The translations under genes were made by a program, and so were the position numbers. The notes beneath the pieces are model-generated. The model searched no databases. It had not been told where the DNA came from and saw only the letters and a program-made list of their open reading frames with translations. Shown here piece by piece: positions 1 to 64,000 of a DNA stretch of 64,000 nucleotides. This DNA is from a phage. The stretch is from the sequence record PZ049338.1. The stretch is one strand, 5' to 3'. Each line of letters starts with the position of its first letter. Within the stretch, counting starts at the first letter, position 1.

Positions 1-791
1 ATTTGCGACTTGTCCAGTCGCCGGACTGATGCGCGCCTGATGGATACGGGGGCGAGTACCTTTTCACTTTACACATCAAATTTTACTCCCCGACTATCTG
101 CGAATTAAAGATTAATCAGTGTTAATTGACGCAGTGACACGCCTCAAACGAGATAATCAACCATTGAAATCAATCAAGGCCGATTAAATAAAACTTGTCG
201 TTGTTGTGCTACGTTGTCGCATTCTTTATATAATCTTTCGGTAGTCTTAGTTGTGAGTAGGTAGAATTTTCATTCATTCGCTATCACTATTCGATTACGC
301 GGCCTCTCGGCCTATCATCTTTTCAATCACTAGCCCACTTATTCTATTCAGTGAGATACCAAATTAACACTATACCGACGCTTAGATGTATAGATGATGT
401 TCTAGTCTGGTTAAATCAGTCTTTACTTTGATGGCAACATGACACGTTGTGTAAACCGCTGGCACTTAAGCCGTCACGCATTGCGTTTTACGCCACCTTT
501 TCAACCTTCCTTGCAAGCCTTGCGACTTTTAAGGTCGGGGCAAACTACTCCGGCTAAGTATTCAGTGTCTTATGTTTCCCACTGTTACCCGCTTTCGTCA
601 ATAAGCCGTAATTTAAAACCATCCGTTAATCAGGTATGATTGCCACATTGTCGGGGGGAAGTATCCGACTGATGTTTACCGTTGGTTATACGGCGGGCTA
701 TTGCCCCTTAAGGTGCGGCCTATGTGGTAGGCTGCCTTTGATGGGTAATGATTAACCTATCCCATCTATTTACTACTGGATAACTAATCTA

Positions 792-813
792 GTTAATCCA
801 CATATATTAAGAG
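792..813 (+). promoter_or_regulatory. Copy D of conserved 22-bp motif GTTAATCCACATATAT(A/T)AAGAG; candidate phage-specific promoter
   Basis: Near-identical 22-mer also found at 21677-21698, 44433-44454 and 63683-63704 (all on - strand); this copy faces rightward toward the late block. Confidence 0.3.
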
Positions 814-1418
814 ATAATCCCTTAATACGTCCTACTTAAAACATTCTAGGTTATCCCTTCCTACCTTGTCAACCTTACTTAGAAAATTCTTTCTTCTGGT
901 TGACTCACCTGATAGTTACTTGGCTATTCAGCTTCACTATCTGGTATGTGGTAGATTATAGGTTTAACCTTTCTACCTTGTCAATAAGATATTTTAATTT
1001 ATCTTGCTGACCTTTACTACCTATCAGGCTTTCGCGTTGTTGCTGCGTCGTCCTGATATGATTAACTATACGCAATCTTTTCAGATATGCAAACTAATAT
1101 TTTAATTATTTTCTAACTTTCTTTCATCTCACTGATTTATAACGGATTATTTCTTGATATTCTTTCTTGATTCAGTGGATAAGATACGGGATACGGCTTA
1201 TCTATCCCATCTATAGCGTCACCTTTCCACCTGGACAAATTGGAACATCAATCACCTTATCTATTCCCTACCTTTCCAGCTCATAGATTCATGCCTGATT
1301 GATGATCTTTCTTGTGAGCTGGAAGCTAAGAGATAACACCGCATGAATTAAAACTAGATAAAGGGCACTAGATAGAAACATGCGGAACGTTATCCCATAC
1401 GTCTTAATTGCTATTACA

Positions 1419-1447
1419 CGGAAGAAAGGAAAGGAAGAAAGGAAGAA
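1419..1447. repeat. Short tandem repeat (GGAAGAAA-like units, about 3 copies)
   Basis: Direct reading: aggaaaggaagaaaggaagaaaggaaga. Confidence 0.6.
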
Positions 1448-1560
1448 AGGAAGATACACCATACGGATTAATGCTTATCAAACTATCGTCGGGTAACGGT
1501 GCAATGATTAAGATTGATGCGACCAATGGTCGTGTTATGACCTGCGGTCATGCGTACCTA

Positions 1561-1722
1561 TTATCAAAGTCAACAATCAAACGATGATTATCAAAGACGA
1601 TTATCAAACGATAACTATCAAAGACGATTATCAAACGATAACCATCAAAGGATAACTATCAAAGGATAACTATCAAAGGATAACTATCAAAGGATAACTA
1701 TCAAAGGATAACTATCAAAGGC
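1561..1722. repeat. Tandem array of 14-bp units GATAACTATCAAAG (5 perfect copies preceded by degenerate copies); iteron-like
   Basis: Direct reading of perfect head-to-tail 14-mers at ~1651-1720 and variants (cgattatcaaa, gataaccatcaaag) upstream. Confidence 0.8.
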
Positions 1723-2843
1723 TGGCATTTTAAACACCGACGTTTTAGCCTCACAAAATAACGGGAAGAAATATAGCTCAGGATACTTACTATTAGTAAG
1801 AACATAACCATGCTGGTTATTATTACCATGCTATCTATGCGATGGCTTATCATTAGGTAGCTAACTATAACATCGTGCATCATATTCCATTGGTATCATT
1901 AGATGACTAATCATGTGCGTGCATAGTATATCACTTGAGATAATAACGCATGAATACTATATCACTTCCCATTATCAGCGGAGGTATATTAATCCCGTGA
2001 ACTAATAGCCAACTAATTACTTATGATATAGTTGCCAATGTTATTAATAGATGAGGTATGGTATCATTTGTATATTAATAATAAGCAAGCTATCTATTCA
2101 CTGGATGCAATTACAGTATTGTGCTTCATCCAATAGGCTGTATAATCGTTGTTACATTGTTAACGGTATATGTGCCGACCCACTTCCCCCTTTTTAAAAG
2201 TTGTGTGCGCAGCTAGCCCCCTATACCACCGCGTGAGAGTATGAGAATGAGGATACCCTAACCAATTAATGGGTGAGAGTGATTGCCCGTGGGTATGACC
2301 TCCCATCAGACAGTACTCATGACCTCCCATCTATCAGTGTCAGTAGAGGCCGAAGGCCTTGGTCTTACCAAAGGTAAGTGACTTCCCATCTATTTTCACT
2401 TTCTTTCAGTGTAAACAGTGTAAATCTGTAAGAAAATTGAAAATTTTGAACTAAAGTTCATGTACGAAGGAGATAGAGATTGATAAGAGATTCTTAAACA
2501 GTTTCTTATATATCTCCTTCTTATCCATTCTTATATATCCTCTCTTCTCTCCTCTATAAAAGCCCCTCTTATATTTAAAAATCCATAAACCAATTACGCT
2601 GAACAAGAAGAAAGTATAAAGGAGGTTATGACCTTCCATCTGATTGATAAGATGAGTACCCATCAACTATTTTAATCTTTTCAGTGTAAGTCTGTAATGT
2701 TTTCCATTTATCAGTGCTATATGTAACTGTAGCATCTATAAGGTTTATGTAATTAATAAATAGATAGATGGGTGGATGGTGGGAACTACATTCGCTGGAA
2801 GCGAAACTATTGCTTCTGGCAATTATTAATTGAAGGAGTGAAC

Positions 2844-3230
2844 ATGTCTGACAATAACGAATTACTTGATTCCATTGTTGAAGGTCGCTCCGTCAAGACT
2901 GGACAGTTTGTGAAGGGTAATACTCAAGGTAAGGGCCGTCCGAAAGGTAGCCGAAACAAAATGACTCAACGAATGTTGAATCGTGTTGCTGAACGAAGTG
3001 AAGATGGTTTGTCTATGGAAGAAATCATGATGGATATCGCCCAAGACCCTCAAATGCCAGCAGAGCTTCGCTTTAAAGCAGCAGCTAAAGTTTCTGACCT
3101 CGTTTATCCTAAAGCATCTTCTGTTGAAGTTAAGATGGACGATAAAGAAAGCATGACTAAAGAACAGATTGATGCTCGCCTTAAAGCTTTGCTTAGTGGT
3201 GGCCATACAACTGAAGACACTGAGGACTAA
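2844..3230 (+). CDS. Putative terminase small subunit
   Basis: ATG at 2844 preceded by GAAGGAG; basic N-terminal GKGRPKGSRNK-type motif; ~0.5 kb upstream of large terminase. ORF-track start at 2772 looks like an upstream extension. Confidence 0.4.
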   Translation: MSDNNELLDSIVEGRSVKTGQFVKGNTQGKGRPKGSRNKMTQRMLNRVAERSEDGLSMEEIMMDIAQDPQMPAELRFKAAAKVSDLVYPKASSVEVKMDDKESMTKEQIDARLKALLSGGHTTEDTED

Positions 3231-3232
3231 AT

Positions 3233-3469
3233 ATGATTGGACTGATATTTGATATTCTTATTCCACGCTTCCGTACTTCTGATTTTTGCCTTGAGGGTAA
3301 TGATGCTGAAGGTTATGACGCTGTGTGTGAATATACGTCACGAGATGTAGGAGAACGCTTCGATAAGATAGCAAGTATCAGTTACTTTCAACTCTTCGGG
3401 TTTGTTCTGTTTCCTAAAGTACATCTAGATTCGATTCGTACGTTTACAAGAGAAGACGTACTGAAATAA
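3233..3469 (+). CDS. Hypothetical protein (78 aa)
   Basis: ORF starting 3 nt after the previous stop; no recognisable domain. Confidence 0.25.
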   Translation: MIGLIFDILIPRFRTSDFCLEGNDAEGYDAVCEYTSRDVGERFDKIASISYFQLFGFVLFPKVHLDSIRTFTREDVLK

Positions 3470-3797
3470 ATTCCTTGCCAGCCAGCGAGGTTGACTTTCG
3501 TCGGGTAAGTCGTGAAAGAACCCGACCGCGAATTCAAAGTCTAGCTAGGGTGACAAGAGTATGACAGGCTGTCCTAGATAAGTGTCGGTACTCAACTAGA
3601 TGTTGTATTGGATGTTAGGTAAGTCAAGAGAGACAAGCCACGGTCGGGGTCGTCCACGTTAAACATTAAAACCCCGCCCCTCGAATACACGACTGAAGAT
3701 TTTCCAAATGACTAAAGGTTCAGAAAATTTTGCAGTTGCCGCTTTGCGGATTAGGGTGAGAGCCCTCGAAAGGTTTATAGTATACACGGAGGTAAGG

Positions 3798-5282
3798 ATG
3801 GATTTTAATGAAATCGACTTAGACTCCCTTCCGGAACATATCAAGTGGGAAATTATTGACTTACTAGAGGAAAGGGAAAGGGTCATTAAATATAATCGGA
3901 TTAACGAATTCGAACCCTACGAGTTCCAAAAGAATTTTTATTCTGCAAGTGCTAAATTCAAAAGACGCTTCCTTTGTGCGGCTAACCGAGTTGGTAAGTC
4001 TTACTCTGAAGCGGTAGAAGTGTTTTATCATTTGTCAGGTCTGTACCCTGAATGGTGGGACGGACACAGATTTAAGAAACCAATCCTCTTATGGGCTGTT
4101 GGTATCACCGGTGACTCAACTCGAAAGGTGTTGCAGAAGGAGTTGTTTGGTACACCGATGGGCAAAGACCAAGATGCATTGGGAACAGGCGCTATCCCTC
4201 GTGACCTGATTGACATTGAGAACATCGAGAAAGACGGTAACATCATCAAAATCGCAAAGGTTAAGCATCATGATAAAAATGGTGACTTTGATGGTTGGTC
4301 TACTATCGAATTCCGCTCAACTCAACAGGGTGAGCACGTACTGATGGGTGCGACTGTAGATTATATATGGTTAGATGAAGAAGACCCGTTCAAGTCTATG
4401 GAAATCTATGCACAGTGCGTTACTCGTACTGCTACTACTGGTGGTTTGATTACCATCACCGCTACTCCTGAGAACGGTTTGACGAAACTGGTAGACCTGT
4501 TCATGAAAGACACGTCAGGTTACTTATATTTTCAGAATGCGACATGGGATGATGCTCCCCACTTAGATGAAGAAACTAAAAAAGAGTTGTTAGCATCTAT
4601 TCCGACATGGCAGCACGAAATGCGAAGCAGGGGGATTCCAATGATGGGCGAAGGTTTGATTTACGATATTGCAGAGTCTTCTATTATTACAGAGCCGATT
4701 GAGATTCCATCTCACTGGCGTAGACTTGCAGCAGTTGATATTGGTATCAGTCACGATACTGCGGTTGTATGGACAGCTTACGATGCTGCTACTGACTGTA
4801 TCTATGTATATGACTGCTACTCAGCAGATGCGGGCGTTCCTGCTATGCACGCTACAGCTATTAATGCTCGTGGCAACTGGATTCCTGTTATTCTTCCACA
4901 CGATGCTGATAACACTGAACGTGGTTCAGGTCGTAGTGTCGCGTCTTATTATGCAGAGGCTGGTGTCAACGTGATGCCTGAGACGTTCTATAATCCACTG
5001 GATTGGACGGGTAAGAAGAATAACTTCGTAGAACCGGGCATTATGGAAATCCTTCAAAGGATGAAGACTGGTCGCTTTAAAGTGTTTAGCACTTGTGGCA
5101 AGTTCTTCGAAGAAATGCGTCGTTATCACCGTAAAGATGGCAAGATTGTCAAAGAATTCGATGATACAATGGACGCAGCACGATATTCAGCACTCTCAGT
5201 AATTGGACGTGGTGTAAGTGCAGGTGAAGCAAGTGCTGGCTACAATGCAGCATTCAATGATAACTGGAATTACAATTACTAA
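3798..5282 (+). CDS. Terminase large subunit
   Basis: ATG at 3798 with GGAGG SD; Walker-A-like CAANRVGKS, DEED-type ATPase region and C-terminal nuclease-like domain; position before portal. Confidence 0.85.
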   Translation: MDFNEIDLDSLPEHIKWEIIDLLEERERVIKYNRINEFEPYEFQKNFYSASAKFKRRFLCAANRVGKSYSEAVEVFYHLSGLYPEWWDGHRFKKPILLWAVGITGDSTRKVLQKELFGTPMGKDQDALGTGAIPRDLIDIENIEKDGNIIKIAKVKHHDKNGDFDGWSTIEFRSTQQGEHVLMGATVDYIWLDEEDPFKSMEIYAQCVTRTATTGGLITITATPENGLTKLVDLFMKDTSGYLYFQNATWDDAPHLDEETKKELLASIPTWQHEMRSRGIPMMGEGLIYDIAESSIITEPIEIPSHWRRLAAVDIGISHDTAVVWTAYDAATDCIYVYDCYSADAGVPAMHATAINARGNWIPVILPHDADNTERGSGRSVASYYAEAGVNVMPETFYNPLDWTGKKNNFVEPGIMEILQRMKTGRFKVFSTCGKFFEEMRRYHRKDGKIVKEFDDTMDAARYSALSVIGRGVSAGEASAGYNAAFNDNWNYNY

Positions 5283-5300
5283 CAATTATAGGAGTTTAGA

Positions 5301-7664
5301 ATGTCAGATAATAAAATTACTGGCAACATCACAATTGATGAAGACACTCTGAGCACTCTCCAATACCAAGTTGGTACTTATTATAACCACGCTATTGGTT
5401 ATCATGAAGGGGAACTGGGTGTTCGTGCTCGGATGGGTTGGGAATATTACTACGGTAACCTCCCAGAACCCGTCACAAAGGGCTCTTCTAAGTGGGTTGA
5501 CCGAAGTGTATGGGAAAGTGTGAATGGTACGCTACAGGAGCTTGTAAGCGTTTTTACAAGTGGTGAGGATGCAGTTAAGTTCGCCCCGATGCACTCTAAA
5601 GATGCAGATGCTGCTATTGCAGCGACTAAGATGGTTAACAAGGTTCTTCTCCGTGATAATCCGGGATTCAACGTACTGCATGACGCTTTTAAAGAGTGTC
5701 TGATTGCGCGTAACTCGTTTATCAAACGTTACTGGAAAGTTGAGAAGAAAGTATTCACTGAAGAATTCGATGGTTTAACCAAAGATGAATTAGATGTGTA
5801 CCTCTCTGGTATTAAGGGAGATATTATTGAGTTTTCCTCTGAGATTAAGGATATGTCAGAAGATGAAGACGGTGATAATATCATTGAGACCCATGCTGAA
5901 GAGCAAGAAGAAAATGAATTTGAACAAATCGAAGATGAACCACAGGCACAAGCTATTCCTGAAGACATGACCTCTGCTGGTGACTTGCAAGACGAGCCAG
6001 AACCAGAACCTGTCGAAGAAACCGAAGCTGACAACGAAATTGCTGACATTGCTCCGGGTGCTTTAGCTAAGCCTGAAGAAGATTCCGAAGAAGAGGAAGA
6101 ACAAAACGAAGAAGACCAACTCTTCTGCGGCATTGTTACCTATGAAGTTACAACCGAAGGTGTTTGCGTTGAATATGTTCCTTTCGAAGAAGTAATCATT
6201 GAACCTACGGCTCGTTCCTTGCATGATGCCAACTATATCGGCCATCGTGTTCGTAAATCCAAGGACGAACTGATTCTTATGGGCTTTGATGCTGATGTTA
6301 TTGAAGAATTGAACCCAGCTTCGTCTGATATTGAAGCTGGAGTCATCGCTAACTCTCGTGTTAACAACCTGAACCCACTTAACGTGAGTGATGTGTTGTC
6401 TGTAGGTGACGAGAAGGCAGATAAACTGTGGTTGCATGAAAACTACATTAAGACATCTCTCATCTCTGGTCGTTTGGAGATTTTGCAGGTGTTTACACTC
6501 AACGGTCAGATTCTGGAAGTGAACCGTGTCAACGAATTCCCATTCGAGACAATGACTCCGTTCCCAATTCCGGGTTCTGTGTGGGGTGAATCAGTATTTG
6601 ACATTACTAAAGATGTACAGGATTTATCTACGACGCTGATTCGTGGTATGATTGATAACATCATGAACGCTAACTTCCGTAGATATGAAGCCATCAAAGG
6701 TCAGTACGACCGAGAATCATTACTGAACAACCGTCCGGGTGCAGTCGTTGAGGTTCTATCTCAAGGTGCTGTTACTCCTTTCCCATATCACCAATTACCA
6801 CAAGGTATCGACAACCTGCTTACTTACATTAATAGCAAGAAGGAAGAACGTACTGGTGTTAGTAAGGTAGGGCAAGGTCTTGACCCAAACGTGTTTAAGA
6901 ACGATAACTCGACTGCCACTGTAAATATGGTCATGAGTGCTGCTCAAAACCGTTTGCGCATGGTTGCTCGTAACATCGCTCAACGCGGTATGATGAGTTT
7001 GATGCTGTCCATCTACAACTTGATTCGTGAGAATGGTAAGACACCTATCAACGTTGAAACAGCTAATGGTAATGTAACACTTGACCCACGTAAACTGCCA
7101 CATCGTACTCAAATGATTGTAGCGGTAGCGGTAGGTGATGGTGAGCGTCGTGAACGTGCAGCAGGTTTGCAGAGTTTGATGATGTCTATGACTCAGATTC
7201 CTCAATTGCAACAGTTCCTGCAACCGAACAACGCATACTACTTAGCAACTCAACTGTTTGAGACTATGGGTATCTATGATGTGGAAAACTATCTGACTCC
7301 AATTGATAAGTTACCTCCTCCGAAACCAGACCCGATTCAAGAACTGACTATCCAGCAGTTGCAGGAGACAGTTAAGCAGATTGGTGTTACAACACAGAAG
7401 ATTCTGTCCGACGTTAATAATGAAGACCGTAAATCAGAGTTTGAGCAGCAGAAAGCTGCGGATGAAATGAGTCTGAAGATTAACGAGTCCCGCTCTAAGG
7501 TAGACAAGGAAGCTGAGGAGGTGGAGATTAAGCGACTGGAATTGCAACTTAAACGTGAGGAGTTGGCTATCCAACGTGAGTTGGTTGAGCTTAAGAAACA
7601 AGAGATGCTTGTTGAGGCTCAATTGGAAGCACGACAGACTCGCCCGGTTTCACTTGGGAGGTAA
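5301..7664 (+). CDS. Portal protein (787 aa) with ~90-aa acidic low-complexity insertion
   Basis: Size and position directly after large terminase; good SD; C-terminal coiled coil. Confidence 0.65.
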   Translation: MSDNKITGNITIDEDTLSTLQYQVGTYYNHAIGYHEGELGVRARMGWEYYYGNLPEPVTKGSSKWVDRSVWESVNGTLQELVSVFTSGEDAVKFAPMHSKDADAAIAATKMVNKVLLRDNPGFNVLHDAFKECLIARNSFIKRYWKVEKKVFTEEFDGLTKDELDVYLSGIKGDIIEFSSEIKDMSEDEDGDNIIETHAEEQEENEFEQIEDEPQAQAIPEDMTSAGDLQDEPEPEPVEETEADNEIADIAPGALAKPEEDSEEEEEQNEEDQLFCGIVTYEVTTEGVCVEYVPFEEVIIEPTARSLHDANYIGHRVRKSKDELILMGFDADVIEELNPASSDIEAGVIANSRVNNLNPLNVSDVLSVGDEKADKLWLHENYIKTSLISGRLEILQVFTLNGQILEVNRVNEFPFETMTPFPIPGSVWGESVFDITKDVQDLSTTLIRGMIDNIMNANFRRYEAIKGQYDRESLLNNRPGAVVEVLSQGAVTPFPYHQLPQGIDNLLTYINSKKEERTGVSKVGQGLDPNVFKNDNSTATVNMVMSAAQNRLRMVARNIAQRGMMSLMLSIYNLIRENGKTPINVETANGNVTLDPRKLPHRTQMIVAVAVGDGERRERAAGLQSLMMSMTQIPQLQQFLQPNNAYYLATQLFETMGIYDVENYLTPIDKLPPPKPDPIQELTIQQLQETVKQIGVTTQKILSDVNNEDRKSEFEQQKAADEMSLKINESRSKVDKEAEEVEIKRLELQLKREELAIQRELVELKKQEMLVEAQLEARQTRPVSLGR

Positions 7665-7667
7665 TGA

Positions 7668-7892
7668 GTGAACCTAACTGCATTAAGTAAATTAAAAGGA
7701 TTAATGGAGGGGGATGACCTCTCCAACCTTTTACAAGAGTTAAAAAATGATATTGCCCTGAGTATAGTTCAGACTTCATTCGACCAAAAGGAAAAGAGGG
7801 AAGAGCTATACATGCTAACTAAAGCTATAGATGGTTTACAGGTTAAGCTTCAGGAGTATGTTAACGAATATGATAAGATTCAGGAGATTTAA
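7668..7892 (+). CDS. Small coiled-coil protein (74 aa), GTG start
   Basis: ORF between portal and scaffold; predicted helical. Confidence 0.35.
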   Translation: MNLTALSKLKGLMEGDDLSNLLQELKNDIALSIVQTSFDQKEKREELYMLTKAIDGLQVKLQEYVNEYDKIQEI

Positions 7893-7894
7893 TA

Positions 7895-8950
7895 ATGGCT
7901 AATGACGCAATCGAAGTACAAGAAGTAGTAACTAACCCAATGTTCATTGATACTGACAACTTTAACTTCTTTGACCTTGAAGATGTAGTTGCTGATGATG
8001 GTAACGAACTCGGCTATAATACTAAGCAGACTGGCAAAGACCTGATGCCTAAAGAAGAAGTAGCTGAAGCCGATGAAGACGAAGGTGATGAGGATACTGA
8101 TGCCCTCCCTCCGGAAGAAGGCGAAGAAGGTTACGAAGATGAAGACGAAGAAGGTAATGAAGGCGAAGCTGACGAATCCGAACAAGCTGAAGCAGGCGAA
8201 GACGGTGAAGAAGTTGACTTTGAGACTTACGAAGTAACTCTGCCTAATGGCGAAGTCATAGTTCTCAGTGATGCTATCGCTGGTTACAAAAACGCTCAGG
8301 CGCTGGCGGCAGAACGCGAAGAGTTCGAGAGCGTGCGTAATAAATTCACTGATGAATCTGAGAAAGTAGCTAAGTATCTTGATTTGGCTCGTCTGGAAGC
8401 TGACCGTGTAATCGAAGATTATGAAGACTTCGACTGGGCAGCATACAAGAAAGATGACCCGGTTGGTTATGTAGAGAACCGTGAGTTCTTAGACCGCTAT
8501 CGTGCGCGTCGTCAGGAGATTATTGAAGCTCAGGAATCCTTAGAAGCAGAACGTGCTGCCAAAGAAGCTGAAGACTTTAAAGAGAAAGCCCGTGAAGCAG
8601 GTGTTATTCTGGCTCGTGATATTCCGGGTTGGAACAACGATATGTACCAGAGCCTCATGCTGTACGCAGTAGAGAATGGTGCGAATGCTGAAGAAATTGC
8701 TAACTCTGTTGACCCAACTATTTTTAAGATTCTGCACAAAGCAATGCAGTATGATAAGGGTAAGCAGGTCGTAAAAGCTAAAGTTAAGCGTGTTGGTGGT
8801 TCCCCGACTAAAGTAGCTAAGCCGTCTGCGAAAGTGACGACTACTACCTCTCCGGAGACCGGAAAACGTAAAGCAATCCTTAAGAAAATGGAGAATGGTG
8901 GCCTGAACGAGAGCGAACTGCGTAATTCTTTCAGTTTCTTGGAAGATTAA
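7895..8950 (+). CDS. Putative scaffolding protein
   Basis: Highly acidic (E/D-rich N-terminal half), helical, located between portal and major capsid gene. Confidence 0.55.
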   Translation: MANDAIEVQEVVTNPMFIDTDNFNFFDLEDVVADDGNELGYNTKQTGKDLMPKEEVAEADEDEGDEDTDALPPEEGEEGYEDEDEEGNEGEADESEQAEAGEDGEEVDFETYEVTLPNGEVIVLSDAIAGYKNAQALAAEREEFESVRNKFTDESEKVAKYLDLARLEADRVIEDYEDFDWAAYKKDDPVGYVENREFLDRYRARRQEIIEAQESLEAERAAKEAEDFKEKAREAGVILARDIPGWNNDMYQSLMLYAVENGANAEEIANSVDPTIFKILHKAMQYDKGKQVVKAKVKRVGGSPTKVAKPSAKVTTTTSPETGKRKAILKKMENGGLNESELRNSFSFLED

Positions 8951-9101
8951 TGGTTAATCTGTAAGGGTTTTATGATAAACGTACTAGAATAGTATGTTAA
9001 CAACAAGGAAATGCCTTGTGTGTTCAACAAAGAGTAACGAACGTGTTCGTGCTCACTGAGCCGCAAGGCAAACAACAATATTATCAGAGGAGAATTCTCT
9101 A

Positions 9102-10067
9102 ATGGCAGATACTACTTTAGTTTCTTATGACCTGAATGGTAAGAAACTTTCCTTTGCAAACTGGATTTCTAACCTGTCTCCTACCGAGACCCCGTTCGTT
9201 TCCATGACTGGCAAAGAAGCAATTAATCAGACTCTGTTCCAATGGCAGACTGATACGCTGGAAACCGCTAACCCGAACAACGCAGTTGTTGAAGGTTCTG
9301 CTGCTGAAGCTCCAGTTCGTAGCTCTACCACTGTACTGAACAACGTTACTCAGATTCTGCGTAAAGTGGTTCGTGTTTCTGATACCGCAAACGCTCTGGC
9401 GAACTACGGTCGTGGTCAGGAACTCCAGTACCAGATGGAAAAAGCTGGTAAAGAAATCAAGCGTGACCTCGAAGTTGCTCTGCTGCGTAACGGCGCTAAA
9501 GTTGACGGTAACGGCACTACTGCTCGTAAGACCGCTGGCTTTACTGCTCTGGTTGCTGCTAAAGGTGTAGCTGACCCGGACACTGGTGCTGTTGTTCATA
9601 AAGAGACTGCTGTTAAGTCTAAGATTTCTGAAGCAGAACTGTTTGACCTGACGTACAACCTGTACCTGTCTGGTTCTAACGCGAACATCATCATGTTCCA
9701 CCCGAAACACGCAAGCTTCTTCGCTTCCCTGATGGACACTCCGGCTGCTGGTACTAACCGCATGAAGATGTTCGACGGTAGCGATACTAAGTTTAACCAG
9801 TATGTTTCTAGCGTAGTTGACCCGCTGGGTCAGTTGTACAAGCTGATTCCTAACCGTTGGATGGATGAGACTGAGATCTACTTCTTCACTCCTTCTGACT
9901 GGGATGCTGCTCGAATGGATTGGGGTAGTCGTGGTACTACCACTGTTGCTGGTGCTCACGAACACGCATTGCGTATTACTGGTGGTATCTTCTCTCAAGG
10001 TGATAACCAGAAGCACAACAACATTCAACCATTCATTACTGTATATATGTGGCGTCGCATTTCTTAA
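9102..10067 (+). CDS. Putative major capsid protein (321 aa)
   Basis: Strong SD (AGAGGAGAA), follows scaffold gene, structured leader, codon usage typical of a highly expressed gene. Confidence 0.6.
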   Translation: MADTTLVSYDLNGKKLSFANWISNLSPTETPFVSMTGKEAINQTLFQWQTDTLETANPNNAVVEGSAAEAPVRSSTTVLNNVTQILRKVVRVSDTANALANYGRGQELQYQMEKAGKEIKRDLEVALLRNGAKVDGNGTTARKTAGFTALVAAKGVADPDTGAVVHKETAVKSKISEAELFDLTYNLYLSGSNANIIMFHPKHASFFASLMDTPAAGTNRMKMFDGSDTKFNQYVSSVVDPLGQLYKLIPNRWMDETEIYFFTPSDWDAARMDWGSRGTTTVAGAHEHALRITGGIFSQGDNQKHNNIQPFITVYMWRRIS

Positions 10068-10080
10068 TAGGAGTTAGTCC

Positions 10081-11787
10081 ATGCCTTTAATGAGATTACG
10101 AAATGTAGGGAAGACTGGTGTAACAACAGATATCCCTTCATATGATTTAAAACCCTCGGATTGGTCTTGGGCTAACAACGTTCGATTCCAAGCAGATAGG
10201 GTTCAGAAAGTGGGTGGCTCTAAGGCCGCCCTAACTCGTCTTATGCCACAAGAACATCCACTTGGTGTCGTACAGTGGCCTCTTACTGAATCACTGTTAT
10301 ATGGTACTTGGAAGCCTGGGACATCTAAGGGTAGTTTATGGGTGGCTCGTGGTAACTCACATGAGAATATTTCAAAAAGAGCCTCCGGAAGTAGTACACC
10401 TTTTGAATATGAGTGTTCTCCAGAGTATTCATGGGACTATACAACACTCTCTAACACAGTTATTTTTAATACTCGTCTTTCAGACCCACAAGGTATTAAG
10501 AATGGTCAAGCTTACTTCTCAGACCTTCCGGGTTGGGGTAAGCCCACAGCATCTACTACTGCAAACTGGAAAGCTAACCGAATTCGTGCATTTAAGAACT
10601 ACTTACTTTGCATGGGTATGTGGGAGAATGGTGTAGAGTTTCCTCAGCGTGTACGATGGTCTGATGTTGCAATGGTCGGTTCACTTCCTTCTAATTGGTA
10701 TGAAAATGACCAGACTAAAGATGGTGGATTTAACGACCTGACAGACTCATTATCACACATCATTGATGGTCGTCCTTTGCGTGACTCCTTTGTTGTTTAT
10801 ACAAACCGAGACACATTCATCATGGACTACGTTGGTGGTACAATGGTGTTCAACTTCCGTAAAATCTTCTCAGATTCAGGGATGCTTGCACCAAACTGTT
10901 GTGTTGAGTTTGAAGGTCAGCACTTTGTTATTTCAGAGGATGACATTTTCGTTCACAACGGTTCCACTCGTAGGTCTGTTGCTACAGGTCGTGTGAAAGA
11001 TTACCTCATGGCTCAGATTGCCTCTAACAACCACGAAGCTACTCGTGTATATGCATATCCTGCTCGTAAAGAGATTTGGATTACATATGTTAGTGATGGT
11101 AACACTCCATCTAACGCTGACGATAAGGTTTGGTCTTGTGATAAGGCTGCAATCTGGTCTTGGCAGTACGATACTTGGTCTTTTACAGACTTACCTAATA
11201 TCTATGATATTGGTATCGGATTATCACCTGAGACTGACTCTCGTTTCTGGTATGATAGTGAGTTCGTACCAACACCTGGAGACCCGACACAATATGGTGA
11301 CTATCCGTGGGAAGATCCTAAGATTCCTGAAGATATTTGGAAGAACAAGGTTCAGGGGTTCACAAGACATGTAATGTTCGGTGCCTCATCTGATATGTGC
11401 TTCTACAACCTTGATAATGGTTACTATTGGGAGAAGTATGATGCGGTGTCTAAGACTATTTCCAAAGTTCCAGTTGTTTGTGAATTAGAGCGTTCTGCAC
11501 TGGATTTCGATGAACAAGAACCTGATATCTCTTACCATAAATGGTGGAGGGCAGTTTACCCACAGATGGGTGGTACTGGTACAGTTCGATTCTATGTTGG
11601 TGGCTCTAACTCCCCTAACGGTGAACCTGTTTGGGATTCTTGGCAGGACTTTGATATCGAACTTGATTCTAAAGTTGACTGCTTCTCAAACTACAGATAC
11701 CCAGCAATTAAACTGCTTGATTCTACGGAAGGTGAGTGGTCAATGGTTGGATATGATGTTGAATACTTCAAAGAAGGGAATAGATAA
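10081..11787 (+). CDS. Virion structural protein (568 aa), possible tail tube/adaptor component
   Basis: Position immediately after capsid gene; Trp-rich beta-type composition; function by synteny only. Confidence 0.4.
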   Translation: MPLMRLRNVGKTGVTTDIPSYDLKPSDWSWANNVRFQADRVQKVGGSKAALTRLMPQEHPLGVVQWPLTESLLYGTWKPGTSKGSLWVARGNSHENISKRASGSSTPFEYECSPEYSWDYTTLSNTVIFNTRLSDPQGIKNGQAYFSDLPGWGKPTASTTANWKANRIRAFKNYLLCMGMWENGVEFPQRVRWSDVAMVGSLPSNWYENDQTKDGGFNDLTDSLSHIIDGRPLRDSFVVYTNRDTFIMDYVGGTMVFNFRKIFSDSGMLAPNCCVEFEGQHFVISEDDIFVHNGSTRRSVATGRVKDYLMAQIASNNHEATRVYAYPARKEIWITYVSDGNTPSNADDKVWSCDKAAIWSWQYDTWSFTDLPNIYDIGIGLSPETDSRFWYDSEFVPTPGDPTQYGDYPWEDPKIPEDIWKNKVQGFTRHVMFGASSDMCFYNLDNGYYWEKYDAVSKTISKVPVVCELERSALDFDEQEPDISYHKWWRAVYPQMGGTGTVRFYVGGSNSPNGEPVWDSWQDFDIELDSKVDCFSNYRYPAIKLLDSTEGEWSMVGYDVEYFKEGNR

Positions 11788-12011
11788 TGGCTGCAATCGA
11801 CAGGACAAAACAACCCTATCGTATTTACAAACCACTCTTCCTAGATGAAGACCAGATTAAGATGGACTTAGACCGAGAGTTTGAGTCCATCTCTCAGGCA
11901 CTCATTTGGGTAACGAACAATATGCTTATAATTGTTGATGCGGTCAATCCTCTTCTGATTGCTGCTGGTAAAGCACCTATTGTTCTTGAATATCCTAAGA
12001 CGAATAGCTAA
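11787..12011 (+). CDS. Hypothetical virion-associated protein (74 aa)
   Basis: Start overlaps upstream stop (TAATG coupling). Confidence 0.35.
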   Translation: MAAIDRTKQPYRIYKPLFLDEDQIKMDLDREFESISQALIWVTNNMLIIVDAVNPLLIAAGKAPIVLEYPKTNS

Positions 12012-12023
12012 GGAGCTAATAAA

Positions 12024-13256
12024 ATGGGCAAGAAAAGTACACCGAAGCAGACCACTACTTCAAAAACTGAGAATAATCCGTGGGCTCCGGCCCAAGACCA
12101 ACTCAAAGATATACTCTCTGAGGCTCAGAAACAATATGAAGCAACCGGTGGTCTCGATGGTAACTGGATTGATAAGAATTTCCCAGACTTAACACCAGAG
12201 ATGAAAGCATCTCTTGGTAATCTGGCATCTTCTGGTCAGTTAAATCAAGTAGCGGATAATATTAATAAGATTACCTCTAGTGCATCTACAAACGTAAATA
12301 ATGCCTCTAGTGCATTATCTGGAATGACTTCTGGTGGCATTACTGGTCAGCAGATTAATGATTTGGCTAGCTCATTATATGATAATGAACTTGTTGACAG
12401 TCAAGTTACAAGTCTCACTGATGATGCAATGTTAAACTACGACAAACAAGTTAATGCACTTAACCAAGCTGCTGGTGCAACTGGTAACATGGGCTCTTCT
12501 CGTGCTGGTGTTGCTCAAGGTGTTATGGCAGGTGAAACCAACAAAGCAATCGCTAAAGGTACAGCGGACATTACTAATGCCGCTCGTTCCTCAGCGTACA
12601 ACCAAGCACTTGGTACACTGCAAGGTAATCAACAGACTAATCTGTCTGCTTCTGGCGCTCTTGGTAGTCTCGGTATGAACCAAGGTCAACTTCAAGCTAG
12701 TAACTCTGATATCTATCAGAAGGTTCTCCAGAACGAAGCTACTGCTGCTAACGTGTGGCAATCTCAAGCACAAGGTAAAGCTGATAACGATTGGTTCAAC
12801 GCAACTGGTGCTGCTAATGGTGGCTGGGATAACCTGTCTAAATACTTGCAAATGGTTGGTGCCATTGGTGGTATGGGAGGTACTTCCAACTCTACCGTTA
12901 CATCTAAGACCTCAGGAAGCAGTGGTGGTATGTTCAACTCCATCCTTGGTGGTGTTTCTACCGGTGCCGGTTTGATTGGTGCTGGTGCTCAAGCTGGTTG
13001 GTGGTCTGACGCTGCTATGAAGAAGAACGTCAAGAAGACTGGCAAGACTAAGAAAGGTACTAACAAATATGAGTGGGAGTGGAACAAGGCAGGTGAGGAG
13101 AAGGGTATGAAGGGTAAGGCGTCTGGTGTACTTGCACAAGATGTTGCCAAGAAGAACCCTGAAGCTGTTAAGAAAACTCCAAGTGGCAAGCTGATGGTCG
13201 ATTATGATAAGACTGATGTTAAGCCTAAAAACTCTAAAGCTAAGAAGAAGAAATAA
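12024..13256 (+). CDS. Virion structural protein (410 aa), S/N/G-rich with Lys-rich C-terminus
   Basis: Good SD; low-complexity composition; followed by a terminator hairpin. Confidence 0.4.
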   Translation: MGKKSTPKQTTTSKTENNPWAPAQDQLKDILSEAQKQYEATGGLDGNWIDKNFPDLTPEMKASLGNLASSGQLNQVADNINKITSSASTNVNNASSALSGMTSGGITGQQINDLASSLYDNELVDSQVTSLTDDAMLNYDKQVNALNQAAGATGNMGSSRAGVAQGVMAGETNKAIAKGTADITNAARSSAYNQALGTLQGNQQTNLSASGALGSLGMNQGQLQASNSDIYQKVLQNEATAANVWQSQAQGKADNDWFNATGAANGGWDNLSKYLQMVGAIGGMGGTSNSTVTSKTSGSSGGMFNSILGGVSTGAGLIGAGAQAGWWSDAAMKKNVKKTGKTKKGTNKYEWEWNKAGEEKGMKGKASGVLAQDVAKKNPEAVKKTPSGKLMVDYDKTDVKPKNSKAKKKK

Positions 13257-13276
13257 GAGCCTTCGGGCTCTTTTCT
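13255..13276 (+). terminator. Rho-independent terminator with UUCG tetraloop
   Basis: AGAGCC-TTCG-GGCTCT hairpin followed by TTTCTT. Confidence 0.5.
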
Positions 13277-13291
13277 TATAGGAGAATAGAA

Positions 13292-14152
13292 ATGGGTAAT
13301 ATCTTATCAGCAATCACAGATGGTGCTTTGGATTCTATCAAAAGCCCCCTTAAGGTTGTAAAAGACATTGGTAAAGGTGATTTCAGCGGGGCATTTAAAA
13401 ACCTCAAACACATTCCCGGTAACCAAGAACGTGCTAACAAAGAGATTCTTCAATCTGCTGGTGTCCGAGGTTGGGTTGGTGACTATCCCGGTGAAAGTGC
13501 TGCTGCAATAGTTGGTTCTATCTTTGGCGGTGCAGCCCTTATGGGTGGTGGAGCAGCCGCAGCCGGTGGTGCTGGGGCAGCAGGTGCTGGAGGTGCTGCG
13601 GGTGGTTCTGCTGCTCTTGGTGGTGCAGGTGCTGCCGGATATTTAGCACCTACTGCTGCTGGAGGTGTTGGTGCCACAGGTGCTGGCAGTAGCTTAGTAT
13701 CTACAGGTGCTCTCTCAGCTATCAGTTCCCAAGCCCCATCTACTGCTGCACTGTTACAGATGGGTAATGCTGGGGTTGGTGCATCTACAGCAACTGCTGG
13801 TGCTTCGTCCTTTACTCCTGCAATGTTAACAACTCAAGGTGCTGCTGCATCTGGCGGTACTTATGGTGCTGCTTCTGCTCCTGCAATTGCATTGCAAACA
13901 CCTGCTGCCGGTGGTGCTTCTGCTGGAAGCTCTACAATGTCAAACCCTGAAACTTGGAATCAAATCTCTAAACTTGTGAACAGTGTTAAAAAACCAGAGC
14001 AAGAGAACCAAACACTTGCACCTGTTCCAATGGGTTCGGGACATCGAGGTAACTTCAACTTCGACCGTAAGAATTTCCAAAATCAGGCACTAACTCAAAC
14101 GTATGGTGAACTTTATAATAAACCTACGAAAACACCGAATATTAAATTCTAA
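13292..14152 (+). CDS. Gly/Ala-rich low-complexity virion protein (286 aa)
   Basis: ~110-aa G/A tract (GGAAAAGGAGAAGAGG...); strong SD. Confidence 0.4.
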   Translation: MGNILSAITDGALDSIKSPLKVVKDIGKGDFSGAFKNLKHIPGNQERANKEILQSAGVRGWVGDYPGESAAAIVGSIFGGAALMGGGAAAAGGAGAAGAGGAAGGSAALGGAGAAGYLAPTAAGGVGATGAGSSLVSTGALSAISSQAPSTAALLQMGNAGVGASTATAGASSFTPAMLTTQGAAASGGTYGAASAPAIALQTPAAGGASAGSSTMSNPETWNQISKLVNSVKKPEQENQTLAPVPMGSGHRGNFNFDRKNFQNQALTQTYGELYNKPTKTPNIKF

Positions 14153-14163
14153 GGAGAGATTAG

Positions 14164-14718
14164 ATGGCTACTAACGCCTACTTAGAGCGCATGAATCAGC
14201 TCCGTTCAGAAAGACGTCAAGTTAAAACTAGACAGTTAGAAGAAATGGGTGTTCCGATTCGTCGCCCAGAACAACATAGTAATTATAATGGTGCTTCACC
14301 TTCAGGTGTTCCTACTGGAGAAGCTCCTATCCCTCAAGAAGATGAATCATACAAAGACTCCCACTTCTATAATGCGTTTGAAGGTTATAAACAGCGTGAT
14401 GAGAAGTTTGGTAGTGTCATTGATGAACTCACTGAGTTAGCTACAGGTCTTCGTGAGCAGGTTAAACTAGGGTATATGCCTGAGCAAGTTGCTCGTCAAC
14501 GATTGACACAATTCGTAGGTGATACTCAACAGCAATTTGTACGTGCTAAGCCTCAACTGGAAAAAGAAAAGCAGAATAAGCAAATGGAAGCAATGTTAGG
14601 TGTATTAACTGGTGTTACACAGCAACAGCAGATGCAACAGCAGCAAGCCAAAGCTAACGAGCCTATCCCAGCAGAGGGTATTTCAGCAGAAGAAGCACAA
14701 CAAAGGGGAGGTTGGTAA
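14164..14718 (+). CDS. Hypothetical virion protein (184 aa), Q-rich C-terminus
   Basis: SD AAGGAGAGA; in structural operon. Confidence 0.4.
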   Translation: MATNAYLERMNQLRSERRQVKTRQLEEMGVPIRRPEQHSNYNGASPSGVPTGEAPIPQEDESYKDSHFYNAFEGYKQRDEKFGSVIDELTELATGLREQVKLGYMPEQVARQRLTQFVGDTQQQFVRAKPQLEKEKQNKQMEAMLGVLTGVTQQQQMQQQQAKANEPIPAEGISAEEAQQRGGW

Positions 14719-16361
14719 TGGCTGATTCTAACAGCCTGTCATTTGGTGCTCTCGCACTGAATACTGGCATTAATAATTTAAAGAAGGTTGTTAATCCTGT
14801 TATTAACACCTCTCTCGCTGAAAATGATTTCAAAGAGCAGAATGGTCGGTATCCAAACTCTAAGGATGAGTTGAATACTTTTATCAAGCAGGGTGGTCAA
14901 TCTGAACGTGACCGTCGTAATCCTGCTCCAACTCCTGCTCCTGCACAAGCGGCTCCAGAACAAGCTCCGGGTGAACCATTTAACCCATCTAGTCTGTTAG
15001 TTCCAGTGCAGAAACATCTTCCTACTCAACAGACACCTGATAGTGCTCAGGATAAGGCCGCACAGCAACGTGGGGCTCTTAATCAGCAAGCACAAGGCAA
15101 AGCCCAAGCTGTTGCGAAAGCACGCTCACAGGGCTACCAGGACGTTCCTAATGCTGCTCAAGACCCAGCGGGTAACTTAGCTGCTCGTAACGCTAACAAA
15201 GCTGCTGGTGTGGGTGGTACTTCTGGTGAGATTAACTTTAATAAAGAAGGCGAAGTACCTTCTCCTCAACAAGCTCAGAACATGCAGCTTGACCAATTGG
15301 GTAAGAAGACAGCCTTCAATATGGATGATATGCCTGAGTGGTATGAGTCTAATTCGTTTAACTATGGACTCATTTCTTTTGGTCTCAATCTGTTATCTGG
15401 TAACGATTTGGCTACCTCTTTTGGTGCCGCTGGTGAAGCTTTCTCTTCTATGTATGGGCAAGAGCGTCGTCAGATGTGGGCGCAAGATTTGATTAGTCAG
15501 GGATATTCCCCTACAGAGGTTGAAGAGTACATCCGTACTGGTAAGTCTGACGTATTGACCGACCCGATGGAGAAACAGGCTAAGCAGATTCAAATGGCTA
15601 CTGGTTTGGCTAATCTGGAAGCTATTCAGTACGAGAACTCTGATGAAGAGCGTCAGTACAAGAAAGACCAAGATAAGTTTGAACGTGATATCAAGATTCA
15701 GCAACTCAATGATTCCCGTGCTGCTCGTGCTGAAAGTGCTGCCCTCCGTCGTGAACAGATGGCTATCAATCAGGAGGAAAGAGAGTTACGTCGTCAAGAG
15801 CGTGCTGAGAAAGCTGCTGCGAAGGGTCAGGAGTATAAAGAAAGCTTGGCTAAGGCTGAGAACTGGTATACCCGTGCTCGTCAAGGTTATAAGAACTACG
15901 AAGATACAGTTAAGAGTTATGGTGGTGTTAACAACATTTACTCCGATAGTGCTTTAGGTAAGATTACTCAGGCTGCACTGACTGATGCTGTGTTCTCTGG
16001 TACCTCTGTCAAAGAAGCTGTTTCGAAGGGTGTTGACGAGAAGTTCGTTACCACTGTTAACCGTGAACGTGAGTTCTTGGCTCCTCTGCTCCGTAAGGAC
16101 TCTGGTGCTGCAATCTCTCAATCTGAATGGAAAACTACGGGTGAGATTTACTTCCCACGTCCGGGTGATACCCAGCAAACGATTGACCAGAAAGCTCAAT
16201 CTCGTGTTGTAGCAATGTTGGCAACCAACCCTCATGCATCTGGTGAACTCCGTGGTGCAGTTGATGCTTACACTCGTGGTGAGATTTCCTCTCTCCGTGA
16301 GAAAGGTGGTCGAGTTTATGCTCAATTACCAGACGGAAGGTGGTTGGAAATCCAACAATAA
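14718..16361 (+). CDS. Putative internal virion protein (~547 aa) with coiled-coil segment
   Basis: ATG at 14718 overlaps upstream stop (TAATG) with GGGGAGG SD; ORF-track start 14712 is a TTG extension. Confidence 0.45.
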   Translation: MADSNSLSFGALALNTGINNLKKVVNPVINTSLAENDFKEQNGRYPNSKDELNTFIKQGGQSERDRRNPAPTPAPAQAAPEQAPGEPFNPSSLLVPVQKHLPTQQTPDSAQDKAAQQRGALNQQAQGKAQAVAKARSQGYQDVPNAAQDPAGNLAARNANKAAGVGGTSGEINFNKEGEVPSPQQAQNMQLDQLGKKTAFNMDDMPEWYESNSFNYGLISFGLNLLSGNDLATSFGAAGEAFSSMYGQERRQMWAQDLISQGYSPTEVEEYIRTGKSDVLTDPMEKQAKQIQMATGLANLEAIQYENSDEERQYKKDQDKFERDIKIQQLNDSRAARAESAALRREQMAINQEERELRRQERAEKAAAKGQEYKESLAKAENWYTRARQGYKNYEDTVKSYGGVNNIYSDSALGKITQAALTDAVFSGTSVKEAVSKGVDEKFVTTVNREREFLAPLLRKDSGAAISQSEWKTTGEIYFPRPGDTQQTIDQKAQSRVVAMLATNPHASGELRGAVDAYTRGEISSLREKGGRVYAQLPDGRWLEIQQ

Positions 16362-16376
16362 TATTGGAGATGATAA

Positions 16377-19300
16377 ATGAATTTTGTGACTGACCCTAAA
16401 TTGCTTGAGGAGTTAAACGCAGGATTCAATCCACAGGGGGCTTCGGCCCCTTCGGTTGATTCCCAAACTCAAACCGCTCCACAGGAAGCAGAAACTAACT
16501 GGGGTATTTACGCTAAAGAAGATGGTTCCATTATGGACACTATCGGTTCTGGTTTGACCAGGATGGGGCGTGCTACCGCAGCAGCTATGGTTCCTAGTGA
16601 TGATGAGGACATGTCGGATTACGCATTAGCTCGCGCTCGACGTGCTAACGCAGAGTACAAAGCTGATGCTGAAAAGCTTGGTGTTGCAGGTCAGGTAGTT
16701 GCAGGTGCTGCAACATATGCCCCTGTTATTGCCGCTGGTATTGCTAACCCTCTGGCAGGTGCTGCTATGATGGGTGGTGCTACTACTGCTGACTCTCTTG
16801 CTGCACAGATTGATAACAATCAAGATTTAGACCTTAACAGTGCAATTGCTGCCGGTGCTGCATCAGCAGGTGTCGACCTTGCTACAATGGGACTCGCCTC
16901 TCGTGGCATGAATGTTGCTAAGGAATTAACATCCCCTGTTAAGCGTGCAATTGCCGGTACTGGTATACAAGCAACTCAGGGTGCTACTTCTAACGCAGCA
17001 GCTCAAGCTGCTATTAACTTAGCATCTGGTCGTCCTTGGAATGAAGGTCTGATAGAAGCTGCTGCCATTGGTGGTGTTGCAGGTGGTGGTTTACATGCTA
17101 CCCTCTCTGGATTGAACCACTCTGCAGGCACTCCACCTAATAAGGGTGGTCAGAAGGCTACAGAAGACCAAGTTAAGTTCGAAACCAAAGATGGGATTAC
17201 TCCTACGGGTGATTATCGTAATCAAGTGTACGAATACGCAAACCAACGTCACCAGTATGATGAAGACATTAACAACATCGACATTGATGATACTAATGGT
17301 TTGGATGCCGCTGTAAATGCTAAAGTAGGCATGGCACTTAACAACGGTACTGCCTCTGCTATTCAGGGCACTGCTAAGCTGTTAGATAAGTTTAAAGTAC
17401 CTAAGACTATTAACTTCTGGGATATGGATGTTGGTAATGGTATCAGTAGCCAACCTGTTGGTAACATAGCTCGCGATTGGTTCAATTTCAGTGACAAAGA
17501 CCTGTTGAAAGCTGGTGAATCTATTGGCCGTGCCAAGCAGACATTGACTGGACGTACCAAAGCACTGGAACAGGGTGAGTTTGAGGAATCCTTCCTTCGT
17601 CAGATGAAAGACTCTTACGATAAGGCCCAAAACGACATCTTAGGGCGTGCAGAATCCAACTGGCGTACCGTCGATAACATTCGTTCACAAATGACCGGTG
17701 CAGAGCGTCCTATGCGTGATTCTCTGAATATCCTGTCTCGTAACCTTGAAGACTACTCTAAGATGGTACGTGATGCCAACTTAGGTAAAGCCCCTAACAC
17801 CGATACTCTCCGTGCTGTTGTAGAAAGCATTGAAGTTAATGCTAAGAAGACTGGACTTCGTGACAAGCTGAAATCTCTTGTAGATGACGCTGAGCAGTTT
17901 GATGGTATCACAAACTTAGAGTCTGCACTGTTGTTTGCAAAAGGTGCTCAGAAGGTTGCTCCTGGCATCCATCGTGCTAACCCTGACCCACTGAAAGCAT
18001 CAAGCCAGAAGGCTGATATGCTGGATGCTGCTGCTGTTGCAACAGGTCAGTTCTGGTTACCTGTGGCTCGTCGTGGTCTTCGTGAGATTGGCGGTAAACG
18101 TTCTCAAGCTCGTTTGCGTGGTGAGAAGGCTCAAGGTGAAGTTGTTTCTCAATCCTTGGCTCGTGACCCACGTCCTGATTTTGTTAACCAAGCTGCTCAG
18201 CGTGGTGATTTCAAAGGTGCTGCTGATGAAGCTGCTGCTGATTTGGAATCAATGGGTATTTCTACTGGTCAGAAAGATGTATGGGGTCGTGAAGCCGAGG
18301 CTGCACCTGTACAAGAGACTGCACCAATCCAAGAAGCCCCGGTTACTCCGGAACCTAAAGTCGATGTTTGGGGTCGTCCTCGTGAGTTCACAGACCTGAC
18401 TGGTCGTGGAGTACGTGAGGCAGAAGCAGCTAAGGCTGAAGCAGAGGCCGCTAACGCACCTGTGGTAGACCCAGAAGCAGAAGCCCAGATAAGGTTCAAC
18501 CTTGGTGAAAGACTCGCTCAGGATGCTCGTGTGGACGCTCAGAGACGTGCTCCTGCACCAGAACCTGAACCTGCATTCACGGATAAAGACTCTCGTCGTG
18601 TAGATGACTTGCAAACCAAACAGAACACCGATGGTTTAACATCCTCTGAAGCTCGTGAACTTGAGTCACTTATTCAGCGTAAGCCTACGCCTGAAGTTAA
18701 GGAAGCAGAACCTGAAGCCCCTAAGAAAGAAGGTGTTAAAGCTTCTGAACTGGCTCGTAAACCCATCTCTGATAAGATTAAAGAGTTCAAGGAGTTGTCT
18801 CCTGAAGCTAAGAAAGACCCTCAACTGATTAACGAGTTTACTCGTAACAGACGTCTTCTCTCTGATGCTGATAAAGCTGTATCCTCTAAGGCTACTGCTA
18901 TGTCTGTTCCTCAGGAAGATATTTGGAGAATCATTGAACGTCAAGGTGGCTTGGAGTCTGTATTTAAGGATGGTCACTCTGCTGAACGTGGTCTGAATAT
19001 TCTTATGCAGAAAGATAAGATTGACTTGCAACGTAAAGCTGATATCGAAGCTAAGAATGCCGAAGATGCCGCTGACAGTGTTAATACTAAATCAGGGAAA
19101 GGTGAGACAACCTCTACTGATGAAGTTGATACTGGAAAGGTAATCGAAGACATGAAGAAAGACTTCATCTCTAAAGGTGTTTCTGGTGAGACATTTGAAG
19201 CTGCACAAGTCCGCGCTGAACAGACCCTTGGCCCAGATTATACACCAACGCAGTTAGCTAACGTTGTTAAATTACTGGCAAAAGAGAAAGCGGCTAAGGC

Positions 19301-20387
19301 TCGTGAAGAAGCTAAGAAGACTAGTAAAGCAGCTAAAACCTCTACTCCGGCAGCAACCCCTACCGTTGGTAGAACAATGCAAGACTCTTGGAATGATATT
19401 CATGGTTATGCACAGACACTCGGTGTTGATGCTGAACCTGAAATCCGTAAGGCACTTAAATCAGCCATGAACTCTGGTAACAAGGACAGGGCTAAATTTA
19501 AGGCACTTAGCGAGGCCAAGGAGCGTGAGTTGTACAACAAGGTAGACGACTTCATTGCAGAACAGCAGAAGGCCTACGAGCGTGCTTTAGCGGCTCCTAA
19601 GACCGAACAACCTGCTGAGTTGGGTGAATGGCGTAAGAAGGTTGCAGACCTCAAGAAACGTCGTGCTCGTGTTTCTAACTTCAATGACTGGCAGACTAAG
19701 AAAGCTAATGACCGCAAGGTAGTAGCAGAGAAAGCTATCAAAGAAGAAGAAGCTCGTACTAAGCGTTTAGAGGCTGAAGCTAAGAAGGCTGATGATGAAG
19801 CTAAGGCTGCTGAGAAGGCTATCAAAGATGCTGAAGAAGCTAAGGCAGCAGAGCAGAAGAAAATGGAAGAAGCTGTAGAGAAGGCTTTCGAAGAGAAAGA
19901 TATGGATGCTGATGTTATCGTAGAAGCTGGTTCCCAGTTGTTTGAGAAACTTGCTGCTCGTGTTAACAGTACAGATTCACCTGACTACAATAAGTTGAAA
20001 GCCATTATGACTGTTGTTGAGCGTAACCTGCCAGTTACCAAACTGAAAACAGGTGAACGTAATCAGGCTAAAGCTTTACTGCTGTCCCAGAAGGCACTGT
20101 TCGATGGTCTGGCTCGTAAAGCAGAGTTCCCGAACAATCCTGAATACTGGTTGTCTACAACAGAACGTGACTTAATTGGTGAAGCATACACTGGTAAGCA
20201 AGGGACTAAGGAGTACGGTTCCATGTATCAGCGTCTGCGTGCTGGTCTGTTCGAAGACGAATCAACTCGTGAGTATGTTCGATTCCCTATCGAGGCTCTG
20301 AATCGTAAGATTAAGAATCTTCGTAAGCGTGCTGAGAATACTACTGAACTTGGAGAGGGTGCTATTAACGTTCAGGACATCAAGTAA
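16377..20387 (+). CDS. Large internal virion / DNA-ejection protein (1336 aa), tape-measure-like
   Basis: Size and position comparable to T7 gp16-class proteins; long Ala/Lys/Glu coiled-coil C-terminal region; no catalytic motif recognised. Confidence 0.45.
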   Translation: MNFVTDPKLLEELNAGFNPQGASAPSVDSQTQTAPQEAETNWGIYAKEDGSIMDTIGSGLTRMGRATAAAMVPSDDEDMSDYALARARRANAEYKADAEKLGVAGQVVAGAATYAPVIAAGIANPLAGAAMMGGATTADSLAAQIDNNQDLDLNSAIAAGAASAGVDLATMGLASRGMNVAKELTSPVKRAIAGTGIQATQGATSNAAAQAAINLASGRPWNEGLIEAAAIGGVAGGGLHATLSGLNHSAGTPPNKGGQKATEDQVKFETKDGITPTGDYRNQVYEYANQRHQYDEDINNIDIDDTNGLDAAVNAKVGMALNNGTASAIQGTAKLLDKFKVPKTINFWDMDVGNGISSQPVGNIARDWFNFSDKDLLKAGESIGRAKQTLTGRTKALEQGEFEESFLRQMKDSYDKAQNDILGRAESNWRTVDNIRSQMTGAERPMRDSLNILSRNLEDYSKMVRDANLGKAPNTDTLRAVVESIEVNAKKTGLRDKLKSLVDDAEQFDGITNLESALLFAKGAQKVAPGIHRANPDPLKASSQKADMLDAAAVATGQFWLPVARRGLREIGGKRSQARLRGEKAQGEVVSQSLARDPRPDFVNQAAQRGDFKGAADEAAADLESMGISTGQKDVWGREAEAAPVQETAPIQEAPVTPEPKVDVWGRPREFTDLTGRGVREAEAAKAEAEAANAPVVDPEAEAQIRFNLGERLAQDARVDAQRRAPAPEPEPAFTDKDSRRVDDLQTKQNTDGLTSSEARELESLIQRKPTPEVKEAEPEAPKKEGVKASELARKPISDKIKEFKELSPEAKKDPQLINEFTRNRRLLSDADKAVSSKATAMSVPQEDIWRIIERQGGLESVFKDGHSAERGLNILMQKDKIDLQRKADIEAKNAEDAADSVNTKSGKGETTSTDEVDTGKVIEDMKKDFISKGVSGETFEAAQVRAEQTLGPDYTPTQLANVVKLLAKEKAAKAREEAKKTSKAAKTSTPAATPTVGRTMQDSWNDIHGYAQTLGVDAEPEIRKALKSAMNSGNKDRAKFKALSEAKERELYNKVDDFIAEQQKAYERALAAPKTEQPAELGEWRKKVADLKKRRARVSNFNDWQTKKANDRKVVAEKAIKEEEARTKRLEAEAKKADDEAKAAEKAIKDAEEAKAAEQKKMEEAVEKAFEEKDMDADVIVEAGSQLFEKLAARVNSTDSPDYNKLKAIMTVVERNLPVTKLKTGERNQAKALLLSQKALFDGLARKAEFPNNPEYWLSTTERDLIGEAYTGKQGTKEYGSMYQRLRAGLFEDESTREYVRFPIEALNRKIKNLRKRAENTTELGEGAINVQDIK

Positions 20388-20466
20388 TTGTAAGGTGTTG
20401 CAAATTATGGCACTAATATAGTTTGTGACACACTTGCAGATTCACCGTACCTGAATAGGACTTGAT

Positions 20467-20598
20467 AATGAACGAATATAAACTTCCTTCGAACAAAGAT
20501 AAAGATTTCTGGGAACGTAATAACGAATCTCGGAAAGAAAGCAAAATCACCAAAAAGAAGGGAGATAAAAACCCTTGGACTCCATACCGGAGTTGGTA
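20467..20598 (+). CDS. Small basic ORF (43 aa)
   Basis: ATG ORF not in track (under 60 aa), immediately followed by terminator. Confidence 0.2.
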
Positions 20599-20608
20599 AC
20601 CTTTACAG

Positions 20609-20630
20609 GGCTCCTTCGGGAGCCTTTTTT
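20609..20630 (+). terminator. Rho-independent terminator with UUCG tetraloop
   Basis: GGCTCC-TTCG-GGAGCC followed by TTTTTT. Confidence 0.55.
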
Positions 20631-20649
20631 CGTTTATGGGGTATAAGAT

Positions 20650-21075
20650 TTGAAAAAGAGATATTACAAGAAGAAAGAAGGGTCGTTGAAAGGGACTGGA
20701 TACGACTCCTTTTTAGAGAAGCATGTTCATGAGAACATAATCCCGAATGCCAGATTCCATGATAAGGGAGATAAGGTGTCTTATACCGTTTCTCATACTT
20801 ACGAACCTGATTTCGTATTAGAGAAAGATGGTAAGACTTACTTAGTGGAAACTAAGGGTAGGTTCAGGGATTCAAATGAGGCTAGGAAGTACATCTTTAT
20901 TAGAGAATTCTTACCAGAGAATACTGAATTGGTATTTGTATGGGAGAAGTCCAACACCATATTCCCGTTCGCCAAAAAGAGGAAGGATGGGACTAAAGCA
21001 ACTCATGAGGAATGGGCCATTAAGAACGGCTTTCGGAACTGGGTTCAAACATCATTCACAGAGGAAGTGTTATGA
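20650..21075 (+). CDS. T7 endonuclease I-like Holliday-junction resolvase
   Basis: Matches recalled T7 gp3 motifs: HTYEPDFVL...LVETKG...IFIREF; TTG start in track, true start uncertain. Confidence 0.7.
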   Translation: MKKRYYKKKEGSLKGTGYDSFLEKHVHENIIPNARFHDKGDKVSYTVSHTYEPDFVLEKDGKTYLVETKGRFRDSNEARKYIFIREFLPENTELVFVWEKSNTIFPFAKKRKDGTKATHEEWAIKNGFRNWVQTSFTEEVL

Positions 21076-21491
21076 TTAAGCATATAGCTACATGGGTTAA
21101 ACAAGTTGTATTTGGGGCTGGTATTGTGGCAGTCCTTGGTCTATTCCCACTAGGTTACAAATATGGGGTAGATTCTGAACACATTGCTCAACGAGCAGAG
21201 TATACCAAAGAACTTGAAACCTTAGTCAAACGTTATGACCAGACTCAAGGTATCTTATCAGCATTGGCTCAGGGTCAGCAAGTTTCATTGACCCTTTTAC
21301 GCACTAAACAGGATGGAGTGAAAAGTGACGTTAATAAGTACAATCAAAGCAGTAATGCTCGTATTTCTTGTCTTGATGATGAGTGGTTGCGGGTCTACAA
21401 CAACTCCATTACCGGAGATAAGCATAAATCCGGAAGCAAGGTTGATGGAAAGACCACAGGAAAGGTTAACACTGGAGATGGGAGCAAATAA
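21072..21491 (+). CDS. i-spanin (Rz-like), N-terminal TM anchor
   Basis: N-terminal hydrophobic helix then coiled periplasmic domain; ATGA overlap with upstream stop; contains embedded o-spanin ORF. Confidence 0.6.
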   Translation: MIKHIATWVKQVVFGAGIVAVLGLFPLGYKYGVDSEHIAQRAEYTKELETLVKRYDQTQGILSALAQGQQVSLTLLRTKQDGVKSDVNKYNQSSNARISCLDDEWLRVYNNSITGDKHKSGSKVDGKTTGKVNTGDGSK

Positions 21492-21603
21492 TGGTAATGC
21501 TCTTTCTGTTATCACTGAGAATAACATGATATGTGAAAGAGAGATTAATAAACTCACTGATTTGCAAGATTGGGTGGGGTTATTGAAACATGTGCCTAAA
21601 TAA
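21355..21603 (+). CDS. o-spanin (Rz1-like lipoprotein), overlapping i-spanin in a different frame
   Basis: Signal peptide ending in lipobox-like LMMSGC, mature Cys; classic overlapped Rz/Rz1 arrangement. Confidence 0.6.
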   Translation: MLVFLVLMMSGCGSTTTPLPEISINPEARLMERPQERLTLEMGANNGNALSVITENNMICEREINKLTDLQDWVGLLKHVPK

Positions 21604-21609
21604 GATATA

Positions 21610-21634
21610 GGGGAATATTAATTTCCCCTTTTTT
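21610..21634 (+). terminator. Rho-independent terminator ending the late block
   Basis: GGGGAA-tattaat-TTCCCC followed by TTTTTT. Confidence 0.6.
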
Positions 21635-21676
21635 CTTAAAAGTTTGTAAGATAATTAGAAATGTTAAGTAGAATTA

Positions 21677-21698
21677 CTCTTTATATATGTGGATTAAC
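21677..21698 (-). promoter_or_regulatory. Copy A of conserved 22-bp promoter-like motif, pointing leftward into the 21610-21634 hairpin
   Basis: Reverse complement reads GTTAATCCACATATATAAAGAG. Confidence 0.3.
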
Positions 21699-21831
21699 TC
21701 CACCCTATATAATAATAAAGACTGAGGTTAATTATCAGTGAAATAATAACTAGAACCAGTGGAATCATCCAATTGTCAAGAAAATTAAGTATTGACAGTG
21801 CTATCTTGTTCATACTTTGTAATCCACTCCT

Positions 21832-22551
21832 CTATCGTTGGGGGGGTTTAACTTTCTCGATAGCTGCTCTAAAGATTGCAGCACGGTGGAGTTTATCAGA
21901 TATTTCCGGAGAACGTAACTTAGTCTTTGGAACAATAATTGAGACATAAGCACTATCAGCAGAATCGAAAGGATATTGACTAATTGCCCTAACATCTAAA
22001 GCCCTCAAACCATGAATCTTCACAGGATATTTCTTTGTGATGTAAATGTGCTTGAAAACCTCGTCCATTCGCTCTCTCCAAGCCGGGGAGCGTATAGAAC
22101 GGTGTCTACCAACACAACCTATGGCTACACGTTCAAACCTCTCACACAGCCTCTCAAGACGTTCTAGAGACCCTTCGGAGTGCCATACAGGTACTGCCTT
22201 GCTTAGTAGGTGTTCTGGTAACTTCGCTAGGAGCGCGTCGTTTTCTTCATCAGTGCCGCCAATAACGTCAGGTACAATAAACCACCCGATACGAGCATAA
22301 AGAGACTCAACCCACTTATAATACTTATTCCAATGTTTATCCCAGTCAACTATCTCACCTTTACGATTCGATTTCATCCAAACAGAGAAAGCACCATTAT
22401 CAAGAATCAAGTCACAATCTAATTGAACTATACGCTTAATCTGGTCAGGGCGATGGAAAGAAACAAGGGCTCCACCTCCACGGTAGAGTGCCTTGATTAG
22501 CTCATCACCTTCACCACCCCAAATAGGGCCACCATGAAAGTGTATTGTCAT
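21832..22551 (-). CDS. Hypothetical protein (239 aa)
   Basis: First gene of leftward block; no confident domain assignment. Confidence 0.4.
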   Translation of the reverse strand: MTIHFHGGPIWGGEGDELIKALYRGGGALVSFHRPDQIKRIVQLDCDLILDNGAFSVWMKSNRKGEIVDWDKHWNKYYKWVESLYARIGWFIVPDVIGGTDEENDALLAKLPEHLLSKAVPVWHSEGSLERLERLCERFERVAIGCVGRHRSIRSPAWRERMDEVFKHIYITKKYPVKIHGLRALDVRAISQYPFDSADSAYVSIIVPKTKLRSPEISDKLHRAAIFRAAIEKVKPPQR

Positions 22552-23024
22552 TTTCGTTCCTGTAATAGTTTACGGAGCCTATCAAACTCAGCAAGCATCC
22601 AACCATATTGAGGTTGGTTAATTACTGTAGCATTATTAGGTTGTCCATAATAATAGTAATGCTCAAATGGCAATGTAGATTCAGAAAGCAAGATGCGGAT
22701 ATCCCGATGCTGTCTCAGTTTACAACGAATAGCTGCAAGGATAACTTCCTGATGCTCAAGCTCCATATTACCTCTGGTGTCAATACGGAACTCTTTAACA
22801 GTTTTACCAATACGTTTGGAGCCATGACCAGATGCCAGTCTGAATTCATCAAACTGACAACCAGTTAAGTAGTAATGCCAGAAGCCTTCCATTGAACGGA
22901 ATGAACCATATCCATCAACAATGAAGTCTCTGTCGTACAAGTTAGAAAGCATTCTACCAAGTTCAGTGTGACCTCTTGAGTAGATATTGATGTGCTCAAC
23001 ACCATCCAATGTGGGGTTTATCAA
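22548..23024 (-). CDS. Hypothetical protein (158 aa)
   Basis: ORF coupled to neighbours; weak resemblance to NADAR/YbiA-type fold only. Confidence 0.35.
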   Translation of the reverse strand: MINPTLDGVEHINIYSRGHTELGRMLSNLYDRDFIVDGYGSFRSMEGFWHYYLTGCQFDEFRLASGHGSKRIGKTVKEFRIDTRGNMELEHQEVILAAIRCKLRQHRDIRILLSESTLPFEHYYYYGQPNNATVINQPQYGWMLAEFDRLRKLLQERK

Positions 23025-23269
23025 AACGGAATATCCTCTTCTAACTGTCTACGAACCTCAGCCTCTGACATTTCAACACAGACAGGGCAATACCACTGAT
23101 TGTTGAGAACCGTTCCCCAGCCGCTTGCTACGGCCCCTGTTGTGGTTCGTATGCCACATGGACAAGGGACTAAGCCCTCGTCGTCAAGAATAAGTTTAGA
23201 TTTAGTTTTAGCCACCAAATAACTCCTTCGCCTGCTGTTTAAACTTCGCAACTTCTTCCGGGTTGTCAC
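23021..23269 (-). CDS. Small basic zinc-ribbon protein ending in SSB-like tail EEDIPF
   Basis: CPC...CPVC motif; C-terminus LEEDIPF resembles E. coli SSB tip DDDIPF. Confidence 0.4.
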   Translation of the reverse strand: MTTRKKLRSLNSRRRSYLVAKTKSKLILDDEGLVPCPCGIRTTTGAVASGWGTVLNNQWYCPVCVEMSEAEVRRQLEEDIPF

Positions 23270-23777
23270 AGTAGTTTAAGTCAGCTTCAAGTAATGCGTA
23301 ATGGATAACTTTCAAAAGATCTTGAAGACCATTCTTATCTTTGTGCCGGTATGCATACTTAATCATATTGCACTGTTGAAAATTTAACTGAGGATTTGCG
23401 TTGTAGAATTCAATTGGCTGAATACGCCCACTACCTGCTTGATAGTGAGAACCACCAACCATAGTGCTTAATGAATTACCCTTAGATGCCATCGCTAATT
23501 GCTCCGTGTGGTCATGTGAATAGTCTACTGGGGCAGTTTTATGTCCAGTAAGCATTGGTACGCAAATGTGGACTTCATTACGCTTACCCACATCAATTGC
23601 CTTTCTTTCATTACTTAATTCATACCCTGTCATTTGGGCTAGGTTATGAAGTTGGTCAGACACTATCTCATACATCTTTCTAAAAGCTTTGGCAGATAAG
23701 GATGCTTCCTCGTATTTTCGGCTTAATACCTGAAGTTCCGCCTCAGTCTCGAAGTGATTAATCATCGTCTTCATCAT
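23208..23777 (-). CDS. Hypothetical protein (189 aa); weak DUF3310-like resemblance
   Basis: GGSHY...IQPIEF motif region; assignment from memory only. Confidence 0.35.
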   Translation of the reverse strand: MMKTMINHFETEAELQVLSRKYEEASLSAKAFRKMYEIVSDQLHNLAQMTGYELSNERKAIDVGKRNEVHICVPMLTGHKTAPVDYSHDHTEQLAMASKGNSLSTMVGGSHYQAGSGRIQPIEFYNANPQLNFQQCNMIKYAYRHKDKNGLQDLLKVIHYALLEADLNYCDNPEEVAKFKQQAKELFGG

Positions 23778-23863
23778 CCTCAGATTTCTTAATCATAATC
23801 ATCATGCCCATTAATAGTAACATGAAAGCCAATACAAACAAATCACTAACAAATAAAGACGGG

Positions 23864-24208
23864 TTAGTAAACATAACAAGGTTTTCCTAATCGTTTCATC
23901 TCTGAAATCATATGCTTAGTCCCTTTGGACTCACCATCCCACATAATAATCGCTTGGTCGGCGTAGAGAGCCATCTTTGCATTGCGCAAGTGACCAGCCT
24001 TTTTACCATGTATGTGCCATTCGGCTGGGAATCGTTTAACTGGAGCACGACAACGAGCAGCTATACGCTCGCCATGTTGGTCTGGCCCTCGGGCTGTACC
24101 TGATACTACTTCGGTAATAGTCCTGCGGATATCCTTAGGAATCTGATTCCATTGAACCACAAACTCCTCCCAAGTTATATCACGACTTCCGGCAATGATA
24201 GTCTTCAT
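23864..24208 (-). CDS. SLOG/DUF2493-like (YspA-type) small protein
   Basis: IIAGSRD...MWDGESKGT pattern of the DprA/LOG-like SLOG superfamily. Confidence 0.45.
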   Translation of the reverse strand: MKTIIAGSRDITWEEFVVQWNQIPKDIRRTITEVVSGTARGPDQHGERIAARCRAPVKRFPAEWHIHGKKAGHLRNAKMALYADQAIIMWDGESKGTKHMISEMKRLGKPCYVY

Positions 24209-24209
24209 G

Positions 24210-24419
24210 TCAGAGTCCTTCTACGGTCTTACCTATTACGAAAACCTCTTCATCTGGGAAACGAGCTAAGTAACGCTGACCTGCTTCTTCAGCAGCCTCA
24301 GTTGTTGAGTGAACACTCTCACAGAACCATTCCCACTGACAGTAAGGGCTATCACTATATGTAGTAGCCATCAAAATAAATACCATCATATTAAAACCTG
24401 CTAGATAAGTCAGCACCAT
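24210..24419 (-). CDS. Hypothetical protein (69 aa)
   Basis: ORF in operon context. Confidence 0.3.
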   Translation of the reverse strand: MVLTYLAGFNMMVFILMATTYSDSPYCQWEWFCESVHSTTEAAEEAGQRYLARFPDEEVFVIGKTVEGL

Positions 24420-24831
24420 GTGCCGATATACGCTTATACTTCAGCGTCATTTCATAAGTAGAGGTTGCTTTTGTATATGCAATCCACTCTACACCCAATT
24501 CCATTGCAACTTCACGCATCCAACGATAACCACCCACGAGAGCACGCCTGTTAGCGTCTGTGGAGAACGCAACTAGTACAGACATACAATCACCTACATG
24601 CATATCAACTTCTCGGTAGAAGGCCATTGAGGCCACTATATTGCCATCATCACCGAACACTACATACTCATACCGGTTCATACTTTCAATGAGTATTTTT
24701 GTATTATAGTAGAACTCGAATGACTCTCGATGCTGGAAAAGGGGCTGACCAGCCCACACAACACCAGCAAATCTTGGAGAGAATCCTGCTGTGGGGCTGT
24801 TTGGCCCCTTAATGTATTTATGTACAGGCAT
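24391..24831 (-). CDS. Hypothetical protein (146 aa)
   Basis: ORF in operon context. Confidence 0.35.
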   Translation of the reverse strand: MPVHKYIKGPNSPTAGFSPRFAGVVWAGQPLFQHRESFEFYYNTKILIESMNRYEYVVFGDDGNIVASMAFYREVDMHVGDCMSVLVAFSTDANRRALVGGYRWMREVAMELGVEWIAYTKATSTYEMTLKYKRISAHGADLSSRF

Positions 24832-24845
24832 GGTCAGTTCCTTAA

Positions 24846-25100
24846 TTAATCACAACTAGAGCTAGAGCCAGAGTCACAGCTAGAACTACCACTGTCGTAA
24901 TTATCACTAGATGTTGCGATTGTAGTGGAAGTGGAGATACCTGCATCATCAGAAGTTACAGTTGCACGCTTAGTTGTCTTCTTAGCTACAACCTTCTTAT
25001 CTTCAGGGGTAGGGATGGTGCCATAACGAATCTTCTCGTTACAACGCATCAGTTCAAACATATTGCTATGAGTTTCTTTACCACATGCTACACAAGTCAT
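24846..25100 (-). CDS. Hypothetical protein (84 aa), Ser-rich C-terminus
   Basis: ORF in operon context. Confidence 0.3.
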   Translation of the reverse strand: MTCVACGKETHSNMFELMRCNEKIRYGTIPTPEDKKVVAKKTTKRATVTSDDAGISTSTTIATSSDNYDSGSSSCDSGSSSSCD

Positions 25101-25369
25101 TAATGTGCTCCTATAAAAGATTTATTTGAGATACTAGTTGGGCCGGTACAGTAATGAGAACCTGTAAAGTAACCACCACAAATTTGACAAGTGTAATCCA
25201 TGCTGGAGAACGGTTGTCCTGTGTTATTTACTGGAATCACTTCGCCATTACGGCCACGATTTGCTCGTACAAACCGCTTTGCAGCGGCAAGTAGAACATC
25301 ATAACCCATCTCTGGGCTTAATCCTTCAGACACAGCGATTGCTCGCTCTAACTGGGATAGTGTGTACAT
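25100..25369 (-). CDS. Hypothetical Cys-containing protein; start uncertain (25369 to 25537)
   Basis: Longest ORF overlaps ligase 3' end by 158 nt; an internal Met at ~25369 avoids the overlap. Confidence 0.3.
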   Translation of the reverse strand: MYTLSQLERAIAVSEGLSPEMGYDVLLAAAKRFVRANRGRNGEVIPVNNTGQPFSSMDYTCQICGGYFTGSHYCTGPTSISNKSFIGAH

Positions 25370-25379
25370 TTCATATACT

Positions 25380-26471
25380 TTATTCAATTGGATTTCCTTC
25401 TGCATCACATTCGCGGACGTAGAGTCCGACAGGGAACTGTGGTAAGCCATCGTTAGTGAGGGCTTGGTATTTGTAGGTAATCCATTTACCAAGGAGTTTA
25501 ACTTGGCTATCATATTTCCGAAAATCATGTCCACCACGCATTTTACACTTGAAGTAATTCTTAGTACCCTTCATCTGGCAGACGAGTACACCCTCTTCAT
25601 TAAGGTCTTTCTCAACGTGTGTTACGAATGCCTCAGCATCCTGCATTAACTTCCACTTCTGTAAGTTATGAGAGCGATGATTGAACTCGTAAAGACCATT
25701 CACATTACGAAGCATCATACCTTCATATCCATCATTAATGAATCTGTTCAGTAGAATCTGAGCAGAGATTTCATTATTGACTAAGATGTTAGGTACAACC
25801 TTGATGAACTGAGTTCTTACTTTAGTAACATCAGCAAGCATGTCATGTCGTGTTTCCCAAGTCACATCTGACACTGGAATATCAAACACATGGAACTCAA
25901 GTCGTGATGTATCTTTGTTAGGCTTCTTAGCCGCACTGACGATGTTTTGAAGAGGTAGTCCGTGGATGTACAACTCACCATCCAGCTTAGTGAATCCTGT
26001 CCGTTCAGATACGTCAATGATTTCTTTCTTTAAATGCTCATGGCAGTCATATGTCTTACCGCCTCGGCTATGGAGGATAACCCCTTCATGAGTGATCTCA
26101 GCAATGCATCGAAGCCCGTCAAGCTTAGGAGAAACGTAGCAAGGCCAACTAATACGATGTCCCACTTTTGTATAATCGTGGGCCAACATGGGGAGGATTT
26201 CTCCGACACCCATCGCTTCCTCAACAGTGGGTCGGTAGCATTTATCGATTTGTTTGTTGTATTTTGATTCAGCTTCCAACAGAGCTTGTTCTTGTGCTGT
26301 CGTTTCATTTGCACGTCCTACATTCTTAGGCTTAGCAACAGTCTCCTTGATTTGCATCTTACCACCAAGACGACCATGTGTGACAATAACAGTATCATCA
26401 GAGACTCCGACAGTCCAAATCTTAATGTTACCCTTCTTGTCCTTAGCAAACAACTCTTTACAATAAACCAT
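25380..26471 (-). CDS. ATP-dependent DNA ligase
   Basis: Adenylation motif I KLDGLR; ATG at 26471 with AAGGA SD; track start 26477 is TTG. Confidence 0.8.
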   Translation of the reverse strand: MVYCKELFAKDKKGNIKIWTVGVSDDTVIVTHGRLGGKMQIKETVAKPKNVGRANETTAQEQALLEAESKYNKQIDKCYRPTVEEAMGVGEILPMLAHDYTKVGHRISWPCYVSPKLDGLRCIAEITHEGVILHSRGGKTYDCHEHLKKEIIDVSERTGFTKLDGELYIHGLPLQNIVSAAKKPNKDTSRLEFHVFDIPVSDVTWETRHDMLADVTKVRTQFIKVVPNILVNNEISAQILLNRFINDGYEGMMLRNVNGLYEFNHRSHNLQKWKLMQDAEAFVTHVEKDLNEEGVLVCQMKGTKNYFKCKMRGGHDFRKYDSQVKLLGKWITYKYQALTNDGLPQFPVGLYVRECDAEGNPIE

Positions 26472-26489
26472 TCTCAATCCTTAGAGACG

Positions 26490-26511
26490 AAAAAGGCACC
26501 CGAAGGTGCCC
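26490..26511 (-). terminator. Rho-independent terminator (UUCG tetraloop) upstream of ligase
   Basis: On - strand GGGCACC-TTCG-GGTGCC followed by TTTTT. Confidence 0.5.
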
Positions 26512-26518
26512 TCTTAAA

Positions 26519-26989
26519 TTACAGGTTTTTAGTTGCACGCATAACTGCTGCAATGTTGGCGATATCTGTAGCTGACACAGAATCAAGGCCAAGTTCCTGG
26601 ATAACTTTCACAACATCCTTTGGGTCAATGTCGTCAGCCTCATCCACTGCAATCGAGCCTTCCACTTGAGCATTTTCACGAGGCTCTTCAAGATTGCCTT
26701 CACGAACCAGAGTACCATCAGAAAGGTCAGTAACGTCTTCAACATCCGTGGTATCAAGTGCATCATAGTCATTCACCGTAGCTTCTTTACCCTTGAACTC
26801 AAATACATCAGAACCTGAAGCTACAAGAGCACTCTCATAGGATGCTCGGGTCGTCTCCAATGTCTGGCCGCTCGTCATCGTAATATACACTGTCGAGTTC
26901 TGTGCAAAGCTCACCGCTTCCACTTTCTCCATGTTCACAAATACTTCCCGATTCGCATTCGCTAACGTCACTTGATAAAACTTCGCCAT
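26519..26989 (-). CDS. Acidic protein (156 aa)
   Basis: Good SD (TAAGGA); start overlaps 3' end of exonuclease gene by ~155 nt; D/E-rich C-terminal half. Confidence 0.45.
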   Translation of the reverse strand: MAKFYQVTLANANREVFVNMEKVEAVSFAQNSTVYITMTSGQTLETTRASYESALVASGSDVFEFKGKEATVNDYDALDTTDVEDVTDLSDGTLVREGNLEEPRENAQVEGSIAVDEADDIDPKDVVKVIQELGLDSVSATDIANIAAVMRATKNL

Positions 26990-27806
26990 TATTTGTATCC
27001 TTACTTAGTTCATAATCTAACCAGTCCCAGCTAAACAGGTTGTCTGCTGTTTGACCGATGTATAGTAAACGTGCTTGTTCAAGCATAACTTCTTCGTAAT
27101 TCTCACCAAATACCTTTTTGTATTCAGCGGAAACCACATCAAACATTTCCCTCACAGTAGTAAGACCATCCAACAACTTGATAGCTGTTGCCTCACCAAC
27201 GCCTTTACGACGCAGTTGAAGTTTACCACCCCACATGACTTCTTTTCGAATACCACATCCGGGAATGTTATCGGTATTGTCTCCAGTCAGCATTTGCTGA
27301 AAGAAGAATAATTTAGATTCGAACTCTGGAACCCAATGTTTCAGAACTTCTGGTTGTCTATCACCACAAGCCCATCTATAATGCCAACCAAAACAAGTCC
27401 ACATGTCCTTGTCACGAGTAGCAATCAGTGTATTCTCAGGGTCATTACGCTGCTCTATTGCCATCCAGTCGTCAGCCTCAATACCATCCACAATGATGTG
27501 GTTATAATATTTGACTATATGCTTCTCAACTGTTTCGTAATGGAAAGGCCTCGCTGTGTTTGGGTCACGATTACCCTTGTACTCCTGCTGAACAGCAACC
27601 TCATTTCTGAAATTACCTTTACCAGACAATGCACAAATGTAACTGTCTCCCTTGTTAATCTTAATGACATGACGTATTAAATCATCTACAAGCTTAACAA
27701 TCTCTGTCTCGGGTGCCGGTATATACTCACCCTTAATGTAAGGATGAGCAGCTTTAATAGCACCAATCTGATACCGAAGAATGTCAGCGTCAATCAGTAT
27801 ACGCAT
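26835..27806 (-). CDS. 5'-3' exonuclease / flap endonuclease (T7 gp6-like)
   Basis: MRILIDADIL N-terminus, EADDWM and LTGDNTDNIPG motifs resembling T7 gene 6 exonuclease. Confidence 0.8.
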   Translation of the reverse strand: MRILIDADILRYQIGAIKAAHPYIKGEYIPAPETEIVKLVDDLIRHVIKINKGDSYICALSGKGNFRNEVAVQQEYKGNRDPNTARPFHYETVEKHIVKYYNHIIVDGIEADDWMAIEQRNDPENTLIATRDKDMWTCFGWHYRWACGDRQPEVLKHWVPEFESKLFFFQQMLTGDNTDNIPGCGIRKEVMWGGKLQLRRKGVGEATAIKLLDGLTTVREMFDVVSAEYKKVFGENYEEVMLEQARLLYIGQTADNLFSWDWLDYELSKDTNNGEVLSSDVSECESGSICEHGESGSGELCTELDSVYYDDERPDIGDDPSIL

Positions 27807-27994
27807 TAGTTCTTCTCGTCAAATTGCTTAAGGGCACCGACTAGAGCATCAGCTTTAAACTTAGCTGTTGGTAGAGAAGGTTCTTCAACCTCCCGAACAT
27901 TGGTAGTCTTGTTTGTGATGTTGTACCAGCGCAATCCTTCATCCACTGTTACAACATACTTGTCATTCTCATAAACAACATTATCCATCGTCAC
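27806..27994 (-). CDS. Hypothetical protein (62 aa)
   Basis: ORF between sigma factor and exonuclease genes. Confidence 0.3.
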   Translation of the reverse strand: MTMDNVVYENDKYVVTVDEGLRWYNITNKTTNVREVEEPSLPTAKFKADALVGALKQFDEKN

Positions 27995-27997
27995 TCC

Positions 27998-28567
27998 TTA
28001 ACTCTGGAAGTTTACTGATTCTCTGTCAATGTTAGCGACTAATTGACTTCGAATACGATGGAGACTGACGTAAATGTTATTTGAAGACATGCCATACTTA
28101 TTGGCAACATCTTTAGTCGTGAGGTTCTTCAGGTAAACATCGGTGAACAATTCACGTTCTGATTCCTTAAGAGTCTCAAAAGCTCTCTGAACAAACGAGG
28201 AAGCTTCATCGGCTAGTAACTCACGAACAGGGTCAGTTAACCCATTATCATGGCATTCAAATTCGAGGACATTATCGTACATCTCCGTATCAACTCTGTC
28301 GAACTCTCGGCGTACATAACCATAACGAACATTGTTCGCAATAGTACCTATAACACCGCCTAACTTATCCCACTGGATTCTGTCCCAATACTGCCAAATC
28401 CTTAGCAGAGTTTCTTGAGCCAAATCTTCAGCCAGATGGTAATCTTTTTCCATGTAGTAGAATTGTTTCTGGAGAGGTTTCCAGAACTCTTCGTACAACT
28501 CTTCAAAAGTATATGTTTCTCGTTTTGGAGTAGGGGCACTAATTCTCTTAGCCATCATACATTCCAT
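27998..28567 (-). CDS. Phage-encoded sigma-70 family (ECF-like) sigma factor
   Basis: Region-2-like DLAQETLLRIWQYW and region-4 HTH LTTKDVANKYGMSSNNIYVSLHRIRSQL. Confidence 0.7.
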   Translation of the reverse strand: MECMMAKRISAPTPKRETYTFEELYEEFWKPLQKQFYYMEKDYHLAEDLAQETLLRIWQYWDRIQWDKLGGVIGTIANNVRYGYVRREFDRVDTEMYDNVLEFECHDNGLTDPVRELLADEASSFVQRAFETLKESERELFTDVYLKNLTTKDVANKYGMSSNNIYVSLHRIRSQLVANIDRESVNFQS

Positions 28568-28575
28568 GTACTGAT

Positions 28576-28599
28576 GAAAGAAAACCCCTCCGAAGAGGG
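28576..28599 (-). terminator. UUCG-tetraloop hairpin plus U-tract immediately upstream of sigma gene (terminator/attenuator)
   Basis: On - strand CCCCTC-TTCG-GAGGGG followed by TTTTCTTTC, ends 9 nt before sigma ATG. Confidence 0.5.
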
Positions 28600-28796
28600 G
28601 CTAAGTTTCAAGCCGCACTTAAGGTAGCGAATCACCTTTACAAACAGCCTCTATCTGTTGCACACCGTTAGCATTAAGGTTCCGGGTTCTATATTATCGA
28701 GGATAAAGTATATGCTGATGGACATATAGGCCATAGGTTATCTCCCAATTAGCCATCACCTTGGGGTAACATGCCCTTGCCGCTGTTTGAATTTAA

Positions 28797-29570
28797 TTAG
28801 AACGGGCAATCGTCGTCAAAATCCAGACCTTCATCTGGTTTATTGGTCGGCTTATTGTTACCGTACTTCTGTTCTTCACGAGTAGTGGTATTCTTTGGCT
28901 TTTCACCATCACCACTGTCGGCAATTGGTTCTTTGCCTGCATACGGAATGTGTTGTGCATCTTTAGCTTCTGCAATCACATCACGCTGGAATTTGTAAAG
29001 CTTGGAGTATGCTTGCAGCATCTCAGGGGTATCAATGTAAGGGTTATATGCTACCAGTTCTGAACGTGCTTCACCAACTTTGGACTTGTTTCGAGAAGAA
29101 ACAGCACCAATGGAAGTCACTTTGTTACGCTTCACACCTTTCTTCGTGGTATAAGAACCAACACCGATTGAAACAACTTCATTCAGGCGTTCCATGAACC
29201 ACTCGAGATTACGAGGAACTTCGGTAATAGTTGGGTCAATTGCTTTACAGAGGTCGAATACACCACCACGTTTAGCACCGGGGAAGAGGTAGAAGTCTTT
29301 GAACTGACAGGAAGGGCGAGGGTCGATAGGCTTACCGACTTTATCTTCTTCACCTTCGTATGTGCGACCAGTTGCGTCAACGTCAATAAGTTCAAAAGCA
29401 ATGGTACACTTGAATGCGGGAGCTTTCGCTTCACCTTGCCAATCTGGTTGAGGCTGAACACCTAAGCCAACAAAGCGAACGATACGTGCGTCGAATACAT
29501 CATCTTCAATCGCGTCGTATACAGTGAAAGATTTTTTAGAAGTGGAAGTAGATGGAATAGCAGTAGTCAT
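28797..29570 (-). CDS. ssb: Single-stranded DNA-binding protein with acidic C-terminal tail
   Basis: C-terminus DFDDDCPF matches the SSB-Ct paradigm (E. coli DFDDDIPF); position in replication module. Confidence 0.65.
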   Translation of the reverse strand: MTTAIPSTSTSKKSFTVYDAIEDDVFDARIVRFVGLGVQPQPDWQGEAKAPAFKCTIAFELIDVDATGRTYEGEEDKVGKPIDPRPSCQFKDFYLFPGAKRGGVFDLCKAIDPTITEVPRNLEWFMERLNEVVSIGVGSYTTKKGVKRNKVTSIGAVSSRNKSKVGEARSELVAYNPYIDTPEMLQAYSKLYKFQRDVIAEAKDAQHIPYAGKEPIADSGDGEKPKNTTTREEQKYGNNKPTNKPDEGLDFDDDCPF

Positions 29571-29665
29571 TATTTAATATCCTTATTAATTAATCTCAAT
29601 GTTGAGAGAACTGTTTATATCTCTCGCTCAGTTGTATATAGATTAGTGTAAGATAACTGAAAATC

Positions 29666-30097
29666 TTACATACTTTCTTGCATTATTTGAGAGCGACTAA
29701 CACCATCAAAGTAACAAAAATCGCCCACAATATTGCTATTAATATGGTATACTTCATTGAGGTTCTCACCTGTACGCTTGTGATAGTGATGGCAGATAGC
29801 TTTGTGAGCACAAATCAACCGACTCATGAACGCATACACATGGCTCCTGCCGTATGTACGACCATCCACTGTAGATGATTTCGTATTCACAAACCTGTCA
29901 ACAGCGTCATACTCTATCACTGGTAACATTCTTAGTGCAACAAATAGTGCATTGGTTGATGAAGGGCGGGAATGTCCCGAGTTCGCCGCCCCGTATAACA
30001 CATCCTGCAACCAACCACTAAGTTCATGGAGTTCATCAAAGTTAGAAAACAGGGACTGAATACAATGATTATCTAAATGGACTGTAGGACGTGACAT
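29666..30097 (-). CDS. Hypothetical protein (143 aa), His/Cys-rich
   Basis: ORF in operon context. Confidence 0.35.
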   Translation of the reverse strand: MSRPTVHLDNHCIQSLFSNFDELHELSGWLQDVLYGAANSGHSRPSSTNALFVALRMLPVIEYDAVDRFVNTKSSTVDGRTYGRSHVYAFMSRLICAHKAICHHYHKRTGENLNEVYHINSNIVGDFCYFDGVSRSQIMQESM

Positions 30098-30105
30098 TCT
30101 AAACC

Positions 30106-30510
30106 TTAAATCTCGAAGTGAGGGCCATCAAAACGTTTGTTCTTGTTCCAACCGTCAGTGGTTGGTGCCCAAGTACCACCCCACACAACACGAACGCCAA
30201 GTTTATCAGCGGAAGCTAACATATGAGCAGCCATAACAACAAAGCTTTCCAGATTATTCCAATCAACAGGGTAAGGTACAATATCAATTGCATGACTATA
30301 CCCATCAGATTGACGAAGGTGTTTAGAGTTCATAGTCCAAGATGAACCCTTGGCTACATATTCACGCTGCTTCTCAATAGTACGCATACCTTCTGTGATT
30401 GTCACATCGAAAGGCATATTCTTGAAAGCTTCGACACAGACAGCACGTAAGTCTGGATGAACTTGGTCAAGACGTTCTTGAGAGCGAGCACTAAGTTTAA
30501 CATTACTCAT
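30106..30510 (-). CDS. Endolysin, L-alanyl-D-glutamate peptidase (peptidase M15, T5-Lys-like)
   Basis: Motifs SKHLRQSDGYSHAIDIVPY, DWNNLESF, DGPHFE resembling T5 endolysin family. Confidence 0.8.
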   Translation of the reverse strand: MSNVKLSARSQERLDQVHPDLRAVCVEAFKNMPFDVTITEGMRTIEKQREYVAKGSSWTMNSKHLRQSDGYSHAIDIVPYPVDWNNLESFVVMAAHMLASADKLGVRVVWGGTWAPTTDGWNKNKRFDGPHFEI

Positions 30511-30528
30511 TATTAACTCCTTAAAGCA

Positions 30529-31041
30529 TTAAACATTGTCTTCAATATACCCTTTTTTAGGTGCTTCGTTGTGCATAACCTTACGAAGTTCTTGAAGGGA
30601 GATTGGGGTGTAGTTTAATTGCTCACATGATGTGCAGAAGTATCGCTTATCAACAATCTTAGCACGATGCATGTGTCCATGAATGTTCATCTTACCACGT
30701 AACTCAGCGGGATGCACTGGAATGTGGGTAAGCCAGAACTCTTTGTACTTAATAGGGCCAGAGACCCAATTGAATGCCTTGTGGAAATCCACATGGAAAT
30801 CATCATGGTTGCCCAGAATAAGATGTTTATTAGGGCAATTAATCTGCCTGATTAAGTCCAAAGCTGTAACATCAAACACCCAATCACCCATAAAGAACAT
30901 CTTATCACGAGATGTGACTAAGTTGTTAATGTTTGTGATGATTGTCTGGTCATGATGCTCGATTGATTCAAACTCAGGGCGATACTTTAGGATGTTACGA
31001 TGGGCGAAGTGCCCATCTCCTAGGAAATATACTTCAGCCAC
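30529..31041 (-). CDS. Calcineurin-like metallophosphoesterase
   Basis: Motifs GDGHF, GDWVFD, GNHDD, GHMH. Confidence 0.7.
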   Translation of the reverse strand: MAEVYFLGDGHFAHRNILKYRPEFESIEHHDQTIITNINNLVTSRDKMFFMGDWVFDVTALDLIRQINCPNKHLILGNHDDFHVDFHKAFNWVSGPIKYKEFWLTHIPVHPAELRGKMNIHGHMHRAKIVDKRYFCTSCEQLNYTPISLQELRKVMHNEAPKKGYIEDNV

Positions 31042-31351
31042 GATTAATCCTCTTCTAAGGCTACAAGTTGCATTAATGCACCACCAAGCAGTTTGTGGTT
31101 CATCTTAGCTTCAGCTTCATCTTCGTAGACTTTCTGAACAACCTTCTGGTCTTTGCCAGAGGAAATAAGGAATGCGTGGTAATAGTAAATGCGCTTCTCA
31201 ACCATTAATCTCAACCTCGTCTACATATGAATAGGAATTATCGTAATCATAAGACTCACATACACGGTATGCTTCATCCTTGTCATGAGTTGCTAGGATA
31301 AGTCTCCAACCTTCTCCATCTACCCCATCAACCCATACGTGGTAATACTTG

Positions 31352-31555
31352 TTAGAGGTCACTATTCAGTAAGTCCACCGCATATTCATAACCTGACCAG
31401 TTATCAACACCTGCTGCACGAAGGGCTTCAAGAAACTCAAGTTCCTCGTCTGCTTCTTCTAAAGTATTAACGATGCCTTGTAACTCTTCAGTCATCTTAA
31501 CATCATTACCTTCGATGTACTTCTTTAAAATAGATGATAACATTAGATTGTGCAT
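31352..31555 (-). CDS. Hypothetical acidic protein (67 aa)
   Basis: ORF. Confidence 0.3.
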   Translation of the reverse strand: MHNLMLSSILKKYIEGNDVKMTEELQGIVNTLEEADEELEFLEALRAAGVDNWSGYEYAVDLLNSDL

Positions 31556-31758
31556 CCATCACAAGTTAAGTCACCCATAAGTGACAGGGAGAGTAGGCGA
31601 GATTGTTCGTCACTGTAAAGCTGGTCAATCTCTTCTTTGAGTTTAGCCAGTTCAGTGAAATTAATCAACTGACCGTGTTCGAGGCAGTCCGTCTTAAATA
31701 CAAAGAGTGCTTCAACTTCTGTTGAATCTTCATCTGTATATTTATCAATATATTCCAT
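31543..31758 (-). CDS. Hypothetical protein (71 aa)
   Basis: ORF. Confidence 0.3.
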   Translation of the reverse strand: MEYIDKYTDEDSTEVEALFVFKTDCLEHGQLINFTELAKLKEEIDQLYSDEQSRLLSLSLMGDLTCDGCTI

Positions 31759-31985
31759 TATCGTACCTTCTTGTAAACTAACATACCAACATCGTTGGTG
31801 AATGGTTCAAGTTCTTTTACCCGGAATAACTCAACACGGCAATCAACTGTCGAGTATTTCTCAATGTTCTTTTTGACAGCTCGAGCATTCTTACGAGTTT
31901 TACATGAGACTGTAGTGTATGACTGTGTTCCACCACTGTAGTTATAGGTCGTCTTTACAACCCATTTATCTCCACTGTAAATCAT
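31758..31985 (-). CDS. Hypothetical protein (75 aa)
   Basis: ORF. Confidence 0.3.
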   Translation of the reverse strand: MIYSGDKWVVKTTYNYSGGTQSYTTVSCKTRKNARAVKKNIEKYSTVDCRVELFRVKELEPFTNDVGMLVYKKVR

Positions 31986-32332
31986 ACTTTAACTCCAAAT
32001 TTATTTTTAAGAGTATCTTTAATCCACTCAAGACGGTGTAAATTCAAGTGATGCTTGCGATAATTCTGGTCATTGATATATTGTTTTGAGCCAAACGGGA
32101 AGTCTGGGTCAAGATTATCTTCTTTGAAGAGATTTATCAATTGACGCATGATTGCAGTATTACTCCTCAACCCGTAATAGCTTGAGTAAGAAATAGAGTT
32201 ACTGCACAGGCCATTATGGAAATCAACCCACTCTGGTGGCTTGAGTGAATCATGAATGTGATAATACTGATATAGGAAGTCTTGAAGATTTCGTTCCTTC
32301 TTACGGAACAGTTTTCGGAGGAAATTAATCAT
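31982..32332 (-). CDS. Hypothetical protein (116 aa)
   Basis: ORF. Confidence 0.35.
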   Translation of the reverse strand: MINFLRKLFRKKERNLQDFLYQYYHIHDSLKPPEWVDFHNGLCSNSISYSSYYGLRSNTAIMRQLINLFKEDNLDPDFPFGSKQYINDQNYRKHHLNLHRLEWIKDTLKNKFGVKV

Positions 32333-32523
32333 TGTTGTGGAATCTCAAATGTTAATGGTTTAACCCTGAAGGTTATGTGTGGGTAATCTTTAATAAGACT
32401 TGCAGCTTTGACTATAGCATCTTGCTCTGTCGTGAAGATTAACAATTGACCACCGAGGCTTGCTACAGAGCCTAACTCGGTAACAATGGCCCATGTGACG
32501 TGTACGTGAATCTCTCTTCCCAT
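32329..32523 (-). CDS. Hypothetical protein (64 aa)
   Basis: ORF. Confidence 0.3.
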   Translation of the reverse strand: MGREIHVHVTWAIVTELGSVASLGGQLLIFTTEQDAIVKAASLIKDYPHITFRVKPLTFEIPQQ

Positions 32524-32583
32524 TATTCCACACCTGCAATTAATGTTACTGTATATTTACGACCACCTCTAACATCTTCAACC

Positions 32584-32988
32584 TTAGTTACAATACCTTC
32601 CATTATGATTCCTTAATCGGTAATAAATTGCGGATTCAGTTCTGCCCAATCGTGCAGCTATAGTTTTAACAGGAACACCTGCTCTCCACATCTCAAAGCA
32701 ATCGTCATGACTTTCTCTGTAACGATTTACGTTTGTTTCAGTAGCATGTTCAGAGCCTTCAAGAATTTCAAGGTGTTCTGGGTTACAGCAAGCCCTGTTC
32801 CTGCATTTGTGATTAATCTCACAACCTTCAGGGATTGAGCCGTTAAGTTCTTCCCACACTAACCTGTGGTACATCACCCAAGTATTTTTACCAATATTCT
32901 TGCGGAAGTACCCATCACTGTTAAGTTTATGAGAAACGGGGATTTTACACCCCGTATTAGTAATATCAAATACAAGTTTCTTTGGCAT
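32584..32988 (-). CDS. HNH homing endonuclease directly downstream of DNA polymerase gene
   Basis: HRLVWEE...EINHKCRNRACCNPEHLE motif plus C-terminal HTH; ATG 3 nt after polymerase stop. Confidence 0.6.
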   Translation of the reverse strand: MPKKLVFDITNTGCKIPVSHKLNSDGYFRKNIGKNTWVMYHRLVWEELNGSIPEGCEINHKCRNRACCNPEHLEILEGSEHATETNVNRYRESHDDCFEMWRAGVPVKTIAARLGRTESAIYYRLRNHNGRYCN

Positions 32989-32990
32989 AT

Positions 32991-34835
32991 TCAATGGGTA
33001 TGGAACCAGCTTGCACCAAGCATTGAGTCTGAAGCTAATGGACATTCCATATTCAACGACTCTCCAGCTTTTTTAACACACTGGTCAATCAACTCTCTTA
33101 ATTTAACTACATCTTTGGTGGCGCAAGTGAACTGCATCTCATCGTGCATCATAATGACCTGATTTGCAAACAGCTTATCACGTTTAACCCAAGAAATCAG
33201 GTAGCAGTCAGCAATCTTCATAACAATAGAACCAGCAGACTGGAGCATTGTATTCAGTGCTTTATGGGTCATCACCTCACCGGAGTTAGGGTCACGACGC
33301 ATAATCAACTTACGACCATCAATAGCTGGAACCCAACCATGTTTCGCTGCGAATGTTTGTACCCACTCCATAAGAACTGGAATACAAGGACATTCTTTCA
33401 GGAACTTATCACGAGCTTCCTGACCTTCGGCAACACCACCACCTAACTGAGCACCTAAGTTCGCATTACCAGCGCCATAGAGGAAAGCATAGATAAACGT
33501 CTTAGCCTGCTTACGAGTTGCTAGACCTGCAAGCTTCTGGTTGTGCGAGTGGATATCACCATTCAGAAGAACTTCACGATACTCTAGAGCGGAGTCGAGT
33601 GCTTTCTGATAATACTCAGCCTCTCGTGTCTTACCAGCTTCGAGAGCTTCCTCAAGCAGCATACGAGATACAGCAATGAGGTAGTGAGTAAGCATACGAA
33701 GTTCAAGACCTGCACCATCCCCACCTACGAAAGCCTGTTGGCCCTCTGGGATAAGGTATGTACAGTGTCCTACATCTTCCCACTTCTTACCATTGAACTC
33801 CTGCATGATGTTAGTCAGTGGCTTACGACGAAACTTGCCAGACTCAATCATTTTCTTGGTGAGCTTAGGAACCAGAATGCCACGACGACCCATCTCAGAG
33901 TCACAGTAGTCACCCTTAAATAAGTGACGACATTCTTCACCCAGCAACGCACCAGCAGCAGGAATGTTAACAATTGTCTTGTGACGCATACGAGCAGTTG
34001 GTGTAGCGCATGGGTTGGCTTCACCAGACAGCTTACCATCAGCACGTACTTGAGCAATCAAACCTTCTAAGAGGGAACGACGATGCGCAAGCTGCATACG
34101 ATGCTTCAAGAGCGTCAATGCCTGACTCTCATCCTCACCAACTGAATCAAAAGAATCATCAGTGATTTGTGGAGAAGTCGGCCAGAACTGTTTCAGTAGA
34201 AGTTTCTTCTTAATGGCATCGAAGTTAGGAACCTTTCTGCTCAGGTCGAAACCTAAAGCAACCAGAATTGCCTTCATGTAACCCTTCGTCTGGTCACGGA
34301 AGTGTGTATCAATAAACCCGTTAACAGCGTTGGTGAATGCAAGTCTGTCCTCAGAATCACACTGTTCATTGATGAACTTAGCGTATGAGGTTTTCTCCAA
34401 ACGTTTGCGATACTGCCAAACTTGGAAAGGTGTCTTCTTCTCGTTCCACTCAGTAGGAACCCAACCCATATCCATCATGACTTTCTTCAGTCGAGATGTT
34501 TTACCAGGGTCGAATGGTGTATACCATACAGCGGAGAATGGCCCACTAACATCTTCAGAAGAGAGTCCATGAATGTCCATGTACTTCTGAACGAATGCTT
34601 TAGGTTGACCGTTCAACTTAAACGGAGCTTTATACTCTGAACCCTTGTGCATCATAGGAGGAAGCAAAGGGATTAATTCGAGGTCAATCTTGAGGATACG
34701 CTCATTCAATGAGTGAACCAACCAAGAAGCACCACGCTTATCAAAGTTACAGCCATGTTTCCACTGATTCGAAATCAAATCAGCGACTTTCTGTTCTAAC
34801 AGGAATGGTTTAGTCCAATCCGGCTTGATATCCAT
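32991..34835 (-). CDS. DNA polymerase, family A (T7 gp5-like) polymerase domain only
   Basis: Motif B RKQAKTFIYAFLYGAG, motif C MMHDEMQF, GAGLELRMLTHY; lacks the 3'-5' exonuclease domain. Confidence 0.85.
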   Translation of the reverse strand: MDIKPDWTKPFLLEQKVADLISNQWKHGCNFDKRGASWLVHSLNERILKIDLELIPLLPPMMHKGSEYKAPFKLNGQPKAFVQKYMDIHGLSSEDVSGPFSAVWYTPFDPGKTSRLKKVMMDMGWVPTEWNEKKTPFQVWQYRKRLEKTSYAKFINEQCDSEDRLAFTNAVNGFIDTHFRDQTKGYMKAILVALGFDLSRKVPNFDAIKKKLLLKQFWPTSPQITDDSFDSVGEDESQALTLLKHRMQLAHRRSLLEGLIAQVRADGKLSGEANPCATPTARMRHKTIVNIPAAGALLGEECRHLFKGDYCDSEMGRRGILVPKLTKKMIESGKFRRKPLTNIMQEFNGKKWEDVGHCTYLIPEGQQAFVGGDGAGLELRMLTHYLIAVSRMLLEEALEAGKTREAEYYQKALDSALEYREVLLNGDIHSHNQKLAGLATRKQAKTFIYAFLYGAGNANLGAQLGGGVAEGQEARDKFLKECPCIPVLMEWVQTFAAKHGWVPAIDGRKLIMRRDPNSGEVMTHKALNTMLQSAGSIVMKIADCYLISWVKRDKLFANQVIMMHDEMQFTCATKDVVKLRELIDQCVKKAGESLNMECPLASDSMLGASWFHTH

Positions 34836-34938
34836 ATCTACCTCAACATTACTAGCCGTACACCTGACGAATCAGTTGGGAGTTAAGTCGGCATTCGTAG
34901 TTATCCTTGCCGCCTCCGAAGAGGCAGCGATGTAGGTC

Positions 34939-35205
34939 TTAGTTAGCCCACTTAGTAAATCGACCGGTATTCAAATCACGTACAACGACGTTGGTTCGGA
35001 ACAACTCTTTGAGTTCTTCTTTAGCCTTCATCAGTTTTTGTTGTTTGTAAATCTTACCAACCTGAATACGTGTAGGTTCGTCATTCGTTTCAAACAGAAT
35101 CTTAATGTCCTTGCTGACAAGCTCAGGAAGAGTCCTATAAACTGCTGAAGATATGAAACGACCTTTGGTAGTGTATTCACGGTACTCGATAACTAATTTA
35201 CTCAT
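34939..35205 (-). CDS. Hypothetical protein (88 aa)
   Basis: ORF. Confidence 0.35.
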   Translation of the reverse strand: MSKLVIEYREYTTKGRFISSAVYRTLPELVSKDIKILFETNDEPTRIQVGKIYKQQKLMKAKEELKELFRTNVVVRDLNTGRFTKWAN

Positions 35206-35429
35206 TTTGCTGCTCCATTAGCATTAGGGAAATAACGTTCATAATTTCTTGCGTGGTTAGTTTCCAACTTAGCCACACATTGACGACAGAATGGATACAA
35301 TCCACTGTCAGAGTTCGCAGATTCATCGAAGTGATAAACCCCACGAAGTTGTTTACAGCACTTGCAAGTGATGCACTGGCCGTAAGTTGTTCTTGCGTAA
35401 TTGTTAATTAAACGCTTAACCATGTCCAT
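35202..35429 (-). CDS. Cys-rich zinc-finger protein (~75 aa)
   Basis: CITCKCCKQ...CRQC; ATG at 35429 with GGAG SD; track start 35456 is GTG inside the terminator hairpin. Confidence 0.4.
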   Translation of the reverse strand: MDMVKRLINNYARTTYGQCITCKCCKQLRGVYHFDESANSDSGLYPFCRQCVAKLETNHARNYERYFPNANGAAK

Positions 35430-35444
35430 TAGGACTCCAGAGAC

Positions 35445-35468
35445 AAAAAAGGCCACCCGTAGGCAGCC
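35445..35468 (-). terminator. Rho-independent terminator
   Basis: On - strand GGCTGCC-TACG-GGTGGCC hairpin followed by TTTTTT. Confidence 0.45.
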
Positions 35469-35565
35469 TTGTGTTAACCTTCACCCCAGCCCGTATTAGA
35501 ATCCATCGAATTCATCATACGTCCCAGTTCTCTTCACCAGCAGTGTAACCAATTGCATTCATTCG

Positions 35566-35922
35566 TTAATCCTTCTTCTTCTTGCTCTTAGGCTTGCTCA
35601 CAGGTAAACGGGACTTAGCGCCCTTACGTCCACCTGCGGCCTTACCTTTTGAGCTACCAGACTTACCACCAGCAGACATATTCTCGCTGGCATCACGTAA
35701 ACGCAAATTACTGCGGTCATTGGAGCCACCATCTTTAACTGTCTTCTTGTGGTCAACGTGTACAGATGTTGGCAATTTTCTACCGATGCTCTTTTCCATC
35801 TCTCGACGGGCACGGTGTCGCATTGCATCCTTAGACTTCTTACCAACGCCGGTATCACCACGCTTTATAGCAGTGATACGTTCTTGTGCGTAGTTTCGTA
35901 CATAACCCGGTGAACTAGGCAT
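35566..35922 (-). CDS. Small basic HNH-family nuclease
   Basis: VHVDHKKTVKDGGSNDRSNLRL HNH signature; GGAGG SD. Confidence 0.5.
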   Translation of the reverse strand: MPSSPGYVRNYAQERITAIKRGDTGVGKKSKDAMRHRARREMEKSIGRKLPTSVHVDHKKTVKDGGSNDRSNLRLRDASENMSAGGKSGSSKGKAAGGRKGAKSRLPVSKPKSKKKKD

Positions 35923-35934
35923 TCAACCTCCATG

Positions 35935-36150
35935 TTAATCAGAGCATGAACGGGTGACCCCTCGCTCTCCAACTGGTGCGCGTTCTTTTGCTTGCCAGTC
36001 TTGTGCGAGTTTTTGATAATTCTCAGCTTCTTCCACATTGCCATTTGCATATGCTTCATCACGCATTGAAAAACACCAGTCAACCGTTGATGCGTTACTC
36101 TTGTCCATTATAATCACCCCATTCGTATTCATATTCGTCGAAACGTTCAC
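35935..36150 (-). CDS. Hypothetical acidic protein (71 aa)
   Basis: ORF; preferred over overlapping 35865-36083 ORF. Confidence 0.3.
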   Translation of the reverse strand: MNVSTNMNTNGVIIMDKSNASTVDWCFSMRDEAYANGNVEEAENYQKLAQDWQAKERAPVGERGVTRSCSD

Positions 36151-36265
36151 CCGGCATTGTTTCTTTACAACACGGGCATATGTAATAGTGTGAATAGTCC
36201 TCAGTGCTTACGCGTTTCATGGGAACAAAACACCAATCACATTCAATACTTTTCACACCGTACAT
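36095..36265 (-). CDS. Small zinc-ribbon protein (~56 aa)
   Basis: CDWC...CPCC; internal ATG at 36265 with AAGGTA SD avoids overlap with upstream gene. Confidence 0.3.
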   Translation of the reverse strand: MYGVKSIECDWCFVPMKRVSTEDYSHYYICPCCKETMPGERFDEYEYEWGDYNGQE

Positions 36266-36275
36266 AATGAATACC

Positions 36276-36545
36276 TTATTTAAGACTCTTCTCAACTCTA
36301 CGAGTAATATACTCACGAGCTACTTTAGGATTACATTCCATTAAGAGGTCTTCAACATCTTCGTTGATTTCACTCTTCGTTACAGTTAACTGATGAAGAT
36401 ACTTACCCTGAATAATCATTGCAATCTGCAGAGCTTCATCAAAACTTGATTGATTGACAGCCTCTTGTGAGGCCATAACTGATTGGATGATTTGGTTTAC
36501 ATCAAATTCAACCAAGGAGCCATCATCTTTCTGATATTTTACCAT
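36276..36545 (-). CDS. Hypothetical protein (89 aa)
   Basis: ORF. Confidence 0.35.
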   Translation of the reverse strand: MVKYQKDDGSLVEFDVNQIIQSVMASQEAVNQSSFDEALQIAMIIQGKYLHQLTVTKSEINEDVEDLLMECNPKVAREYITRRVEKSLK

Positions 36546-36553
36546 TCACTACC

Positions 36554-37003
36554 TCAGCGACCAGAGCGTACAAAGTATGCCAGCTTGTCGATGGCAGCTA
36601 CTAATTCTTGCAAGATGCTAACAGTCACATCATCCTCTGTATCAAACAGACGAGCCACATGACCAGTTATTGTTTCCAGAGTTTCGACCATATCAGACAA
36701 CATCTCTGAACTGTCGTAGCTGTCAACACCTTCACTGAACCAGCGAACTTCATGATAATACCCTGCCGTTGATTTGACAGGATGCTGTAGGCCACGTAGC
36801 CGCTCAGCAACAATATCAGACCATTCATCAGCAACAGTATCAATATCTTCGAACAGTTTATGGAGACTTCCAAAGTTGGCTCCGGTTACGTTCCAATGAT
36901 AATTCTCTGCCTTGATGGACAGTAATTTGAGGTTGGCAACCACTGGATTCAATGGGTGCAGATTATCTTCACCACTTTGACGTGACGGTCTTGGAGATAA
37001 CAT
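36554..37003 (-). CDS. Dps/ferritin-like protein
   Basis: HWNVTGANFGSLHKLFEDI...DIVAERLRGL resembles Dps family ferroxidase/DNA-binding signature. Confidence 0.5.
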   Translation of the reverse strand: MLSPRPSRQSGEDNLHPLNPVVANLKLLSIKAENYHWNVTGANFGSLHKLFEDIDTVADEWSDIVAERLRGLQHPVKSTAGYYHEVRWFSEGVDSYDSSEMLSDMVETLETITGHVARLFDTEDDVTVSILQELVAAIDKLAYFVRSGR

Positions 37004-37659
37004 TACTCAGTTTCCTTAATAGTTGCTTTCAAGGCCGACCAAGCGACCGGATAAAGGTCAGTCATGATTGCATCAAGTTGCTGTGCAAACAAACGAACCT
37101 CGTATTGAGCATGAGTGCTCGAACGTTGACGGTATACTTCAAACCAACCATACAGTGAACCAGTCCATACCCATTCTGTAACCATCCCTTGCGGGAGTAC
37201 AAAGCGAGCCTGCTCTGGTGCAATGAACTTAATCAGCTTATCGTAGGCAAGTAATGCTGCTTCATATGCGTAATTATACAACACAAGAGCTTCATATTTC
37301 TTAACACCTTCAAGAAGTACACCACCGCCATCATGCAAGTTATCAGGTCGTGCAAAGATTTCCTTAGGAATGAACACTTCGACATTACCATCTTTATATC
37401 GACGGCTCATTTCGTTCCAAGAAAATCCAACCTGATGCTTACCTAGCTGGCGAGCGATTGCGATTGGGGCTTTACAGCGAAGGGTCACTGTTGCGTGCCG
37501 GAATGGGGTTACATGACGTTCACGAGCTAAGAACTTGACCAAGCGAACATCTCGCTCATTCAACTCACCTTCTCGTGTTACACCATAAGATACTCGTGCT
37601 GCGTTAACAACTGAAGTATCATCACCCATTAAATCTACTAATTGCGCTTCAATAGTCAT
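37003..37659 (-). CDS. ThyX-like flavin-dependent thymidylate synthase homolog (non-canonical motif)
   Basis: AARVSYG N-terminal and QLGKHQ...S...SRRY region resembling the ThyX RHR-x-S motif with RHR replaced by KHQ. Confidence 0.45.
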   Translation of the reverse strand: MTIEAQLVDLMGDDTSVVNAARVSYGVTREGELNERDVRLVKFLARERHVTPFRHATVTLRCKAPIAIARQLGKHQVGFSWNEMSRRYKDGNVEVFIPKEIFARPDNLHDGGGVLLEGVKKYEALVLYNYAYEAALLAYDKLIKFIAPEQARFVLPQGMVTEWVWTGSLYGWFEVYRQRSSTHAQYEVRLFAQQLDAIMTDLYPVAWSALKATIKETE

Positions 37660-37673
37660 CCTTGACCCTTATA

Positions 37674-37883
37674 TTAATATTCGATTTTACTTAAAATGAA
37701 AATAGCACCATCAGGTGTTATATTAGCCTTATGCATTGACACTTTAATGTTATGCTTACGGGCAGGTATGAGGTTTTTCAACCCTGCACGGGCTTCTTTT
37801 CTTGTTTTATAAGTCATTAACAATGGTAAGTCGTCTGACTTATCTTTATTAAGAAGCTTGAGTACCCAAATCCATTGAGACAT
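37674..37883 (-). CDS. Hypothetical protein (69 aa)
   Basis: ORF. Confidence 0.3.
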   Translation of the reverse strand: MSQWIWVLKLLNKDKSDDLPLLMTYKTRKEARAGLKNLIPARKHNIKVSMHKANITPDGAIFILSKIEY

Positions 37884-37892
37884 GATTGTACC

Positions 37893-38078
37893 TTAAATAT
37901 GTTCGAAATCTTTACGAGTGGCTTCACGAATATAGAAGCCTTTATAGCCATGACTTGTTGCTAAATCATGTGCTATCTTCTTTGTAGCACAGATAGCCAT
38001 AAGGCAACCCTGCACGACAATAACATGGGCACGTAGTTCACGTTCCATTAACTGTATTCCATTTCTGTTGATTGACAT
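37893..38078 (-). CDS. Hypothetical protein (61 aa)
   Basis: ORF. Confidence 0.3.
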   Translation of the reverse strand: MSINRNGIQLMERELRAHVIVVQGCLMAICATKKIAHDLATSHGYKGFYIREATRKDFEHI

Positions 38079-38223
38079 TCATTACATCGGGTTTTCTTTA
38101 CAGTAATCTCGACATATTGTTTGTTCTTCCCACGAGAAGGAGAGCCTTTCTTAAGCTCTCGAATCTTCGTATAGGAAATGTTAAGCTCTATTCCAGAGCA
38201 GGTTGGACATCTCACTATTCACC

Positions 38224-38466
38224 TCAGTAATTGTAAGGGTCGTAGTCCAAAGAATCAAACCCGTAATCTGAACTATCAAGATAGCGACCCGGAAAACCCA
38301 TTCGCTGATAAGTTGGTTCGCTAGGGATGGTGTTACCACGAGTGATTTTCTTAACTTGGTCAGAGGAGAACAAAGCTAATCCTTCAGAGGTTCGGGCCGA
38401 AGCCCGTTCCCCTTTCTTGACAACCTTACCCTTCTTTAACCAATCTTCGAAGGAGCGGTATTGCAT
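38224..38466 (-). CDS. Hypothetical protein (80 aa)
   Basis: ORF. Confidence 0.3.
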   Translation of the reverse strand: MQYRSFEDWLKKGKVVKKGERASARTSEGLALFSSDQVKKITRGNTIPSEPTYQRMGFPGRYLDSSDYGFDSLDYDPYNY

Positions 38467-38468
38467 GG

Positions 38469-38684
38469 TTATTTACCCCAATGTTCAACAAACTGTTGAA
38501 ACACTTTACGGTCGAATGTGAAATTACGAGCAATATTACATTCAACAAAAGTAGAGCCCATATAGTCTATAGACAATTCATCAGTGTGACCGTGAACTTG
38601 GATAAGGCGTTTAATCTTATCCTTCTCCTTCCGAGGTAACATACGGAATGCTTCCTGTATGTCTGTAATATGCTTAATTTTCAT
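38469..38684 (-). CDS. Hypothetical protein (71 aa)
   Basis: ORF. Confidence 0.3.
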   Translation of the reverse strand: MKIKHITDIQEAFRMLPRKEKDKIKRLIQVHGHTDELSIDYMGSTFVECNIARNFTFDRKVFQQFVEHWGK

Positions 38685-38950
38685 CAGCGAGTCTCTTCTA
38701 AGTCTCGGTTAACACCCACATTACCATCAAGGTTAGCCTGCACTTGAGCAGAAATAACAATCAGGTTCTTAGGGTAGGAGAGGGTTGTTTTACCAGAGCT
38801 AAGCACATGGATTCGAACTTTCAGAGGAGTAACATCCACAACTCGGGCTATTTCTAGCCCTTGGTTGTATTTACCATTACCCCAGACAACAATATCGTCC
38901 AGTCGAATCACCCGGTGCAGCTTATCACGGTGATTGTGTGACAGTAACAT
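38684..38950 (-). CDS. Hypothetical protein (88 aa)
   Basis: ORF. Confidence 0.3.
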   Translation of the reverse strand: MLLSHNHRDKLHRVIRLDDIVVWGNGKYNQGLEIARVVDVTPLKVRIHVLSSGKTTLSYPKNLIVISAQVQANLDGNVGVNRDLEETR

Positions 38951-39240
38951 TAATCAAGACCTCGCACTGTAGAGAGGATGAAATTACGCAGCATGTCTTC
39001 AGTCTGCATCCCTGTTTTGAAACCTACTGGCTTCTTGTTTTCATCAAACACGATGATGGTTGGGACACCACGGATGCCAAAGGTACGAGCTTCTTCGCGT
39101 ACTCCGTCGTCTTCGATGCTACGGGATTCAAAAGTAAATCCCTCTTCTTCCAGTTCATCTTGAACTTTCTTGAAGATAGGCTCGATTGCTTTGCAAGGAG
39201 CACAGGAAGTACCAAAGTATTTAATTACAGAGTAAGCCAT
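38950..39240 (-). CDS. Thioredoxin-like protein (CAPC active site)
   Basis: GTSCAPCK active-site motif and GVPTIIVF cis-Pro loop region. Confidence 0.65.
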   Translation of the reverse strand: MAYSVIKYFGTSCAPCKAIEPIFKKVQDELEEEGFTFESRSIEDDGVREEARTFGIRGVPTIIVFDENKKPVGFKTGMQTEDMLRNFILSTVRGLD

Positions 39241-39998
39241 TATTCACCACCTTCGTTGTCTAATTCCATTGCTTTAACCACTGCCTTACAGAAGCCGCTT
39301 CGAACGATATCGTCAGAAGTACCTTCAACAACAGCAGCATAGTCGCCCAGAGCGTGACGGTTGATAAAATCAATCGCCCAATCCAGACCATTTTCACCAC
39401 CCATATCATTCTGCTCGGAATCCCCGATACAGAACAGCTTAGAGTTCTCACCCAAGCGAGTCATGATTGAGTACATTTCATCAGGTTTGGTATTCTGAGA
39501 TTCATCCACAATGACCACAGCGTTCTCGAAAGAACGACCACGAACATATTCCAGTGGTACGAATTCAATGTTACCAAGACCCATCTGGCACTCATAGAAG
39601 CCATGACCGTAACGACCTTTGATTACATCTACCATAGGCATCAGATACGGTTCAAACTTCTCTTTCAGAGTGCCGGGCAGGAGACCAAGAGATTTACCCA
39701 TACCAACCGAAGGTCGGCTCAGTACAATCTTCTGAATCTTGTTCTGCTTAAGCCAATCTGCGGCTTGACTCATGAGTACAAAAGTCTTACCGCAACCAGC
39801 AGGAGCGTCAACAAACACAACCTGAGCTTCCATCATGCTAGTATGAAGTTCACGTTGGAACTCATTCTTAGGGATGATAGGCTTGATAATGTTTGCTGTC
39901 TCAAACTCACGACGAGCGTGTTGGCTATTACGACGAACAGTTTCTTCGCGCAGTGCTTCACGACGTAATTCACGACGACTAGGCTTAAGTTTCTTCAT
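39240..39998 (-). CDS. phoH: PhoH-like ATPase
   Basis: Walker A DAPAGCGKTF and PhoH-like downstream motifs. Confidence 0.75.
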   Translation of the reverse strand: MKKLKPSRRELRREALREETVRRNSQHARREFETANIIKPIIPKNEFQRELHTSMMEAQVVFVDAPAGCGKTFVLMSQAADWLKQNKIQKIVLSRPSVGMGKSLGLLPGTLKEKFEPYLMPMVDVIKGRYGHGFYECQMGLGNIEFVPLEYVRGRSFENAVVIVDESQNTKPDEMYSIMTRLGENSKLFCIGDSEQNDMGGENGLDWAIDFINRHALGDYAAVVEGTSDDIVRSGFCKAVVKAMELDNEGGE

Positions 39999-40602
39999 TA
40001 TTCAACTCCTCAGTGTGACCAGAGCCAGCATATGCTTGAGTAGCACCCTGCTGACCGTTGTAGTTACCTTTAACAGCGTAAGAGTCGTTACCAACGTCTT
40101 CGTGTTCAAAGAATACCATCTGACCAATGCGCATACCGGGTTTGATAAGGAGTCGGTGATACTTGTTCATATTCTTGAACTCCATAGTAAGCTGTGCGCC
40201 ATGCCAACCGGCATCTGCCCAACCTGCCATCATGTGTTCAAGGAAGCAACGAGCCACTGTAGAACGTAATACAAACTGACTGGAGATAGTATTTGGTAAG
40301 TTAAATGTCTCAACAGAGTGAGCCAAGAAACACTGACCCGGTTCGATAATCAAACCAGTCTCAGGGATAATCTGTTTGATGAACTTAGGAGATTGCTTTG
40401 CAGCAATATCAATCGGTTCAGAATGAACACCCGGAACAGCTTCAGCCATACCAGAAAGGTCTTGGTATTGCCATGCAGGGGCTTCGACCAGAATCTCGTT
40501 ACCAATACGGATATCAATACTCGCTGAGTTTACGTTCTCATGCAGAGCGTCAATAACATTTTCATCAATCAGTTGGTGCAATCGTGTAGAAGAGAGTAAC
40601 AT
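39985..40602 (-). CDS. dCTP deaminase / dUTPase-superfamily enzyme
   Basis: AGWADAGWHGAQLTMEF motif typical of dCTP deaminase family. Confidence 0.55.
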   Translation of the reverse strand: MLLSSTRLHQLIDENVIDALHENVNSASIDIRIGNEILVEAPAWQYQDLSGMAEAVPGVHSEPIDIAAKQSPKFIKQIIPETGLIIEPGQCFLAHSVETFNLPNTISSQFVLRSTVARCFLEHMMAGWADAGWHGAQLTMEFKNMNKYHRLLIKPGMRIGQMVFFEHEDVGNDSYAVKGNYNGQQGATQAYAGSGHTEELNNEET

Positions 40603-40785
40603 TAACTATCCTTAGTCTTCGTCGTTGTCGTTAAAGCGGAATGGGTCGGAGCATTCAATTACCCCAGCGTCTTCGTCTAAGCGAAAGGTCATTCCTGCAA
40701 TTTCAAAATCGGAGTCCATCATGTGTTATTCCTTAACAAGAGGCCACACTTATTATAGTGACCTCTAGAGAGTATCCTTACACCG

Positions 40786-41283
40786 TTATTTGTAAAAGAT
40801 TCTGCTATGTGGAGGATTCAACCAATCAAATCCAGCCAGATTGCAAAGATGCTCATACAAAGCAACGGTAACATTTACGTCCTGCTCACAGTAAGTGAAC
40901 ATGTCTTCAGTGAACACATCCCAAGCATTCTCTGTCTTGCCATAATCGCCTTTATAGATACCAAGCTCACGACCCCATGAATCCAGTGAATGACCACCGG
41001 GGCGGTCAGGCTGGAGCATACGGCTGAGAACTAAGGTATCAAAGGTGTTCATGTGGAATTCAAGACCACTGAGTTTAGCCAGAGTCGGGAGGTCATAATC
41101 AATGATGTTATGGCCAACCGTTAAATCGAAGGACATTAAATCCTTCATATACTTGTCTAAATCTTGTGGTCTATAACCCTGTCGCTCTTTCGGTTGACTA
41201 GGGTCAATAATCCAGGCACAGTGAAATTTGGAGACATCAATATAGAGATTGTTAGTCTCTATATCTGTACAAGCAATCTTCAT
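40786..41283 (-). CDS. DNA polymerase 3'-5' exonuclease domain (T7 gp5 N-terminal homolog), separately encoded
   Basis: Exo I DIETNNL, Exo II VGHNIIDYDLPTL, Exo III YCEQD; N-terminus closely parallels T7 DNA polymerase. Confidence 0.8.
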   Translation of the reverse strand: MKIACTDIETNNLYIDVSKFHCAWIIDPSQPKERQGYRPQDLDKYMKDLMSFDLTVGHNIIDYDLPTLAKLSGLEFHMNTFDTLVLSRMLQPDRPGGHSLDSWGRELGIYKGDYGKTENAWDVFTEDMFTYCEQDVNVTVALYEHLCNLAGFDWLNPPHSRIFYK

Positions 41284-41292
41284 TAATACACC

Positions 41293-43089
41293 TTAGAATG
41301 GTCGACTATCATCACGACTGACTTCATCAGAGTCAGGCTCCTCTCCCGGGATAGAGAAAGGATTCTTAGGGTCATACTCATCAGCAGTACGCTGTCTCAA
41401 TCGACCTGTAACTGGGTTATAGGAAGTTGGGACAATACCTGTCTGACCGAAGTTACGGTCTTTCAGGAGACGAATCTGAGACAAGTTACGAGCATCACCA
41501 TCTGCCTGCTTGTTACGCTCAAAGCCCAGAATTAACTGGGAGAATCGCATAAGAGCACGCGAACCTGTGAACTGCACTTCCTGAACCTGACCACCTTCCT
41601 CGTGCGGAGCACCAGTTTTAGGTGGGTTCAAGTGACTGAATACGAAACATGTGAACTCCAGTTCGTTACACAGTCCAGCCAGTTCTACAGCAATACGAGC
41701 AACTTCGGTGTTAATCTCAGTCGCTGATAAGTGTGATACCAGTGCGGTGATGTTATCTAAGAAGATGAACTTCACACCATGCTCCACAACCCAGAAACGC
41801 ATACAGCGTTTGATATCTTCCCAATCATTCTGACCAAAGTTCCGGTAAAGGAACAGATGGCCATCATACTTCAGAGCTTCACTCTTAAGCAGTTCAGGGT
41901 CGAACTCAACATCTGGGCGATGGAAAGGTATATTAGCAGATTTACCTGCGATGTTTTTGATTGTGTTACCTACAGTCTCTTCCAACATGAAAGCGCCCAC
42001 TTTCTCTTTGTGGACGTTAATGAGGTGAGCACTAAGTTCGTGAGCAAGCAGTGTTTTACCACCACCCACACCACCACCAATTGCAATCACTTCACCATAT
42101 CGGAGACCGAAGGTTAACTCTGTAAGACCTTCCCAAGGGAATGATAAACCCCACTCAGGCTTCTTCAGCGCATCTTCCAGACACTCAGCTACAGTCGTTG
42201 AGCCAGCCGGAGATTCTTTTGCAGCATTGAAGCGTAAGCAGTTATTAAGTTCGAGGTCACGACCGTCCATGAGGAGGTCATTAGCGTCCTTAATTGGAGC
42301 ACCATCTTTACGGAACCCTTTAGGGATTCGGGCAATCTTAATGTTCGGATACATCGCTCGAATCTTGTTCACAGCATCATCACCAGCTTCATCGTTATCC
42401 ATGCAGACAACAACTTCAGCGAATGATTCTACGAATGCACGGTCACGAGAGAACGCAGCCGCTGCTGATTTCGAGCCATCCGGTAAAGAAACACATGCTG
42501 GTTTGTATGTACTCTTAGAGTTCTCTGTCAATACCTGAAAACCAGACATTGCACTGAGTTCGTCTTCAAATACAAACAACTTACCTGTGTACACATCACC
42601 AAGACGTGCTTGGGACATACCGAAGAAACTACAACCTGATGCTGCACCTACAGCATAAAAACCTTTAGGTTCTAAGGTGCGAACTTTGTAAGCACGGATT
42701 GCTCCGTCCTTTTCCTTCGGGTAAAACTGAGAGATAGGTTCCCGGTTAGTGGATGAAAGACCAATACGAACACCAAAACGTTCGGCAACTTCTTTCTTCA
42801 CACCACGAATGGTGCAGTTCTGAATAGGAAGCTCTTGGACTTCCGCTAAACGTTCTTGTACTTCTTCCTCGGTCAGTTCACGGAATTCATGACGAACTCC
42901 TTCCCACTTCTCGCGGTTACCTTCTTCAACCTGTTCGTAAAAACCATCACGACTACAGTAAACCCACTGCTCGCCGGTCTCAACATTTTCCCAATGCTGA
43001 AGATGGTTGCCAGTTCGGTCATGGCCTGCTGCCGTACAGGTTGGACATGCAGAATCACCAAGGATTCTTTTGTTTCCATAAACTTTCAT
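41293..43089 (-). CDS. Primase-helicase (T7 gp4-like)
   Basis: N-terminal zinc finger CPTC...C, TOPRIM region, DnaB-type Walker A GGGVGGGKT; acidic C-terminus ending RPF. Confidence 0.85.
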   Translation of the reverse strand: MKVYGNKRILGDSACPTCTAAGHDRTGNHLQHWENVETGEQWVYCSRDGFYEQVEEGNREKWEGVRHEFRELTEEEVQERLAEVQELPIQNCTIRGVKKEVAERFGVRIGLSSTNREPISQFYPKEKDGAIRAYKVRTLEPKGFYAVGAASGCSFFGMSQARLGDVYTGKLFVFEDELSAMSGFQVLTENSKSTYKPACVSLPDGSKSAAAAFSRDRAFVESFAEVVVCMDNDEAGDDAVNKIRAMYPNIKIARIPKGFRKDGAPIKDANDLLMDGRDLELNNCLRFNAAKESPAGSTTVAECLEDALKKPEWGLSFPWEGLTELTFGLRYGEVIAIGGGVGGGKTLLAHELSAHLINVHKEKVGAFMLEETVGNTIKNIAGKSANIPFHRPDVEFDPELLKSEALKYDGHLFLYRNFGQNDWEDIKRCMRFWVVEHGVKFIFLDNITALVSHLSATEINTEVARIAVELAGLCNELEFTCFVFSHLNPPKTGAPHEEGGQVQEVQFTGSRALMRFSQLILGFERNKQADGDARNLSQIRLLKDRNFGQTGIVPTSYNPVTGRLRQRTADEYDPKNPFSIPGEEPDSDEVSRDDSRPF

Positions 43090-43156
43090 GACTTAATCCT
43101 TTTCCATGTCATTAAGCTTGCTGCGGGTATTACTTAGTGCCTTAGGTTAGATAACA

Positions 43157-43831
43157 TTACAGAGTGTCATAGTAGTCTGCGCGATTATGCAGACACCAGT
43201 CACCCGACTCAACACGGTTACTGTCGCCTTGGTCTTCATCAATGTGATAAATCCAAGCCTTTGCGAAGGAACCATCATCCAGTTGGATTTCAACCTGCGT
43301 ACGGTTATAGAAACCATTCTCAGGGTCACAGGCACTGTACCCTTCCAGCATGTCGTATGCACCAGTCAGACCTTCCAGAGGTGCTTCAAATACATCAACA
43401 ACAACCTGCTTGCCAGACTTGTTAGCCTTAAGGTTCACGGAAGGGAAGTAGGAGCCACCGTAGCGATATAAATCGAACTGGTCTACAGTCACACCCTTAC
43501 TTACAAATTCACCGCCGCCACGAGCGTTTACGTGGAAATTCTGCATGTTGCGACGCAGAGAGCCATAAGTTGCGATGAATACTTTACCGTCTGAAGGAAT
43601 TACTAAGTTCTTTGACATTACTTGTCCTGTTTTAGGTTGTAGATAATATTTAACTTCGACAAATCGCCATGTGTTCTGGAGGTTCTCTGCCATTTCTTTT
43701 GCTTCTGGGTAAGTTAAGCCACAGCCAAGCTGATAACCTTCCTCACCCTTACTCATGCGACCAATCAGTAAATAACGAACTTCATGGTCACCTGTTAGTG
43801 GTTCTTTAATTGAGAGCTTCATCTTATACAC
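43157..43831 (-). CDS. GGCT/AIG2-like (gamma-glutamyl cyclotransferase fold) protein
   Basis: YGSLRR motif characteristic of AIG2/GGCT family. Confidence 0.45.
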   Translation of the reverse strand: MYKMKLSIKEPLTGDHEVRYLLIGRMSKGEEGYQLGCGLTYPEAKEMAENLQNTWRFVEVKYYLQPKTGQVMSKNLVIPSDGKVFIATYGSLRRNMQNFHVNARGGGEFVSKGVTVDQFDLYRYGGSYFPSVNLKANKSGKQVVVDVFEAPLEGLTGAYDMLEGYSACDPENGFYNRTQVEIQLDDGSFAKAWIYHIDEDQGDSNRVESGDWCLHNRADYYDTL

Positions 43832-43887
43832 TTCTCACCCCTTGTTATGTTCGACAAAGGCCACTCCGAAGAATGACCTTTAGCAAA

Positions 43888-44424
43888 TTACCAGAGCTTA
43901 TTAAGAGCCAGATTATTAGTAATCACTGGTGTGCTTTCGTAATCATCCAGAGATGTTGGGCCCATACTAATAGCACCATATCCAGTTACGTGAACACTTA
44001 CACGGGTCATCTGGTCGAAGAATTCCTTCATCTGAGACGGTTCTGTGATGTTCTTTCCAGCAACACCAAGAACCTGTACACGCTGACCAGAGGAGCGCAG
44101 ACCCTTCTTAGTGACCACTGCCGTAACTGTCTGACCAACAACAGTGGGCTTAGTTAATACCTCAAAGAACACACCGGATATGTCAGTTACACCCTGTTCC
44201 ATATGCATTGTTGCATAGTTAACTTTGTAGGTGTTTGGAACTTCATATACACGGGTAGATTTGAAAGTAGTACCAATGTAGTTATCTGCATTGAAGTCAC
44301 GGGAACGGCTACGACGTTCAGCCTCAATGAGAAGTGATTGGTAATAACCTTCCAGTATTTCACCAACACCTTTACGAGTTGTACTTAACCCGATTACTCG
44401 GGAATATCCAATAATTAAGAACAT
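43888..44424 (-). CDS. Hypothetical protein (178 aa)
   Basis: ATG 8 nt downstream of conserved 22-bp promoter-like motif. Confidence 0.45.
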   Translation of the reverse strand: MFLIIGYSRVIGLSTTRKGVGEILEGYYQSLLIEAERRSRSRDFNADNYIGTTFKSTRVYEVPNTYKVNYATMHMEQGVTDISGVFFEVLTKPTVVGQTVTAVVTKKGLRSSGQRVQVLGVAGKNITEPSQMKEFFDQMTRVSVHVTGYGAISMGPTSLDDYESTPVITNNLALNKLW

Positions 44425-44432
44425 TAAGAATC

Positions 44433-44454
44433 TCTCTTTATATATGTGGATTAA
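44433..44454 (-). promoter_or_regulatory. Copy B of conserved 22-bp promoter-like motif
   Basis: Reverse complement GTTAATCCACATATATAAAGAG followed by AGATTCTTAATG (start codon). Confidence 0.35.
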
Positions 44455-44457
44455 CTA

Positions 44458-44997
44458 TTACAATTTCTGAGTCACTGTTTCGTAGGTGGTTACTACCTTT
44501 TTCTTCTTCTCAGTGATACCGGAAAGAAGTGCCCAATAGAAACGACCGCCATGACGTTCAGCCATCTCAGCAGCAATCTGCTCTGCCTTCTCAGCAGTTT
44601 CCACCACTACGCGAGGTGGACGAGATGATTCAGGACACCACAAGATATACTTACCGAGGTTCTTATCTTTAGGAGAAGCCTTGGCTTCCGCTTTAGCTGT
44701 CTCTTGGGTAGCAGTAGAACTTTCACCCAAATCGTTGAGACGCCATGTATACAAGGCAGTACCTGATAGTAGGGTCAGTCGGCTACGAATGATGAAGCTG
44801 GTTGGTCGCTGATTCAACTGTATAGAATACAATTGACGACCATGCTTGTCAATTAAGCACACTTCCCAACGACCCGGATATAACAAGTAGATTCCAATAG
44901 TGTACATGAACCTATTACCAATACGAGCCTCTGCACGGTCATGGTCATGGAAGTTGAAGTTAACAGAAGAGGGGATGTGGATTAACTTCTTAGACAT
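44458..44997 (-). CDS. Hypothetical protein (179 aa)
   Basis: ORF. Confidence 0.4.
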   Translation of the reverse strand: MSKKLIHIPSSVNFNFHDHDRAEARIGNRFMYTIGIYLLYPGRWEVCLIDKHGRQLYSIQLNQRPTSFIIRSRLTLLSGTALYTWRLNDLGESSTATQETAKAEAKASPKDKNLGKYILWCPESSRPPRVVVETAEKAEQIAAEMAERHGGRFYWALLSGITEKKKKVVTTYETVTQKL

Positions 44998-45203
44998 TAT
45001 TTACCAACCTTAGTTACGCTTTCAACAAGAGCATAAGGGAATGCGGCTTGCAATTCCATGTGACCTGCCTTACCACCAATAGTCTTGTTCTCAATGAAGA
45101 TGTAGAACTTGTAGTGGTGAGGGTCAATCTGAACCATTGTTGCAGGAATGATTTTATCCGCAGAGTCAAGAAGTTTTACACGATATTTAATAATCTCAGC
45201 CAT
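44997..45203 (-). CDS. Hypothetical protein (68 aa)
   Basis: ORF. Confidence 0.3.
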   Translation of the reverse strand: MAEIIKYRVKLLDSADKIIPATMVQIDPHHYKFYIFIENKTIGGKAGHMELQAAFPYALVESVTKVGK

Positions 45204-45207
45204 TTCT

Positions 45208-45477
45208 TTAATCCCAGTTAGGTTGGAGGTCTTTCATTGCGAAGTCACGTACTTCACCACGTTCACGGCAAACAGCTTTTACGAACCACTGTTCACCTTC
45301 ATGGTACTCAGAGATACCATACCAAATATTGATTGGTACAATAGTGCGCTCTGCTGTTTCACCGCGCCAGTTAGTGTAGGTCACACGGTGTGGTACTTGT
45401 AGAACTAATAACTTTGGTCGTGCTGTTTCAGAAGGGACTTTCGTCGTCATAATCTTCACCGTAGACAATAGAATCAA
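45208..45477 (-). CDS. Hypothetical protein (89 aa)
   Basis: ORF. Confidence 0.3.
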   Translation of the reverse strand: MILLSTVKIMTTKVPSETARPKLLVLQVPHRVTYTNWRGETAERTIVPINIWYGISEYHEGEQWFVKAVCRERGEVRDFAMKDLQPNWD

Positions 45478-45703
45478 TGAACGCTTGATGTTTTGCCAAC
45501 TTCTTTTTCATGAGTTTGTTGTGGACTTGAAGAATATTAGAGACCTCTTTGGTGACAGTCACATGAGGTACAGCAACACCTTCAGCGAATTTTAGTCGCT
45601 TAAAGGGAGCGACAAGGTAAATGAACTTAGCAACTTCAGTGTTGTTTCGTAAATTTACCTCTTCCCCATTAGTTAACTTATAATACACCCAGAGATTCCA
45701 CAA
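45428..45703 (-). CDS. Small protein ending in SSB-like acidic tail DYDDESPF
   Basis: C-terminal motif resembling the SSB C-terminal tip. Confidence 0.35.
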   Translation of the reverse strand: MWNLWVYYKLTNGEEVNLRNNTEVAKFIYLVAPFKRLKFAEGVAVPHVTVTKEVSNILQVHNKLMKKKLAKHQAFIDSIVYGEDYDDESPF

Positions 45704-46865
45704 TAATTACATCGTTAGTTGTAACCATGATTTCCCAGCCAGCCAGTTCGAACATACCACCGGTGAATACACCTACGTTACGAACATCATCGTTACGCAT
45801 CTGAACGATGTAGATGCCGTTTTCAACCAAGCGAATTGGTTCCTGACGCGTCACAGTAGCTGTTACCTCTGCTTCGATAGCGAAGTTTTCATCTTCAGCA
45901 GCTTCTACTGCATTGTCTGTGGCAGTCTGGTTCTGAGTTACAATGTCAACCAGTTCCTGAGCGGCAGCGTTACCACGAACGATTGCTGCTTGCAATTCAC
46001 TGTTGGTGTTCACTTCATTTTGCAATTCAGCCAGAGCTTCATTAATATCTTCGACAGCATAAACTTCCTGACCATTGAAGATTGCCATTACGTTGGCTGC
46101 AAAACGTTCTGCGTTAGAACCGGTCATACCCGGAGCAGTGTTAACTTCCAGTACCCACGCTTCATCACGACGAGTAATGAGGTCAACTGCACCGTAGTCC
46201 AGACCCAGAGCAGCGATTGCTTTCAGGGCTTCACGCTTAGCTTCTTCATTAGGCTCAGCCTGCTGAGTTGCATAAATCCAACCAGTGTGGTGATTTCGGA
46301 TAATATCACTGTATTCTGGCAGGTCAGCGTAACCGTTCACACGCTTCTTCTGCTGAATGTTAGTGATAACACCATTCATCACATGGATGCGGTATTCACG
46401 ACGCTGAGCATTAACACCCTTGGTGTAAAGCTGTGCATTAGCCAGAGTACCTTGAACACCATCACCGAAAAGCTCTTCGTTGTTGGTTGCAATCACAATG
46501 CCTTCACCAGAGTGTCCAGAAAGGCGTGTACGGCAATAAACCAGATGACCTGCATCAAGCCATGACTGAGCTTCTTCACGGTCTGTAGTGTACTCTACAG
46601 TCTTCACATCATTGCGACGGAATACTTCGAAAGAGATACGTTTGTTGGTCGCATTACCAACGTTGTACGGGTTGTTCAGGATGCGGGCATTGCCGATGAT
46701 TTCGGCAGATAGGGAGGATGAACCGTAGTTGACAATTAAGTCACCACTGCGACCACGGAAGCGAGAGCCATCAGTCAGGAGACGAAGTGCTCCCGGCATT
46801 AAAGGCATGAGTTCGTTCAGGGTGTCAGAAGGGCCATTTGAATATACACGTAAGCGAGGTGCCAT
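45678..46865 (-). CDS. ATP-grasp ligase (RimK/glutathione-synthetase-like)
   Basis: Flexible loop RTRLSGHSGEGIVIA, EYRIHVMNG, DYGAVDLITRRDEAWVLEVNTAPGM matching ATP-grasp motifs. Confidence 0.75.
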   Translation of the reverse strand: MAPRLRVYSNGPSDTLNELMPLMPGALRLLTDGSRFRGRSGDLIVNYGSSSLSAEIIGNARILNNPYNVGNATNKRISFEVFRRNDVKTVEYTTDREEAQSWLDAGHLVYCRTRLSGHSGEGIVIATNNEELFGDGVQGTLANAQLYTKGVNAQRREYRIHVMNGVITNIQQKKRVNGYADLPEYSDIIRNHHTGWIYATQQAEPNEEAKREALKAIAALGLDYGAVDLITRRDEAWVLEVNTAPGMTGSNAERFAANVMAIFNGQEVYAVEDINEALAELQNEVNTNSELQAAIVRGNAAAQELVDIVTQNQTATDNAVEAAEDENFAIEAEVTATVTRQEPIRLVENGIYIVQMRNDDVRNVGVFTGGMFELAGWEIMVTTNDVIIVESLGVL

Positions 46866-46907
46866 TGTTGTTACCTTTTCAGTGGGTTGTTGGAAATCAA
46901 TATTATA

Positions 46908-46927
46908 AGAGGCTCCGAAGAACCTCT
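46908..46927 (-). terminator. Intergenic UUCG-tetraloop hairpin (weak terminator or processing site)
   Basis: On - strand AGAGGTTC-TTCG-GAGCCTCT; downstream tract only moderately U-rich. Confidence 0.3.
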
Positions 46928-46938
46928 GAAATATGGAC

Positions 46939-47178
46939 TTAAGCGGCCATCAATGCGATGAGTTTGCGGTTTTCATTCCTGAGAGCACCAATCTCATCAT
47001 CAATAAGACTGTAGTGGTACGATAACATTTGGAGGGACATTTCACCTACATCTGAGGCAGTCATCTGCTCGACGTAAGTTGCCTTCTCCTCAATCAGCCG
47101 TCCAATGTCTTTGTTGTTTTGTGCTATTAAATCCATCGCCTCTTTACGAGCAGCTCTTGCGACTTCATTATCAGCCAT
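46939..47178 (-). CDS. Hypothetical protein (79 aa)
   Basis: ORF. Confidence 0.3.
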   Translation of the reverse strand: MADNEVARAARKEAMDLIAQNNKDIGRLIEEKATYVEQMTASDVGEMSLQMLSYHYSLIDDEIGALRNENRKLIALMAA

Positions 47179-47402
47179 TAGACTTCAATCCCCTTCAGAC
47201 GGCAGTAGTCAGCCAGCATCATGTGGATTGATACCGGATAAGGGATAGCCACTTTAACACCTTTTTGCTCTTCGTAAAGACCAATCTGGTAGGCACGAAC
47301 TGCACGGAGCATATCAGAACCTAAATCAGTCATTGGAACTTTACGAATCACAACCGGGTTCTCCAGACGAAGAACCTTAACTTCTTTCATTGAATCATCC
47401 AT
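47178..47402 (-). CDS. Hypothetical protein (74 aa)
   Basis: ORF. Confidence 0.3.
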   Translation of the reverse strand: MDDSMKEVKVLRLENPVVIRKVPMTDLGSDMLRAVRAYQIGLYEEQKGVKVAIPYPVSIHMMLADYCRLKGIEV

Positions 47403-47417
47403 ATTCTCATTTACCTA

Positions 47418-49409
47418 TCATTTCTTGTTTGAAACTTTACCCGGAACCTTTCCAGTTTCCAGAACTTTTGAACAGCGTTCACAGCAAGGTGTACTGCCGA
47501 TAAACTCTGTAACCGCTGCTTTGTTGAAAGGAATCTTGTAGTTGCAGAAAGAGCAAGTGTTCATCTCTTCCCACTGAACCAGAGTCACTTTCATACCGTT
47601 TTGCAGAGACTTGCGATAAGTCAGGATTGGTCGGACATTACTGCCGCTATTCTTCCGCGCTTCCACAATCTCATTCTGGAGAGCTTTCAGTTCACTCTTC
47701 AGATGCTTGTTACTGTGGCACTGTAAGCAGAGGCTCTCAACCTCTGATTCAGCATCAACAGGTAACTCTTCTTGACAGTTGATACATTCAAAACGAAGCG
47801 AGTCGTCAGAGGACGTCTTTACACCATCAACTAACCCCGCATCTACACAACCACCACAATAGGCGTAATCATGATAGATTGTTGAGTCTGCCACGAAATC
47901 GAACGGTATTGGAGAGCCACAGTTTCCGCAGCAATTGTAAGACCCGTTTCCCTCCCATTCCTTTTTTGTGACTACAGTTCCGTCACGAGTTGTGTCCATT
48001 GTGTAACCATCATCTTCCTCTTCTTCGAGTTCAGAGAAGTCACCAATTGAAACACCGGGAGTGGTAAGAGTTAGAGCCGGCGGGGTACGATTGTTCTTGA
48101 CAGTGTTGAACTCTGTCAGAATATCATTGATATCTTCATCTAACGAACCTTCATCATCCAAATCCAATGTTGAAGGAATTAGGGTCTCACCTTGTGGTGA
48201 AACATCAGATACGATGATAGTCAGGATGTAGTTTGATTCGTAACAAGAGATAATCTTGCCTTCGAACATACCACCATCGGTGTACATTTCCAGAGGAACG
48301 CCATGACCCTGAACCTCAATGTAAGCGCCTTCACCTATCCAACCGGTAAGTTGACCTTTCTGAGGATTCTTAGGATACGGTTCGTACTGATACGCTTCGA
48401 ACACCATACGTTCATGCATCTTGTATGGAACCTGATGCACTTCCAGAAGTTCGTTAAGCTGCTTGTACTTGTTGCTCACTGAATCAGGGACACCAATGTG
48501 AGAAGGCTCAACGTTGCTTCGATTAACGCTGCTGCGAGAAGGATTGTTATAAACACGCGACGAGCCGTAGGTGTCATAACGGTCTGAAAAGTAGTCATCA
48601 TACGACTGGTAGGAATTGCCCCAGTAGCGCGATTGGTATACCGTTTGAAACACAGGCAGCTCGTGCTTGATTTCCTCCTTAAATACCAGACCATCAGTTG
48701 CATCAAATACATACTGAGTTCCGACTTCGAGTTCAAACTCTTTGTCGAAAGTTGGGTTCCACTTCTTACGGGACATAATCCACTTGAGCATGTCCTTCTC
48801 AGAAGCACCATACCAGTCACCACCAGTGGTCTTCATCATGTAGAATGGACGCTCGTCGTTACGCAGGAAGTTCAGCGTATTCAGCTTAGCGTCATGCCAC
48901 ACCAGAACGAATGCACCATGCAATTTCTTGATGGTTTCTTCGATACCGATAGTTGCGATTGAATGGCAAACGTTCTCACTGTCCACTTCAAACTGCTCAT
49001 GGTCAGGGAGTAGGCTTTGGTTTACTAATGAGCCGTTGTGAACCAGAGTGATATGTCCACATTGGAATGGGTGGGCGTTCTTGTCAACCACAGCTCCAGC
49101 AGTTGCATAGCGGTTGTGACCAACAATGAATCGAGGGTACGACACTGATGTTGTTTTAACACCGAGGTTGTTAACATTCTCAGAACGATGCTGAGCAATA
49201 TCTTTCCACAGAGTTGAACGAAGGAAAATGTCACTTGGTACAGCTTTCTTAGCCGTCTTCAAGAAGGCATCCTGCTGATACGGCTTGTAATAAGCCATCA
49301 CCCCAGTTGAATGGTCGCCTCGGAACACATCGGCATACAACATCTGCTCGAAACGCTCGAGGTTAGTTGAAGATAAGGCGGTTCCACCTACAAATACAAT
49401 TCCACACAT
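47418..49409 (-). CDS. Class-II (Ntn) glutamine amidotransferase-like protein with C-terminal triple zinc-ribbon region
   Basis: N-terminal MCGIV nucleophile; C-terminal CxxC pairs (CGNC...CGGC, CINC...CLQC, CSFC...CERC). Confidence 0.55.
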   Translation of the reverse strand: MCGIVFVGGTALSSTNLERFEQMLYADVFRGDHSTGVMAYYKPYQQDAFLKTAKKAVPSDIFLRSTLWKDIAQHRSENVNNLGVKTTSVSYPRFIVGHNRYATAGAVVDKNAHPFQCGHITLVHNGSLVNQSLLPDHEQFEVDSENVCHSIATIGIEETIKKLHGAFVLVWHDAKLNTLNFLRNDERPFYMMKTTGGDWYGASEKDMLKWIMSRKKWNPTFDKEFELEVGTQYVFDATDGLVFKEEIKHELPVFQTVYQSRYWGNSYQSYDDYFSDRYDTYGSSRVYNNPSRSSVNRSNVEPSHIGVPDSVSNKYKQLNELLEVHQVPYKMHERMVFEAYQYEPYPKNPQKGQLTGWIGEGAYIEVQGHGVPLEMYTDGGMFEGKIISCYESNYILTIIVSDVSPQGETLIPSTLDLDDEGSLDEDINDILTEFNTVKNNRTPPALTLTTPGVSIGDFSELEEEEDDGYTMDTTRDGTVVTKKEWEGNGSYNCCGNCGSPIPFDFVADSTIYHDYAYCGGCVDAGLVDGVKTSSDDSLRFECINCQEELPVDAESEVESLCLQCHSNKHLKSELKALQNEIVEARKNSGSNVRPILTYRKSLQNGMKVTLVQWEEMNTCSFCNYKIPFNKAAVTEFIGSTPCCERCSKVLETGKVPGKVSNKK

Positions 49410-49465
49410 GGATAATAATCCTCTAAGTTCATTTAAATGGGGCCGAAGCCCCTGTTTGTTAATAC

Positions 49466-51133
49466 TTAAGCGATATGGTCGTTATCTGGCTCATAATCAT
49501 CGTCTTCTTCAATATCGTCATCTTCAGATGATTCATACATATCGTAATCACCACCACGACGAGGTACAGGGACTTCATTACGAGCTTCACGGTTCTCTTC
49601 ATTACGCATGTCTACGAACTGACGGTAGAAGTTTCCGAACAGACGAGAACGTTGAGCCTGATTGGTTTCGTAGATGAACCAATCAATGTCAAAAGTGATG
49701 CCAAGCATATCGCACTTCCAACGCAACTCAGCTAACCAACGGAATGTCAGCATTGGAGGGCGGGTGTTCTCCAACAACCAAGTGCCATTACTGCGGGTTT
49801 CCAGATTGATTCGCAGGTGTTCCCAATAGCGAGGTTCCAGATAGAAATTTGTACGATGACTTGAATCATCCTCGGCAGATTTCACAGTGTGAACGTAAGC
49901 ACTGAGTTTGCGTAGGGTTGACATTGAAATCACTTCATATGCCAGTTTGTAGCCAATGTCCAAATCTTCTTCGAAGTTCTGAACAACCTTCGGCAGACCC
50001 TTACGAATTGCGCTGTGAATCGGCAATGTTGATAGGTACTCAATGAAGTCACTATCAGTACCTTCGAAGTTCACCGCCAGTTCCTTCAGTGATAAGAAGC
50101 GGTTAGTCAGGCGAATAATGCTGCCCTTACGCCACTTGGCCTCACTAATACGGAATTCAACTGAACCAAAACTACTCATCGGTAACAAGTTCAGTGAAGT
50201 GTACTTATCCCATTCACGGGTTACACGATTAGTGAAATCGTGGTTGTCCAGATGCCAGTTGTTAGCCAGAGTAGCTAACTGCTCCTGTGCAAAACCAAGA
50301 GCAACACAGAAGTTGTTCTTGTAACGATGCCAACCAGAGCAGCGGAACAGTACACGCTCATAAACAATATACGCAAGAATCATGCGCTTCAGTTGAGCGA
50401 CACTCAAATCACGTACATCAATGTGAACGTGGGTGGAGCAACGCCAAGATGTATCTGGCGTATGACGGAACAGGAAGGAGTCGATTTCCAGGGATGCTGC
50501 ATAGAGGTCACGACCACCCCAAGGGGATGAACATACAAACTCCATACCTGAGTTACGAAGTGAACCATCTAGCTTTGCTTCCCAATACTGGAAAGTTGGC
50601 TCATCACTGAGGTGAATCTCTTCGAGTTCAATCTCAATACCTGCCAGATGTGTTCCAACAATTAAAGGATGACCCTGAATAGTTGGGTAGGTTGCACGTT
50701 GCCCGTAAATCTGTGCAATATTCATGTTATTCGATACCTCTACGTTTCCGGAGATGAAGCCGTTGCGGCTTGGATTATTAACGCTTCCGTGTCTCTGGTT
50801 ACCAATCTCTTCCCGTAGATTGTCTCGTGTGTATGCGTGTTGACCTCTTTGAAGTCCAGTGAAGAGGCTAGGTCTCTGGCTTTCGCGCTCCATTCTCCGC
50901 TGTCTTGCTTGTTCATCAGCACGGTTATTCAACCACGTCATGAAGGCACTATCTTCTGACTGAGCTACCCCCTGATTCACTATTGGCACAGGTGGCTCTT
51001 CGAAAGCTTGAGATACAACACTTTCTGTTACATTCGGAGGTTGATAATTAGCCCATCTGTCCATGTGTACAGTGGCTTCAACGTCGAAGAAACCCCCAGT
51101 TAATCCTGGGGAGTTGTTACTGTTATTTGGCAC
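49466..51133 (-). CDS. Amidoligase-like protein (GCS2/glutamine-synthetase-like fold candidate) with acidic C-terminus
   Basis: THVHID H-x-H motif; operon context with ATP-grasp and amidotransferase. Confidence 0.35.
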   Translation of the reverse strand: MPNNSNNSPGLTGGFFDVEATVHMDRWANYQPPNVTESVVSQAFEEPPVPIVNQGVAQSEDSAFMTWLNNRADEQARQRRMERESQRPSLFTGLQRGQHAYTRDNLREEIGNQRHGSVNNPSRNGFISGNVEVSNNMNIAQIYGQRATYPTIQGHPLIVGTHLAGIEIELEEIHLSDEPTFQYWEAKLDGSLRNSGMEFVCSSPWGGRDLYAASLEIDSFLFRHTPDTSWRCSTHVHIDVRDLSVAQLKRMILAYIVYERVLFRCSGWHRYKNNFCVALGFAQEQLATLANNWHLDNHDFTNRVTREWDKYTSLNLLPMSSFGSVEFRISEAKWRKGSIIRLTNRFLSLKELAVNFEGTDSDFIEYLSTLPIHSAIRKGLPKVVQNFEEDLDIGYKLAYEVISMSTLRKLSAYVHTVKSAEDDSSHRTNFYLEPRYWEHLRINLETRSNGTWLLENTRPPMLTFRWLAELRWKCDMLGITFDIDWFIYETNQAQRSRLFGNFYRQFVDMRNEENREARNEVPVPRRGGDYDMYESSEDDDIEEDDDYEPDNDHIA

Positions 51134-51717
51134 TGTGGTAATTCCTTGGCTAAAAAGCGAACCAAGTGACGTGCTTCAGCAGCCACTTCGATAGCATCGT
51201 CAGAGAGGAACTTACCGATGCTCACATCCTTGTAGCGTAAGTCTGAATTGACACGCAGGAATACCCCTCCAATAACTTCAGGATACTCATTTTTGTTGAA
51301 GAACGCTTTGATGTTCTCCCAACTAAAGCGGAAGTTGTTACAGATACGGCTGTGGGTTAACCCCTTCTTAGTTGAGCGATTTGCACGATAACTGACCCAT
51401 ACGAAGTTGTTTCCAATCTTCACGAATGCAGGCTCAGGTAATTCTAGAACCAGATTCGGGTCAGTATGAGAGATGGATACGTTACGGTAATTACCATCGT
51501 CACCCATCGTCGTTCCGTGGAATACCAGAGCATCTTCAGCTTCCTGAGAATACGCTGCACGGTCACGCTGTGCTCGCGTCATTTCACTGAAATCCAGAAC
51601 AGTATTGTCATGGGTCACTGCGTCAATCTGGAAGGGCTGGACTTTACCAGCCTCATCCTTCAGACCAACGTAAGTCCCAGAGTAATACATTGAGAAATCG
51701 TCGGTAAGCATTAGCAA
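51100..51717 (-). CDS. Hypothetical protein (205 aa), translationally coupled in amidoligase operon
   Basis: Overlaps both neighbours by short coupling overlaps. Confidence 0.4.
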   Translation of the reverse strand: MLMLTDDFSMYYSGTYVGLKDEAGKVQPFQIDAVTHDNTVLDFSEMTRAQRDRAAYSQEAEDALVFHGTTMGDDGNYRNVSISHTDPNLVLELPEPAFVKIGNNFVWVSYRANRSTKKGLTHSRICNNFRFSWENIKAFFNKNEYPEVIGGVFLRVNSDLRYKDVSIGKFLSDDAIEVAAEARHLVRFLAKELPQCQITVTTPQD

Positions 51718-52514
51718 ATCTCCATCACACGTACATATTCTTTAGCCAGAGCTTTGTCATTGTTGTTAATGACACGCTGTACTTCTTCCGGGTTGATGAT
51801 TGATGCGATGCCACGGAAATCACCACGCATCATAGCGAATGCTTTCTGAGCTTGTTCCCAAGCCCATTTGCGATTCTCTTTGTTCATAATCCAGAAGTTG
51901 GACATTACACGATATTCGATACCGTATGGCTTGAAGCGGCAAGCACCAGCTTTACCATACAGTTCTTTTCGACGGTCATCACCGTCCAGCAGGAGGGCGG
52001 GCAGTCCCAGGAAGTAGTCACACATCACGCCGAGAACTTTCTGACTTTCGGACGTCACAGTAGTAACTGTATCGTAGCCAACGTGGATGTGACCACCTGC
52101 TGTACGAAGACCGGGGTCAGCAGCTTGAGGTTTAGGATTACGCATACCAGTCAGTGCGTTGTAATCAGGCTCACAGCCGAATACGAATGCATCTTTGTGG
52201 AAGCGTTCCAGTTCAGCAGCGGTGTAGATATGAGAACTGACATTCATTGCCAGTTCATGACCTACATAACCAACTGCTTCTTCACAGTATTTGATACCAT
52301 CAACAATGTTCTTGTCGAAGGATTCAAAATCACTATGCGGGTTGGTGTCGAACTCAACCAGCACGTTATCTTCCTGAATACGAACGTCTTCCGTGACTGC
52401 TTTCTTGTTGTACTTGTCCGCTCCAAGCAGACCTGAAACAGAACTGATAGCCCCTGTGCTCGAATCACGAGTGAACAACTCAGGGTCGGTAGCCAACAAA
52501 ATAACATTAGACAT
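51711..52514 (-). CDS. Amidoligase-like protein (second copy, 267 aa)
   Basis: GGHIHVGY H-x-H motif. Confidence 0.4.
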   Translation of the reverse strand: MSNVILLATDPELFTRDSSTGAISSVSGLLGADKYNKKAVTEDVRIQEDNVLVEFDTNPHSDFESFDKNIVDGIKYCEEAVGYVGHELAMNVSSHIYTAAELERFHKDAFVFGCEPDYNALTGMRNPKPQAADPGLRTAGGHIHVGYDTVTTVTSESQKVLGVMCDYFLGLPALLLDGDDRRKELYGKAGACRFKPYGIEYRVMSNFWIMNKENRKWAWEQAQKAFAMMRGDFRGIASIINPEEVQRVINNNDKALAKEYVRVMEIC

Positions 52515-52534
52515 TTCGTTTTCCTTAAAGAGGG

Positions 52535-53671
52535 TTAATATTTAGGGTTGTAACCGTTTGCTTCTGCGAAAGCAGCCAAAGCAGCAATTGCAGCTTCAGC
52601 ATCTCTCTTGTTCATGTCACTATGAACCGGACTGTATGGGTGGTCTTGCGAACCAGATGTTGGGCCTGCAATGTAGAAACCAACAACACTGTTCCATTCT
52701 TGCACGCCTGGGATTACTTCATCACCAGCGATACTGAAAGCATCAACCATCTTACGGTAGCGAATTGCGTTAGAATGGTCAGTATCAATATCACCAAATG
52801 TATCACGCTCACGCGCTACATCACGGGAATTGGTTCTCCAGTTCCAGTAAATACCCTTGTAGCGGTCATCAAACACCACTTCAAGACTTTTAAAGTGCGA
52901 GTCACGATAGTAACCACGCTGATTCTTCCACGTATCCTGCACGTAGTCGAACTTGTCAACACGCTGATGGAGGAGGTTAATCAGGCCTTGAGAACCAATG
53001 GTGTCCGGAGAGAACCAGTTATACTCACCAGTACGAATTGGTTGATAATACTTATCGACCTTGCCCGAGAATGCACTCTTGTTAACAGTGATGTTAAAGA
53101 AGTGCGCGATGATGGCAGAAAAACGTCGCGTGTATCCACAATGCAACGCCTCTTTATAAGCGGTGACGAATCCACCATAGTTACAGAGGTTGCGGAACAA
53201 TGACATTGCCAACATAACTTCGTCAGCTTTGCGCTTGCCAATGTGGAAACGAATTACGCCAAGCTTTGGATGAACCTTCACCCAAGACTTATACATTGGC
53301 AACTCTTCCAGCAATAACTTCATTTCACTGAAATAGTTTGGGCCACAAGTTTTAAGCATGTACTTGACGCGTGATTGTTGATTTTCGATTTGGTAGAATT
53401 CCTCAGGATATTCACCATCGCCATGAGTATCCATTGGGGCAGACCACATGTGACTAATGCCATACTCAACTTCAAAATCGATGTGCTTCTGTTGGTGACC
53501 ATCACGCTCACGGATATTACTGGCTTCTACCGGAGTGAAATGTTGTGTCGGGCTGTCAGGGTTAATTAGGCGCTGCTCATGCCAACGATTAACACCCATT
53601 TTACCGAAACAAATACCTTGGGCACGGAAGGATTTTCCGTCCTTAAACATTACGCGATATTGAACTGACAT
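52535..53671 (-). CDS. Hypothetical protein (378 aa), paralog of the downstream-coordinate neighbour
   Basis: N-terminus CFGKMGVNRWHEQ aligns with CFGFMAYINQWNEH of 53672-54628. Confidence 0.45.
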   Translation of the reverse strand: MSVQYRVMFKDGKSFRAQGICFGKMGVNRWHEQRLINPDSPTQHFTPVEASNIRERDGHQQKHIDFEVEYGISHMWSAPMDTHGDGEYPEEFYQIENQQSRVKYMLKTCGPNYFSEMKLLLEELPMYKSWVKVHPKLGVIRFHIGKRKADEVMLAMSLFRNLCNYGGFVTAYKEALHCGYTRRFSAIIAHFFNITVNKSAFSGKVDKYYQPIRTGEYNWFSPDTIGSQGLINLLHQRVDKFDYVQDTWKNQRGYYRDSHFKSLEVVFDDRYKGIYWNWRTNSRDVARERDTFGDIDTDHSNAIRYRKMVDAFSIAGDEVIPGVQEWNSVVGFYIAGPTSGSQDHPYSPVHSDMNKRDAEAAIAALAAFAEANGYNPKY

Positions 53672-54628
53672 TTAGTTACCTTTTACATGTTCGTTAATGA
53701 GAGCAATGCAATTGAGGAGTTCTTCTTCATCAAGCTGATGGTAGCTTGAGGAATTATTACGAATCAGGCTCTCCAGTGTCTGACTGGTTGGTGAATCTGA
53801 TGGAGCACCTTGTACATCCATGAGAATATCCTTTAGGTCTGCTTCATGACCTATACGCTCGAAGATAGGTGCTGGTTCACCTTCCCCATCGTAGGTGGTC
53901 TCCATCGTACCATCACGGCCATAGCCGCTTGCAGTGGAACCCCACTCACCTTGCCATGCGTGTCCCAGACGACCTTCCATAATCATAATAATGTCATGGA
54001 TTTCAGTATCATCTTGGAACAGTTCAGAGTCATCACTGCATTGATACCAGTAACGAACCTCACCTTTCCAATTCGCATTGCCATTAAACATCATGGAGTA
54101 GATGAAGGCTTCTTTAGGTGAGTAACCTTTGTTACGAAGGAGTTCGTACAGTCGGTTACATGCTGTGTATTCAATCAAGTTACGGAGCATCATTGCACCG
54201 ACGATTGTTACCTGCATTTGCTGACCGCATAGAGGCCATGTAATACGAACGTTGGCATTACCCCAATTGCCACTATATTCAGATACCTTATCAAGGTTCT
54301 CTACAGTCACATTGCTGTAGAATTGTGGGAATGCTTCCATGATTGCAACTAAATCAGCTTCAATCATCCCCTTAACCGCGTCAGAATTACAACGAGGCAC
54401 TGGTAACCAAATTAAGAAGTGAATGTTATCTGATTCGAAGTCGGGGTTTGCGCAGTAAACACTTTCTGCATCCTCCCAATCAAAATCTTCATCATCTTCA
54501 TTTACAACATGCCCTAATCCATTAACGTAATGCTCGTTCCATTGATTGATGTAGGCCATGAAGCCAAAGCATGGGCGAGAGTGACGGAGTTCCTTCCCTT
54601 GTCCGTTAACAGTGATAGCTTGTACCAT
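53672..54628 (-). CDS. Hypothetical protein (318 aa), paralog of 52535-53671
   Basis: Shared N-terminal and mid-protein LRNL...Y motifs. Confidence 0.45.
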   Translation of the reverse strand: MVQAITVNGQGKELRHSRPCFGFMAYINQWNEHYVNGLGHVVNEDDEDFDWEDAESVYCANPDFESDNIHFLIWLPVPRCNSDAVKGMIEADLVAIMEAFPQFYSNVTVENLDKVSEYSGNWGNANVRITWPLCGQQMQVTIVGAMMLRNLIEYTACNRLYELLRNKGYSPKEAFIYSMMFNGNANWKGEVRYWYQCSDDSELFQDDTEIHDIIMIMEGRLGHAWQGEWGSTASGYGRDGTMETTYDGEGEPAPIFERIGHEADLKDILMDVQGAPSDSPTSQTLESLIRNNSSSYHQLDEEELLNCIALINEHVKGN

Positions 54629-54690
54629 TTGTTTGTTACCTTAGAGAGTTAAAGCTTAGAGCCCTCAATTAAGAGGGCGACCTTGAATTA

Positions 54691-55062
54691 TTATTCAGTT
54701 ACTTGCAGCTTGGAAGATTCCCAAAGCTGGTCTACCAGATGAACGCGCTTAACTGCGTCGTCAATGAATTGGTTGAGTTGAATACGCTGGAACTTCTCAG
54801 CCTGACGAGAAAGCAGGAGCTCTTGGTACTGAGCTTTCAGGAAGTTGCGAGTTACCACCAGAGTTTTCTGACGATGCCCAGCTTTGCCCAGACGGATTTC
54901 AGCATTAATAACACTGAGTTGGTCGCTGATTGATTTGCGTAGGACTTTCGCCGCAGACACTTCCAGATTAAAACGCTTAAGGTCTTTACGAGCGTTAGTC
55001 AGTGCTGAGCCTTCAGATTTCAGGATTGCTTCGATAGTTGCGATATTACCAATCTTATTCAT
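54691..55062 (-). CDS. Hypothetical coiled-coil protein (123 aa)
   Basis: ORF. Confidence 0.35.
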   Translation of the reverse strand: MNKIGNIATIEAILKSEGSALTNARKDLKRFNLEVSAAKVLRKSISDQLSVINAEIRLGKAGHRQKTLVVTRNFLKAQYQELLLSRQAEKFQRIQLNQFIDDAVKRVHLVDQLWESSKLQVTE

Positions 55063-55507
55063 TGCTTTTACCCTTAGGTTTGTGGAGTTTTAGGAAATAA
55101 TGGTTACGATATTTAAACGCTTTCTTACCTTTAGCCCAATAAGGTCTATCAGTACCACTGTAGAAGTGGGTGTAGCGATACTTGGGTTTATAACCGGGCT
55201 TCATCACCTTGCTGGCTAAGAACATTGCCTGTGCATAAGCTGCCTTCTCTTGACTCGTTTGTGGGTGAGTCTTGAAGACCTTCTTTTGCATAGTCAGCAA
55301 ACCGTTGAAGTCTTTGTGTTTAAGGCGTTTTGTCCAATCGAACTGACTCTTTTGCAGAACAACTTTACAAGCAGTATCTGGGTAACGTTCATCAGTGACA
55401 CGAGTCGCTATAACATCAGCAACTAATTCCATGCCCTTGTCACCCTCGCCTCCGGCCTCCGTATATATTGTTAATGTAAGTGCTAATAAGCACGCTGCAA
55501 AGCTCAT
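55055..55507 (-). CDS. SleB-like cell-wall hydrolase with N-terminal signal/SAR-like segment
   Basis: Hydrophobic N-terminus then EAGGEG...VADVIATRV...YPDT motif resembling SleB/Hydrolase_2 family. Confidence 0.5.
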   Translation of the reverse strand: MSFAACLLALTLTIYTEAGGEGDKGMELVADVIATRVTDERYPDTACKVVLQKSQFDWTKRLKHKDFNGLLTMQKKVFKTHPQTSQEKAAYAQAMFLASKVMKPGYKPKYRYTHFYSGTDRPYWAKGKKAFKYRNHYFLKLHKPKGKSNE

Positions 55508-55568
55508 TGGGGATTGCTCTCCTAGTGAGGTTAGTTAATGGCTCTCGTAAGAACCCTTAGTAACTTCG

Positions 55569-55832
55569 CTACGAAGCAGTTATTTCAACTGATTTAAATA
55601 CCTTCTCAACAGGTAGGTTGTGGGCCATATTTCGGGCTTCACCTGTTTCGAGATTAACAACTTTCATGTACTCTTTACCACGGCAAACACCACCGAGTAG
55701 CATATATACACGGTGCAATGGGCACCCTTCGAGGGCAAATACAGAGCCCATATGTAACTCACCAACAGTGATAGTTGTTGGATTAAGGTTAGTGGTAATT
55801 TTAACCTTTGTCATTTTCGACAATCTCCACAC
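55569..55832 (-). CDS. Small protein, member of 6-copy paralog family
   Basis: Shares G-x-x-F...VNLETG core motif. Confidence 0.4.
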   Translation of the reverse strand: MWRLSKMTKVKITTNLNPTTITVGELHMGSVFALEGCPLHRVYMLLGGVCRGKEYMKVVNLETGEARNMAHNLPVEKVFKSVEITAS

Positions 55833-56280
55833 GAGGACAGTATTTATCTTTATTGCTGCGATACATCACAACAATCCAGTTTGAATCACGACGCTCTTTC
55901 TTACGTCGTTTCTTTTCAGCACGAGTTTCATATGTGCCAGTTCGGTAGTCACGGTATATTCCACGAAGGTAGTAGAATAACCAACCAACACCAAATGATA
56001 CACCAGCCAAAGCAGCAAAAGATAAGGCACCAAGAGCAGGGGCAGCGAACCATGTCCACCAATTGAATGACAAAATATTCTCATGTCCAAGGAGAGAGCC
56101 ACCAACCATTGACAGTGCAGCGTACAATACTGCAATGAGACCTGATAGCATCACAAAATGAAATACTGTCCGCCAGAAGTATTCGCAGAAGTTGCTCATG
56201 TTATCCCAATGATAACTGGAAAGGCTTGACATTTTTTTGTTAAACTTGTGCAGCCAACCGTTCTTATTAACCTTAATCAT
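55801..56280 (-). CDS. Membrane protein with 2-3 TM helices (holin candidate)
   Basis: Hydrophobic segments FHFVMLSGLIAVLYAALSMVGG and WTWFAAPALGALSFAALAGVSFGVGWLFYY; basic C-terminus. Confidence 0.4.
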   Translation of the reverse strand: MIKVNKNGWLHKFNKKMSSLSSYHWDNMSNFCEYFWRTVFHFVMLSGLIAVLYAALSMVGGSLLGHENILSFNWWTWFAAPALGALSFAALAGVSFGVGWLFYYLRGIYRDYRTGTYETRAEKKRRKKERRDSNWIVVMYRSNKDKYCPRVEIVENDKG

Positions 56281-56546
56281 TACGCATCCCCGATATGTTT
56301 ACATTCAACTTTAACACGGACAACCTGAGTATCAGCCAGTGGTGCGCTGACATTACCAGTCTCGATGTTAGTCAGGTGTACGCGGTGGTATCCCGGAAGA
56401 GCATTAATACTAACATTTGAGGAGTTGGCTACATCACCAACTAGGTAAAGAGTGTCGCCATTAACAAAACGAACAACTTCACCGGGTTTTGCTTGACAAA
56501 GACCAATAACTTTTGGCATTGGTACTTTTGATTTTGTCACTTTCAT
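56280..56546 (-). CDS. Small protein, member of 6-copy paralog family
   Basis: VRFVNGDTLYLVGD...INALPG motif. Confidence 0.4.
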   Translation of the reverse strand: MKVTKSKVPMPKVIGLCQAKPGEVVRFVNGDTLYLVGDVANSSNVSINALPGYHRVHLTNIETGNVSAPLADTQVVRVKVECKHIGDA

Positions 56547-56848
56547 TTATGTAACCTCAGGAATACATGTAACACAGTGGATGCACGGTTAGTAACTGAA
56601 TTAACCGAACGGTTTAGCTTCTTTGCAATCCAATCGCGAGGACGAATACCAGCCCACTTGCGAATGAAGTCATCATCCTTGTCAGTGTAAGGTTGACGCT
56701 GTTTTGCACGGGAGATTTTGAATCGTGAGCAGGCACCAATGATAACCGTCACAGTAGTACCCATCTTTTCAGCCACTTCTTCAACTGAATACTTCTTAAT
56801 CAAACGTTCTAAACGCTTGATGTTCTTATTTGTCCAAGTAAATTGCAT
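56543..56848 (-). CDS. HTH DNA-binding protein (101 aa)
   Basis: YSVEEVAEKMGTTVTVI helix-turn-helix-like segment. Confidence 0.35.
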   Translation of the reverse strand: MQFTWTNKNIKRLERLIKKYSVEEVAEKMGTTVTVIIGACSRFKISRAKQRQPYTDKDDDFIRKWAGIRPRDWIAKKLNRSVNSVTNRASTVLHVFLRLHK

Positions 56849-57118
56849 ATGAACCTCCTAAGTATTTAATAAAGGGCTCCGTAGAACCCTTGATAATTAC
56901 TCAGCATCAACAGTGAGTGAAATGCCGAATGCGATTAGGGCAAGAACTACAGCCGCTATTGCATACCAATCCATAATCACTCCTTATTCCATTTAACATT
57001 AAATGAGATAAGGCACGCCGCTGCCAGTGCAGTTTCAACAACAGCGATCACATGATTACCAACAGTCACATCGTATATCGCAAATCCCAACCAGAATGCT
57101 GTAAGGTACAGATATAGT

Positions 57119-57871
57119 TTACGACTGGATAATGCTTTCTTGAGCCAGTTCATCTTTCACCTGTTTAAGTGTAAATGTATTGTCGTCACAATCAATACCA
57201 ATAGGGCCGATAATACGGTATTTAGTATTGCGAGTTTCAACAAAGAAAGTACCAACCTTCTCAGAGATATTTACTACACGGGAGGTACTGATTGACAACC
57301 CATCACGGAAAGGGTGATTTCCGTGAGTGTGGGTATCGCTCCAGATTCGACCAGTCATGTACCAGTTGCTATCATTGGACTTGTAAATGATAGCAGATGA
57401 CAGTTTGGCGTCGAATTGTGGAATTGGTAATGGGACATAACCTTCACGCAGTATCGGATTTTGTTCATCCGGCATTTGAGTGAAAGGCTTCATCTCAAAC
57501 ATTATTTCAAAGTCACGAGCCCATTGGCGAATCCGTTTTGGATTTAAACCATTGACACGTTTGAAGTAACCCTGCTGATGTTCAGCACTGATTAATTCAT
57601 ATGACAAATCCAAATCCGTACGATGAACAGTGGAACACATCATCATAAGGTATTCATGACGACCACACCACACGTAAAGAAGATGTCCAATCTCCTCTTT
57701 AGTGAAATCTGTCGCTTCCGCCAGACGGTCAGTGATACCAAGCGCCAGTGGTTCAGGGAAACGCTTGTAGAAAAGGATTGGGAACTTCTCAATAAGTTCC
57801 GGCATACGACGCTTATAGAAATCGTACTGAACAGGGGTAACAGGGCGAAGTTTTACGCGTTGAGTTGTCAT
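57119..57871 (-). CDS. Protein with ProQ/FinO-like N-terminal RNA-binding domain
   Basis: LIEKFPILFY...PLALGITDRL...LLYVWCGRHEYL parallels E. coli ProQ N-terminal domain pattern. Confidence 0.4.
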   Translation of the reverse strand: MTTQRVKLRPVTPVQYDFYKRRMPELIEKFPILFYKRFPEPLALGITDRLAEATDFTKEEIGHLLYVWCGRHEYLMMMCSTVHRTDLDLSYELISAEHQQGYFKRVNGLNPKRIRQWARDFEIMFEMKPFTQMPDEQNPILREGYVPLPIPQFDAKLSSAIIYKSNDSNWYMTGRIWSDTHTHGNHPFRDGLSISTSRVVNISEKVGTFFVETRNTKYRIIGPIGIDCDDNTFTLKQVKDELAQESIIQS

Positions 57872-58134
57872 CTATTTGCCTCACATTTAATTACTTCGTT
57901 TATTTCTTCAGCCACACTCTTTGCCTCTTTATACGAGGTTAGTAAAGAGTTCCAGTAATCGTCACGGTATTCGTGAACAGTTAATGAACTAAGGCGCTCT
58001 TTGTAATACTTAGCGCGCTTTATTGCATCACGTCCAGTTTCTATCATGTGACGTGTGTTTTTAAGTCTTTTATTTCTGACGAGATTCTTCGTCATCCATA
58101 AATTTACGCTTCTTGTGTTCATAATGAACCTCAA
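57868..58134 (-). CDS. Hypothetical basic protein (88 aa)
   Basis: ORF. Confidence 0.3.
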   Translation of the reverse strand: MRFIMNTRSVNLWMTKNLVRNKRLKNTRHMIETGRDAIKRAKYYKERLSSLTVHEYRDDYWNSLLTSYKEAKSVAEEINEVIKCEANR

Positions 58135-58466
58135 TTGCGATGATTGTCACAACTGCAACAGCAGCGAGAGCGTATTCAATCCACCAGATATCAGCTAGGC
58201 TTGACATAGATGAAACCCTCATAGGCGGTGTAGATGAACTTACGACCGAGCAGTGTGCCTACAAGCACGTACTTTTGTTTAGTGGAGTTGGACACTACGG
58301 CCCCCCTGATATGGTGAGGAGTTAGGATACCAGAACATGTTCTTACTGTTTGCAATCATACCGAATCCGGTAAGACCCATCAGTTGGTCACACAATGCTT
58401 GAGCGATTGATTGAGGCTTGGTGGTAGATTCACTAACCTTGAAACTGACTTTAGGCTCTTTGTACA

Positions 58467-58757
58467 TTACAAACCCCCATGTCTACATTTAACAAGAATG
58501 CCGTCAATGATGATGTAGTGTGAATGGTAAACCATTTCACGAGGTATATCACCATGTTCGCTGTTCCACTGGATAAAGTTCATCCGTTCCCAATCAATAT
58601 ATTGGGACTTCGCTTGAGCAATTACTTCTTCCAGAGTGACTTCACCATAAGGACTCATTGACTTCATCATTTCACAAACTGACATATCAACTCCTGTCAA
58701 AGTCGAGAACAACACTACCGTTCTTCTCAATCTCAGCCATAACTTTATTGTACTCAT
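58467..58757 (-). CDS. Hypothetical protein (96 aa)
   Basis: ORF. Confidence 0.3.
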   Translation of the reverse strand: MSTIKLWLRLRRTVVLFSTLTGVDMSVCEMMKSMSPYGEVTLEEVIAQAKSQYIDWERMNFIQWNSEHGDIPREMVYHSHYIIIDGILVKCRHGGL

Positions 58758-58998
58758 TCACTGTTCGAACGAGTGCAGCCTTCGGGTTGGCTTGCATGGC
58801 AATACCCATGACAACGCCTTGAACTTGAGGGTCAGTCACCCAAGTATTAACGATTGCTGATGCACAACCAACAATCTTAGGAATCACGCGTGGTTTACGC
58901 TTTTCAGTGCGAGCACTATCACACTCGATAAGGTAAGTCATTATCAGTGCTTCAAGGGCTTCCTCATACTGAAAGAGTTTTTCATCTTGAACAATCAT
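58687..58998 (-). CDS. Hypothetical protein (103 aa)
   Basis: ORF; start region preceded by hairpin. Confidence 0.3.
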   Translation of the reverse strand: MIVQDEKLFQYEEALEALIMTYLIECDSARTEKRKPRVIPKIVGCASAIVNTWVTDPQVQGVVMGIAMQANPKAALVRTVNEYNKVMAEIEKNGSVVLDFDRS

Positions 58999-59249
58999 TA
59001 GAAGTCCTTAAAATAGGAGGCGGGGACGAGCCGCCTTTACCCTATGAGTTAAGTTTGCATGTAAGACCTAACAATCGGATGCCTTCAGCGGAATAAGCGT
59101 TATGCGTATCCTGCACTAAACTCCCGCCCCCTTAGTGGGCTGGGTGTATAAAGGGTAACGCCCTTATGGGCTAGTTACATGAATGTTAGTTTGATAGGAG
59201 ATCTGACGTCCTATCTCAAAGGGCTCTCAGAAGAACCCTTTACGATAGT

Positions 59250-59498
59250 TTACAGATGCAGCATGTACGTGTGCAGTGCATCGTGAGCCATCTCACGAGT
59301 TGGATAAGGCATAGACCAAAGTCCAGCTTCATCACTGTACACATAAGCACACTCATTACTTACCGGGTCACGCAGTTTGGTAATCAGTGGGTCAACATGC
59401 TCAACCACTATTGCACCGTGTGATGCTGCTTCTTGGAGGAGGTTTGCAGTATTACTTGTAACCCTCACACCTCCGAAGTATTGAAGATGTCTTGCCAT
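59250..59498 (-). CDS. Hypothetical protein (82 aa)
   Basis: ORF. Confidence 0.3.
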   Translation of the reverse strand: MARHLQYFGGVRVTSNTANLLQEAASHGAIVVEHVDPLITKLRDPVSNECAYVYSDEAGLWSMPYPTREMAHDALHTYMLHL

Positions 59499-59836
59499 TA
59501 TGAGAATAAACCTCCTCGACTGAATTTAGGTTTTGGTGGTTCAACCGACTTCTTCATTGTTACGAGTGAGTTCAACCCCTTCTTAATAGCTTCAGATATT
59601 TCAGCGTATATCTTTGCATCAAGTAGGATGAAATCCCCAACAGGCTTGCCACCAGATAGTACACTCTGGATGGTTTCCTCACCAAAGGTAAACTTTGGCC
59701 CGAACCCTCCGAAGAAGTGGACTGTACCAGCCAATTCGTCACGAGAAACAATGCTCATTTCGATGTGAGTAACACCCGGCACTGAATCAAACTGACAGCG
59801 AATCTTAACAGATGGAAAACTCAGTACACTAATCAT
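59498..59836 (-). CDS. Hypothetical protein (112 aa)
   Basis: ORF. Confidence 0.35.
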   Translation of the reverse strand: MISVLSFPSVKIRCQFDSVPGVTHIEMSIVSRDELAGTVHFFGGFGPKFTFGEETIQSVLSGGKPVGDFILLDAKIYAEISEAIKKGLNSLVTMKKSVEPPKPKFSRGGLFS

Positions 59837-60108
59837 TGTTTCTTACCCGGAAGAAGTTTGTAGAGGAAATCCACCCAAAGTTTACCGAAGCAAATTCCAG
59901 TGAACACACCCAAAACAGCGACAAGGCCTAGGGGCCATAAGAAAATCATCACAGTAGTAAACGTTACATCTGGATGACCTTTCTTCTCACGACTTCTGAA
60001 CATATCAGAGCCTAGTTGGTCAGCCAGACGTACCGCACCGATTGTGGCTACAATTCCTATTAGGTAAATGGCAACTATAAGGATGAGGTAATCAGAAAAG
60101 CTGTTCAT
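59833..60108 (-). CDS. Small membrane protein with two TM helices (holin-like)
   Basis: LILIVAIYLIGIVATIGAV and VMIFLWPLGLVAVLGVFTGICF hydrophobic helices. Confidence 0.4.
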   Translation of the reverse strand: MNSFSDYLILIVAIYLIGIVATIGAVRLADQLGSDMFRSREKKGHPDVTFTTVMIFLWPLGLVAVLGVFTGICFGKLWVDFLYKLLPGKKQ

Positions 60109-60290
60109 TACAACATCTTCAGAGTTATTGATGAATCTTCACCTTCTGTAAACACGTTTGCATCCTTAACAGGATACTCATTACCTGAGGCATCTTCTAT
60201 ATAGACAATAGCTTCCGGCCCAGATTTAACAGAGAGGTTTTCAAGAACTCTGATTAATTCATCAACTGTCATAACAACCTCAATAATTAA

Positions 60291-60485
60291 TCAGCAGGAT
60301 TGGTCACAAGGCTGGTCGCCACAGGTTGTGCAGATTACCGGAGAGTAACTACACGCTGGGTATACTGACACACCATCCCACGTTTCACACCCACAAGCAG
60401 GGCATGTACCGTTAGATTCCATGTCATCGCCATCTTCAACTTCACCACCACCGTAACAAGTCATCGGTAATACCCCAAGTAACAT
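60291..60485 (-). CDS. Cys-rich small protein (64 aa)
   Basis: CPACGC...C...CTTCGDQPCDQSC. Confidence 0.3.
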   Translation of the reverse strand: MLLGVLPMTCYGGGEVEDGDDMESNGTCPACGCETWDGVSVYPACSYSPVICTTCGDQPCDQSC

Positions 60486-60606
60486 AATAAGGTTTCAAGA
60501 CAGTTAAGATGGAATTCTTCTTTTAAAGACAAAGAACCCACCTGCTCTTTCGCTTCTTTAAGGCGAGCGATTTCAGCCTCCACTGTTTCGTATGTTACTT
60601 CCATAC

Positions 60607-60873
60607 TTACTCCAGAATCTGGATTCTCACGTTAACTACGCGACATGGGTCGCCCGTGAAGTTTGATGTACCGATGATTGGCTCAGAACCCTGAGGAATC
60701 TCGACCGATTCAGTCAGATTAATTTTCAGGTAGAGTTTACCATCGACCATGAAGAAATCACCAGCGCGAATCAGTTCGAAAGCAACCAGCTTACCCATTG
60801 AAGGGAAAGCCAGTTCATTCTTACCGTGCCGCTTGGTGTCACCCCAACTTTTCGTACCAGATGTACCAAACAT
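60607..60873 (-). CDS. Small protein, member of 6-copy paralog family
   Basis: FFMVDGKLYLKINL core. Confidence 0.35.
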   Translation of the reverse strand: MFGTSGTKSWGDTKRHGKNELAFPSMGKLVAFELIRAGDFFMVDGKLYLKINLTESVEIPQGSEPIIGTSNFTGDPCRVVNVRIQILE

Positions 60874-60881
60874 TATTCACC

Positions 60882-61103
60882 TTAGTAGGTTAAGCCTATG
60901 ATTTTAGCATTAGGCTGTGGGTTGACTTCGGCATTTGGACGGAAACCATCAACTGAACCTGTGTGAAGGTTGACGCAAGTGATATAACCAGCGGTTACAG
61001 TGTCAGATTTAATCCAAAAACCATTAGAGTGTTGGAAAGCACTGCCATTTGCAAGGGCTGACAGTTCAACTGTTGGTGCTGATGCTTTAGCTTCAAATTG
61101 CAT
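60882..61103 (-). CDS. Small protein, member of 6-copy paralog family
   Basis: FQHSNGFWIKSD...CVNLHTG core. Confidence 0.35.
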   Translation of the reverse strand: MQFEAKASAPTVELSALANGSAFQHSNGFWIKSDTVTAGYITCVNLHTGSVDGFRPNAEVNPQPNAKIIGLTY

Positions 61104-61308
61104 TGTCGAGTGACTCCGTTACGAAAGTTGCCTTGCGACCTTGTGCATCAGTTACTTCATACACATCTTCGCTGTAATTAGGGATGAACCAGTCATGCCC
61201 GTCATGGAGCACCACACGGATGTGGGTTGGAGTGTGTTCAACGAGGATATAATCCTCAAGGAACTCAAACTCAGGGATGTTTGAACCAACACAGGTTGCT
61301 GTTGCCAT
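61093..61308 (-). CDS. Hypothetical protein (71 aa)
   Basis: ORF. Confidence 0.3.
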   Translation of the reverse strand: MATATCVGSNIPEFEFLEDYILVEHTPTHIRVVLHDGHDWFIPNYSEDVYEVTDAQGRKATFVTESLDNAI

Positions 61309-61444
61309 TTCTTATCCTTTGTTTGTTGTTGATTTACATAAGCTCACACCTAAGACAATGCACTCATTCAAGTGGAATGCAGAGGGGCGACAATACAAAG
61401 TGTATGAGCTTATGTAAAGCCCGCCAAATGGCGAGCAATACTCT

Positions 61445-61600
61445 TACTTGGTCAGATACAGATCTTCATAAGACCAGTTACCCTGACGTTTTACTGTCAG
61501 AGCGCGACCACGCAGCCAGAAGGATTCAACTTTCAGAGCGCCATTTGCTACGGCATCCATACGCTCAGGACGGTTCATTGCTTTAGTTGCTTTAGACATG
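61445..61600 (-). CDS. Small ORF (51 aa), not in track
   Basis: ATG ORF MSKATKAMNRPERMDAV... read on - strand. Confidence 0.2.
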
Positions 61601-61661
61601 ATTTACTCTCTTAGTGAGTGGGTTGATTTTACAATGTATAAGGAAACGTCACAGTAGTGAT

Positions 61662-61898
61662 TTACTTAATTCTTGAGCGGTGTGCCAGAACCATATCGTA
61701 CATTGGTACGACTTTGGTAGTAGGTACAATATATACAGGATAGCCGGTGTCAAGATTTACAGCATTGATACGTGAATTAGCATCAGTAACTATTGATGTG
61801 ATTCTGACATAAATCTCACCAGTCTCTCGTGCAAAGCAAGCACCAACTGACACTGTATCAAATGGAATCAGCTCTTTGGCTTCTTTTACAATTTCCAT
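61662..61898 (-). CDS. Small protein, member of 6-copy paralog family
   Basis: FARETGEIYVRIT...NAVNLDTG core. Confidence 0.4.
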   Translation of the reverse strand: MEIVKEAKELIPFDTVSVGACFARETGEIYVRITSIVTDANSRINAVNLDTGYPVYIVPTTKVVPMYDMVLAHRSRIK

Positions 61899-61900
61899 TG

Positions 61901-62143
61901 CTACCCCTTAACCTTTGAACGGTCAGTGATAACTAATTCAGGTCTTTTAATAACTTGGTCAGCAATCTTGAAAGGTTCAATAGTACCTGTCTCAAGACAC
62001 ACTGAGTTATATAGTGTTTTTGATGCACCGACAACACCATCAGTCTTGAGGTAGATGTCACCATCATACTCAAAACACTCACCGATGATTAAAGAGCCAA
62101 ATGGTGTTGTATTTTGTTTAGGTTTTAAGAACTCCATCACCAA
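61901..62143 (-). CDS. Small protein, member of 6-copy paralog family
   Basis: FEYDGDIYLKTD...NSVCLETG core. Confidence 0.4.
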   Translation of the reverse strand: MVMEFLKPKQNTTPFGSLIIGECFEYDGDIYLKTDGVVGASKTLYNSVCLETGTIEPFKIADQVIKRPELVITDRSKVKG

Positions 62144-62883
62144 CCCTCCATAGGGAATTCGAGATAGACCTGAGCATTAACACGAATTTCGTTCGTGATT
62201 CGGCTTGTACGGTCAGTGTTACGAGATACACGACCGAACCAACGCCACCCATTTGAGACGGCCTTAGTGCCCGTGTGCCACGTTTGCCAATCAAACTGAT
62301 ACAATGTACGGTCTTGGGCAACAACACGCTCCAGAGCGCCTACAGACAGCTTCTGTAGCACTTCTTTATGCCACTGGCGGTAGATTAATTCTCCGTCAGG
62401 TATTTGGCTGAAGTAGCTAGAGCCAATAGCAAAATCAGTAGGACATACATCAGCGTTGACCAGACCGAGGATGTGCTCCGAATGGTAAGCAGGATTGTCA
62501 TAATCAGGCTGACCAGCAGTGATAAAGTGCTGACCAGTAGGAATGGGAGGACGTGGTACGTCGTCATGATGGAATCCTGGAATTGCTGGATACCAACCCG
62601 GCATCAACATATGGACGCGGGAATCAAATACGCATTCATCAGCCAACCAATCATCTGGAAGGTTGTTGATAAAGCTGCGAGTGATAGGGCCACCGTTCTC
62701 CCATGCGAAATTTAAATCACAATTGAAGAACATTTGCTCGTTCTTGATTTCATCATTACTAATGCCTGATGCAAAAGAACCGAGCGGGTTTACTTTCGAG
62801 TGGAATATCTTTTCGGAGTTCATTTTAGGAACCTTTAACAGCGAAAGAGACAGCCTCATTAAGTGAGCGGAATCGTCCAACAT
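62137..62883 (-). CDS. Hypothetical protein (248 aa); possible Fe/2OG-oxygenase-like HxD...H pattern (weak)
   Basis: PGFHHDD...H segment; start uncertain (internal Met ~62823). Confidence 0.3.
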   Translation of the reverse strand: MLDDSAHLMRLSLSLLKVPKMNSEKIFHSKVNPLGSFASGISNDEIKNEQMFFNCDLNFAWENGGPITRSFINNLPDDWLADECVFDSRVHMLMPGWYPAIPGFHHDDVPRPPIPTGQHFITAGQPDYDNPAYHSEHILGLVNADVCPTDFAIGSSYFSQIPDGELIYRQWHKEVLQKLSVGALERVVAQDRTLYQFDWQTWHTGTKAVSNGWRWFGRVSRNTDRTSRITNEIRVNAQVYLEFPMEGW

Positions 62884-62997
62884 ACATACCTGCGGCAGAT
62901 GTTACAACGAACCACTGACCAATGTGAGAGATACCAGCGATGCGGCGATTATCATCATCAGCCACACGCCAGTAATCAGTGTGTATTTGCTTTACCT

Positions 62998-63279
62998 TCA
63001 TAAATCAAATCGCATACCAGCGTACTTGTACAGAGCGCGTTCTTCAGGCTCCATTGCGAATATTTTAAGTGTATTTGGCTCTTCATTTAGGTAATGCTTA
63101 GCAACACGTTCGATTTGGTCACGGCAGCTTTTAATATCAGCGTGCTCACTATAGCCAACAAATGAACTATACAGCACACCATTTAATTTGAAACCGATAC
63201 GCTGGATACGTGTTGGTGCTTTAATCCAAGGCATATTCGCGTTGGTGTACTCTTTAACGTAGATGGTAACAGTCGTCAC
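62998..63279 (-). CDS. Hypothetical protein (93 aa)
   Basis: ORF. Confidence 0.35.
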   Translation of the reverse strand: MTTVTIYVKEYTNANMPWIKAPTRIQRIGFKLNGVLYSSFVGYSEHADIKSCRDQIERVAKHYLNEEPNTLKIFAMEPEERALYKYAGMRFDL

Positions 63280-63290
63280 AGTAGTAACTC

Positions 63291-63674
63291 CTATCTGATA
63301 TGAGGGAGGGCATGGATGATTTCTCTTTGCTTCTCACTTTCAAAGTCAAACGAATCATCATCAAGCGGTAATAAAAACTTGGTTGCAATAAGTGCGTAAC
63401 CTATATCTAATATTTCACCTTGACCGGTTACAAAACCTTCACTGTAAATAATTGCAAGTTCATCCATATCTTCACCACAATTAAAGTAACCAATGCGGCC
63501 ATTGTGATTGATATGGGATACGAATACATAACCATCTTGCTCTGGATTGTATACAGCATCAGCACCATTAAGGATTTGATTAACAATAACTGATTTACCA
63601 ACCAGTTGAGCACGACCTTCGGGAGAGCGAGCACCGATTACCAGTGCCAGTTTACCTTCTTGAATACCACTCAT
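63291..63674 (-). CDS. Hypothetical protein (127 aa), first gene after promoter-like motif copy C
   Basis: ATG 8 nt downstream of the 22-bp motif. Confidence 0.45.
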   Translation of the reverse strand: MSGIQEGKLALVIGARSPEGRAQLVGKSVIVNQILNGADAVYNPEQDGYVFVSHINHNGRIGYFNCGEDMDELAIIYSEGFVTGQGEILDIGYALIATKFLLPLDDDSFDFESEKQREIIHALPHIR

Positions 63675-63682
63675 AAGAATAC

Positions 63683-63704
63683 CTCTTATTATATGTGGAT
63701 TAAC
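63683..63704 (-). promoter_or_regulatory. Copy C of conserved 22-bp promoter-like motif
   Basis: Reverse complement GTTAATCCACATATAATAAGAG followed by GTATTCTTATG (start codon). Confidence 0.35.
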
Positions 63705-64000
63705 TGAACACTAATTAATCACACTGAATCAGTGAAATTAAGTAGGGTGTCTGTCTCTTCCAGACTGTCACACTTAATCGGCCCAGCAGTGAACTGGCTA
63801 TGAGGTCATCAACACGTAATCAGGGAGAAAGGAGGGAAAACCCTGAGAACCAAACAATACCCGCCTAACTTATTAACCGAACTCAATCCACCTTACCCAA
63901 AGGAGGTAGGGCTATGTGGCCTAAGCCACGCGGTAGGATTGCGGTAATTTATAGTGGAGATAAGCTCACTCCACTGGCCTCTTGGATGGAGAGGTATTCT

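What the first reader, a model, noticed from the sequence alone, without database searches (positions are those of the whole stretch)
740..2770. Two-kilobase non-coding region packed with several distinct repeat families
No credible ORF occupies ~1-2770. It contains (i) about 7 same-orientation copies of a (T/C)CCCATCTAT core, often preceded by ATGACC (e.g. 766-777, 1204-1215, 2293-2303, 2321-2333, 2383-2395, 2630-2641); (ii) a 14-bp tandem array GATAACTATCAAAG (1561-1722); (iii) GGAAGAAA tandem units (1419-1447); (iv) two copies of a ~45-bp unit ending in TTCAGTGTAA...CTGTAA (2385-2430, 2655-2698); and (v) two CCTTTCTACCTTGTCAA copies (854-872, 971-990). The density suggests an origin of replication, packaging or terminal-repeat region, or a cluster of protein-binding sites, rather than junk.
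Basis: seen in the sequence. Interest (0 to 1): 0.55.

Follow-up and report, generated by a model that had tools for sequence, protein, structure and literature searches.

The report
Phage promoter and DNA-packaging control region
The 2.8-kb gene-free stretch is the control and genome-junction region of a Salmonella-type phage: it holds early and late promoters and a probable DNA-packaging site conserved across the phage family, while its most eye-catching 14-base repeat array is a recent expansion that the closest relatives lack.

Summary
The repeats are real. The window comes from a Grimontviridae phage about 92% identical to the plasmid-dependent phages Hi226 and Lu221. The gap lies between leftward early genes and the rightward terS/terL/portal operon, and every relative examined has a 2.0-2.8 kb gap there. 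Item (v) is two near-perfect leftward sigma-70 promoters. Item (iv) is the upstream part of two late promoters matching the validated phage 7-11 consensus GTAAtg-16-aCTA. Item (ii), the 14-bp array, is missing from Hi226 and Lu221 and from every other relative, so it is a lineage-specific minisatellite, not a conserved origin. Item (i) is part of a 13-bp motif, ATGA-N5-CAT(C/G). Across nine genus-level lineages it occurs 33 times on the + strand and never on the - strand just right of a 90-bp conserved element, and hardly anywhere else. That element resembles the right boundary of the 193-bp terminal repeat of phiEco32-like phages, where terminase cuts. It shows no support for either an RNA structure or a conserved ORF. 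My best reading is that the element plus motif arrays form the packaging recognition and cleavage site beside terS. This is inferred, because no physical ends are known for this family. Interest is moderate.

The parts
1..835 (-). Long untranslated leader of the leftward early transcripts. The first early gene lies about 100 bp left of window position 1.
   Evidence: There is no - strand ORF of 30 aa or more here. The homologous Hi226 and Lu221 CDS ends at record position 3487, and window position 1 equals record position 3590. Only 601-835 (and on into the promoter cluster to 1100) folds better than shuffles in 200-nt windows (z -2.4 to -5.6, both strands); 1-600 does not. The whole 845-nt - strand gives z -3.3 from 20 shuffles. 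The leader is not conserved with 7-11 at the DNA level.
843..872 (-). Early sigma-70 promoter PE1 (TTGACA-18-TAGAAT).
   Evidence: It matches 11 of 12 consensus positions. The region is 96-98% conserved in Hi226 and Lu221. Phage 7-11 has leftward sigma-70 promoters annotated in the same gap, and two were validated by primer extension (PMC8948821).
955..984 (-). Early sigma-70 promoter PE2 (TTGACA-18-TATAAT). It is the other half of item (v).
   Evidence: It matches 12 of 12 consensus positions and is a 30-nt direct repeat of PE1 (family D4).
1065..1150 (-). Candidate third early promoter PE3 (TTTGCA-17-TATAGT, 1065-1093) with a conserved A/T-rich upstream block (1094-1150).
   Evidence: The promoter scan gives 9 of 12. 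The block is 100% identical in Hi226 and Lu221. An 18-nt core, AAGAAAGTTAGAAAATAA, is near-identical to the sequence just upstream of the -35 of the phiEco32 right-end early promoter.
757..769 (+). CTATCCCATCTAT copy 1. It carries the right-half similarity to the 13-bp motif and forms part of a hairpin in the early leader.
   Evidence: (D19).
1202..1214 (+). CTATCCCATCTAT copy 2.
   Evidence: It is disrupted in Lu221, so it is probably dispensable.
1420..1455 (+). Purine-rich GGAAGAAA/GGAAA micro-repeat, function unknown.
   Evidence: TRF detects it. It is conserved in Hi226 and Lu221. In 7-11 and pSal-SNUABM-01 the homologous stretch is an A/G-rich tract without the repeat.
1560..1722 (+). 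13/14-bp tandem array (GATAACTATCAAAG, about 11 units). It is a lineage-specific minisatellite.
   Evidence: TRF detects it. Hi226 and Lu221 carry a single unit at this position. No comparable array occurs at this position in any of 9 relatives' gaps. It was not found in plasmids or IMG/VR.
1841..1914 (-). Two - strand copies of ATGA-N5-CATC (1841-1853 and 1902-1914), forming the left arm around the conserved element.
   Evidence: Both copies are conserved in Hi226 and Lu221. BUCT695, P59, LAh_8, APT65 and Vp_R1 also have - strand copies 150-410 nt left of the element.
2172..2265 (+). Family-conserved 90-bp element: GACCCACTTCCCCCTTTTT-N16-GCTAGCCCCCTATACCACC...AATGAGGATACCCTAA. It is the candidate terminase recognition and cleavage site. 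The cut is predicted between 2214 and 2215 by analogy with the Kuravirus GCT|AGCC site.
   Evidence: nhmmer finds it in 10 of 11 relatives tested besides the window, at E 1e-28 to 5e-7, and in an uncultivated contig. It is always on the + strand, 390-670 nt upstream of terS; Vp_R1 matches only weakly (E 0.15). It resembles the Kuravirus DTR right boundary. It shows no RNA structure or covariation and no conserved ORF.
2295..2390 (+). Three + strand motif copies: ATGACCTCCCATC at 2295 and 2319, and GTGACTTCCCATC at 2378.
   Evidence: Copy number and spacing vary between the window, Hi226 and Lu221.
2428..2453 (+). Distal late-promoter-like site, GTAAGA-16-ACTA.
   Evidence: It matches the 7-11 consensus exactly. 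It is conserved in Hi226, Lu221, 7-11, GAP52, P59 and BUCT695.
2463..2523 (+). 13-nt inverted repeat just downstream of the distal late promoter, followed by a CT-rich tract (about 2500-2560). Function unknown.
   Evidence: I18. BUCT695 has a comparable CT-rich tract.
2628..2664 (+). Two + strand motif copies 24 nt apart: ATGACCTTCCATC at 2628 and ATGAGTACCCATC at 2652.
   Evidence: The Shine-Dalgarno-like sequence in front of the first copy is deleted in Hi226, which argues against a mini-ORF.
2694..2719 (+). Proximal late promoter, GTAATG-16-GCTA. It is the homologue of the experimentally mapped 7-11 promoter P1.
   Evidence: PMC8948821. The window encodes an 82%-identical homologue of the 7-11 late sigma factor gp47 at 28013-28555 on the - strand.
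2766..2790 (+). Conserved G-rich block (GATGGGTGGATGGTGGGAACTAC) in the terS 5' UTR.
   Evidence: It is identical in Hi226 and Lu221. A 22-nt stretch is 100% identical in the Aeromonas phage BUCT695.
2791..2822 (+). 32-nt hairpin insertion present only in this phage.
   Evidence: It is absent from Hi226 and Lu221. It is terminator-like by pattern, and the local fold z-score is -4.2.
2844..3230 (+). Small terminase (TerS)-like gene, the first gene of the late operon.
   Evidence: A family profile hits the solved small terminases 7JOQ (E 8e-4) and 6W7T (PaP3, E 4e-3) as its two best PDB matches. There are weak matches to DUF5681 and to a PHROG small-terminase family. The Kuravirus homologue is assigned as TerS in PMC9965538.

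Best explanation
The gene-free stretch is the divergent control and genome-junction region of a Grimontviridae phage. It has four kinds of content.

1. Three tandem host sigma-70 promoters (843-1093, - strand) fire leftward through a leader of roughly 840-1,070 nt into the early genes.

2. Two promoters for the phage's own late sigma factor (2428-2453 and 2694-2719, + strand) fire rightward into terS, terL and the portal gene.

3. Between them sits a 90-bp element (2172-2265) conserved across the whole family and related to the right boundary of the 193-bp direct terminal repeat of phiEco32-like phages. It is flanked by oriented copies of a 13-bp motif, ATGA-N5-CAT(C/G): five on the + strand to its right and two on the - strand to its left. 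I infer that this unit is the packaging site. Terminase, probably through the adjacent TerS, would bind the motif array, cut within the element near 2214/2215, and package rightward starting with terS. The early promoter end would then be packaged last and injected first.

4. The 14-bp array, the GGAAGAAA micro-repeat and the 32-nt hairpin are local slippage or insertion products with no conserved role.

Shown here: the promoter matches and their conservation, the family-wide element and motif architecture, and the absence of the array in relatives. Inferred: terminase binding and cutting, the cut position, and the direction of packaging.
For: Genome context and synteny. Every relative examined has a 2.0-2.8 kb gap at this position.

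Early promoters: one search gives 12/12 and 11/12 consensus matches. Two homologous 7-11 promoters were validated in vivo (PMC8948821). The block upstream of PE3 is shared with the phiEco32 early promoter region.

Late promoters: with exact 16-nt spacing the 7-11 consensus gives 10 sites in the window. All are co-oriented with the local genes and most are intergenic. Both sites upstream of terS are conserved across genera. A gp47 sigma homologue is present.

Conserved element.

Homology of the element with the Kuravirus DTR boundary:
- A shared C5T5 run, a 16-19 nt spacer and GCTAGCCCC.
- Both Kuravirus cut sites read GCT|AG.
- A Kuravirus boundary profile hits three intermediate uncultivated phages at E 9e-4 to 1e-2. 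Its best hit is the C-run of the element in the window (E 0.085) and in Vp_R1, LAh_8, P59 and APT65; GAP52's best hit is off-target, and 7-11, BUCT695 and L022 gave no hit at E<=10.
- Kuravirus DTR positions 130-170 are reported as the most conserved part of the repeat (PMC9965538).

Motif architecture, across nine genus-level representatives: 33 copies on + and 0 on - within +60 to +520 of the element, 8 on - and 3 on + within -450 to 0, and only 3 copies in 55 kb elsewhere. Enrichment gives P about 1e-70 and right-arm orientation gives P 2e-10. In contig L025 the array stays next to the element although terS is 1.2 kb away.

TerS identity of the adjacent gene.

The 14-bp array is absent from relatives.
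Against: - No physical ends are known for any Grimontviridae phage. PhageTerm reported 'novel ends' for Privateer and no packaging class for SeKF_80.
- The similarity of the window itself to the Kuravirus boundary is weak (E 0.085) and rests on two short blocks plus intermediates.
- I could not find a second (left) repeat boundary, and the public records carry no terminal redundancy.
- Kuravirus phages have a 45-50% identical TerS but no ATGA-N5-CAT motif near their repeat. The motif may therefore be bound by another protein.
- Many motif copies sit 30-130 nt upstream of the two late promoters, so a transcriptional role is equally compatible with their position.
- GCTAGCC itself is not conserved in 7-11 or LAh_8.
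Confidence: 0.55

Rival explanations
1. The ATGA-N5-CAT(C/G) arrays are binding sites for a transcription regulator, or an upstream promoter element, that controls the two late promoters in front of terS. They would have nothing to do with packaging. The conserved 90-bp element would be a separate signal.
For: In every genus the nearest motif copy starts 33-73 nt upstream of a GTAA -35 element. The copies are strictly co-oriented with the promoters, and each is often followed by CAGTGT at a fixed 16-nt offset. Kuravirus has a related TerS but lacks the motif, and it also uses a different late sigma factor and promoter type (PMC8948821).
Against: The other late-promoter sites in the window (8961, 14067, 20390, 43160, 40781, 29669) have no motif copy nearby; motif hits outside 1841-2664 are at background level. 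The distance to the -35 element is not fixed. Copies in the opposite orientation lie left of the element, where there is no late promoter. In L025 the array follows the element and not terS. 7-11 P1 is transcribed in vitro with core RNA polymerase plus gp47 alone.
Confidence: 0.2
2. The region is the phage origin of replication. The conserved GC-rich element and its oppositely oriented 13-bp repeats would bind an initiator, and the AT-rich flanks would melt.
For: The repeats have a dyad arrangement around a conserved core. The flanks are AT-rich, with GC 0.29-0.33 at 1951-2175 and 2401-2775 against 0.45-0.51 in the core. Promoters nearby could activate an origin. The arrangement is conserved across the family.
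Against: There are no DnaA boxes or classical 17-22 bp iterons. The only true tandem array, the 14-bp one, is absent from relatives. The core resembles a mapped terminase cut region and not any known origin. The adjacent gene is terS, not an initiator. GC skew follows gene orientation only.
Confidence: 0.12
3. The repeats encode products: very short peptides beginning M-T-S-H (for example 2628-2675, MTFHLIDKMSTHQLF), or a structured non-coding RNA.
For: Every motif copy starts with ATG or GTG. One copy is preceded by AAGGAGG. Parts of the region fold better than shuffled sequence.
Against: The fourth 'codon' is always CAT and never CAC, while the second and third 'codons' change non-synonymously. 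The Shine-Dalgarno-like sequence is deleted in Hi226. Copy spacing is 24, 25 or 26 nt, so the reading frame is not kept. Rfam finds nothing at E<=1. The element has z -0.2 and no covarying pairs. No frame stays open across the element in all phages.
Confidence: 0.04

Closest known systems
Concatemer junction of phiEco32-like (Kuravirus) phages, with a 193-bp direct terminal repeat
   Same: The order of features is the same: leftward early sigma-70 promoters with a shared upstream block, then the C5T5...GCTAGCC element, then a late promoter, then terS and terL. TerS and TerL are homologous.
   Different: The gap here is 2.8 kb and gene-free, against about 1 kb plus five small genes in Kuravirus. 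The repeated motif is ATGA-N5-CAT(C/G) and not ACGGGGA. The late promoters are of a different type. No terminal repeat has been demonstrated in this family.
Phage 7-11 transcription signals (Lavysh et al. 2022, PMC8948821)
   Same: The proximal late promoter at 2694-2719 is the sequence homologue of the mapped promoter P1. The early sigma-70 promoters lie in the same gap. The sigma factor gp47 is 82% identical.
   Different: That paper does not describe the 90-bp element, the 13-bp motif arrays or a second, distal late promoter. Outside the conserved islands the DNA is not alignable.
SPP1 pac (pacL-pacC-pacR) and lambda cos (cosN-cosB R sites)
   Same: Several small-terminase binding sites lie next to, or on both sides of, the cleavage site, immediately upstream of the small terminase gene and overlapping its promoters. 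This comparison rests on my own knowledge and on the summary in PMC7672466.
   Different: There is no sequence similarity. Binding and cutting are untested here. The spacing is much larger, about 850 bp in all.
PaP3 cos site (GCCGGCCCCTTTCCGCGTTA), bound by PaP3 TerS
   Same: The TerS family is detectably homologous. The left block of the element, GCCGACCCACTTCCCCCTTTT, aligns by eye with the cos 20-mer at about 15 of 20 positions with one gap (sequence). Treat this as a lead only.
   Different: The similarity is too short for statistics, and the GCCG part is limited to the Hi226/Lu221-like phages. PaP3 makes cohesive ends.
T7 concatemer junction (terminal repeat, flanking short-repeat arrays, A1-A3 early promoters)
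   Same: Three strong tandem host-type early promoters sit next to the genome end, together with short repeats. This is from my own knowledge and was not tested here.
   Different: The sequences and terminase are unrelated. It is an analogy only.
Iteron-type replication origins
   Same: Both have tandem short direct repeats in a non-coding, AT-rich region.
   Different: The 14-bp array is not conserved even in phages 92% identical. The unit is shorter than typical iterons, and there is no adjacent initiator gene or DnaA box.

Membership tests
Sigma-70 (host) early promoters | -35 TTGACA and -10 TATAAT hexamers 16-18 bp apart | tested here: met
   984->955 matches 12/12, 872->843 matches 11/12, and 1093->1065 matches 9/12, all on the - strand.
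Sigma-70 (host) early promoters | Directed into the early gene block and conserved in relatives | tested here: met
   All point leftward toward the - strand genes. They are 96-100% conserved in Hi226 and Lu221. 7-11 has annotated promoters in the same gap, two of them validated.
Sigma-70 (host) early promoters | Transcription start sites observed in this phage | not testable with these tools
   This needs primer extension or RNA-seq.
Phage 7-11 gp47-sigma late promoters | Bipartite GTAAtg-(16)-aCTA consensus | tested here: met
   2428-2453 reads GTAAGA-16-ACTA and 2694-2719 reads GTAATG-16-GCTA.
Phage 7-11 gp47-sigma late promoters | Cognate sigma factor encoded by the phage, and consensus sites in front of other late genes | tested here: met
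   A gp47 homologue with 82% identity lies at 28013-28555 on the - strand. All ten 16-spaced sites are co-oriented with the local genes.
Direct-terminal-repeat boundary / terminase cut site (Kuravirus type) | Sequence homology to the mapped DTR right boundary | tested here: inconclusive
   The C5T5-N16-GCTAGCCCC blocks are shared. The Kuravirus profile gives E 0.085 for the window and 9e-4 to 1e-2 for three intermediate phages, and its best hit falls on the element's C-run in 5 of 9 family representatives.
Direct-terminal-repeat boundary / terminase cut site (Kuravirus type) | A second boundary defining a repeat, or terminal redundancy in records | tested here: not met
   No second cut-site-like sequence was found, although the phiEco32 positive control also failed in this test. 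The 7-11 and BUCT695 records have no redundancy between their ends.
Direct-terminal-repeat boundary / terminase cut site (Kuravirus type) | Physical DNA ends at this position | not testable with these tools
   This needs reads or virion DNA. The literature reports 'novel' or unclassified ends for this family.
Small-terminase recognition arrays (SPP1 pac / lambda cosB type) | Several repeated sites clustered next to the cleavage site and the terS gene | tested here: met
   Seven copies lie within 1841-2664 against about 0.13 expected for that length (P 2e-12). The pattern holds family-wide.
Small-terminase recognition arrays (SPP1 pac / lambda cosB type) | Specific binding by the small terminase | not testable with these tools
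   This needs EMSA or footprinting.
Iteron-type origin of replication | Tandem iterons conserved among related replicons, with an adjacent initiator gene or DnaA boxes | tested here: not met
   The 14-bp array is absent from Hi226, Lu221 and the other relatives. No DnaA-box match was seen by inspection of the sequence, and the neighbouring gene is terS.
CRISPR array | Repeats separated by unique spacers of similar length | tested here: not met
   The units are head-to-tail with no spacers.
Known structured RNA families / tRNA | Match to a covariance model, or covariation-supported structure | tested here: not met
   Rfam gives no hit at E<=1 in 1-4000, and there are no tRNAs. The element has no covarying pairs and z -0.2.
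Minisatellite / variable-number tandem repeat | Head-to-tail units with copy number differing between close relatives | tested here: met
   There are about 11 units here against 1 in Hi226 and Lu221. The five terminal units are identical, which indicates recent expansion.

The most novel reading that the evidence does not exclude
Grimontviridae may use an end-generating and packaging signal not yet described. It would consist of a roughly 90-bp conserved core flanked by divergently oriented arrays of ATGA-N5-CAT(C/G) sites spread over about 850 bp. Terminase would make one or several cuts there, giving the 'novel' or multiple termini that PhageTerm reports for Privateer and SeKF_80. In this lineage there may also be site-specific single-strand nicks at TACTGTGAC on one strand.
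Probability: 0.2. Interest if true: 0.6.

Novelty: new member of a known kind. Interest (0 to 1): 0.4.

Why it matters
No phage of this family (7-11, Privateer, the plasmid-dependent Hi226 and Lu221, and Aeromonas, Cronobacter and Vibrio relatives) has defined genome ends or a known packaging signal. Published analyses report unclassifiable termini. A conserved element related to a mapped terminase cut region, with a strictly oriented motif array beside terS, gives precise coordinates to test. It also gives a defined fragment for packaging or transduction assays in phages proposed as tools against resistance plasmids. The analysis also shows that the most conspicuous repeat in a region can be the least meaningful one.

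Tried and rejected
- Rfam with permissive thresholds and a tRNA search on the region found nothing.
- RNA folding and alignment folding of the conserved element gave z -0.2 and no covariation.
- Reading the motif copies or the element as small ORFs failed. CAT is invariant, the other 'codon' changes are non-synonymous, the Shine-Dalgarno-like sequence is lost in Hi226, spacer indels are not multiples of three, and no frame is open in all phages.
- The phiEco32 gp36 promoter motif tAATGTAtA is not enriched. TGTAGCA as a genome-wide promoter motif was also not supported.
- CAGTGTAA as a genome-wide motif: 3 of its 5 copies are local, and the other two lie on the wrong strand for the local genes.
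- A search for a second DTR boundary by similarity to the predicted cut site gave no signal, and the phiEco32 positive control failed too.
- A check for terminal redundancy between the starts and ends of the 7-11 and BUCT695 records found none.
- The starts of public records relative to the element are not consistent, so they are uninformative.
- Looking for the 14-bp array in plasmids, because the phage is plasmid-dependent, and in IMG/VR found nothing relevant.
- Metagenome scans for the element gave no exact match, and the 120 degenerate-pattern hits were all chance apart from 7-11 and LAh_8.
- The tf nick consensus does not explain the ATGAC motif copies, since there are no exact sites in 1-2850.
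- The Arch Virol 2011 paper on the 7-11 genome is not held in the library.
Full report
**What the window is.** The first 3 kb match only two records closely: Salmonella phages PKM.Hi.22.6 (Hi226) and PKM.Lu.22.1 (Lu221), at 92-93% identity. These are plasmid-dependent, elongated-head podophages of the family Grimontviridae. Window position 1 corresponds to record position 3590 in both, about 100 bp beyond the last leftward CDS. Rightward genes run from 2844 to about 21.5 kb: a TerS-like gene, TerL at 3708-5282, portal at 5301-7664, and structural genes. Everything beyond that is on the - strand. The gene-free stretch therefore separates two divergent transcription units. Each of the other relatives whose full gap was examined has a 2.0-2.8 kb gap at the same place: 7-11, P59, vB_CsaP_009, LAh_8, Vp_R1 and BUCT695.

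**Observation.** TCCCATCTAT occurs exactly four times, all between 760 and 2393 on the + strand, and nowhere else in 64 kb. No ORF in the gap exceeds 71 aa. There is no tRNA and no Rfam match.

**Item (v) is a pair of early promoters.** Read on the - strand, the two CCTTTCTACCTTGTCAA copies are TTGACA-18-TATAAT (984->955, 12/12) and TTGACA-18-TAGAAT (872->843, 11/12). A third, weaker site lies at 1093->1065. Its upstream A/T-rich block is 100% identical in Hi226 and Lu221. It shares a near-identical 18-mer with the sequence just upstream of the -35 of the phiEco32 right-end early promoter. In 7-11 three leftward sigma-70 promoters are annotated in the same gap, and two were confirmed by primer extension (PMC8948821). 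These promoters would transcribe a leader of roughly 840-1,070 nt that has no - strand ORF of 30 aa or more. The segment 601-1100 folds better than shuffled sequence, but the leader is not conserved between genera.

**Item (iv) is the upstream part of two late promoters.** The 7-11 late sigma factor gp47 recognises GTAAtg-(16)-aCTA, and one mapped promoter, P1, lies in front of gene 1, the TerS-like gene (PMC8948821). The window encodes an 82%-identical gp47 homologue. With exact 16-nt spacing the consensus gives ten sites in the window. All are co-oriented with the local genes and most are intergenic. Two lie in the gap: 2428-2453 and 2694-2719. Both sites are conserved across genera, and the proximal one aligns with 7-11 P1.

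**Item (ii) is a lineage-specific minisatellite.** In a three-way alignment the array (window 1579-1716) is one long gap in Hi226 and Lu221, which carry a single unit there. TRF finds no comparable array at this position in the gaps of nine relatives; the only other multi-copy array is Vp_R1's 11-bp run of ATGATAG units right of its conserved element. The array is also absent from plasmids and IMG/VR. The last five units are identical, which indicates recent slippage. The 32-nt hairpin at 2791-2822 is likewise an insertion found only in this phage.

Window 2172-2265 is the only part of the gap that BLAST aligns with an Aeromonas phage. An HMM built from six sequences finds it in 10 of 11 relatives tested, at E 1e-28 to 5e-7, with only a weak match in Vp_R1 (E 0.15). 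It also finds it in an uncultivated contig. It is always on the + strand, 390-670 nt upstream of the TerS-like gene. It has three blocks: GACCCACTTCCCCCTTTT, a variable spacer of roughly 16-20 nt followed by (GCTAG)CCCCCTATACCAC, and AATGAGGATACCC. It is a local GC peak between AT-rich flanks. It is not supported as an RNA: z is -0.2 and no pairs covary. It is not supported as a gene either: spacer indels are not multiples of three, and no frame is open in all phages.

**Relation to the phiEco32 terminal repeat.**
- In phiEco32, SU10, Paul and ECBP2 the 193-bp direct terminal repeat ends in GAGGACTCCCCCTTTTT-N19-GC(G/C)CT|AG(C/G)C.
- The window reads CTTCCCCCTTTTT-N16-GCAGCT|AGCC.
- The left Kuravirus cut has the same GCT|AGCC context.
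- Kuravirus DTR positions 130-170 are reported as the most conserved part of the repeat (PMC9965538).
- A profile of the Kuravirus boundary hits three intermediate uncultivated phages at E 9e-4 to 1e-2. Its best hit is the C-run of the element in the window (E 0.085) and in Vp_R1, LAh_8, P59 and APT65; GAP52's best hit is off-target, and 7-11, BUCT695 and L022 gave no hit at E<=10.
- The order of features is collinear between the two groups: early promoter block, boundary element, late promoter, terS.

I take the homology as probable. The inferred cut at 2214|2215 is an extrapolation.

**Item (i) is part of a family-wide oriented motif.** The ATGACCTCCCATC copies generalise to RTGA-N5-CAT(C/G).
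- In the window, 8 of the 17 hits in 64 kb lie in 1841-2664 (one is a palindromic double count, so 7 distinct copies). Five are on the + strand right of the element and two on the - strand left of it (P 2e-12).
- The same holds in the relatives, with lineage-specific centres: CCTCC, CCTGG, CCTCT, CTGGG, CCCCG and ATAGG.
- Across nine genus-level representatives there are 33 + and 0 - copies within +60 to +520 of the element, 8 - and 3 + copies within -450 to 0, and only 3 copies in 55 kb elsewhere.
- CAT is never CAC, the 'codons' between ATG and CAT change non-synonymously, spacing varies (24, 25 or 26 nt), and the Shine-Dalgarno-like sequence before one copy is deleted in Hi226. The constraint is therefore on the nucleotides and not on a peptide.
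- In contig L025 the array stays beside the element although terS is 1.2 kb away.

**Mechanism proposed.** The gene next to the arrays is a small terminase by profile match to the solved TerS structures 7JOQ and 6W7T and by published assignment of its Kuravirus homologue. Repeated TerS sites beside or around the cleavage site, just upstream of terS and overlapping its promoters, are the known layout of SPP1 pac and lambda cosB. I therefore propose that the element plus arrays form the packaging site. Packaging would run rightward from terS, so the early-promoter end would be packaged last and injected first.

This is inference, and several points weigh against it:
- No ends are known for this family.
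- No second repeat boundary was found.
- The public records carry no terminal redundancy.
- Kuravirus lacks the motif despite a related TerS.
- A role in regulating the late promoters fits the positions equally well.
- An origin of replication cannot be excluded, but nothing specific supports it.

**Comparison and novelty.** The promoters are homologues of signals already characterised in 7-11. The minisatellite is ordinary. I found no description of the conserved element or its oriented motif arrays in the papers searched. If they function as proposed, they are a new member of the pac/cos class of packaging signals and not a new kind of system.

Noticed in passing
window 23265-63283, - strand (sites ending at 23273, 33908, 43174, 45858, 52062, 56756, 61656, 63283): The nick-site consensus of Pseudomonas phage tf, TACT/RTGMC (PMC3517423), occurs 8 times exactly. 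All 8 are on the - strand, and 7 are TACTGTGAC against about 0.5 expected. Allowing one substitution gives 16 on - and 1 on +. CTACTGTGA is among the most frequent 9-mers in the window, with 9 copies on - and none on +. This suggests site-specific single-strand nicks, which could also explain the odd PhageTerm results for this family. In 7-11 (positions 5001-55000) the bias is weak: 2 on - and 1 on +.
   Followed up: partly
window 3470-3707: The spacer between the small ORF that follows the TerS-like gene (3233-3469) and TerL is non-coding and contains no tRNA. In contrast, 7-11, GAP52, ECO319P1 and BUCT695 carry 1-7 tRNA genes there. It holds an 18-nt inverted repeat (3511-3528 / 3641-3658) but shows no excess folding (z -0.1) and no Rfam hit.
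   Followed up: partly
window 8961, 14067, 20390 (+); 43160, 40781, 38880, 36211, 29669 (-): [quoted passage not shown] All are co-oriented with the local genes and most are intergenic. They amount to a predicted late-promoter map for this phage.
   Followed up: partly
window 2500-2560 and 2766-2790; L005 (BUCT695) 556-596: A CT-rich tract lies downstream of the distal late promoter, and a conserved G-rich block (GGGTGGATGGTGGGAAC) lies just before the terS ribosome-binding site. BUCT695 has both as well. The two could pair in the longer late transcript and modulate terS translation. This was not tested.
   Followed up: no
window 2174-2195 compared with the PaP3 cos 20-mer: GCCGACCCACTTCCCCCTTTT aligns by eye with the PaP3 cohesive-end sequence GCCGGCCCCTTTCCGCGTTA at about 15 of 20 positions with one gap. 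PaP3 TerS binds that sequence in vitro, and PaP3 TerS is the closest solved homologue family of the TerS-like protein here.
   Followed up: no
window 2791-2822: A 32-nt GC-rich hairpin is inserted in the terS 5' UTR of this phage only; it is absent from Hi226 and Lu221. It looks like a terminator by pattern, yet it sits between the late promoter and the gene.
   Followed up: partly
L012 3540-3600 and L010 60-110 (phiEco32 concatemer junction): phiEco32 carries five same-strand copies of ACGGGGA(A/G) on both sides of its left terminal cut. This may be the Kuravirus counterpart of the ATGA-N5-CAT arrays.
   Followed up: no

What the first reader, a model, noticed from the sequence alone, without database searches (positions are those of the whole stretch)
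792..63704. Conserved 22-bp motif in four copies, likely a phage-specific promoter
GTTAATCCACATATAT(A/T)AAGAG occurs at 792-813 (+), 21677-21698 (-), 44433-44454 (-) and 63683-63704 (-). In copies B and C it sits 8 nt upstream of an ATG and is followed by the conserved ATTCTTA(A)TG, consistent with a promoter whose 3' end doubles as a ribosome-binding region. Its orientation matches the direction of the flanking gene blocks. A phage sigma factor is encoded in the window and may be what recognises it.
Basis: seen in the sequence. Interest (0 to 1): 0.6.

Follow-up and report, generated by a model that had tools for sequence, protein, structure and literature searches.

The report
Unmapped promoter-like motif in phage
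A 23-base sequence repeated four times in this phage genome is real, is conserved across related phages and looks like a transcription start signal, but it is not the known target of the phage's own sigma factor, so what reads it is still unknown.

Summary
The four copies exist (791-813 +, 21677-21699 -, 44434-44456 -, 63683-63705 -; expected by chance 0.01). The window is a 7-11/phiEco32-like podophage, 97% identical to the plasmid-dependent Salmonella phage PKM.Hi.22.6. The same element occurs in 4-6 copies in phages 7-11, GAP52, Privateer and CsaP_009. Its core CACAT is invariant, its upstream block is lineage-specific (AGTTAATC or AATTATTG), and AAGRG follows. The layout is always the same: one copy faces the early sigma-70 promoters at the head of the late-gene side, and the others are co-directional with the leftward genes, mostly abutting a ribosome-binding site and ATG. 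The 81%-identical sigma of phage 7-11 has experimentally mapped promoters, GTAAtg-N16-aCTA (Lavysh 2022). Orthologues of six of these lie elsewhere in the window. Phage LAh_8 keeps that sigma and such promoters but lacks the motif. No phage RNA polymerase gene was found, and the copies have no -35 element. The best reading is a second, unmapped promoter class for host RNA polymerase, directed by an unidentified phage factor (confidence about 0.4). Rivals are a regulator-binding site, an RNA-level signal, or a nick site. The papers I could search do not describe it. In passing, eight tf-type nick-consensus sites (TACTRTGMC) all lie on the minus strand.

The parts
791..813 (+). Motif copy A, AGTTAATCCACATATATTAAGAG. 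No gene follows for about 2 kb. It lies about +24 to +46 downstream of the leftward early promoter at 872-843 and points against it.
21677..21699 (-). Motif copy B, AGTTAATCCACATATATAAAGAG. It lies after the last leftward gene (21832-22551) and is followed by about 45 nt of AT-rich DNA and then the bidirectional terminator.
44434..44456 (-). Motif copy C. It fills the 33-nt gap between ORF 44458-44997 and ORF 43888-44424. Its AAGAG lies 9 nt before the ATG at 44424.
63683..63705 (-). Motif copy D, AGTTAATCCACATATAATAAGAG. Its AAGAG lies 8 nt before the ATG at 63674 of ORF 63291-63674. About 290 nt of non-coding DNA lies upstream.
843..872 (-). Context: leftward sigma-70-type early promoter TTGACA-N18-TAGAAT (11/12), which fires through copy A in antisense.
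   Evidence: orthologous 7-11 promoters validated in PMC8948821
955..984 (-). Context: second leftward sigma-70-type early promoter, TTGACA-N18-TATAAT (12/12).
21609..21629 (.). Context: bidirectional intrinsic-terminator hairpin at the point where the rightward and leftward gene blocks converge, about 48 nt downstream of copy B.
27998..28567 (-). Context: phage sigma factor gene, orthologue of 7-11 gp47. Its known promoter type is GTAAtg-N16-aCTA, not the motif.
2694..2719 (+). Context: orthologue of the validated 7-11 late promoter P1 (GTAATG-N16-GCTA), the probable true sigma-dependent promoter ahead of the late genes. Further orthologues start at 8961, 14067 and 20390 (+) and at 29669 and 36211 (-). 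Further candidates start at 2428 (+) and at 40781 and 43160 (-).
   Evidence: sequence-conserved with 7-11 sites 1637, 8366, 21918, 29211, 38580, 47456

Best explanation
The motif is a transcription start signal of a second, so far unmapped promoter class shared by 7-11-like phages (Moazamivirus, the PKM.Hi.22.6 lineage, Crifsvirus, Privateervirus). Host RNA polymerase probably uses it, directed by a phage-encoded specificity factor that is not yet identified and is not the sigma factor of ORF 27998-28567 acting in its known mode. The invariant CACAT would act as the -10-like melting element. The lineage-specific block just upstream (AGTTAATC or AATTATTG) would be the site read by the co-evolving factor. 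Transcription would start in the AAGRG that follows, so the RNA begins at the ribosome-binding site of the next gene. Copies C and D would restart or boost transcription inside the long leftward operon. Copy A fires rightward, head-on into the two early sigma-70 promoters and on towards the repeat-rich non-coding region and the late genes, so it may help switch early transcription off. Copy B makes only a short RNA that ends at the terminator. Shown here: the sequence, copy number, positions, orientation, conservation, and distinctness from the mapped sigma promoters. Inferred: that it is a promoter, where transcription starts, and that a separate reader exists.
For: (1) The element is not chance: 4 copies against 0.01 expected, and 16 of 23 positions are identical in all four copies. 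(2) It is conserved across the family with one architecture. 7-11 has 5 clear copies, GAP52 has 6, Privateer has 4, and CsaP_009 has 2 within 20 kb of its sigma gene. Within a genome 14-18 nt are identical in every copy, far more information than a sigma-70 -10 element carries. (3) Across the window, 7-11, GAP52 and Privateer, all 15 copies that are not of the A type are co-directional with the leftward gene block they lie in. Eleven of the 19 copies are followed by SD plus 6-9 nt plus a start codon, often of non-orthologous genes. (4) In every genome exactly one copy is on the other strand, 20-90 nt downstream of and opposing a leftward consensus sigma-70 early promoter (7-11 promoter annotation; validated in PMC8948821). 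An RNA-level signal could not work there, because no rightward promoter lies upstream of it. (5) In GAP52, Privateer and CsaP_009 one copy heads the operon that ends in the sigma gene. That would supply the initial, sigma-independent expression which Lavysh et al. could not explain. (6) Motif copies and sigma-type promoters occur in tandem ahead of the same gene groups, as expected for two temporal promoter classes. (7) The upstream block differs between lineages although the hosts' RNA polymerases are nearly identical and the sigma-type promoter consensus stays the same. This points to a separate, co-evolving phage-encoded reader. (8) If CACAT is the -10-like element and the start lies 6-9 nt downstream, as at gp47 promoters (6-8 nt at gp36 promoters), the start falls in AAGRG.
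Against: No transcription start has been mapped at any copy. Lavysh et al. found only early and late classes in 7-11 and reported no over-represented motif, although they did not probe these sites. No -35-like element is conserved, and a sigma-70 match reaches only 7-10 of 12. No reader was identified. The immediate-early proteins have no recognisable domain, and the candidates from phyletic profiling gave only weak hints. Copies A and B have no gene to express. The tight link to the ribosome-binding site also fits an RNA-level role.
Confidence: 0.4

Rival explanations
1. One reading: the motif is a promoter read by the phage sigma factor (ORF 27998-28567), perhaps in a -35-independent mode.
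For: The sigma factor is real. The -10 element of its mapped promoters is often (C)ACTA, which resembles the motif core CACATA apart from one extra base. In 7-11 most copies carry GTAAAT, which resembles the -35 element GTAAtg. Lavysh et al. never tested the motif.
Against: The mapped consensus of the 81%-identical orthologue is bipartite, GTAAtg-N16-aCTA. The motif copies have no such pair at the correct spacing. The window copies carry GTTAAT, and it sits only 2 nt from the core. The sigma-type consensus is unchanged in GAP52 and Privateer while the motif's upstream block differs. The sigma's region 2 and region 4 residues are largely invariant across five genera. LAh_8 has the sigma and sigma-type promoters but no motif. 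Several copies sit in the region transcribed early in 7-11.
Confidence: 0.1
2. The motif is a -35-less promoter used by unmodified host sigma-70 holoenzyme, with TATAAT-like bases just after CACAT serving as the -10 element.
For: A perfect TATAAT or a TAnnnT hexamer follows CACAT in most copies: window D, three 7-11 copies, three GAP52 copies and all Privateer copies.
Against: Window copies B and C have no TAnnnT hexamer. The -35 matches are 2-3 of 6, and no TG extension is present. The predicted start would lie within or after the ribosome-binding site, leaving a 6-8 nt leader without one. A host-only reader does not explain a 14-18 nt invariant block that switches between phage lineages infecting closely related hosts.
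Confidence: 0.08
3. The motif is the binding site of a phage DNA-binding regulator that is not itself a promoter. It could be a polar roadblock or insulator that stops RNA polymerase arriving from the antisense side. Copy A would then shut off the early promoters, and copy B would back up the terminator against late read-through.
For: Copies A and B sit at the divergence and convergence points of transcription. This arrangement is conserved in four genera. High information content with low copy number suits a dedicated DNA-binding protein.
Against: This does not explain why 11 of 19 copies sit at a fixed distance from an SD and start codon. It also does not explain why the AAGRG part is kept in copies without a gene. 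No conserved dyad symmetry is present. Early 5' ends stay constant through 7-11 infection, though that assay would not detect a block downstream of the primer.
Confidence: 0.15
4. The motif works in RNA, as a processing site or a translational operator or enhancer at the start of selected cistrons in the long polycistronic transcripts.
For: The 3' part of the motif is a ribosome-binding site 6-9 nt before a start codon in 11 of 19 copies. Bases between the SD and the ATG (ATTCT) are also conserved in the window and in 7-11. The family encodes a ProQ/FinO-domain RNA-binding protein.
Against: The A-type copy is on the strand opposite to early transcription with no rightward promoter upstream, so it would not be present in RNA unless it is itself a promoter. 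A- and B-type copies have no cistron yet are conserved in four genera. No secondary structure stands out (z = -1.7 for the B downstream RNA), and Rfam gives no match.
Confidence: 0.12
5. The motif is a DNA-level site for nicking, packaging or replication initiation.
For: PhageTerm found odd, strand-specific termini in SeKF_80 and 'novel end types' in Privateer. The 7-11 and GAP52 records were opened within or 3 nt after the A-type copy. Copy number (4-6) is similar to that of phiKMV-type nicks.
Against: A much better nick candidate exists in the same genomes. This is the exact tf nick consensus TACTRTGMC, with 8 sites in the window, all on the minus strand. Nick, packaging or origin sites need not abut ribosome-binding sites.
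Confidence: 0.07

Closest known systems
Late promoters of Salmonella phage 7-11 read by its sigma factor gp47 (GTAAtg-N16-aCTA; Lavysh et al. 2022, PMC8948821)
   Same: They belong to the same phage family and have a low copy number. They are phage-specific and intergenic, and they depend on the host core enzyme. The -10 element (C)ACTA resembles the motif core CACAT(A).
   Different: They are bipartite with a 16-nt spacer, whereas the motif is one contiguous block with no -35 partner. They sit at different genome positions. Their orthologues are present separately in the window. Their consensus is constant across genera, whereas the motif's upstream block changes.
[quoted passage not shown]
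   Same: They are single-block promoters centred on the -10 region, with about six copies per genome. The start lies 6-8 nt downstream, and some copies lie directly before an SD and ATG (for example upstream of gene 6).
   Different: The sequence is different and phiEco32 has no copy of the motif. The gp36 residues that contact -11G fall in a segment missing from the window sigma. The window has no gp79-type co-factor according to PMC8948821.
T7, T3 and SP6 promoters of single-subunit phage RNA polymerases
   Same: They are 23-bp contiguous, highly conserved elements. They have an AT-rich 5' part, a specificity block, a CAC..TATA core and a purine-rich start (SP6 GAAGAG against AAAGAG here). 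From memory of the published consensus sequences, 10-12 of 23 bases match T3 or SP6.
   Different: No single-subunit or two-barrel RNA polymerase gene is detectable in the window or its relatives. The resemblance is one of layout only.
T4 middle promoters (MotA box plus a sigma-70 -10 element, with sigma appropriation by MotA and AsiA)
   Same: The concept is the same: host sigma-70 polymerase is redirected by an early phage protein to promoters that lack a -35 element but carry a phage-specific box. One class of these also primes origins through short transcripts.
   Different: The MotA box lies at -30, separated from the -10 element, whereas here the conserved block abuts the AT-rich part. 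MotA and AsiA homologues were not searched for specifically. This comparison rests on general knowledge.
Localized nick sites of phage tf (5'-TACT/RTGMC-3', PMC3517423)
   Same: They are short, strand-polarised sequences in several copies per genome in a related group of podophages.
   Different: The motif does not match that consensus. A different sequence in the window does, with 8 sites.

Membership tests
7-11 gp47-dependent late promoters | Bipartite consensus GTAAtg, 16-nt spacer, aCTA | tested here: not met
   None of the four window copies has GTAA plus N18 plus CTA in register. Only one 7-11 copy (58846) fits, and only with a 17-nt spacer. True matches orthologous to validated promoters lie elsewhere.
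7-11 gp47-dependent late promoters | Transcribed by core RNA polymerase plus gp47 in vitro, with late kinetics in vivo | not testable with these tools
   This needs in vitro transcription or primer extension. The published work did not include motif sites.
phiEco32 gp36-dependent promoters | Single element tAATGTAtA 6-8 nt upstream of the start | tested here: not met
   The window has no exact TAATGTATA, and the 1-mismatch hits do not coincide with motif copies.
phiEco32 gp36-dependent promoters | A gp36-type sigma with the -10-reading residues E79, H80, Y83, R84, W90, S91, S94 and N95 | tested here: not met
   The window sigma is 30% identical to gp36. E79-R84 fall in a deleted segment and W90 aligns with G. 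Only N95 is kept (with residues from PMC12276001).
Sigma-70 (housekeeping) promoters | -35 TTGACA and -10 TATAAT hexamers 16-18 bp apart, or a TG-extended -10 | tested here: not met
   The best combined scores are 7-10 of 12 over 19 copies, with -35 matches mostly 2-3 of 6 and no TG extension. Copies B and C lack a TAnnnT hexamer. The tool's scan lists no promoter at the motif copies it covered (A, B and D).
T7-like single-subunit RNA polymerase promoters | A phage-encoded single-subunit RNA polymerase in the same genome | tested here: not met
   The large ORFs of unknown function give no RNA polymerase family in Pfam or PHROGs and no PDB match. No DxDGD-type catalytic motif occurs in any long ORF of the window or of four relatives.
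T7-like single-subunit RNA polymerase promoters | A contiguous conserved block of about 23 bp spanning the start site | tested here: met
   A 23-nt block is conserved with 16 invariant positions in the window and extends into AAGRG. Whether it spans the start site is inferred.
tf-type localized nick sites | Consensus 5'-TACT/RTGMC-3', with all sites on one strand | tested here: not met
   The motif does not contain the consensus. Eight separate TACTRTGMC sites, all on the minus strand, occur elsewhere in the window.
Known structured RNA families | A match to an Rfam covariance model or a tRNA | tested here: not met
   The window has no Rfam match at gathering threshold and no tRNA.

The most novel reading that the evidence does not exclude
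7-11-like phages have a third, unrecognised transcription class between early and late. An unknown early phage protein would retarget host RNA polymerase to a 23-bp single-block promoter whose transcripts begin at the ribosome-binding site. One copy is placed head-on against the early sigma-70 promoters as a built-in early shut-off and possible origin activator. In some genera another copy drives the first expression of the late sigma factor.
Probability: 0.3. Interest if true: 0.65.

Novelty: new variant of a known kind. Interest (0 to 1): 0.5.

Why it matters
Phage 7-11 is one of the few phages with an experimentally dissected sigma-factor cascade. The published model has only two classes and leaves two points open. 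It does not explain how 40 kb of early genes are transcribed from two promoters, and it does not explain how the late sigma gene is first expressed. A conserved, high-information, orientation-specific element that both published motif searches missed is a concrete and cheap thing to test, using primer extension at five known 7-11 positions. If it is a promoter, a new polymerase-redirecting factor should exist, and these factors have repeatedly been useful as probes and inhibitors of bacterial RNA polymerase. The close relatives of this window are plasmid-dependent phages proposed as tools against resistance plasmids, so knowing their gene-expression programme has practical value. If it is not a promoter, it is still a family-wide cis element of unknown function.

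Tried and rejected
(1) Exact-pattern scans of IMG/VR with 14-20-nt versions of the motif returned mostly single chance hits in unrelated AT-rich contigs. Only the known isolates (7-11, Privateer, CsaP_009) had several copies, so no new relatives were gained.

(2) Sigma-based locus searches in IMG/VR found only the same isolates plus three distant contigs.

(3) The phiEco32 consensus TAATGTATA is absent from the motif sites.

(4) A search for a hidden phage RNA polymerase was negative: Pfam, PHROGs and PDB searches on large unknown ORFs, and a DxDGD regex.

- The 12 immediate-early proteins of PKM.Hi.22.6 have no known domain.
- Twenty early-region ORFs of the window gave only a weak HTH, 'D5-like regulator' (56543-56848), which phiEco32 also has.
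- Phyletic profiling looked for proteins present in motif-bearing genomes and absent from LAh_8 and phiEco32. It gave a 156-aa protein with a sub-threshold LytTR hit (E = 0.006) and a 143-aa protein next to the sigma operon.
- Profile searches of both against PDB sequences were negative.
- Only 7 homologues of the 143-aa protein were found. The AlphaFold model was poor (pLDDT 45), so no fold search was run. Its helix-helix-hairpin pattern is only a hint of a winged helix.

(6) Host alternative sigma factors were considered by eye only and were not tested with tools. The window-type core CCACATAT is one base from the sigma-32 -10 consensus recalled from memory. There is no -35 partner and the GAP52 type does not fit, so this was rejected.

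(7) The regex GTAA-N18-NCTA alone is not enriched in the window (10 observed against 10.9 in shuffles). The sigma-type promoters are therefore claimed only where sequence and position are orthologous to validated 7-11 sites.

(8) Folding of the RNA downstream of copy B and of the non-coding stretch upstream of copy D gave no significant structure.

(9) A literature search for the motif strings found only unrelated primer sequences.

Full report
**Observation.** The 22-mer GTTAATCCACATATATWAAGAG occurs four times in the window with up to 3 mismatches. The sites are 792-813 (+), 21677-21698 (-), 44434-44455 (-) and 63683-63704 (-, one mismatch). Shuffles give 0.01 expected matches. A conserved A precedes each copy, making a 23-mer. 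Allowing 6 mismatches adds no further copy. All copies lie outside ORFs of at least 60 aa. The copies directly followed by an ATG are the third (9 nt) and fourth (8 nt), not 'B and C'. The second copy is followed by about 45 AT-rich bases and a bidirectional terminator hairpin at 21609-21629. The first copy is followed by about 2 kb without a gene.

**What the window is.** It is 97% identical to Salmonella phage PKM.Hi.22.6, apart from an 8.96-kb stretch of that genome that the window lacks. PKM.Hi.22.6 is a plasmid-dependent podophage of the family Grimontviridae. More distant relatives are 7-11, SE131, GAP52 and Privateer, and beyond them phiEco32. Late genes run rightward from about 2.8 to 21.6 kb. 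All other genes run leftward from the right end of the window down to 21.8 kb. Positions 1-2800 are non-coding and rich in repeats. They contain two consensus sigma-70 promoters pointing left, at 984-955 (12/12) and 872-843 (11/12). These correspond to the two early promoters validated in 7-11.

**Family-wide conservation.** Phage 7-11 is only about 75% identical in DNA, and only over parts of the compared stretch. It carries AGTWAATCCACATA followed by an AT-rich stretch and AAGRG at 30511, 58845, 71797 and 84140 (-) and at 89902 (+). A de novo word count shows an equivalent element in GAP52, AATTATTG-CACAT-TATWWT-AAGRG, in six copies. In Privateer it is ATTATTG-CACAT-AATATA..AGG, in four copies. 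CsaP_009 has the Privateer type. CACAT is invariant. The block upstream of it is identical within a genome (14-18 nt) but differs between lineages.

The layout is the same everywhere. One copy is on the plus strand in the large non-coding region. All others are on the minus strand and co-directional with the genes. Eleven of 19 copies are followed by an SD and a start codon 6-9 nt later, often of non-orthologous genes. The plus-strand copy always lies 20-90 nt downstream of, and opposite to, a leftward consensus sigma-70 promoter. This holds in the window, Privateer, GAP52 and 7-11. In GAP52, Privateer and CsaP_009 one copy heads the small operon that ends with the sigma gene. The copy at the end of the leftward block precedes PnuC or gp027 and the endonuclease and spanin genes in GAP52 and Privateer. 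In the window and in 7-11 those genes are on the other strand, and the copy faces only the terminator. LAh_8 and phiEco32 have no such element.

**The sigma factor and its real promoters.** ORF 27998-28567 has sigma-70 regions 2 and 4 above Pfam thresholds. It is homologous to phiEco32 gp36 (PDB 9m7y_F; 30% identity) and 81% identical to 7-11 gp47. Lavysh et al. 2022 mapped eight gp47-dependent promoters by primer extension, in vitro transcription and permanganate probing. The consensus is GTAAtg-N16-aCTA, upstream of genes 1, 8, 12, 16, 22, 28, 48 and 69. Early transcription comes from two sigma-70 promoters. The authors found no middle class, and their motif searches found nothing over-represented. 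Guzina and Djordjevic 2015 predicted a different motif. Neither paper mentions the present element, and a text search for its sequence found nothing relevant.

A pattern search recovers the eight published 7-11 sites and sequence-conserved orthologues of six of them in the window. These start at 2694, 8961, 14067 and 20390 (+) and at 29669 and 36211 (-). Further candidates start at 2428 (+) and at 40781 and 43160 (-). The same promoter type recurs at equivalent places in GAP52, Privateer and LAh_8. The loose pattern alone is not enriched, so these assignments rest on orthology. The sigma's DNA-reading regions are largely invariant across five genera. The sigma therefore has a known, different and evolutionarily stable specificity, while the motif changes between lineages and is absent from LAh_8.

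**What else could read it.** No phage RNA polymerase is detectable, so the host enzyme must be used if the motif is a promoter. Sigma-70 alone is unlikely. No -35 element is conserved, combined scores are 7-10 of 12, and two window copies lack a TAnnnT hexamer. The predicted start would also fall after the ribosome-binding site. A host-only reader would not explain a long invariant block that differs between phage lineages infecting closely related bacteria. The simplest account is a dedicated phage-encoded factor, which I could not identify. In the two related sigma systems the start lies 6-9 nt (gp47) or 6-8 nt (gp36) downstream of the -10 element. By analogy, a CACAT -10-like element would place the start in AAGRG, so the RNA would begin at the ribosome-binding site. 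This is inference.

**Rivals.**
- A non-promoter regulator site, such as a polar roadblock, fits copies A and B at the divergence and convergence points of transcription. It does not fit the fixed spacing to start codons.
- An RNA-level signal fits the link to the ribosome-binding site. It does not fit the A-type copy, which lies antisense to early transcription with no rightward promoter upstream.
- A nick or packaging site is suggested by the unusual strand-specific termini reported by PhageTerm for SeKF_80 and Privateer. It is also suggested by the 7-11 and GAP52 records being opened at the A-type copy. However, the genomes contain a much better nick candidate, described next.

**In passing.** The exact nick consensus of Pseudomonas phage tf, 5'-TACT/RTGMC-3', occurs eight times in the window, always on the minus strand. 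The expected number is 1.9, and none of 100 shuffles reached 8. The core of its extended form, ACTAC(T/G)GTGA, occurs 8-14 times, with strong strand bias, in the window, 7-11, GAP52, Privateer and LAh_8, and not at all in phiEco32. This family probably carries localized single-strand nicks.

**Verdict.** The element is a real, family-wide cis signal that the literature I could search does not describe. 'Promoter' is the best-supported class but is unproven. 'Read by the phage sigma factor' is contradicted by orthologue data. I rate it as a new variant of a known kind, of moderate interest.

Noticed in passing
window 23265, 33900, 43166, 45850, 52054, 56748, 61648, 63275 (all minus strand): There are eight exact matches to TACTRTGMC, the experimentally mapped nick consensus of Pseudomonas phage tf. 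All are on one strand (expected 1.9; 0 of 100 shuffles reached 8). The core of the extended form, ACTAC(T/G)GTGA, is similarly enriched and strand-biased in 7-11 (14), GAP52 (8), Privateer (11) and LAh_8 (9), and absent from phiEco32. It lies in coding and non-coding DNA alike. It probably marks localized single-strand nicks, which would explain the odd PhageTerm termini reported for SeKF_80 and Privateer. I found no report of this for the family.
   Followed up: partly
window 1-2800: This is a large non-coding region between the leftward early promoters and the first late gene. It holds a 14-bp tandem array (AACTATCAAAGGAT, 10.9 copies, 1572-1721) and a GGAAGAAA-type array (1420-1454). It also holds four exact TCCCATCTAT boxes (760, 1205, 2325, 2384, all +). 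It is a candidate replication origin or packaging region.
   Followed up: partly
window 955-984 and 843-872 (minus strand): Two near-perfect sigma-70 promoters (12/12 and 11/12) point leftward. They are the likely early promoters and are orthologous to those validated in 7-11. They transcribe through motif copy A in antisense.
   Followed up: yes
window 2694, 8961, 14067, 20390 (+); 29669, 36211 (-); candidates 2428 (+), 40781, 43160 (-): These are GTAAnn-N16-(C)ACTA sites. The first six are conserved in sequence and position with six of the eight experimentally validated gp47 promoters of phage 7-11. They are the probable true targets of the sigma factor encoded at 27998-28567.
   Followed up: yes
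window 9896-9902 (junction): Relative to PKM.Hi.22.6 the window lacks 8.96 kb (record 13407-22366), which carries a second capsid-related gene and the tail and tail-fibre genes. This phage therefore has a different or reduced host-recognition module from its plasmid-dependent relatives.
   Followed up: partly
window 57119-57871 (-): This 250-aa protein has a ProQ/FinO RNA-chaperone domain (Pfam PF04352, 37 bits, above the cut-off). It is of interest next to the short terminator-ended RNA that copy B would make, and because the relatives are plasmid-dependent phages.
   Followed up: no
window 29666-30097 (-): This conserved 143-aa protein of unknown function lies just upstream of the sigma operon. 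In GAP52, Privateer and CsaP_009 its gene is the one directly downstream of a motif copy. Its phyletic distribution matches that of the motif. Only 7 homologues were found among 5.8 billion proteins, and the AlphaFold model has low confidence (pLDDT 45).
   Followed up: partly
window 44976-44988 (-): A 13-nt partial motif copy (AGTTAATCCACAT) lies in codons 4-8 of ORF 44458-44997 (KLIHI). The GAP52 orthologue also starts with ..AAGTTAATCC. It is probably a coding coincidence rather than a fifth site.
   Followed up: yes
window 21600-21676 (-), 7-11 30420-30490 (-): The short stretch between copy B and the terminator keeps a conserved CTTACA(C) box in the window, 7-11, Privateer and CsaP_009. 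It could be a small RNA of about 75 nt. Folding shows no significant structure beyond the terminator hairpin.
   Followed up: partly
window 63706-63990 (-): About 290 nt of comparatively GC-rich non-coding sequence lies between the immediate-early genes (outside the window) and copy D. It has no terminator-like site on that strand, and its folding is not significant (z = -1.2).
   Followed up: partly
window 26519-26989 (-) and 56543-56848 (-): Two small proteins give weak DNA-binding hints: a sub-threshold LytTR hit (E = 0.006), and an HTH with PHROG annotation 'transcriptional regulator, D5-like'. Neither could be linked to the motif.
   Followed up: partly

What the first reader, a model, noticed from the sequence alone, without database searches (positions are those of the whole stretch)
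13255..59035. Recurrent UUCG/UACG-tetraloop hairpins at gene boundaries on both strands
Near-perfect GC-rich stems closed by a UUCG (or UACG) tetraloop occur at 13255-13276 (+), 20609-20630 (+), 26490-26511 (-), 28576-28599 (-), 43850-43876 (-), 46908-46927 (-) and 56865-56888 (-), with related stems at 55538-55558 and 59222-59243. Some are followed by U-tracts and look like terminators. Others lack U-tracts and may be processing or stability elements.
Basis: seen in the sequence. Interest (0 to 1): 0.35.

Follow-up and report, generated by a model that had tools for sequence, protein, structure and literature searches.

The report
Phage terminator hairpins with UUCG loops
The recurring GC-rich hairpins capped by UUCG or UACG loops are real and far from random, but they are the ordinary transcription-stop and RNA-stabilising hairpins of a Salmonella phage, a kind known since 1988 and already noticed in its sister phage 7-11.

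Summary
The window is a ~76-kb prolate podophage (Grimontviridae), 98.8% identical to plasmid-dependent phage PKM.Lu.22.1 and related to Salmonella phage 7-11. A census adds five UNCG-loop hairpins (16435, 34909, 35449, 38393, 49439) and four with other loops. Stable hairpins with UUCG/UACG loops number 11, against 0.12 expected in shuffled sequence. All lie on the transcribed strand. Most sit 3-13 nt after a stop codon and 18-42 nt before the next start. They recur at the same gene junctions in up to ten related phage lineages with different stems and interchangeable loops (UUCG, GAAA, A/U-rich), so structure is selected, not sequence. Six, in the late gene clusters, carry 6-8 U in the next 9 nt and are canonical intrinsic terminators or attenuators. 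One sits just upstream of the phage sigma-factor gene in all ten lineages examined. Those in the sigma70-driven early operon have weaker U-tracts (3-5 of 9) and are probably leaky terminators or 3'-exonuclease barriers. RNase III sites, promoter spacers and nut-like sites are not supported. No transcript-end data exist for this phage. This is a new member of a known kind; interest is low.

The parts
13255..13272 (+). AAGAGCC[UUCG]GGCUCUU followed by UUCUUAU. Intrinsic terminator/attenuator. The 5' arm overlaps the stop codon of the DNA-ejection-protein gene (12024..13256); the next start is 19 nt downstream.
   Evidence: dG -10.0; 7 U of 9. Orthologues: 7-11 AAGGGGC[UUCG]GCCCCUU UUU and GAP52 AAGGGGGC[UUCG]GCCCUCUU UUG. 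Annotated as a rho-independent terminator in the 7-11 record.
16435..16452 (+). AGGGGGC[UUCG]GCCCCUU inside the coding sequence of the 1336-aa virion protein (codons ~20-25, peptide GASAP). In-CDS hairpin of unknown role.
   Evidence: dG -11.9. 7-11 gp024 has GGGGCAUC[UUCG]GGUGCUCC at the same place; GAP52 instead has an intergenic hairpin just upstream of the gene.
20607..20626 (+). AGGGCUCC[UUCG]GGAGCCUU followed by UUUUCGUUU. Intrinsic terminator after the small gene 20468..20599 and before the endonuclease gene.
   Evidence: dG -13.1; 7 U of 9. Orthologues: 7-11 GGCUCC[CUCGU]GGAGCC UUUCUUUUU and GAP52 GGGCUGCC[UUCG]GGCGGCCUUUUG.
21609..21629 (.). AGGGGAA[UAUUAAU]UUCCCCU, a terminator hairpin at the convergent junction of the + and - gene clusters. 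It has 8 U of 9 on the + strand and 5 of 9 on the - strand. The loop is not UNCG.
   Evidence: The orthologous 7-11 site is annotated as terminators on both strands.
26490..26515 (-). AAGAGGGCACC[UUCG]GGUGCCUUUUU followed by CGUCUCU. Intrinsic terminator/attenuator 18 nt upstream of the DNA ligase gene.
   Evidence: dG -15.6. A hairpin plus U-tract is present at this junction in 10 lineages, with different stems and loops UUCG, AUUU, UUUU or GAAA.
28583..28602 (-). AGCCCCUC[UUCG]GAGGGGUU followed by UUCUUUC. Intrinsic terminator/attenuator 27 nt upstream of the phage ECF-type sigma-factor gene (27998..28555) and downstream of a late-promoter-like site at 29644-29669.
   Evidence: dG -13.4; 7 U of 9. 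A hairpin plus U-tract sits upstream of the sigma gene in all 10 lineages examined. Annotated as a terminator in Privateer. A primer-extension stop maps to the orthologous intergenic region of 7-11, which holds this hairpin (PMC8948821).
34909..34928 (-). GCUGCCUC[UUCG]GAGGCGGC followed by AAGGAUAAC. Stable hairpin with no U-tract, 10 nt after a stop codon and 73 nt upstream of the DNA polymerase gene.
   Evidence: dG -14.4; 1 U of 9. 7-11 and GAP52 have a MazG-like gene between the orthologues of its flanking genes, so no positional counterpart could be assessed.
35449..35470 (-). AAGGCUGCC[UACG]GGUGGCCUU followed by UUUUGUCUCU. Intrinsic terminator/attenuator.
   Evidence: dG -14.0; 7 U of 9. 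Orthologues: 7-11 AGGGCUGCC[GAAA]GGCGGCCUU and GAP52 AGGAAGCUGCC[UUCG]GGCGGCUUUUU.
38393..38406 (-). CGGGC[UUCG]GCCCG inside gene 38224..38472 (peptide ERASAR). In-CDS hairpin under structural selection.
   Evidence: PKM.Lu.22.1 has CGAGC[UUCG]GCUCG, which differs by two synonymous, mutually compensatory changes. 7-11 gp077 has GAGCGAGC[UUCG]GCUCGUUC at the same codons.
43855..43882 (-). UAAAGGUCAUUC[UUCG]GAGUGGCCUUUG, with three G.U pairs. Early-operon hairpin with a weak U-tract.
   Evidence: dG -14.5 sense versus -5.0 antisense; 4 U of 9. Identical in 7-11. pSal-SNUABM-01 has AAGGUCACU[UUCG]AGUGGCCUU; GAP52 has AAGGCUUC[UUCG]GGAGCCUU.
46908..46927 (-). AGAGGUUC[UUCG]GAGCCUCU followed by UAUAAUAUU. 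Early-operon hairpin upstream of the ATP-grasp gene.
   Evidence: dG -11.2; 5 U of 9. Identical in 7-11, whose record annotates a sigma70 promoter over it. pSal-SNUABM-01 keeps the hairpin through two compensatory pair swaps (AAGGGUUC..GAGCCCUU) but loses the -35-like hexamer.
49439..49452 (-). GGGGC[UUCG]GCCCC followed by AUUUAAAUG. Early-operon hairpin upstream of the glutamine amidotransferase gene.
   Evidence: dG -9.6; 4 U of 9. Orthologues: 7-11 AGGGGC[AUAAA]GCCCCU, GAP52 GGGGC[GAAA]GUCCC, Privateer ACCCCUA[GAAA]UAGGGGU.
54661..54678 (-). GCCCUC[UUAAUU]GAGGGC. Early-operon hairpin; the loop is not UNCG here.
   Evidence: dG -11.2. The 7-11 orthologue is GCCUCUCC[UUCG]GGAGGGGC.
55540..55555 (-). 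GGUUCU[UACG]AGAGCC. A weakened copy; PKM.Lu.22.1 has the longer stem AAGGGUUCU..AGAGCCCUU. It lies upstream of an endolysin-like gene.
   Evidence: dG -5.5. Orthologues: 7-11 GGCUCUG[GAAA]CAGAGUC CUUUUUU (annotated as a terminator) and pSal-SNUABM-01 GGCUCUC[UUGCGAU]GAGAGUC.
56872..56891 (-). AAGGGUUC[UACG]GAGCCCUU followed by UAUUAAAU. Early-operon hairpin.
   Evidence: dG -11.8 sense versus -5.7 antisense; 5 U of 9. Orthologues: 7-11 AAGGGUUC[UUCG]GAGCCCUU and pSal-SNUABM-01 AAGGGUUCC[UUCG]GGAGCCCUU, which has one extra C-G pair.
59217..59242 (-). UAAAGGGUUCU[UCUG]AGAGCCCUUUG. Early-operon hairpin at the 5' end of a 251-nt structured intergenic region.
   Evidence: dG -13.2; 4 U of 9.
61419..61436 (-). 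GCUCGCC[AUUU]GGCGGGC followed by UUUACAUAA. The hairpin abuts the -35 hexamer of a sigma70-like promoter (TTTACA-17-TATTGT).
   Evidence: dG -12.0.
7705..7725 (+). UGGAGGGG[GAUGA]CCUCUCCA followed by ACCUUUUA. Late-cluster hairpin 40 nt after the stop of gene 5301..7664.
   Evidence: dG -13.1; 4 U of 9.

Best explanation
The hairpins are RNA elements on the transcribed strand of a Moazamivirus-like phage. By homology with phage 7-11, its genes are read by the host RNA polymerase with sigma70 (early) or a phage ECF-type sigma (late). Each is a GC-rich stem capped in most cases by the extra-stable C(UNCG)G tetraloop, placed just after a stop codon.

Class A comprises 13255, 20607, 21609, 26490, 28583 and 35449, all in the late gene clusters, with 6-8 U in the next 9 nt. 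These are canonical intrinsic terminators acting as partial stops (attenuators) inside operons. The one at 28583 sits between a late promoter-driven gene and the sigma-factor gene, so it should damp the positive feedback of sigma on its own synthesis.

Class B comprises 43855, 46908, 49439, 54661, 55540, 56872, 59217 and 61419 in the sigma70 early operon, plus 34909 and 7705 (late-cluster hairpins with poor U-tracts) and the two in-CDS hairpins. These have degenerate U-tracts. They most likely let most polymerases through and serve as weak terminators and/or barriers to 3'-to-5' exonucleases that stabilise the upstream mRNA segment.

Shown here: existence, non-randomness, strand specificity, position, and conservation of structure across relatives. 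Inferred: termination, read-through and stabilisation.
For: - Enrichment: 11 stable UUCG/UACG hairpins against 0.12 expected.
- Sense-strand bias: all are on the transcribed strand. In 18 of 19 hairpin-strand comparisons the sense strand is the more stable, owing to 0-3 G.U pairs per stem.
- Placement: most begin within 13 nt of a stop codon (one overlaps it); those followed by a gene end 18-42 nt before its start, except 34909 (73 nt) and 7705 (169 nt); Shine-Dalgarno sequences, checked at 13255 and 56872, lie outside the stem.
- Positional conservation with different stems and swapped loops (UUCG, GAAA, A/U-rich) in 7-11, pSal-SNUABM-01, GAP52, ECO319P1, Privateer/CsaP_009, BUCT695, LAh_6 and APT65.
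- The sigma-upstream and ligase-upstream hairpins carry a U-tract in every lineage.
- Window versus PKM.Lu.22.1: 5 differences in 339 hairpin nt against 59 in 2019 flanking nt. None breaks a pair, and one is a synonymous compensatory G-C to A-U swap inside a CDS.
- U counts are lower in the early operon than in the late clusters (mean 4.1 versus 5.8 of 9; one-sided Mann-Whitney p = 0.014). Late-promoter-like motifs GTAAnn-N16-nCTA place the early/late boundary near 43160.
- GenBank annotation in relatives: the 7-11 record marks the orthologues of 13255, 21609 and 55540 as terminators, and the Privateer record marks the orthologue of 28583.
- Literature: a primer-extension stop maps to the intergenic region of 7-11 that holds the sigma-upstream hairpin, and CUUCGG hairpins are discussed there (PMC8948821). 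[quoted passage not shown]
Against: - No 3'-end mapping, term-seq or half-life data exist for this phage or its close relatives.
- In 7-11 the primer annealing in the sigma gene is extended up to the hairpin, so transcripts do cross it. The authors interpret the hairpin as a processing or stabilising element and never call it a terminator.
- Eight or more hairpins have only 1-5 U of 9, so calling them terminators would be weak.
- The early-versus-late difference rests on 8 versus 9 sites.
- The structure-anchored pair counts are biased, because each hairpin was found by folding.
- The energy model gives C(UUCG)G a bonus, although the shuffles received the same bonus.
Confidence: 0.75

Rival explanations
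1. None of the hairpins terminates transcription. All are RNA-stability or processing elements: 3'-exonuclease barriers, or 5' stabilisers of the downstream message after endonucleolytic cleavage, as proposed for the sigma transcript of 7-11 by analogy with the T4 gene 32 leader.
For: Lavysh et al. 2022 saw a late-kinetics primer-extension end in the intergenic region holding the 7-11 hairpin and proposed processing or stabilisation. Class B hairpins lack good U-tracts. Early transcripts in 7-11 are long and polycistronic.
Against: A stabiliser has no need for a U-tract. Even so, the sigma-upstream and ligase-upstream hairpins are followed by U-rich tracts in every lineage examined, while the stems and loops change. 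The hairpins follow stop codons closely, as terminators do.
Confidence: 0.15
2. The subfamily sharing the stem GGUUC...GAGCC (46908, 55540, 56872, 59217) is a set of specific recognition sites for a phage or host RNA-binding factor. An example would be nut-like sites that load an antitermination factor onto the early transcription complex.
For: Four copies of GGTTC-N3-7-GAGCC occur on the sense strand of the early region, against 0.35 expected. Two of them are identical or nearly identical in 7-11 despite diverged flanking genes. Lavysh et al. state that an antitermination strategy is likely and undefined.
Against: In pSal-SNUABM-01 the same sites keep the hairpin through compensatory swaps or an inserted pair, and in GAP52 and Privateer the stems are unrelated or absent. 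The loops interchange between UUCG and UACG at 56872, and the 7-11/pSal-SNUABM-01 orthologues of 55540 carry GAAA and a 7-nt loop. No boxA/boxB-like anatomy is present. The 16-mer occurs in IMG/VR as 67 single-copy hits on diverse contigs, only one of them a relative (7-11), which I judge roughly chance level.
Confidence: 0.05
3. The palindromes act at the DNA level, as promoter spacers, operators or cruciforms. An example is the sigma70 promoter TTCAGA-N17-TATAAT annotated over the 46908-like hairpin in the 7-11 record.
For: The promoter scan finds TTCAGA-17-TATAAT at 46930-46902, and the 7-11 record annotates it. Hairpin 61419 abuts a sigma70-like -35 hexamer.
Against: Only 2 of the 5 predicted sigma70 promoters of 7-11 were validated, both upstream of gene 151. 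pSal-SNUABM-01 loses the -35-like hexamer but keeps the hairpin. Conserved G.U wobbles make the stems imperfect as DNA palindromes, and orientation follows transcription in every case.
Confidence: 0.03
4. The hairpins are RNase III processing sites, as in T7-like phages.
For: They are intergenic stem-loops in a polycistronic phage transcript.
Against: The stems are 5-12 bp. From established knowledge, RNase III substrates need roughly two helical turns (about 20 bp) of double-stranded RNA. No internal-loop anatomy like the T7 R sites is present.
Confidence: 0.02

Closest known systems
C(UUCG)G hairpins of bacteriophage T4 intercistronic regions (Tuerk et al. 1988, PNAS 85:1364, as cited in PMC8948821 and PMC3972237)
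   Same: Short GC stems closed by C-G and capped by UUCG. They are over-represented in phage intergenic regions, on the mRNA strand, unusually stable, and stop reverse transcriptase.
   Different: A different phage family (a prolate podophage using the host polymerase plus a phage ECF-type sigma). Here the loop class is shown to interchange with GAAA and A/U-rich loops at orthologous sites.
Rho-independent (intrinsic) terminators of enterobacteria (d'Aubenton Carafa et al. 1990, as cited in PMC3972237)
   Same: A GC-rich stem, a tetraloop of the UUCG/GNRA classes, a U-tract directly after the stem, and a position after a stop codon. This applies to 13255, 20607, 21609, 26490, 28583 and 35449.
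   Different: The early-operon hairpins, 34909 and 7705 have only 1-5 U in the 9 nt after the stem. All except the convergent-junction hairpin lie inside operons, so they must be leaky.
The hairpin between genes 48 and 47 (sigma) of Salmonella phage 7-11 (Lavysh et al. 2022, PMC8948821)
   Same: Direct orthologue of window 28583-28602: same junction, same CUUCGG loop, and a U-tract after it.
   Different: It was described there only as a possible processing, RT-stall or stabilising element in 7-11 and GAP52. Here it is found with a U-tract in ten lineages, and I read it as an attenuator.
RNase III sites of T7-like phages
   Same: Intergenic RNA structures that punctuate polycistronic phage transcripts.
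   Different: Those are about 20-bp or longer interrupted helices. These are 5-12 bp hairpins.

Membership tests
Intrinsic (rho-independent) terminator | GC-rich stem-loop with a short loop on the transcribed strand | tested here: met
   Stems of 5-12 bp, loops of 4-7 nt and dG of -8.7 to -15.6 kcal/mol, apart from the weakened copy at 55540 (-5.5). All are on the sense strand.
Intrinsic (rho-independent) terminator | U-rich tract immediately 3' of the stem (class A sites 13255, 20607, 21609+, 26490, 28583, 35449) | tested here: met
   6-8 U in the 9 nt after the last G-C pair. For the two junctions examined widely (26490 and 28583), the U-tract is also present in the orthologues of up to ten lineages.
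Intrinsic (rho-independent) terminator | U-rich tract immediately 3' of the stem (class B sites 7705, 34909, 43855, 46908, 49439, 54661, 55540, 56872, 59217, 61419 and the in-CDS sites 16435, 38393) | tested here: not met
   Only 1-5 U of 9. The background U fraction is about 0.28, or roughly 2.5 of 9.
Intrinsic (rho-independent) terminator | Transcripts actually end in the U-tract; termination by purified RNA polymerase | not testable with these tools
   No transcript data are available for this phage. In 7-11 only a primer-extension stop mapping to the intergenic region that holds the sigma-upstream hairpin is reported.
C(UNCG)G extra-stable tetraloop hairpin (Tuerk 1988 class) | UNCG loop closed by a C-G pair | tested here: met
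   Ten UUCG and two UACG loops are closed by C-G. Exceptions are 55540 (U-A closing pair) and 59217 (loop UCUG).
C(UNCG)G extra-stable tetraloop hairpin (Tuerk 1988 class) | Over-represented and mainly intergenic in a phage genome | tested here: met
   11 observed against 0.12 expected. Twelve of fourteen sites lie in the roughly 5.5% of the window that is intergenic.
RNase III processing site | About two helical turns (~20 bp) of double-stranded RNA | tested here: not met
   The longest uninterrupted stem is 12 bp.
Lambda-type nut site (boxA + boxB) | Conserved 5-bp stem with a GNRA-like pentaloop, plus a boxA sequence kept in relatives | tested here: not met
   The loops are UNCG tetraloops. 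Stems and loops vary between orthologous sites.
Sigma70 promoter (as annotated over the 46908-like hairpin in the 7-11 record) | -35 and -10 hexamers conserved in relatives, and a mapped transcription start | tested here: not met
   The -35-like hexamer is lost in pSal-SNUABM-01 while the hairpin is kept. Only the two promoters upstream of gene 151 were validated in 7-11.

The most novel reading that the evidence does not exclude
The hairpins form a graded series. Those along the ~20-kb sigma70 early operon were selected to be leaky, while a strong terminator is conserved directly upstream of the phage sigma-factor gene in every lineage of the group, downstream of a sigma-dependent promoter. 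On this reading, read-through of that one terminator sets the timing of the early-to-late switch, whether it happens passively or through the still-undefined antitermination mechanism that Lavysh et al. postulate. The GGUUC...GAGCC hairpins could be where such a factor engages the transcript.
Probability: 0.2. Interest if true: 0.5.

Novelty: new member of a known kind. Interest (0 to 1): 0.2.

Why it matters
It matters mainly for annotation. These 18 hairpins give an operon and attenuation map for a poorly annotated group of plasmid-dependent prolate podophages, almost all of whose genes are labelled hypothetical. The one point of wider interest is the terminator-like hairpin kept immediately upstream of the sigma-factor gene in ten lineages. 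It makes a published open question directly testable with term-seq and terminator mutants: how early transcription reaches the sigma gene in 7-11-like phages, and whether antitermination is involved.

Tried and rejected
- Rfam gathering-threshold scan of the whole window found nothing, and a tRNA scan found none.
- Scan of IMG/VR for the 16-mer AGGTTCTTCGGAGCCT. It returned 67 single-copy hits on diverse contigs, only one of them a relative (7-11), which I judge roughly chance level. There is no sign of a mobile or widespread element.
- The search for related loci with the DNA ligase found no relatives in IMG/VR. With the primase/helicase it found only six usable relatives, so I used GenBank phage records instead.
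- MAFFT alignments of the orthologous terminators (A1-A3) put the stems out of register, so the count of structure pairs could not be used. I counted pairs on loop-anchored arms in Python instead. That count is biased, because each hairpin was found by folding.
- The long AT-rich 'hairpin' at 20395-20431 was dropped. It overlaps a late-promoter-like GTAAGG-N16-ACTA site.
- The idea that GGAATGTATG upstream of the sigma gene is a phiEco32-type promoter (TAATGTATA) was dropped. Comparison with relatives shows it is the ribosome-binding region.
- The sigma70-promoter reading of 46908 was rejected.

Full report
**Identity of the window.** The window has 43.5% G+C. Positions 12000-21000 are 98.8% identical to phage PKM.Lu.22.1 (OQ829281.1, 76,397 bp, Grimontviridae) and 98.7% to PKM.Hi.22.6. 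The next relatives, at 71-73% DNA identity over parts, are Salmonella phages 7-11, SE131, pSal-SNUABM-01 and SeKF_80, then Cronobacter phages GAP52 and A24 and Escherichia phage ECO319P1. Lu221 and Hi226 are plasmid-dependent podophages with prolate heads (PMC10782986). Transferring the PKM.Lu annotation shows genes on the + strand up to 21603 and on the - strand from 21785 to the end. Intergenic gaps of at least 20 nt total about 3.4 kb, roughly 5.5% of the sequence. Rfam and tRNA scans found nothing.

**Check of the observation.** All nine listed sites hold the described stem-loops, with small corrections to their limits.
- An unbiased census of uninterrupted stems (G.U allowed) with 4-nt loops found 37 hairpins with dG <= -9 kcal/mol on the two strands, against 12.1 +/- 3.5 in 100 dinucleotide-preserving shuffles.
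- Eleven of them have UUCG (9) or UACG (2) loops, against 0.12 +/- 0.32 expected.
- The census adds 16435(+), 34909(-), 35449(-), 38393(-) and 49439(-).
- It also adds four intergenic hairpins with other loops: 7705(+), 21609, 54661(-) and 61419(-).
- Every one is on the locally transcribed strand.
- In 18 of 19 hairpin-strand comparisons the sense strand folds better, because 0-3 G.U pairs per stem become C.A mismatches on the complement. Examples are 43855 (-14.5 versus -5.0) and 56872 (-11.8 versus -5.7).
- The bare hexamer CUUCGG is not strand-biased (20 sense, 17 antisense). About half of the sense copies sit in stable stems and none of the antisense ones does.
- Most hairpins start within 13 nt of a stop codon (one overlaps it). 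Those followed by a gene end 18-42 nt before its start, except 34909 (73 nt) and 7705 (169 nt). Where I checked (13255 and 56872), the ribosome-binding site lies outside the stem.

**Comparison with relatives.** I fetched about 42 kb around the primase/helicase gene of 7-11, GAP52 and Privateer, and smaller pieces of ECO319P1, BUCT695, CsaP_009, LAh_6, APT65 and pSal-SNUABM-01. Orthologous junctions were matched by tblastn of the flanking proteins. Hairpins recur at the same junctions, but the stems differ and the loops are interchangeable.
- Upstream of the DNA ligase gene (window 26490) there is a hairpin plus U-tract in ten lineages. The loops are UUCG (window, PKM.Lu, 7-11, pSal-SNUABM-01, GAP52, ECO319P1), AUUU or UUUU (Privateer, CsaP_009) and GAAA (LAh_6, BUCT695).
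- Upstream of the sigma-factor gene (window 28583) the same holds in all ten lineages examined. The loops are UUCG, UUUAU, UAGUG and CAUGA, and the tails include UUUUCUUUC, UUCUUUUCC, UUUAUUUUG, UUUUAUCUC and UUUUUUGUC.
- 35449 (UACG) corresponds to a GAAA loop in 7-11 and UUCG in GAP52.
- 49439 (UUCG) corresponds to AUAAA in 7-11 and GAAA in GAP52 and Privateer.
- 54661 (UUAAUU) corresponds to UUCG in 7-11.
- The late-cluster sites 13255, 20607 and 21609 also have counterparts in 7-11 and GAP52.
- The 7-11 record annotates the orthologues of 13255, 21609 and 55540 as terminators, and the Privateer record the orthologue of 28583.

Loop-anchored pair counts show both-sided changes at nearly every stem position. 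That count is biased, because each hairpin was found by folding. The independent evidence is the repeated presence of a hairpin of different sequence at the same junction. By my rough estimate from the shuffle counts, a random 60-90 nt spacer would hold one only a few percent of the time.

**Close-range evidence for selection on structure.** Between the window and PKM.Lu.22.1, the hairpins differ at 5 of 339 positions and the 60-nt flanks at 59 of 2019. None of the five breaks a pair. One converts G.U to A-U, one lies in a loop and one is at the stem base. Two are a compensatory G-C to A-U swap in the in-CDS hairpin 38393 (CGGGC..GCCCG to CGAGC..GCUCG). That swap consists of two synonymous codon changes that leave the peptide ERASAR intact. 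7-11 has a longer UUCG hairpin at the same codons. The other in-CDS hairpin, 16435, also has a counterpart with a different stem in 7-11 gp024.

**Two classes.** Counting U in the 9 nt after the outermost G-C pair separates the hairpins into two groups.
- 13255, 20607, 21609(+), 26490, 28583 and 35449 have 6-8 U.
- 43855, 46908, 49439, 54661, 55540, 56872, 59217 and 61419 have 3-5 U.
- 34909 has 1 U, and 7705, in the late + cluster, has 4.
- Background is about 2.5 of 9.

The late-promoter consensus established for 7-11 is GTAAtg-(16)-aCTA (PMC8948821). It matches ten places in the window, all in the sense orientation. On the - strand they include 43135, 40756, 36186 and 29644. The first of these places the boundary between the sigma70 early operon and the leftward late cluster near 43160. 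All eight hairpins upstream of that boundary have weak U-tracts. The late-cluster ones are mostly strong (mean 4.1 versus 5.8; one-sided Mann-Whitney p = 0.014; small samples). The same tendency appears in 7-11 and GAP52.

**What is already published.** Lavysh, Mekler, Klimuk and Severinov (Viruses 2022, PMC8948821) reported the following.
- 7-11 has two sigma70 early promoters at the right end, giving long leftward polycistronic transcripts.
- It has eight late promoters read by the phage sigma gp47, including one upstream of gene 48.
- Only two of five predicted sigma70 promoters are real.
- They attribute that end to processing or reverse-transcriptase stalling, cite the T4 CUUCGG hairpins of Tuerk et al. 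1988, and suggest transcript stabilisation.
- They add that an antitermination strategy is 'highly likely' and undefined.
- They never use the word terminator.

PMC3972237 summarises that UUCG and GAAA tetraloops act as reverse-transcription stops in T4 mRNA and as parts of rho-independent terminators. The paper describing Lu221 and Hi226 does not mention hairpins or terminators.

**Mechanism.** Class A hairpins have every sequence feature of intrinsic terminators for the enterobacterial polymerase. They keep the U-tract across lineages while everything else changes, which a pure stability element would not need. Because they lie inside operons, 18-27 nt before the next gene, they must be partial stops. 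The 7-11 primer-extension result confirms that transcripts cross the sigma-upstream hairpin.

The arrangement at 29644-27998 is late promoter, then the gene 48 homologue, then the hairpin with its U-tract, then the sigma gene. This implies an attenuator inside the positive-feedback loop of sigma synthesis. That step is inference.

Class B hairpins, with degenerate U-tracts in an operon that must be read through for about 20 kb, are best explained as leaky terminators and/or 3'-exonuclease barriers. This is also inference, by analogy with established roles of such hairpins.

**Rivals.**
- DNA-level promoter. Hairpin 46908 lies in the spacer of TTCAGA-17-TATAAT, which the 7-11 record annotates as a promoter. 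This fails because that promoter was not among the two validated in 7-11. pSal-SNUABM-01 also keeps the hairpin through two compensatory swaps while losing the -35-like hexamer.
- Sequence-specific, nut-like recognition. The four early-region hairpins sharing GGUUC...GAGCC raised this idea. It is weakened by the same compensatory changes, by an inserted C-G pair at the orthologue of 56872, by unrelated stems in GAP52 and Privateer, and by roughly chance-level occurrence of the 16-mer in IMG/VR.
- RNase III. This is excluded by stem length.
- Chance. This is excluded.

**Verdict.** The elements belong to a kind known since 1988 and partly annotated or discussed in sister phages, so novelty is low (a new member of a known kind). 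The only point with some research value is the universally conserved terminator-like hairpin in front of the sigma-factor gene, together with the graded U-tracts. Together these make the unresolved read-through or antitermination question in this phage group testable.

Noticed in passing
792-813 (+), 21677-21698 (-), 44434-44455 (-), 63683-63704 (-): A 22-nt repeat GTTAATCCACATATAWWAAGAG occurs four times with at most 2 mismatches, always in the local sense orientation; 0 are expected by chance. Two copies end 8-9 nt before a start codon, so they include the ribosome-binding site. The other two have no nearby start codon. A similar sequence sits at the convergent junction of 7-11. Function unknown: it could be a promoter, an operator or a translation-initiation cassette.
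   Followed up: partly
2428, 2694, 8961, 14067, 20390 (+); 43135, 40756, 38855, 36186, 29644 (-): Ten matches to the 7-11 late-promoter consensus GTAAnn-N16-nCTA, all on the transcribed strand and mostly intergenic. They probably mark the promoters read by the phage sigma factor and place the early/late boundary of the leftward genes near 43160.
   Followed up: partly
58999-59249 (-): A 251-nt gene-free region folds unusually well (MFE -80.4 kcal/mol, z = -3.3 against 200 shuffles) and matches no Rfam family. It starts with hairpin 59217 and ends with a GC-rich hairpin followed by UAUUUUAAGG. It could be a noncoding RNA or a long structured leader.
   Followed up: partly
1-9100: The first ~9 kb of the window has no DNA-level match to the collinear part of PKM.Lu.22.1, although the rest is mostly 94-99% identical gene by gene. 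One gene (9102..10067) looks chimeric between two PKM.Lu genes. Since the relatives are plasmid-pilus-dependent phages, this may be a swapped tail or receptor-binding module.
   Followed up: no
56897-56974 (-) and 28556-28796 (-): Unannotated small ORFs lie between annotated genes and the hairpins. One encodes a 25-aa hydrophobic peptide (MDWYAIAAVVLALIAFGISLTVDAE) ending 6 nt before hairpin 56872. Another possible 26-aa ORF with a GGGAGA ribosome-binding site lies in the 241-nt spacer upstream of hairpin 28583.
   Followed up: no
61390-61418 and 61726-61753 (-): Two strong sigma70-like promoters (TTTACA-17-TATTGT and TTGACA-16-TATTGT) lie in the long spacers near the right end. The first is directly after hairpin 61419-61436. 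They may correspond to the early promoters of 7-11, which lie at the right end of its genome upstream of gene 151.
   Followed up: no
L018 16687-16921 (7-11) and L096 484-536 (pSal-SNUABM-01): In the relatives, the spacer after the 43855-like hairpin contains sequences that look like tRNA 3' halves (GGTTCGATTCC...CCA). The window has no tRNA at that place or anywhere else.
   Followed up: no
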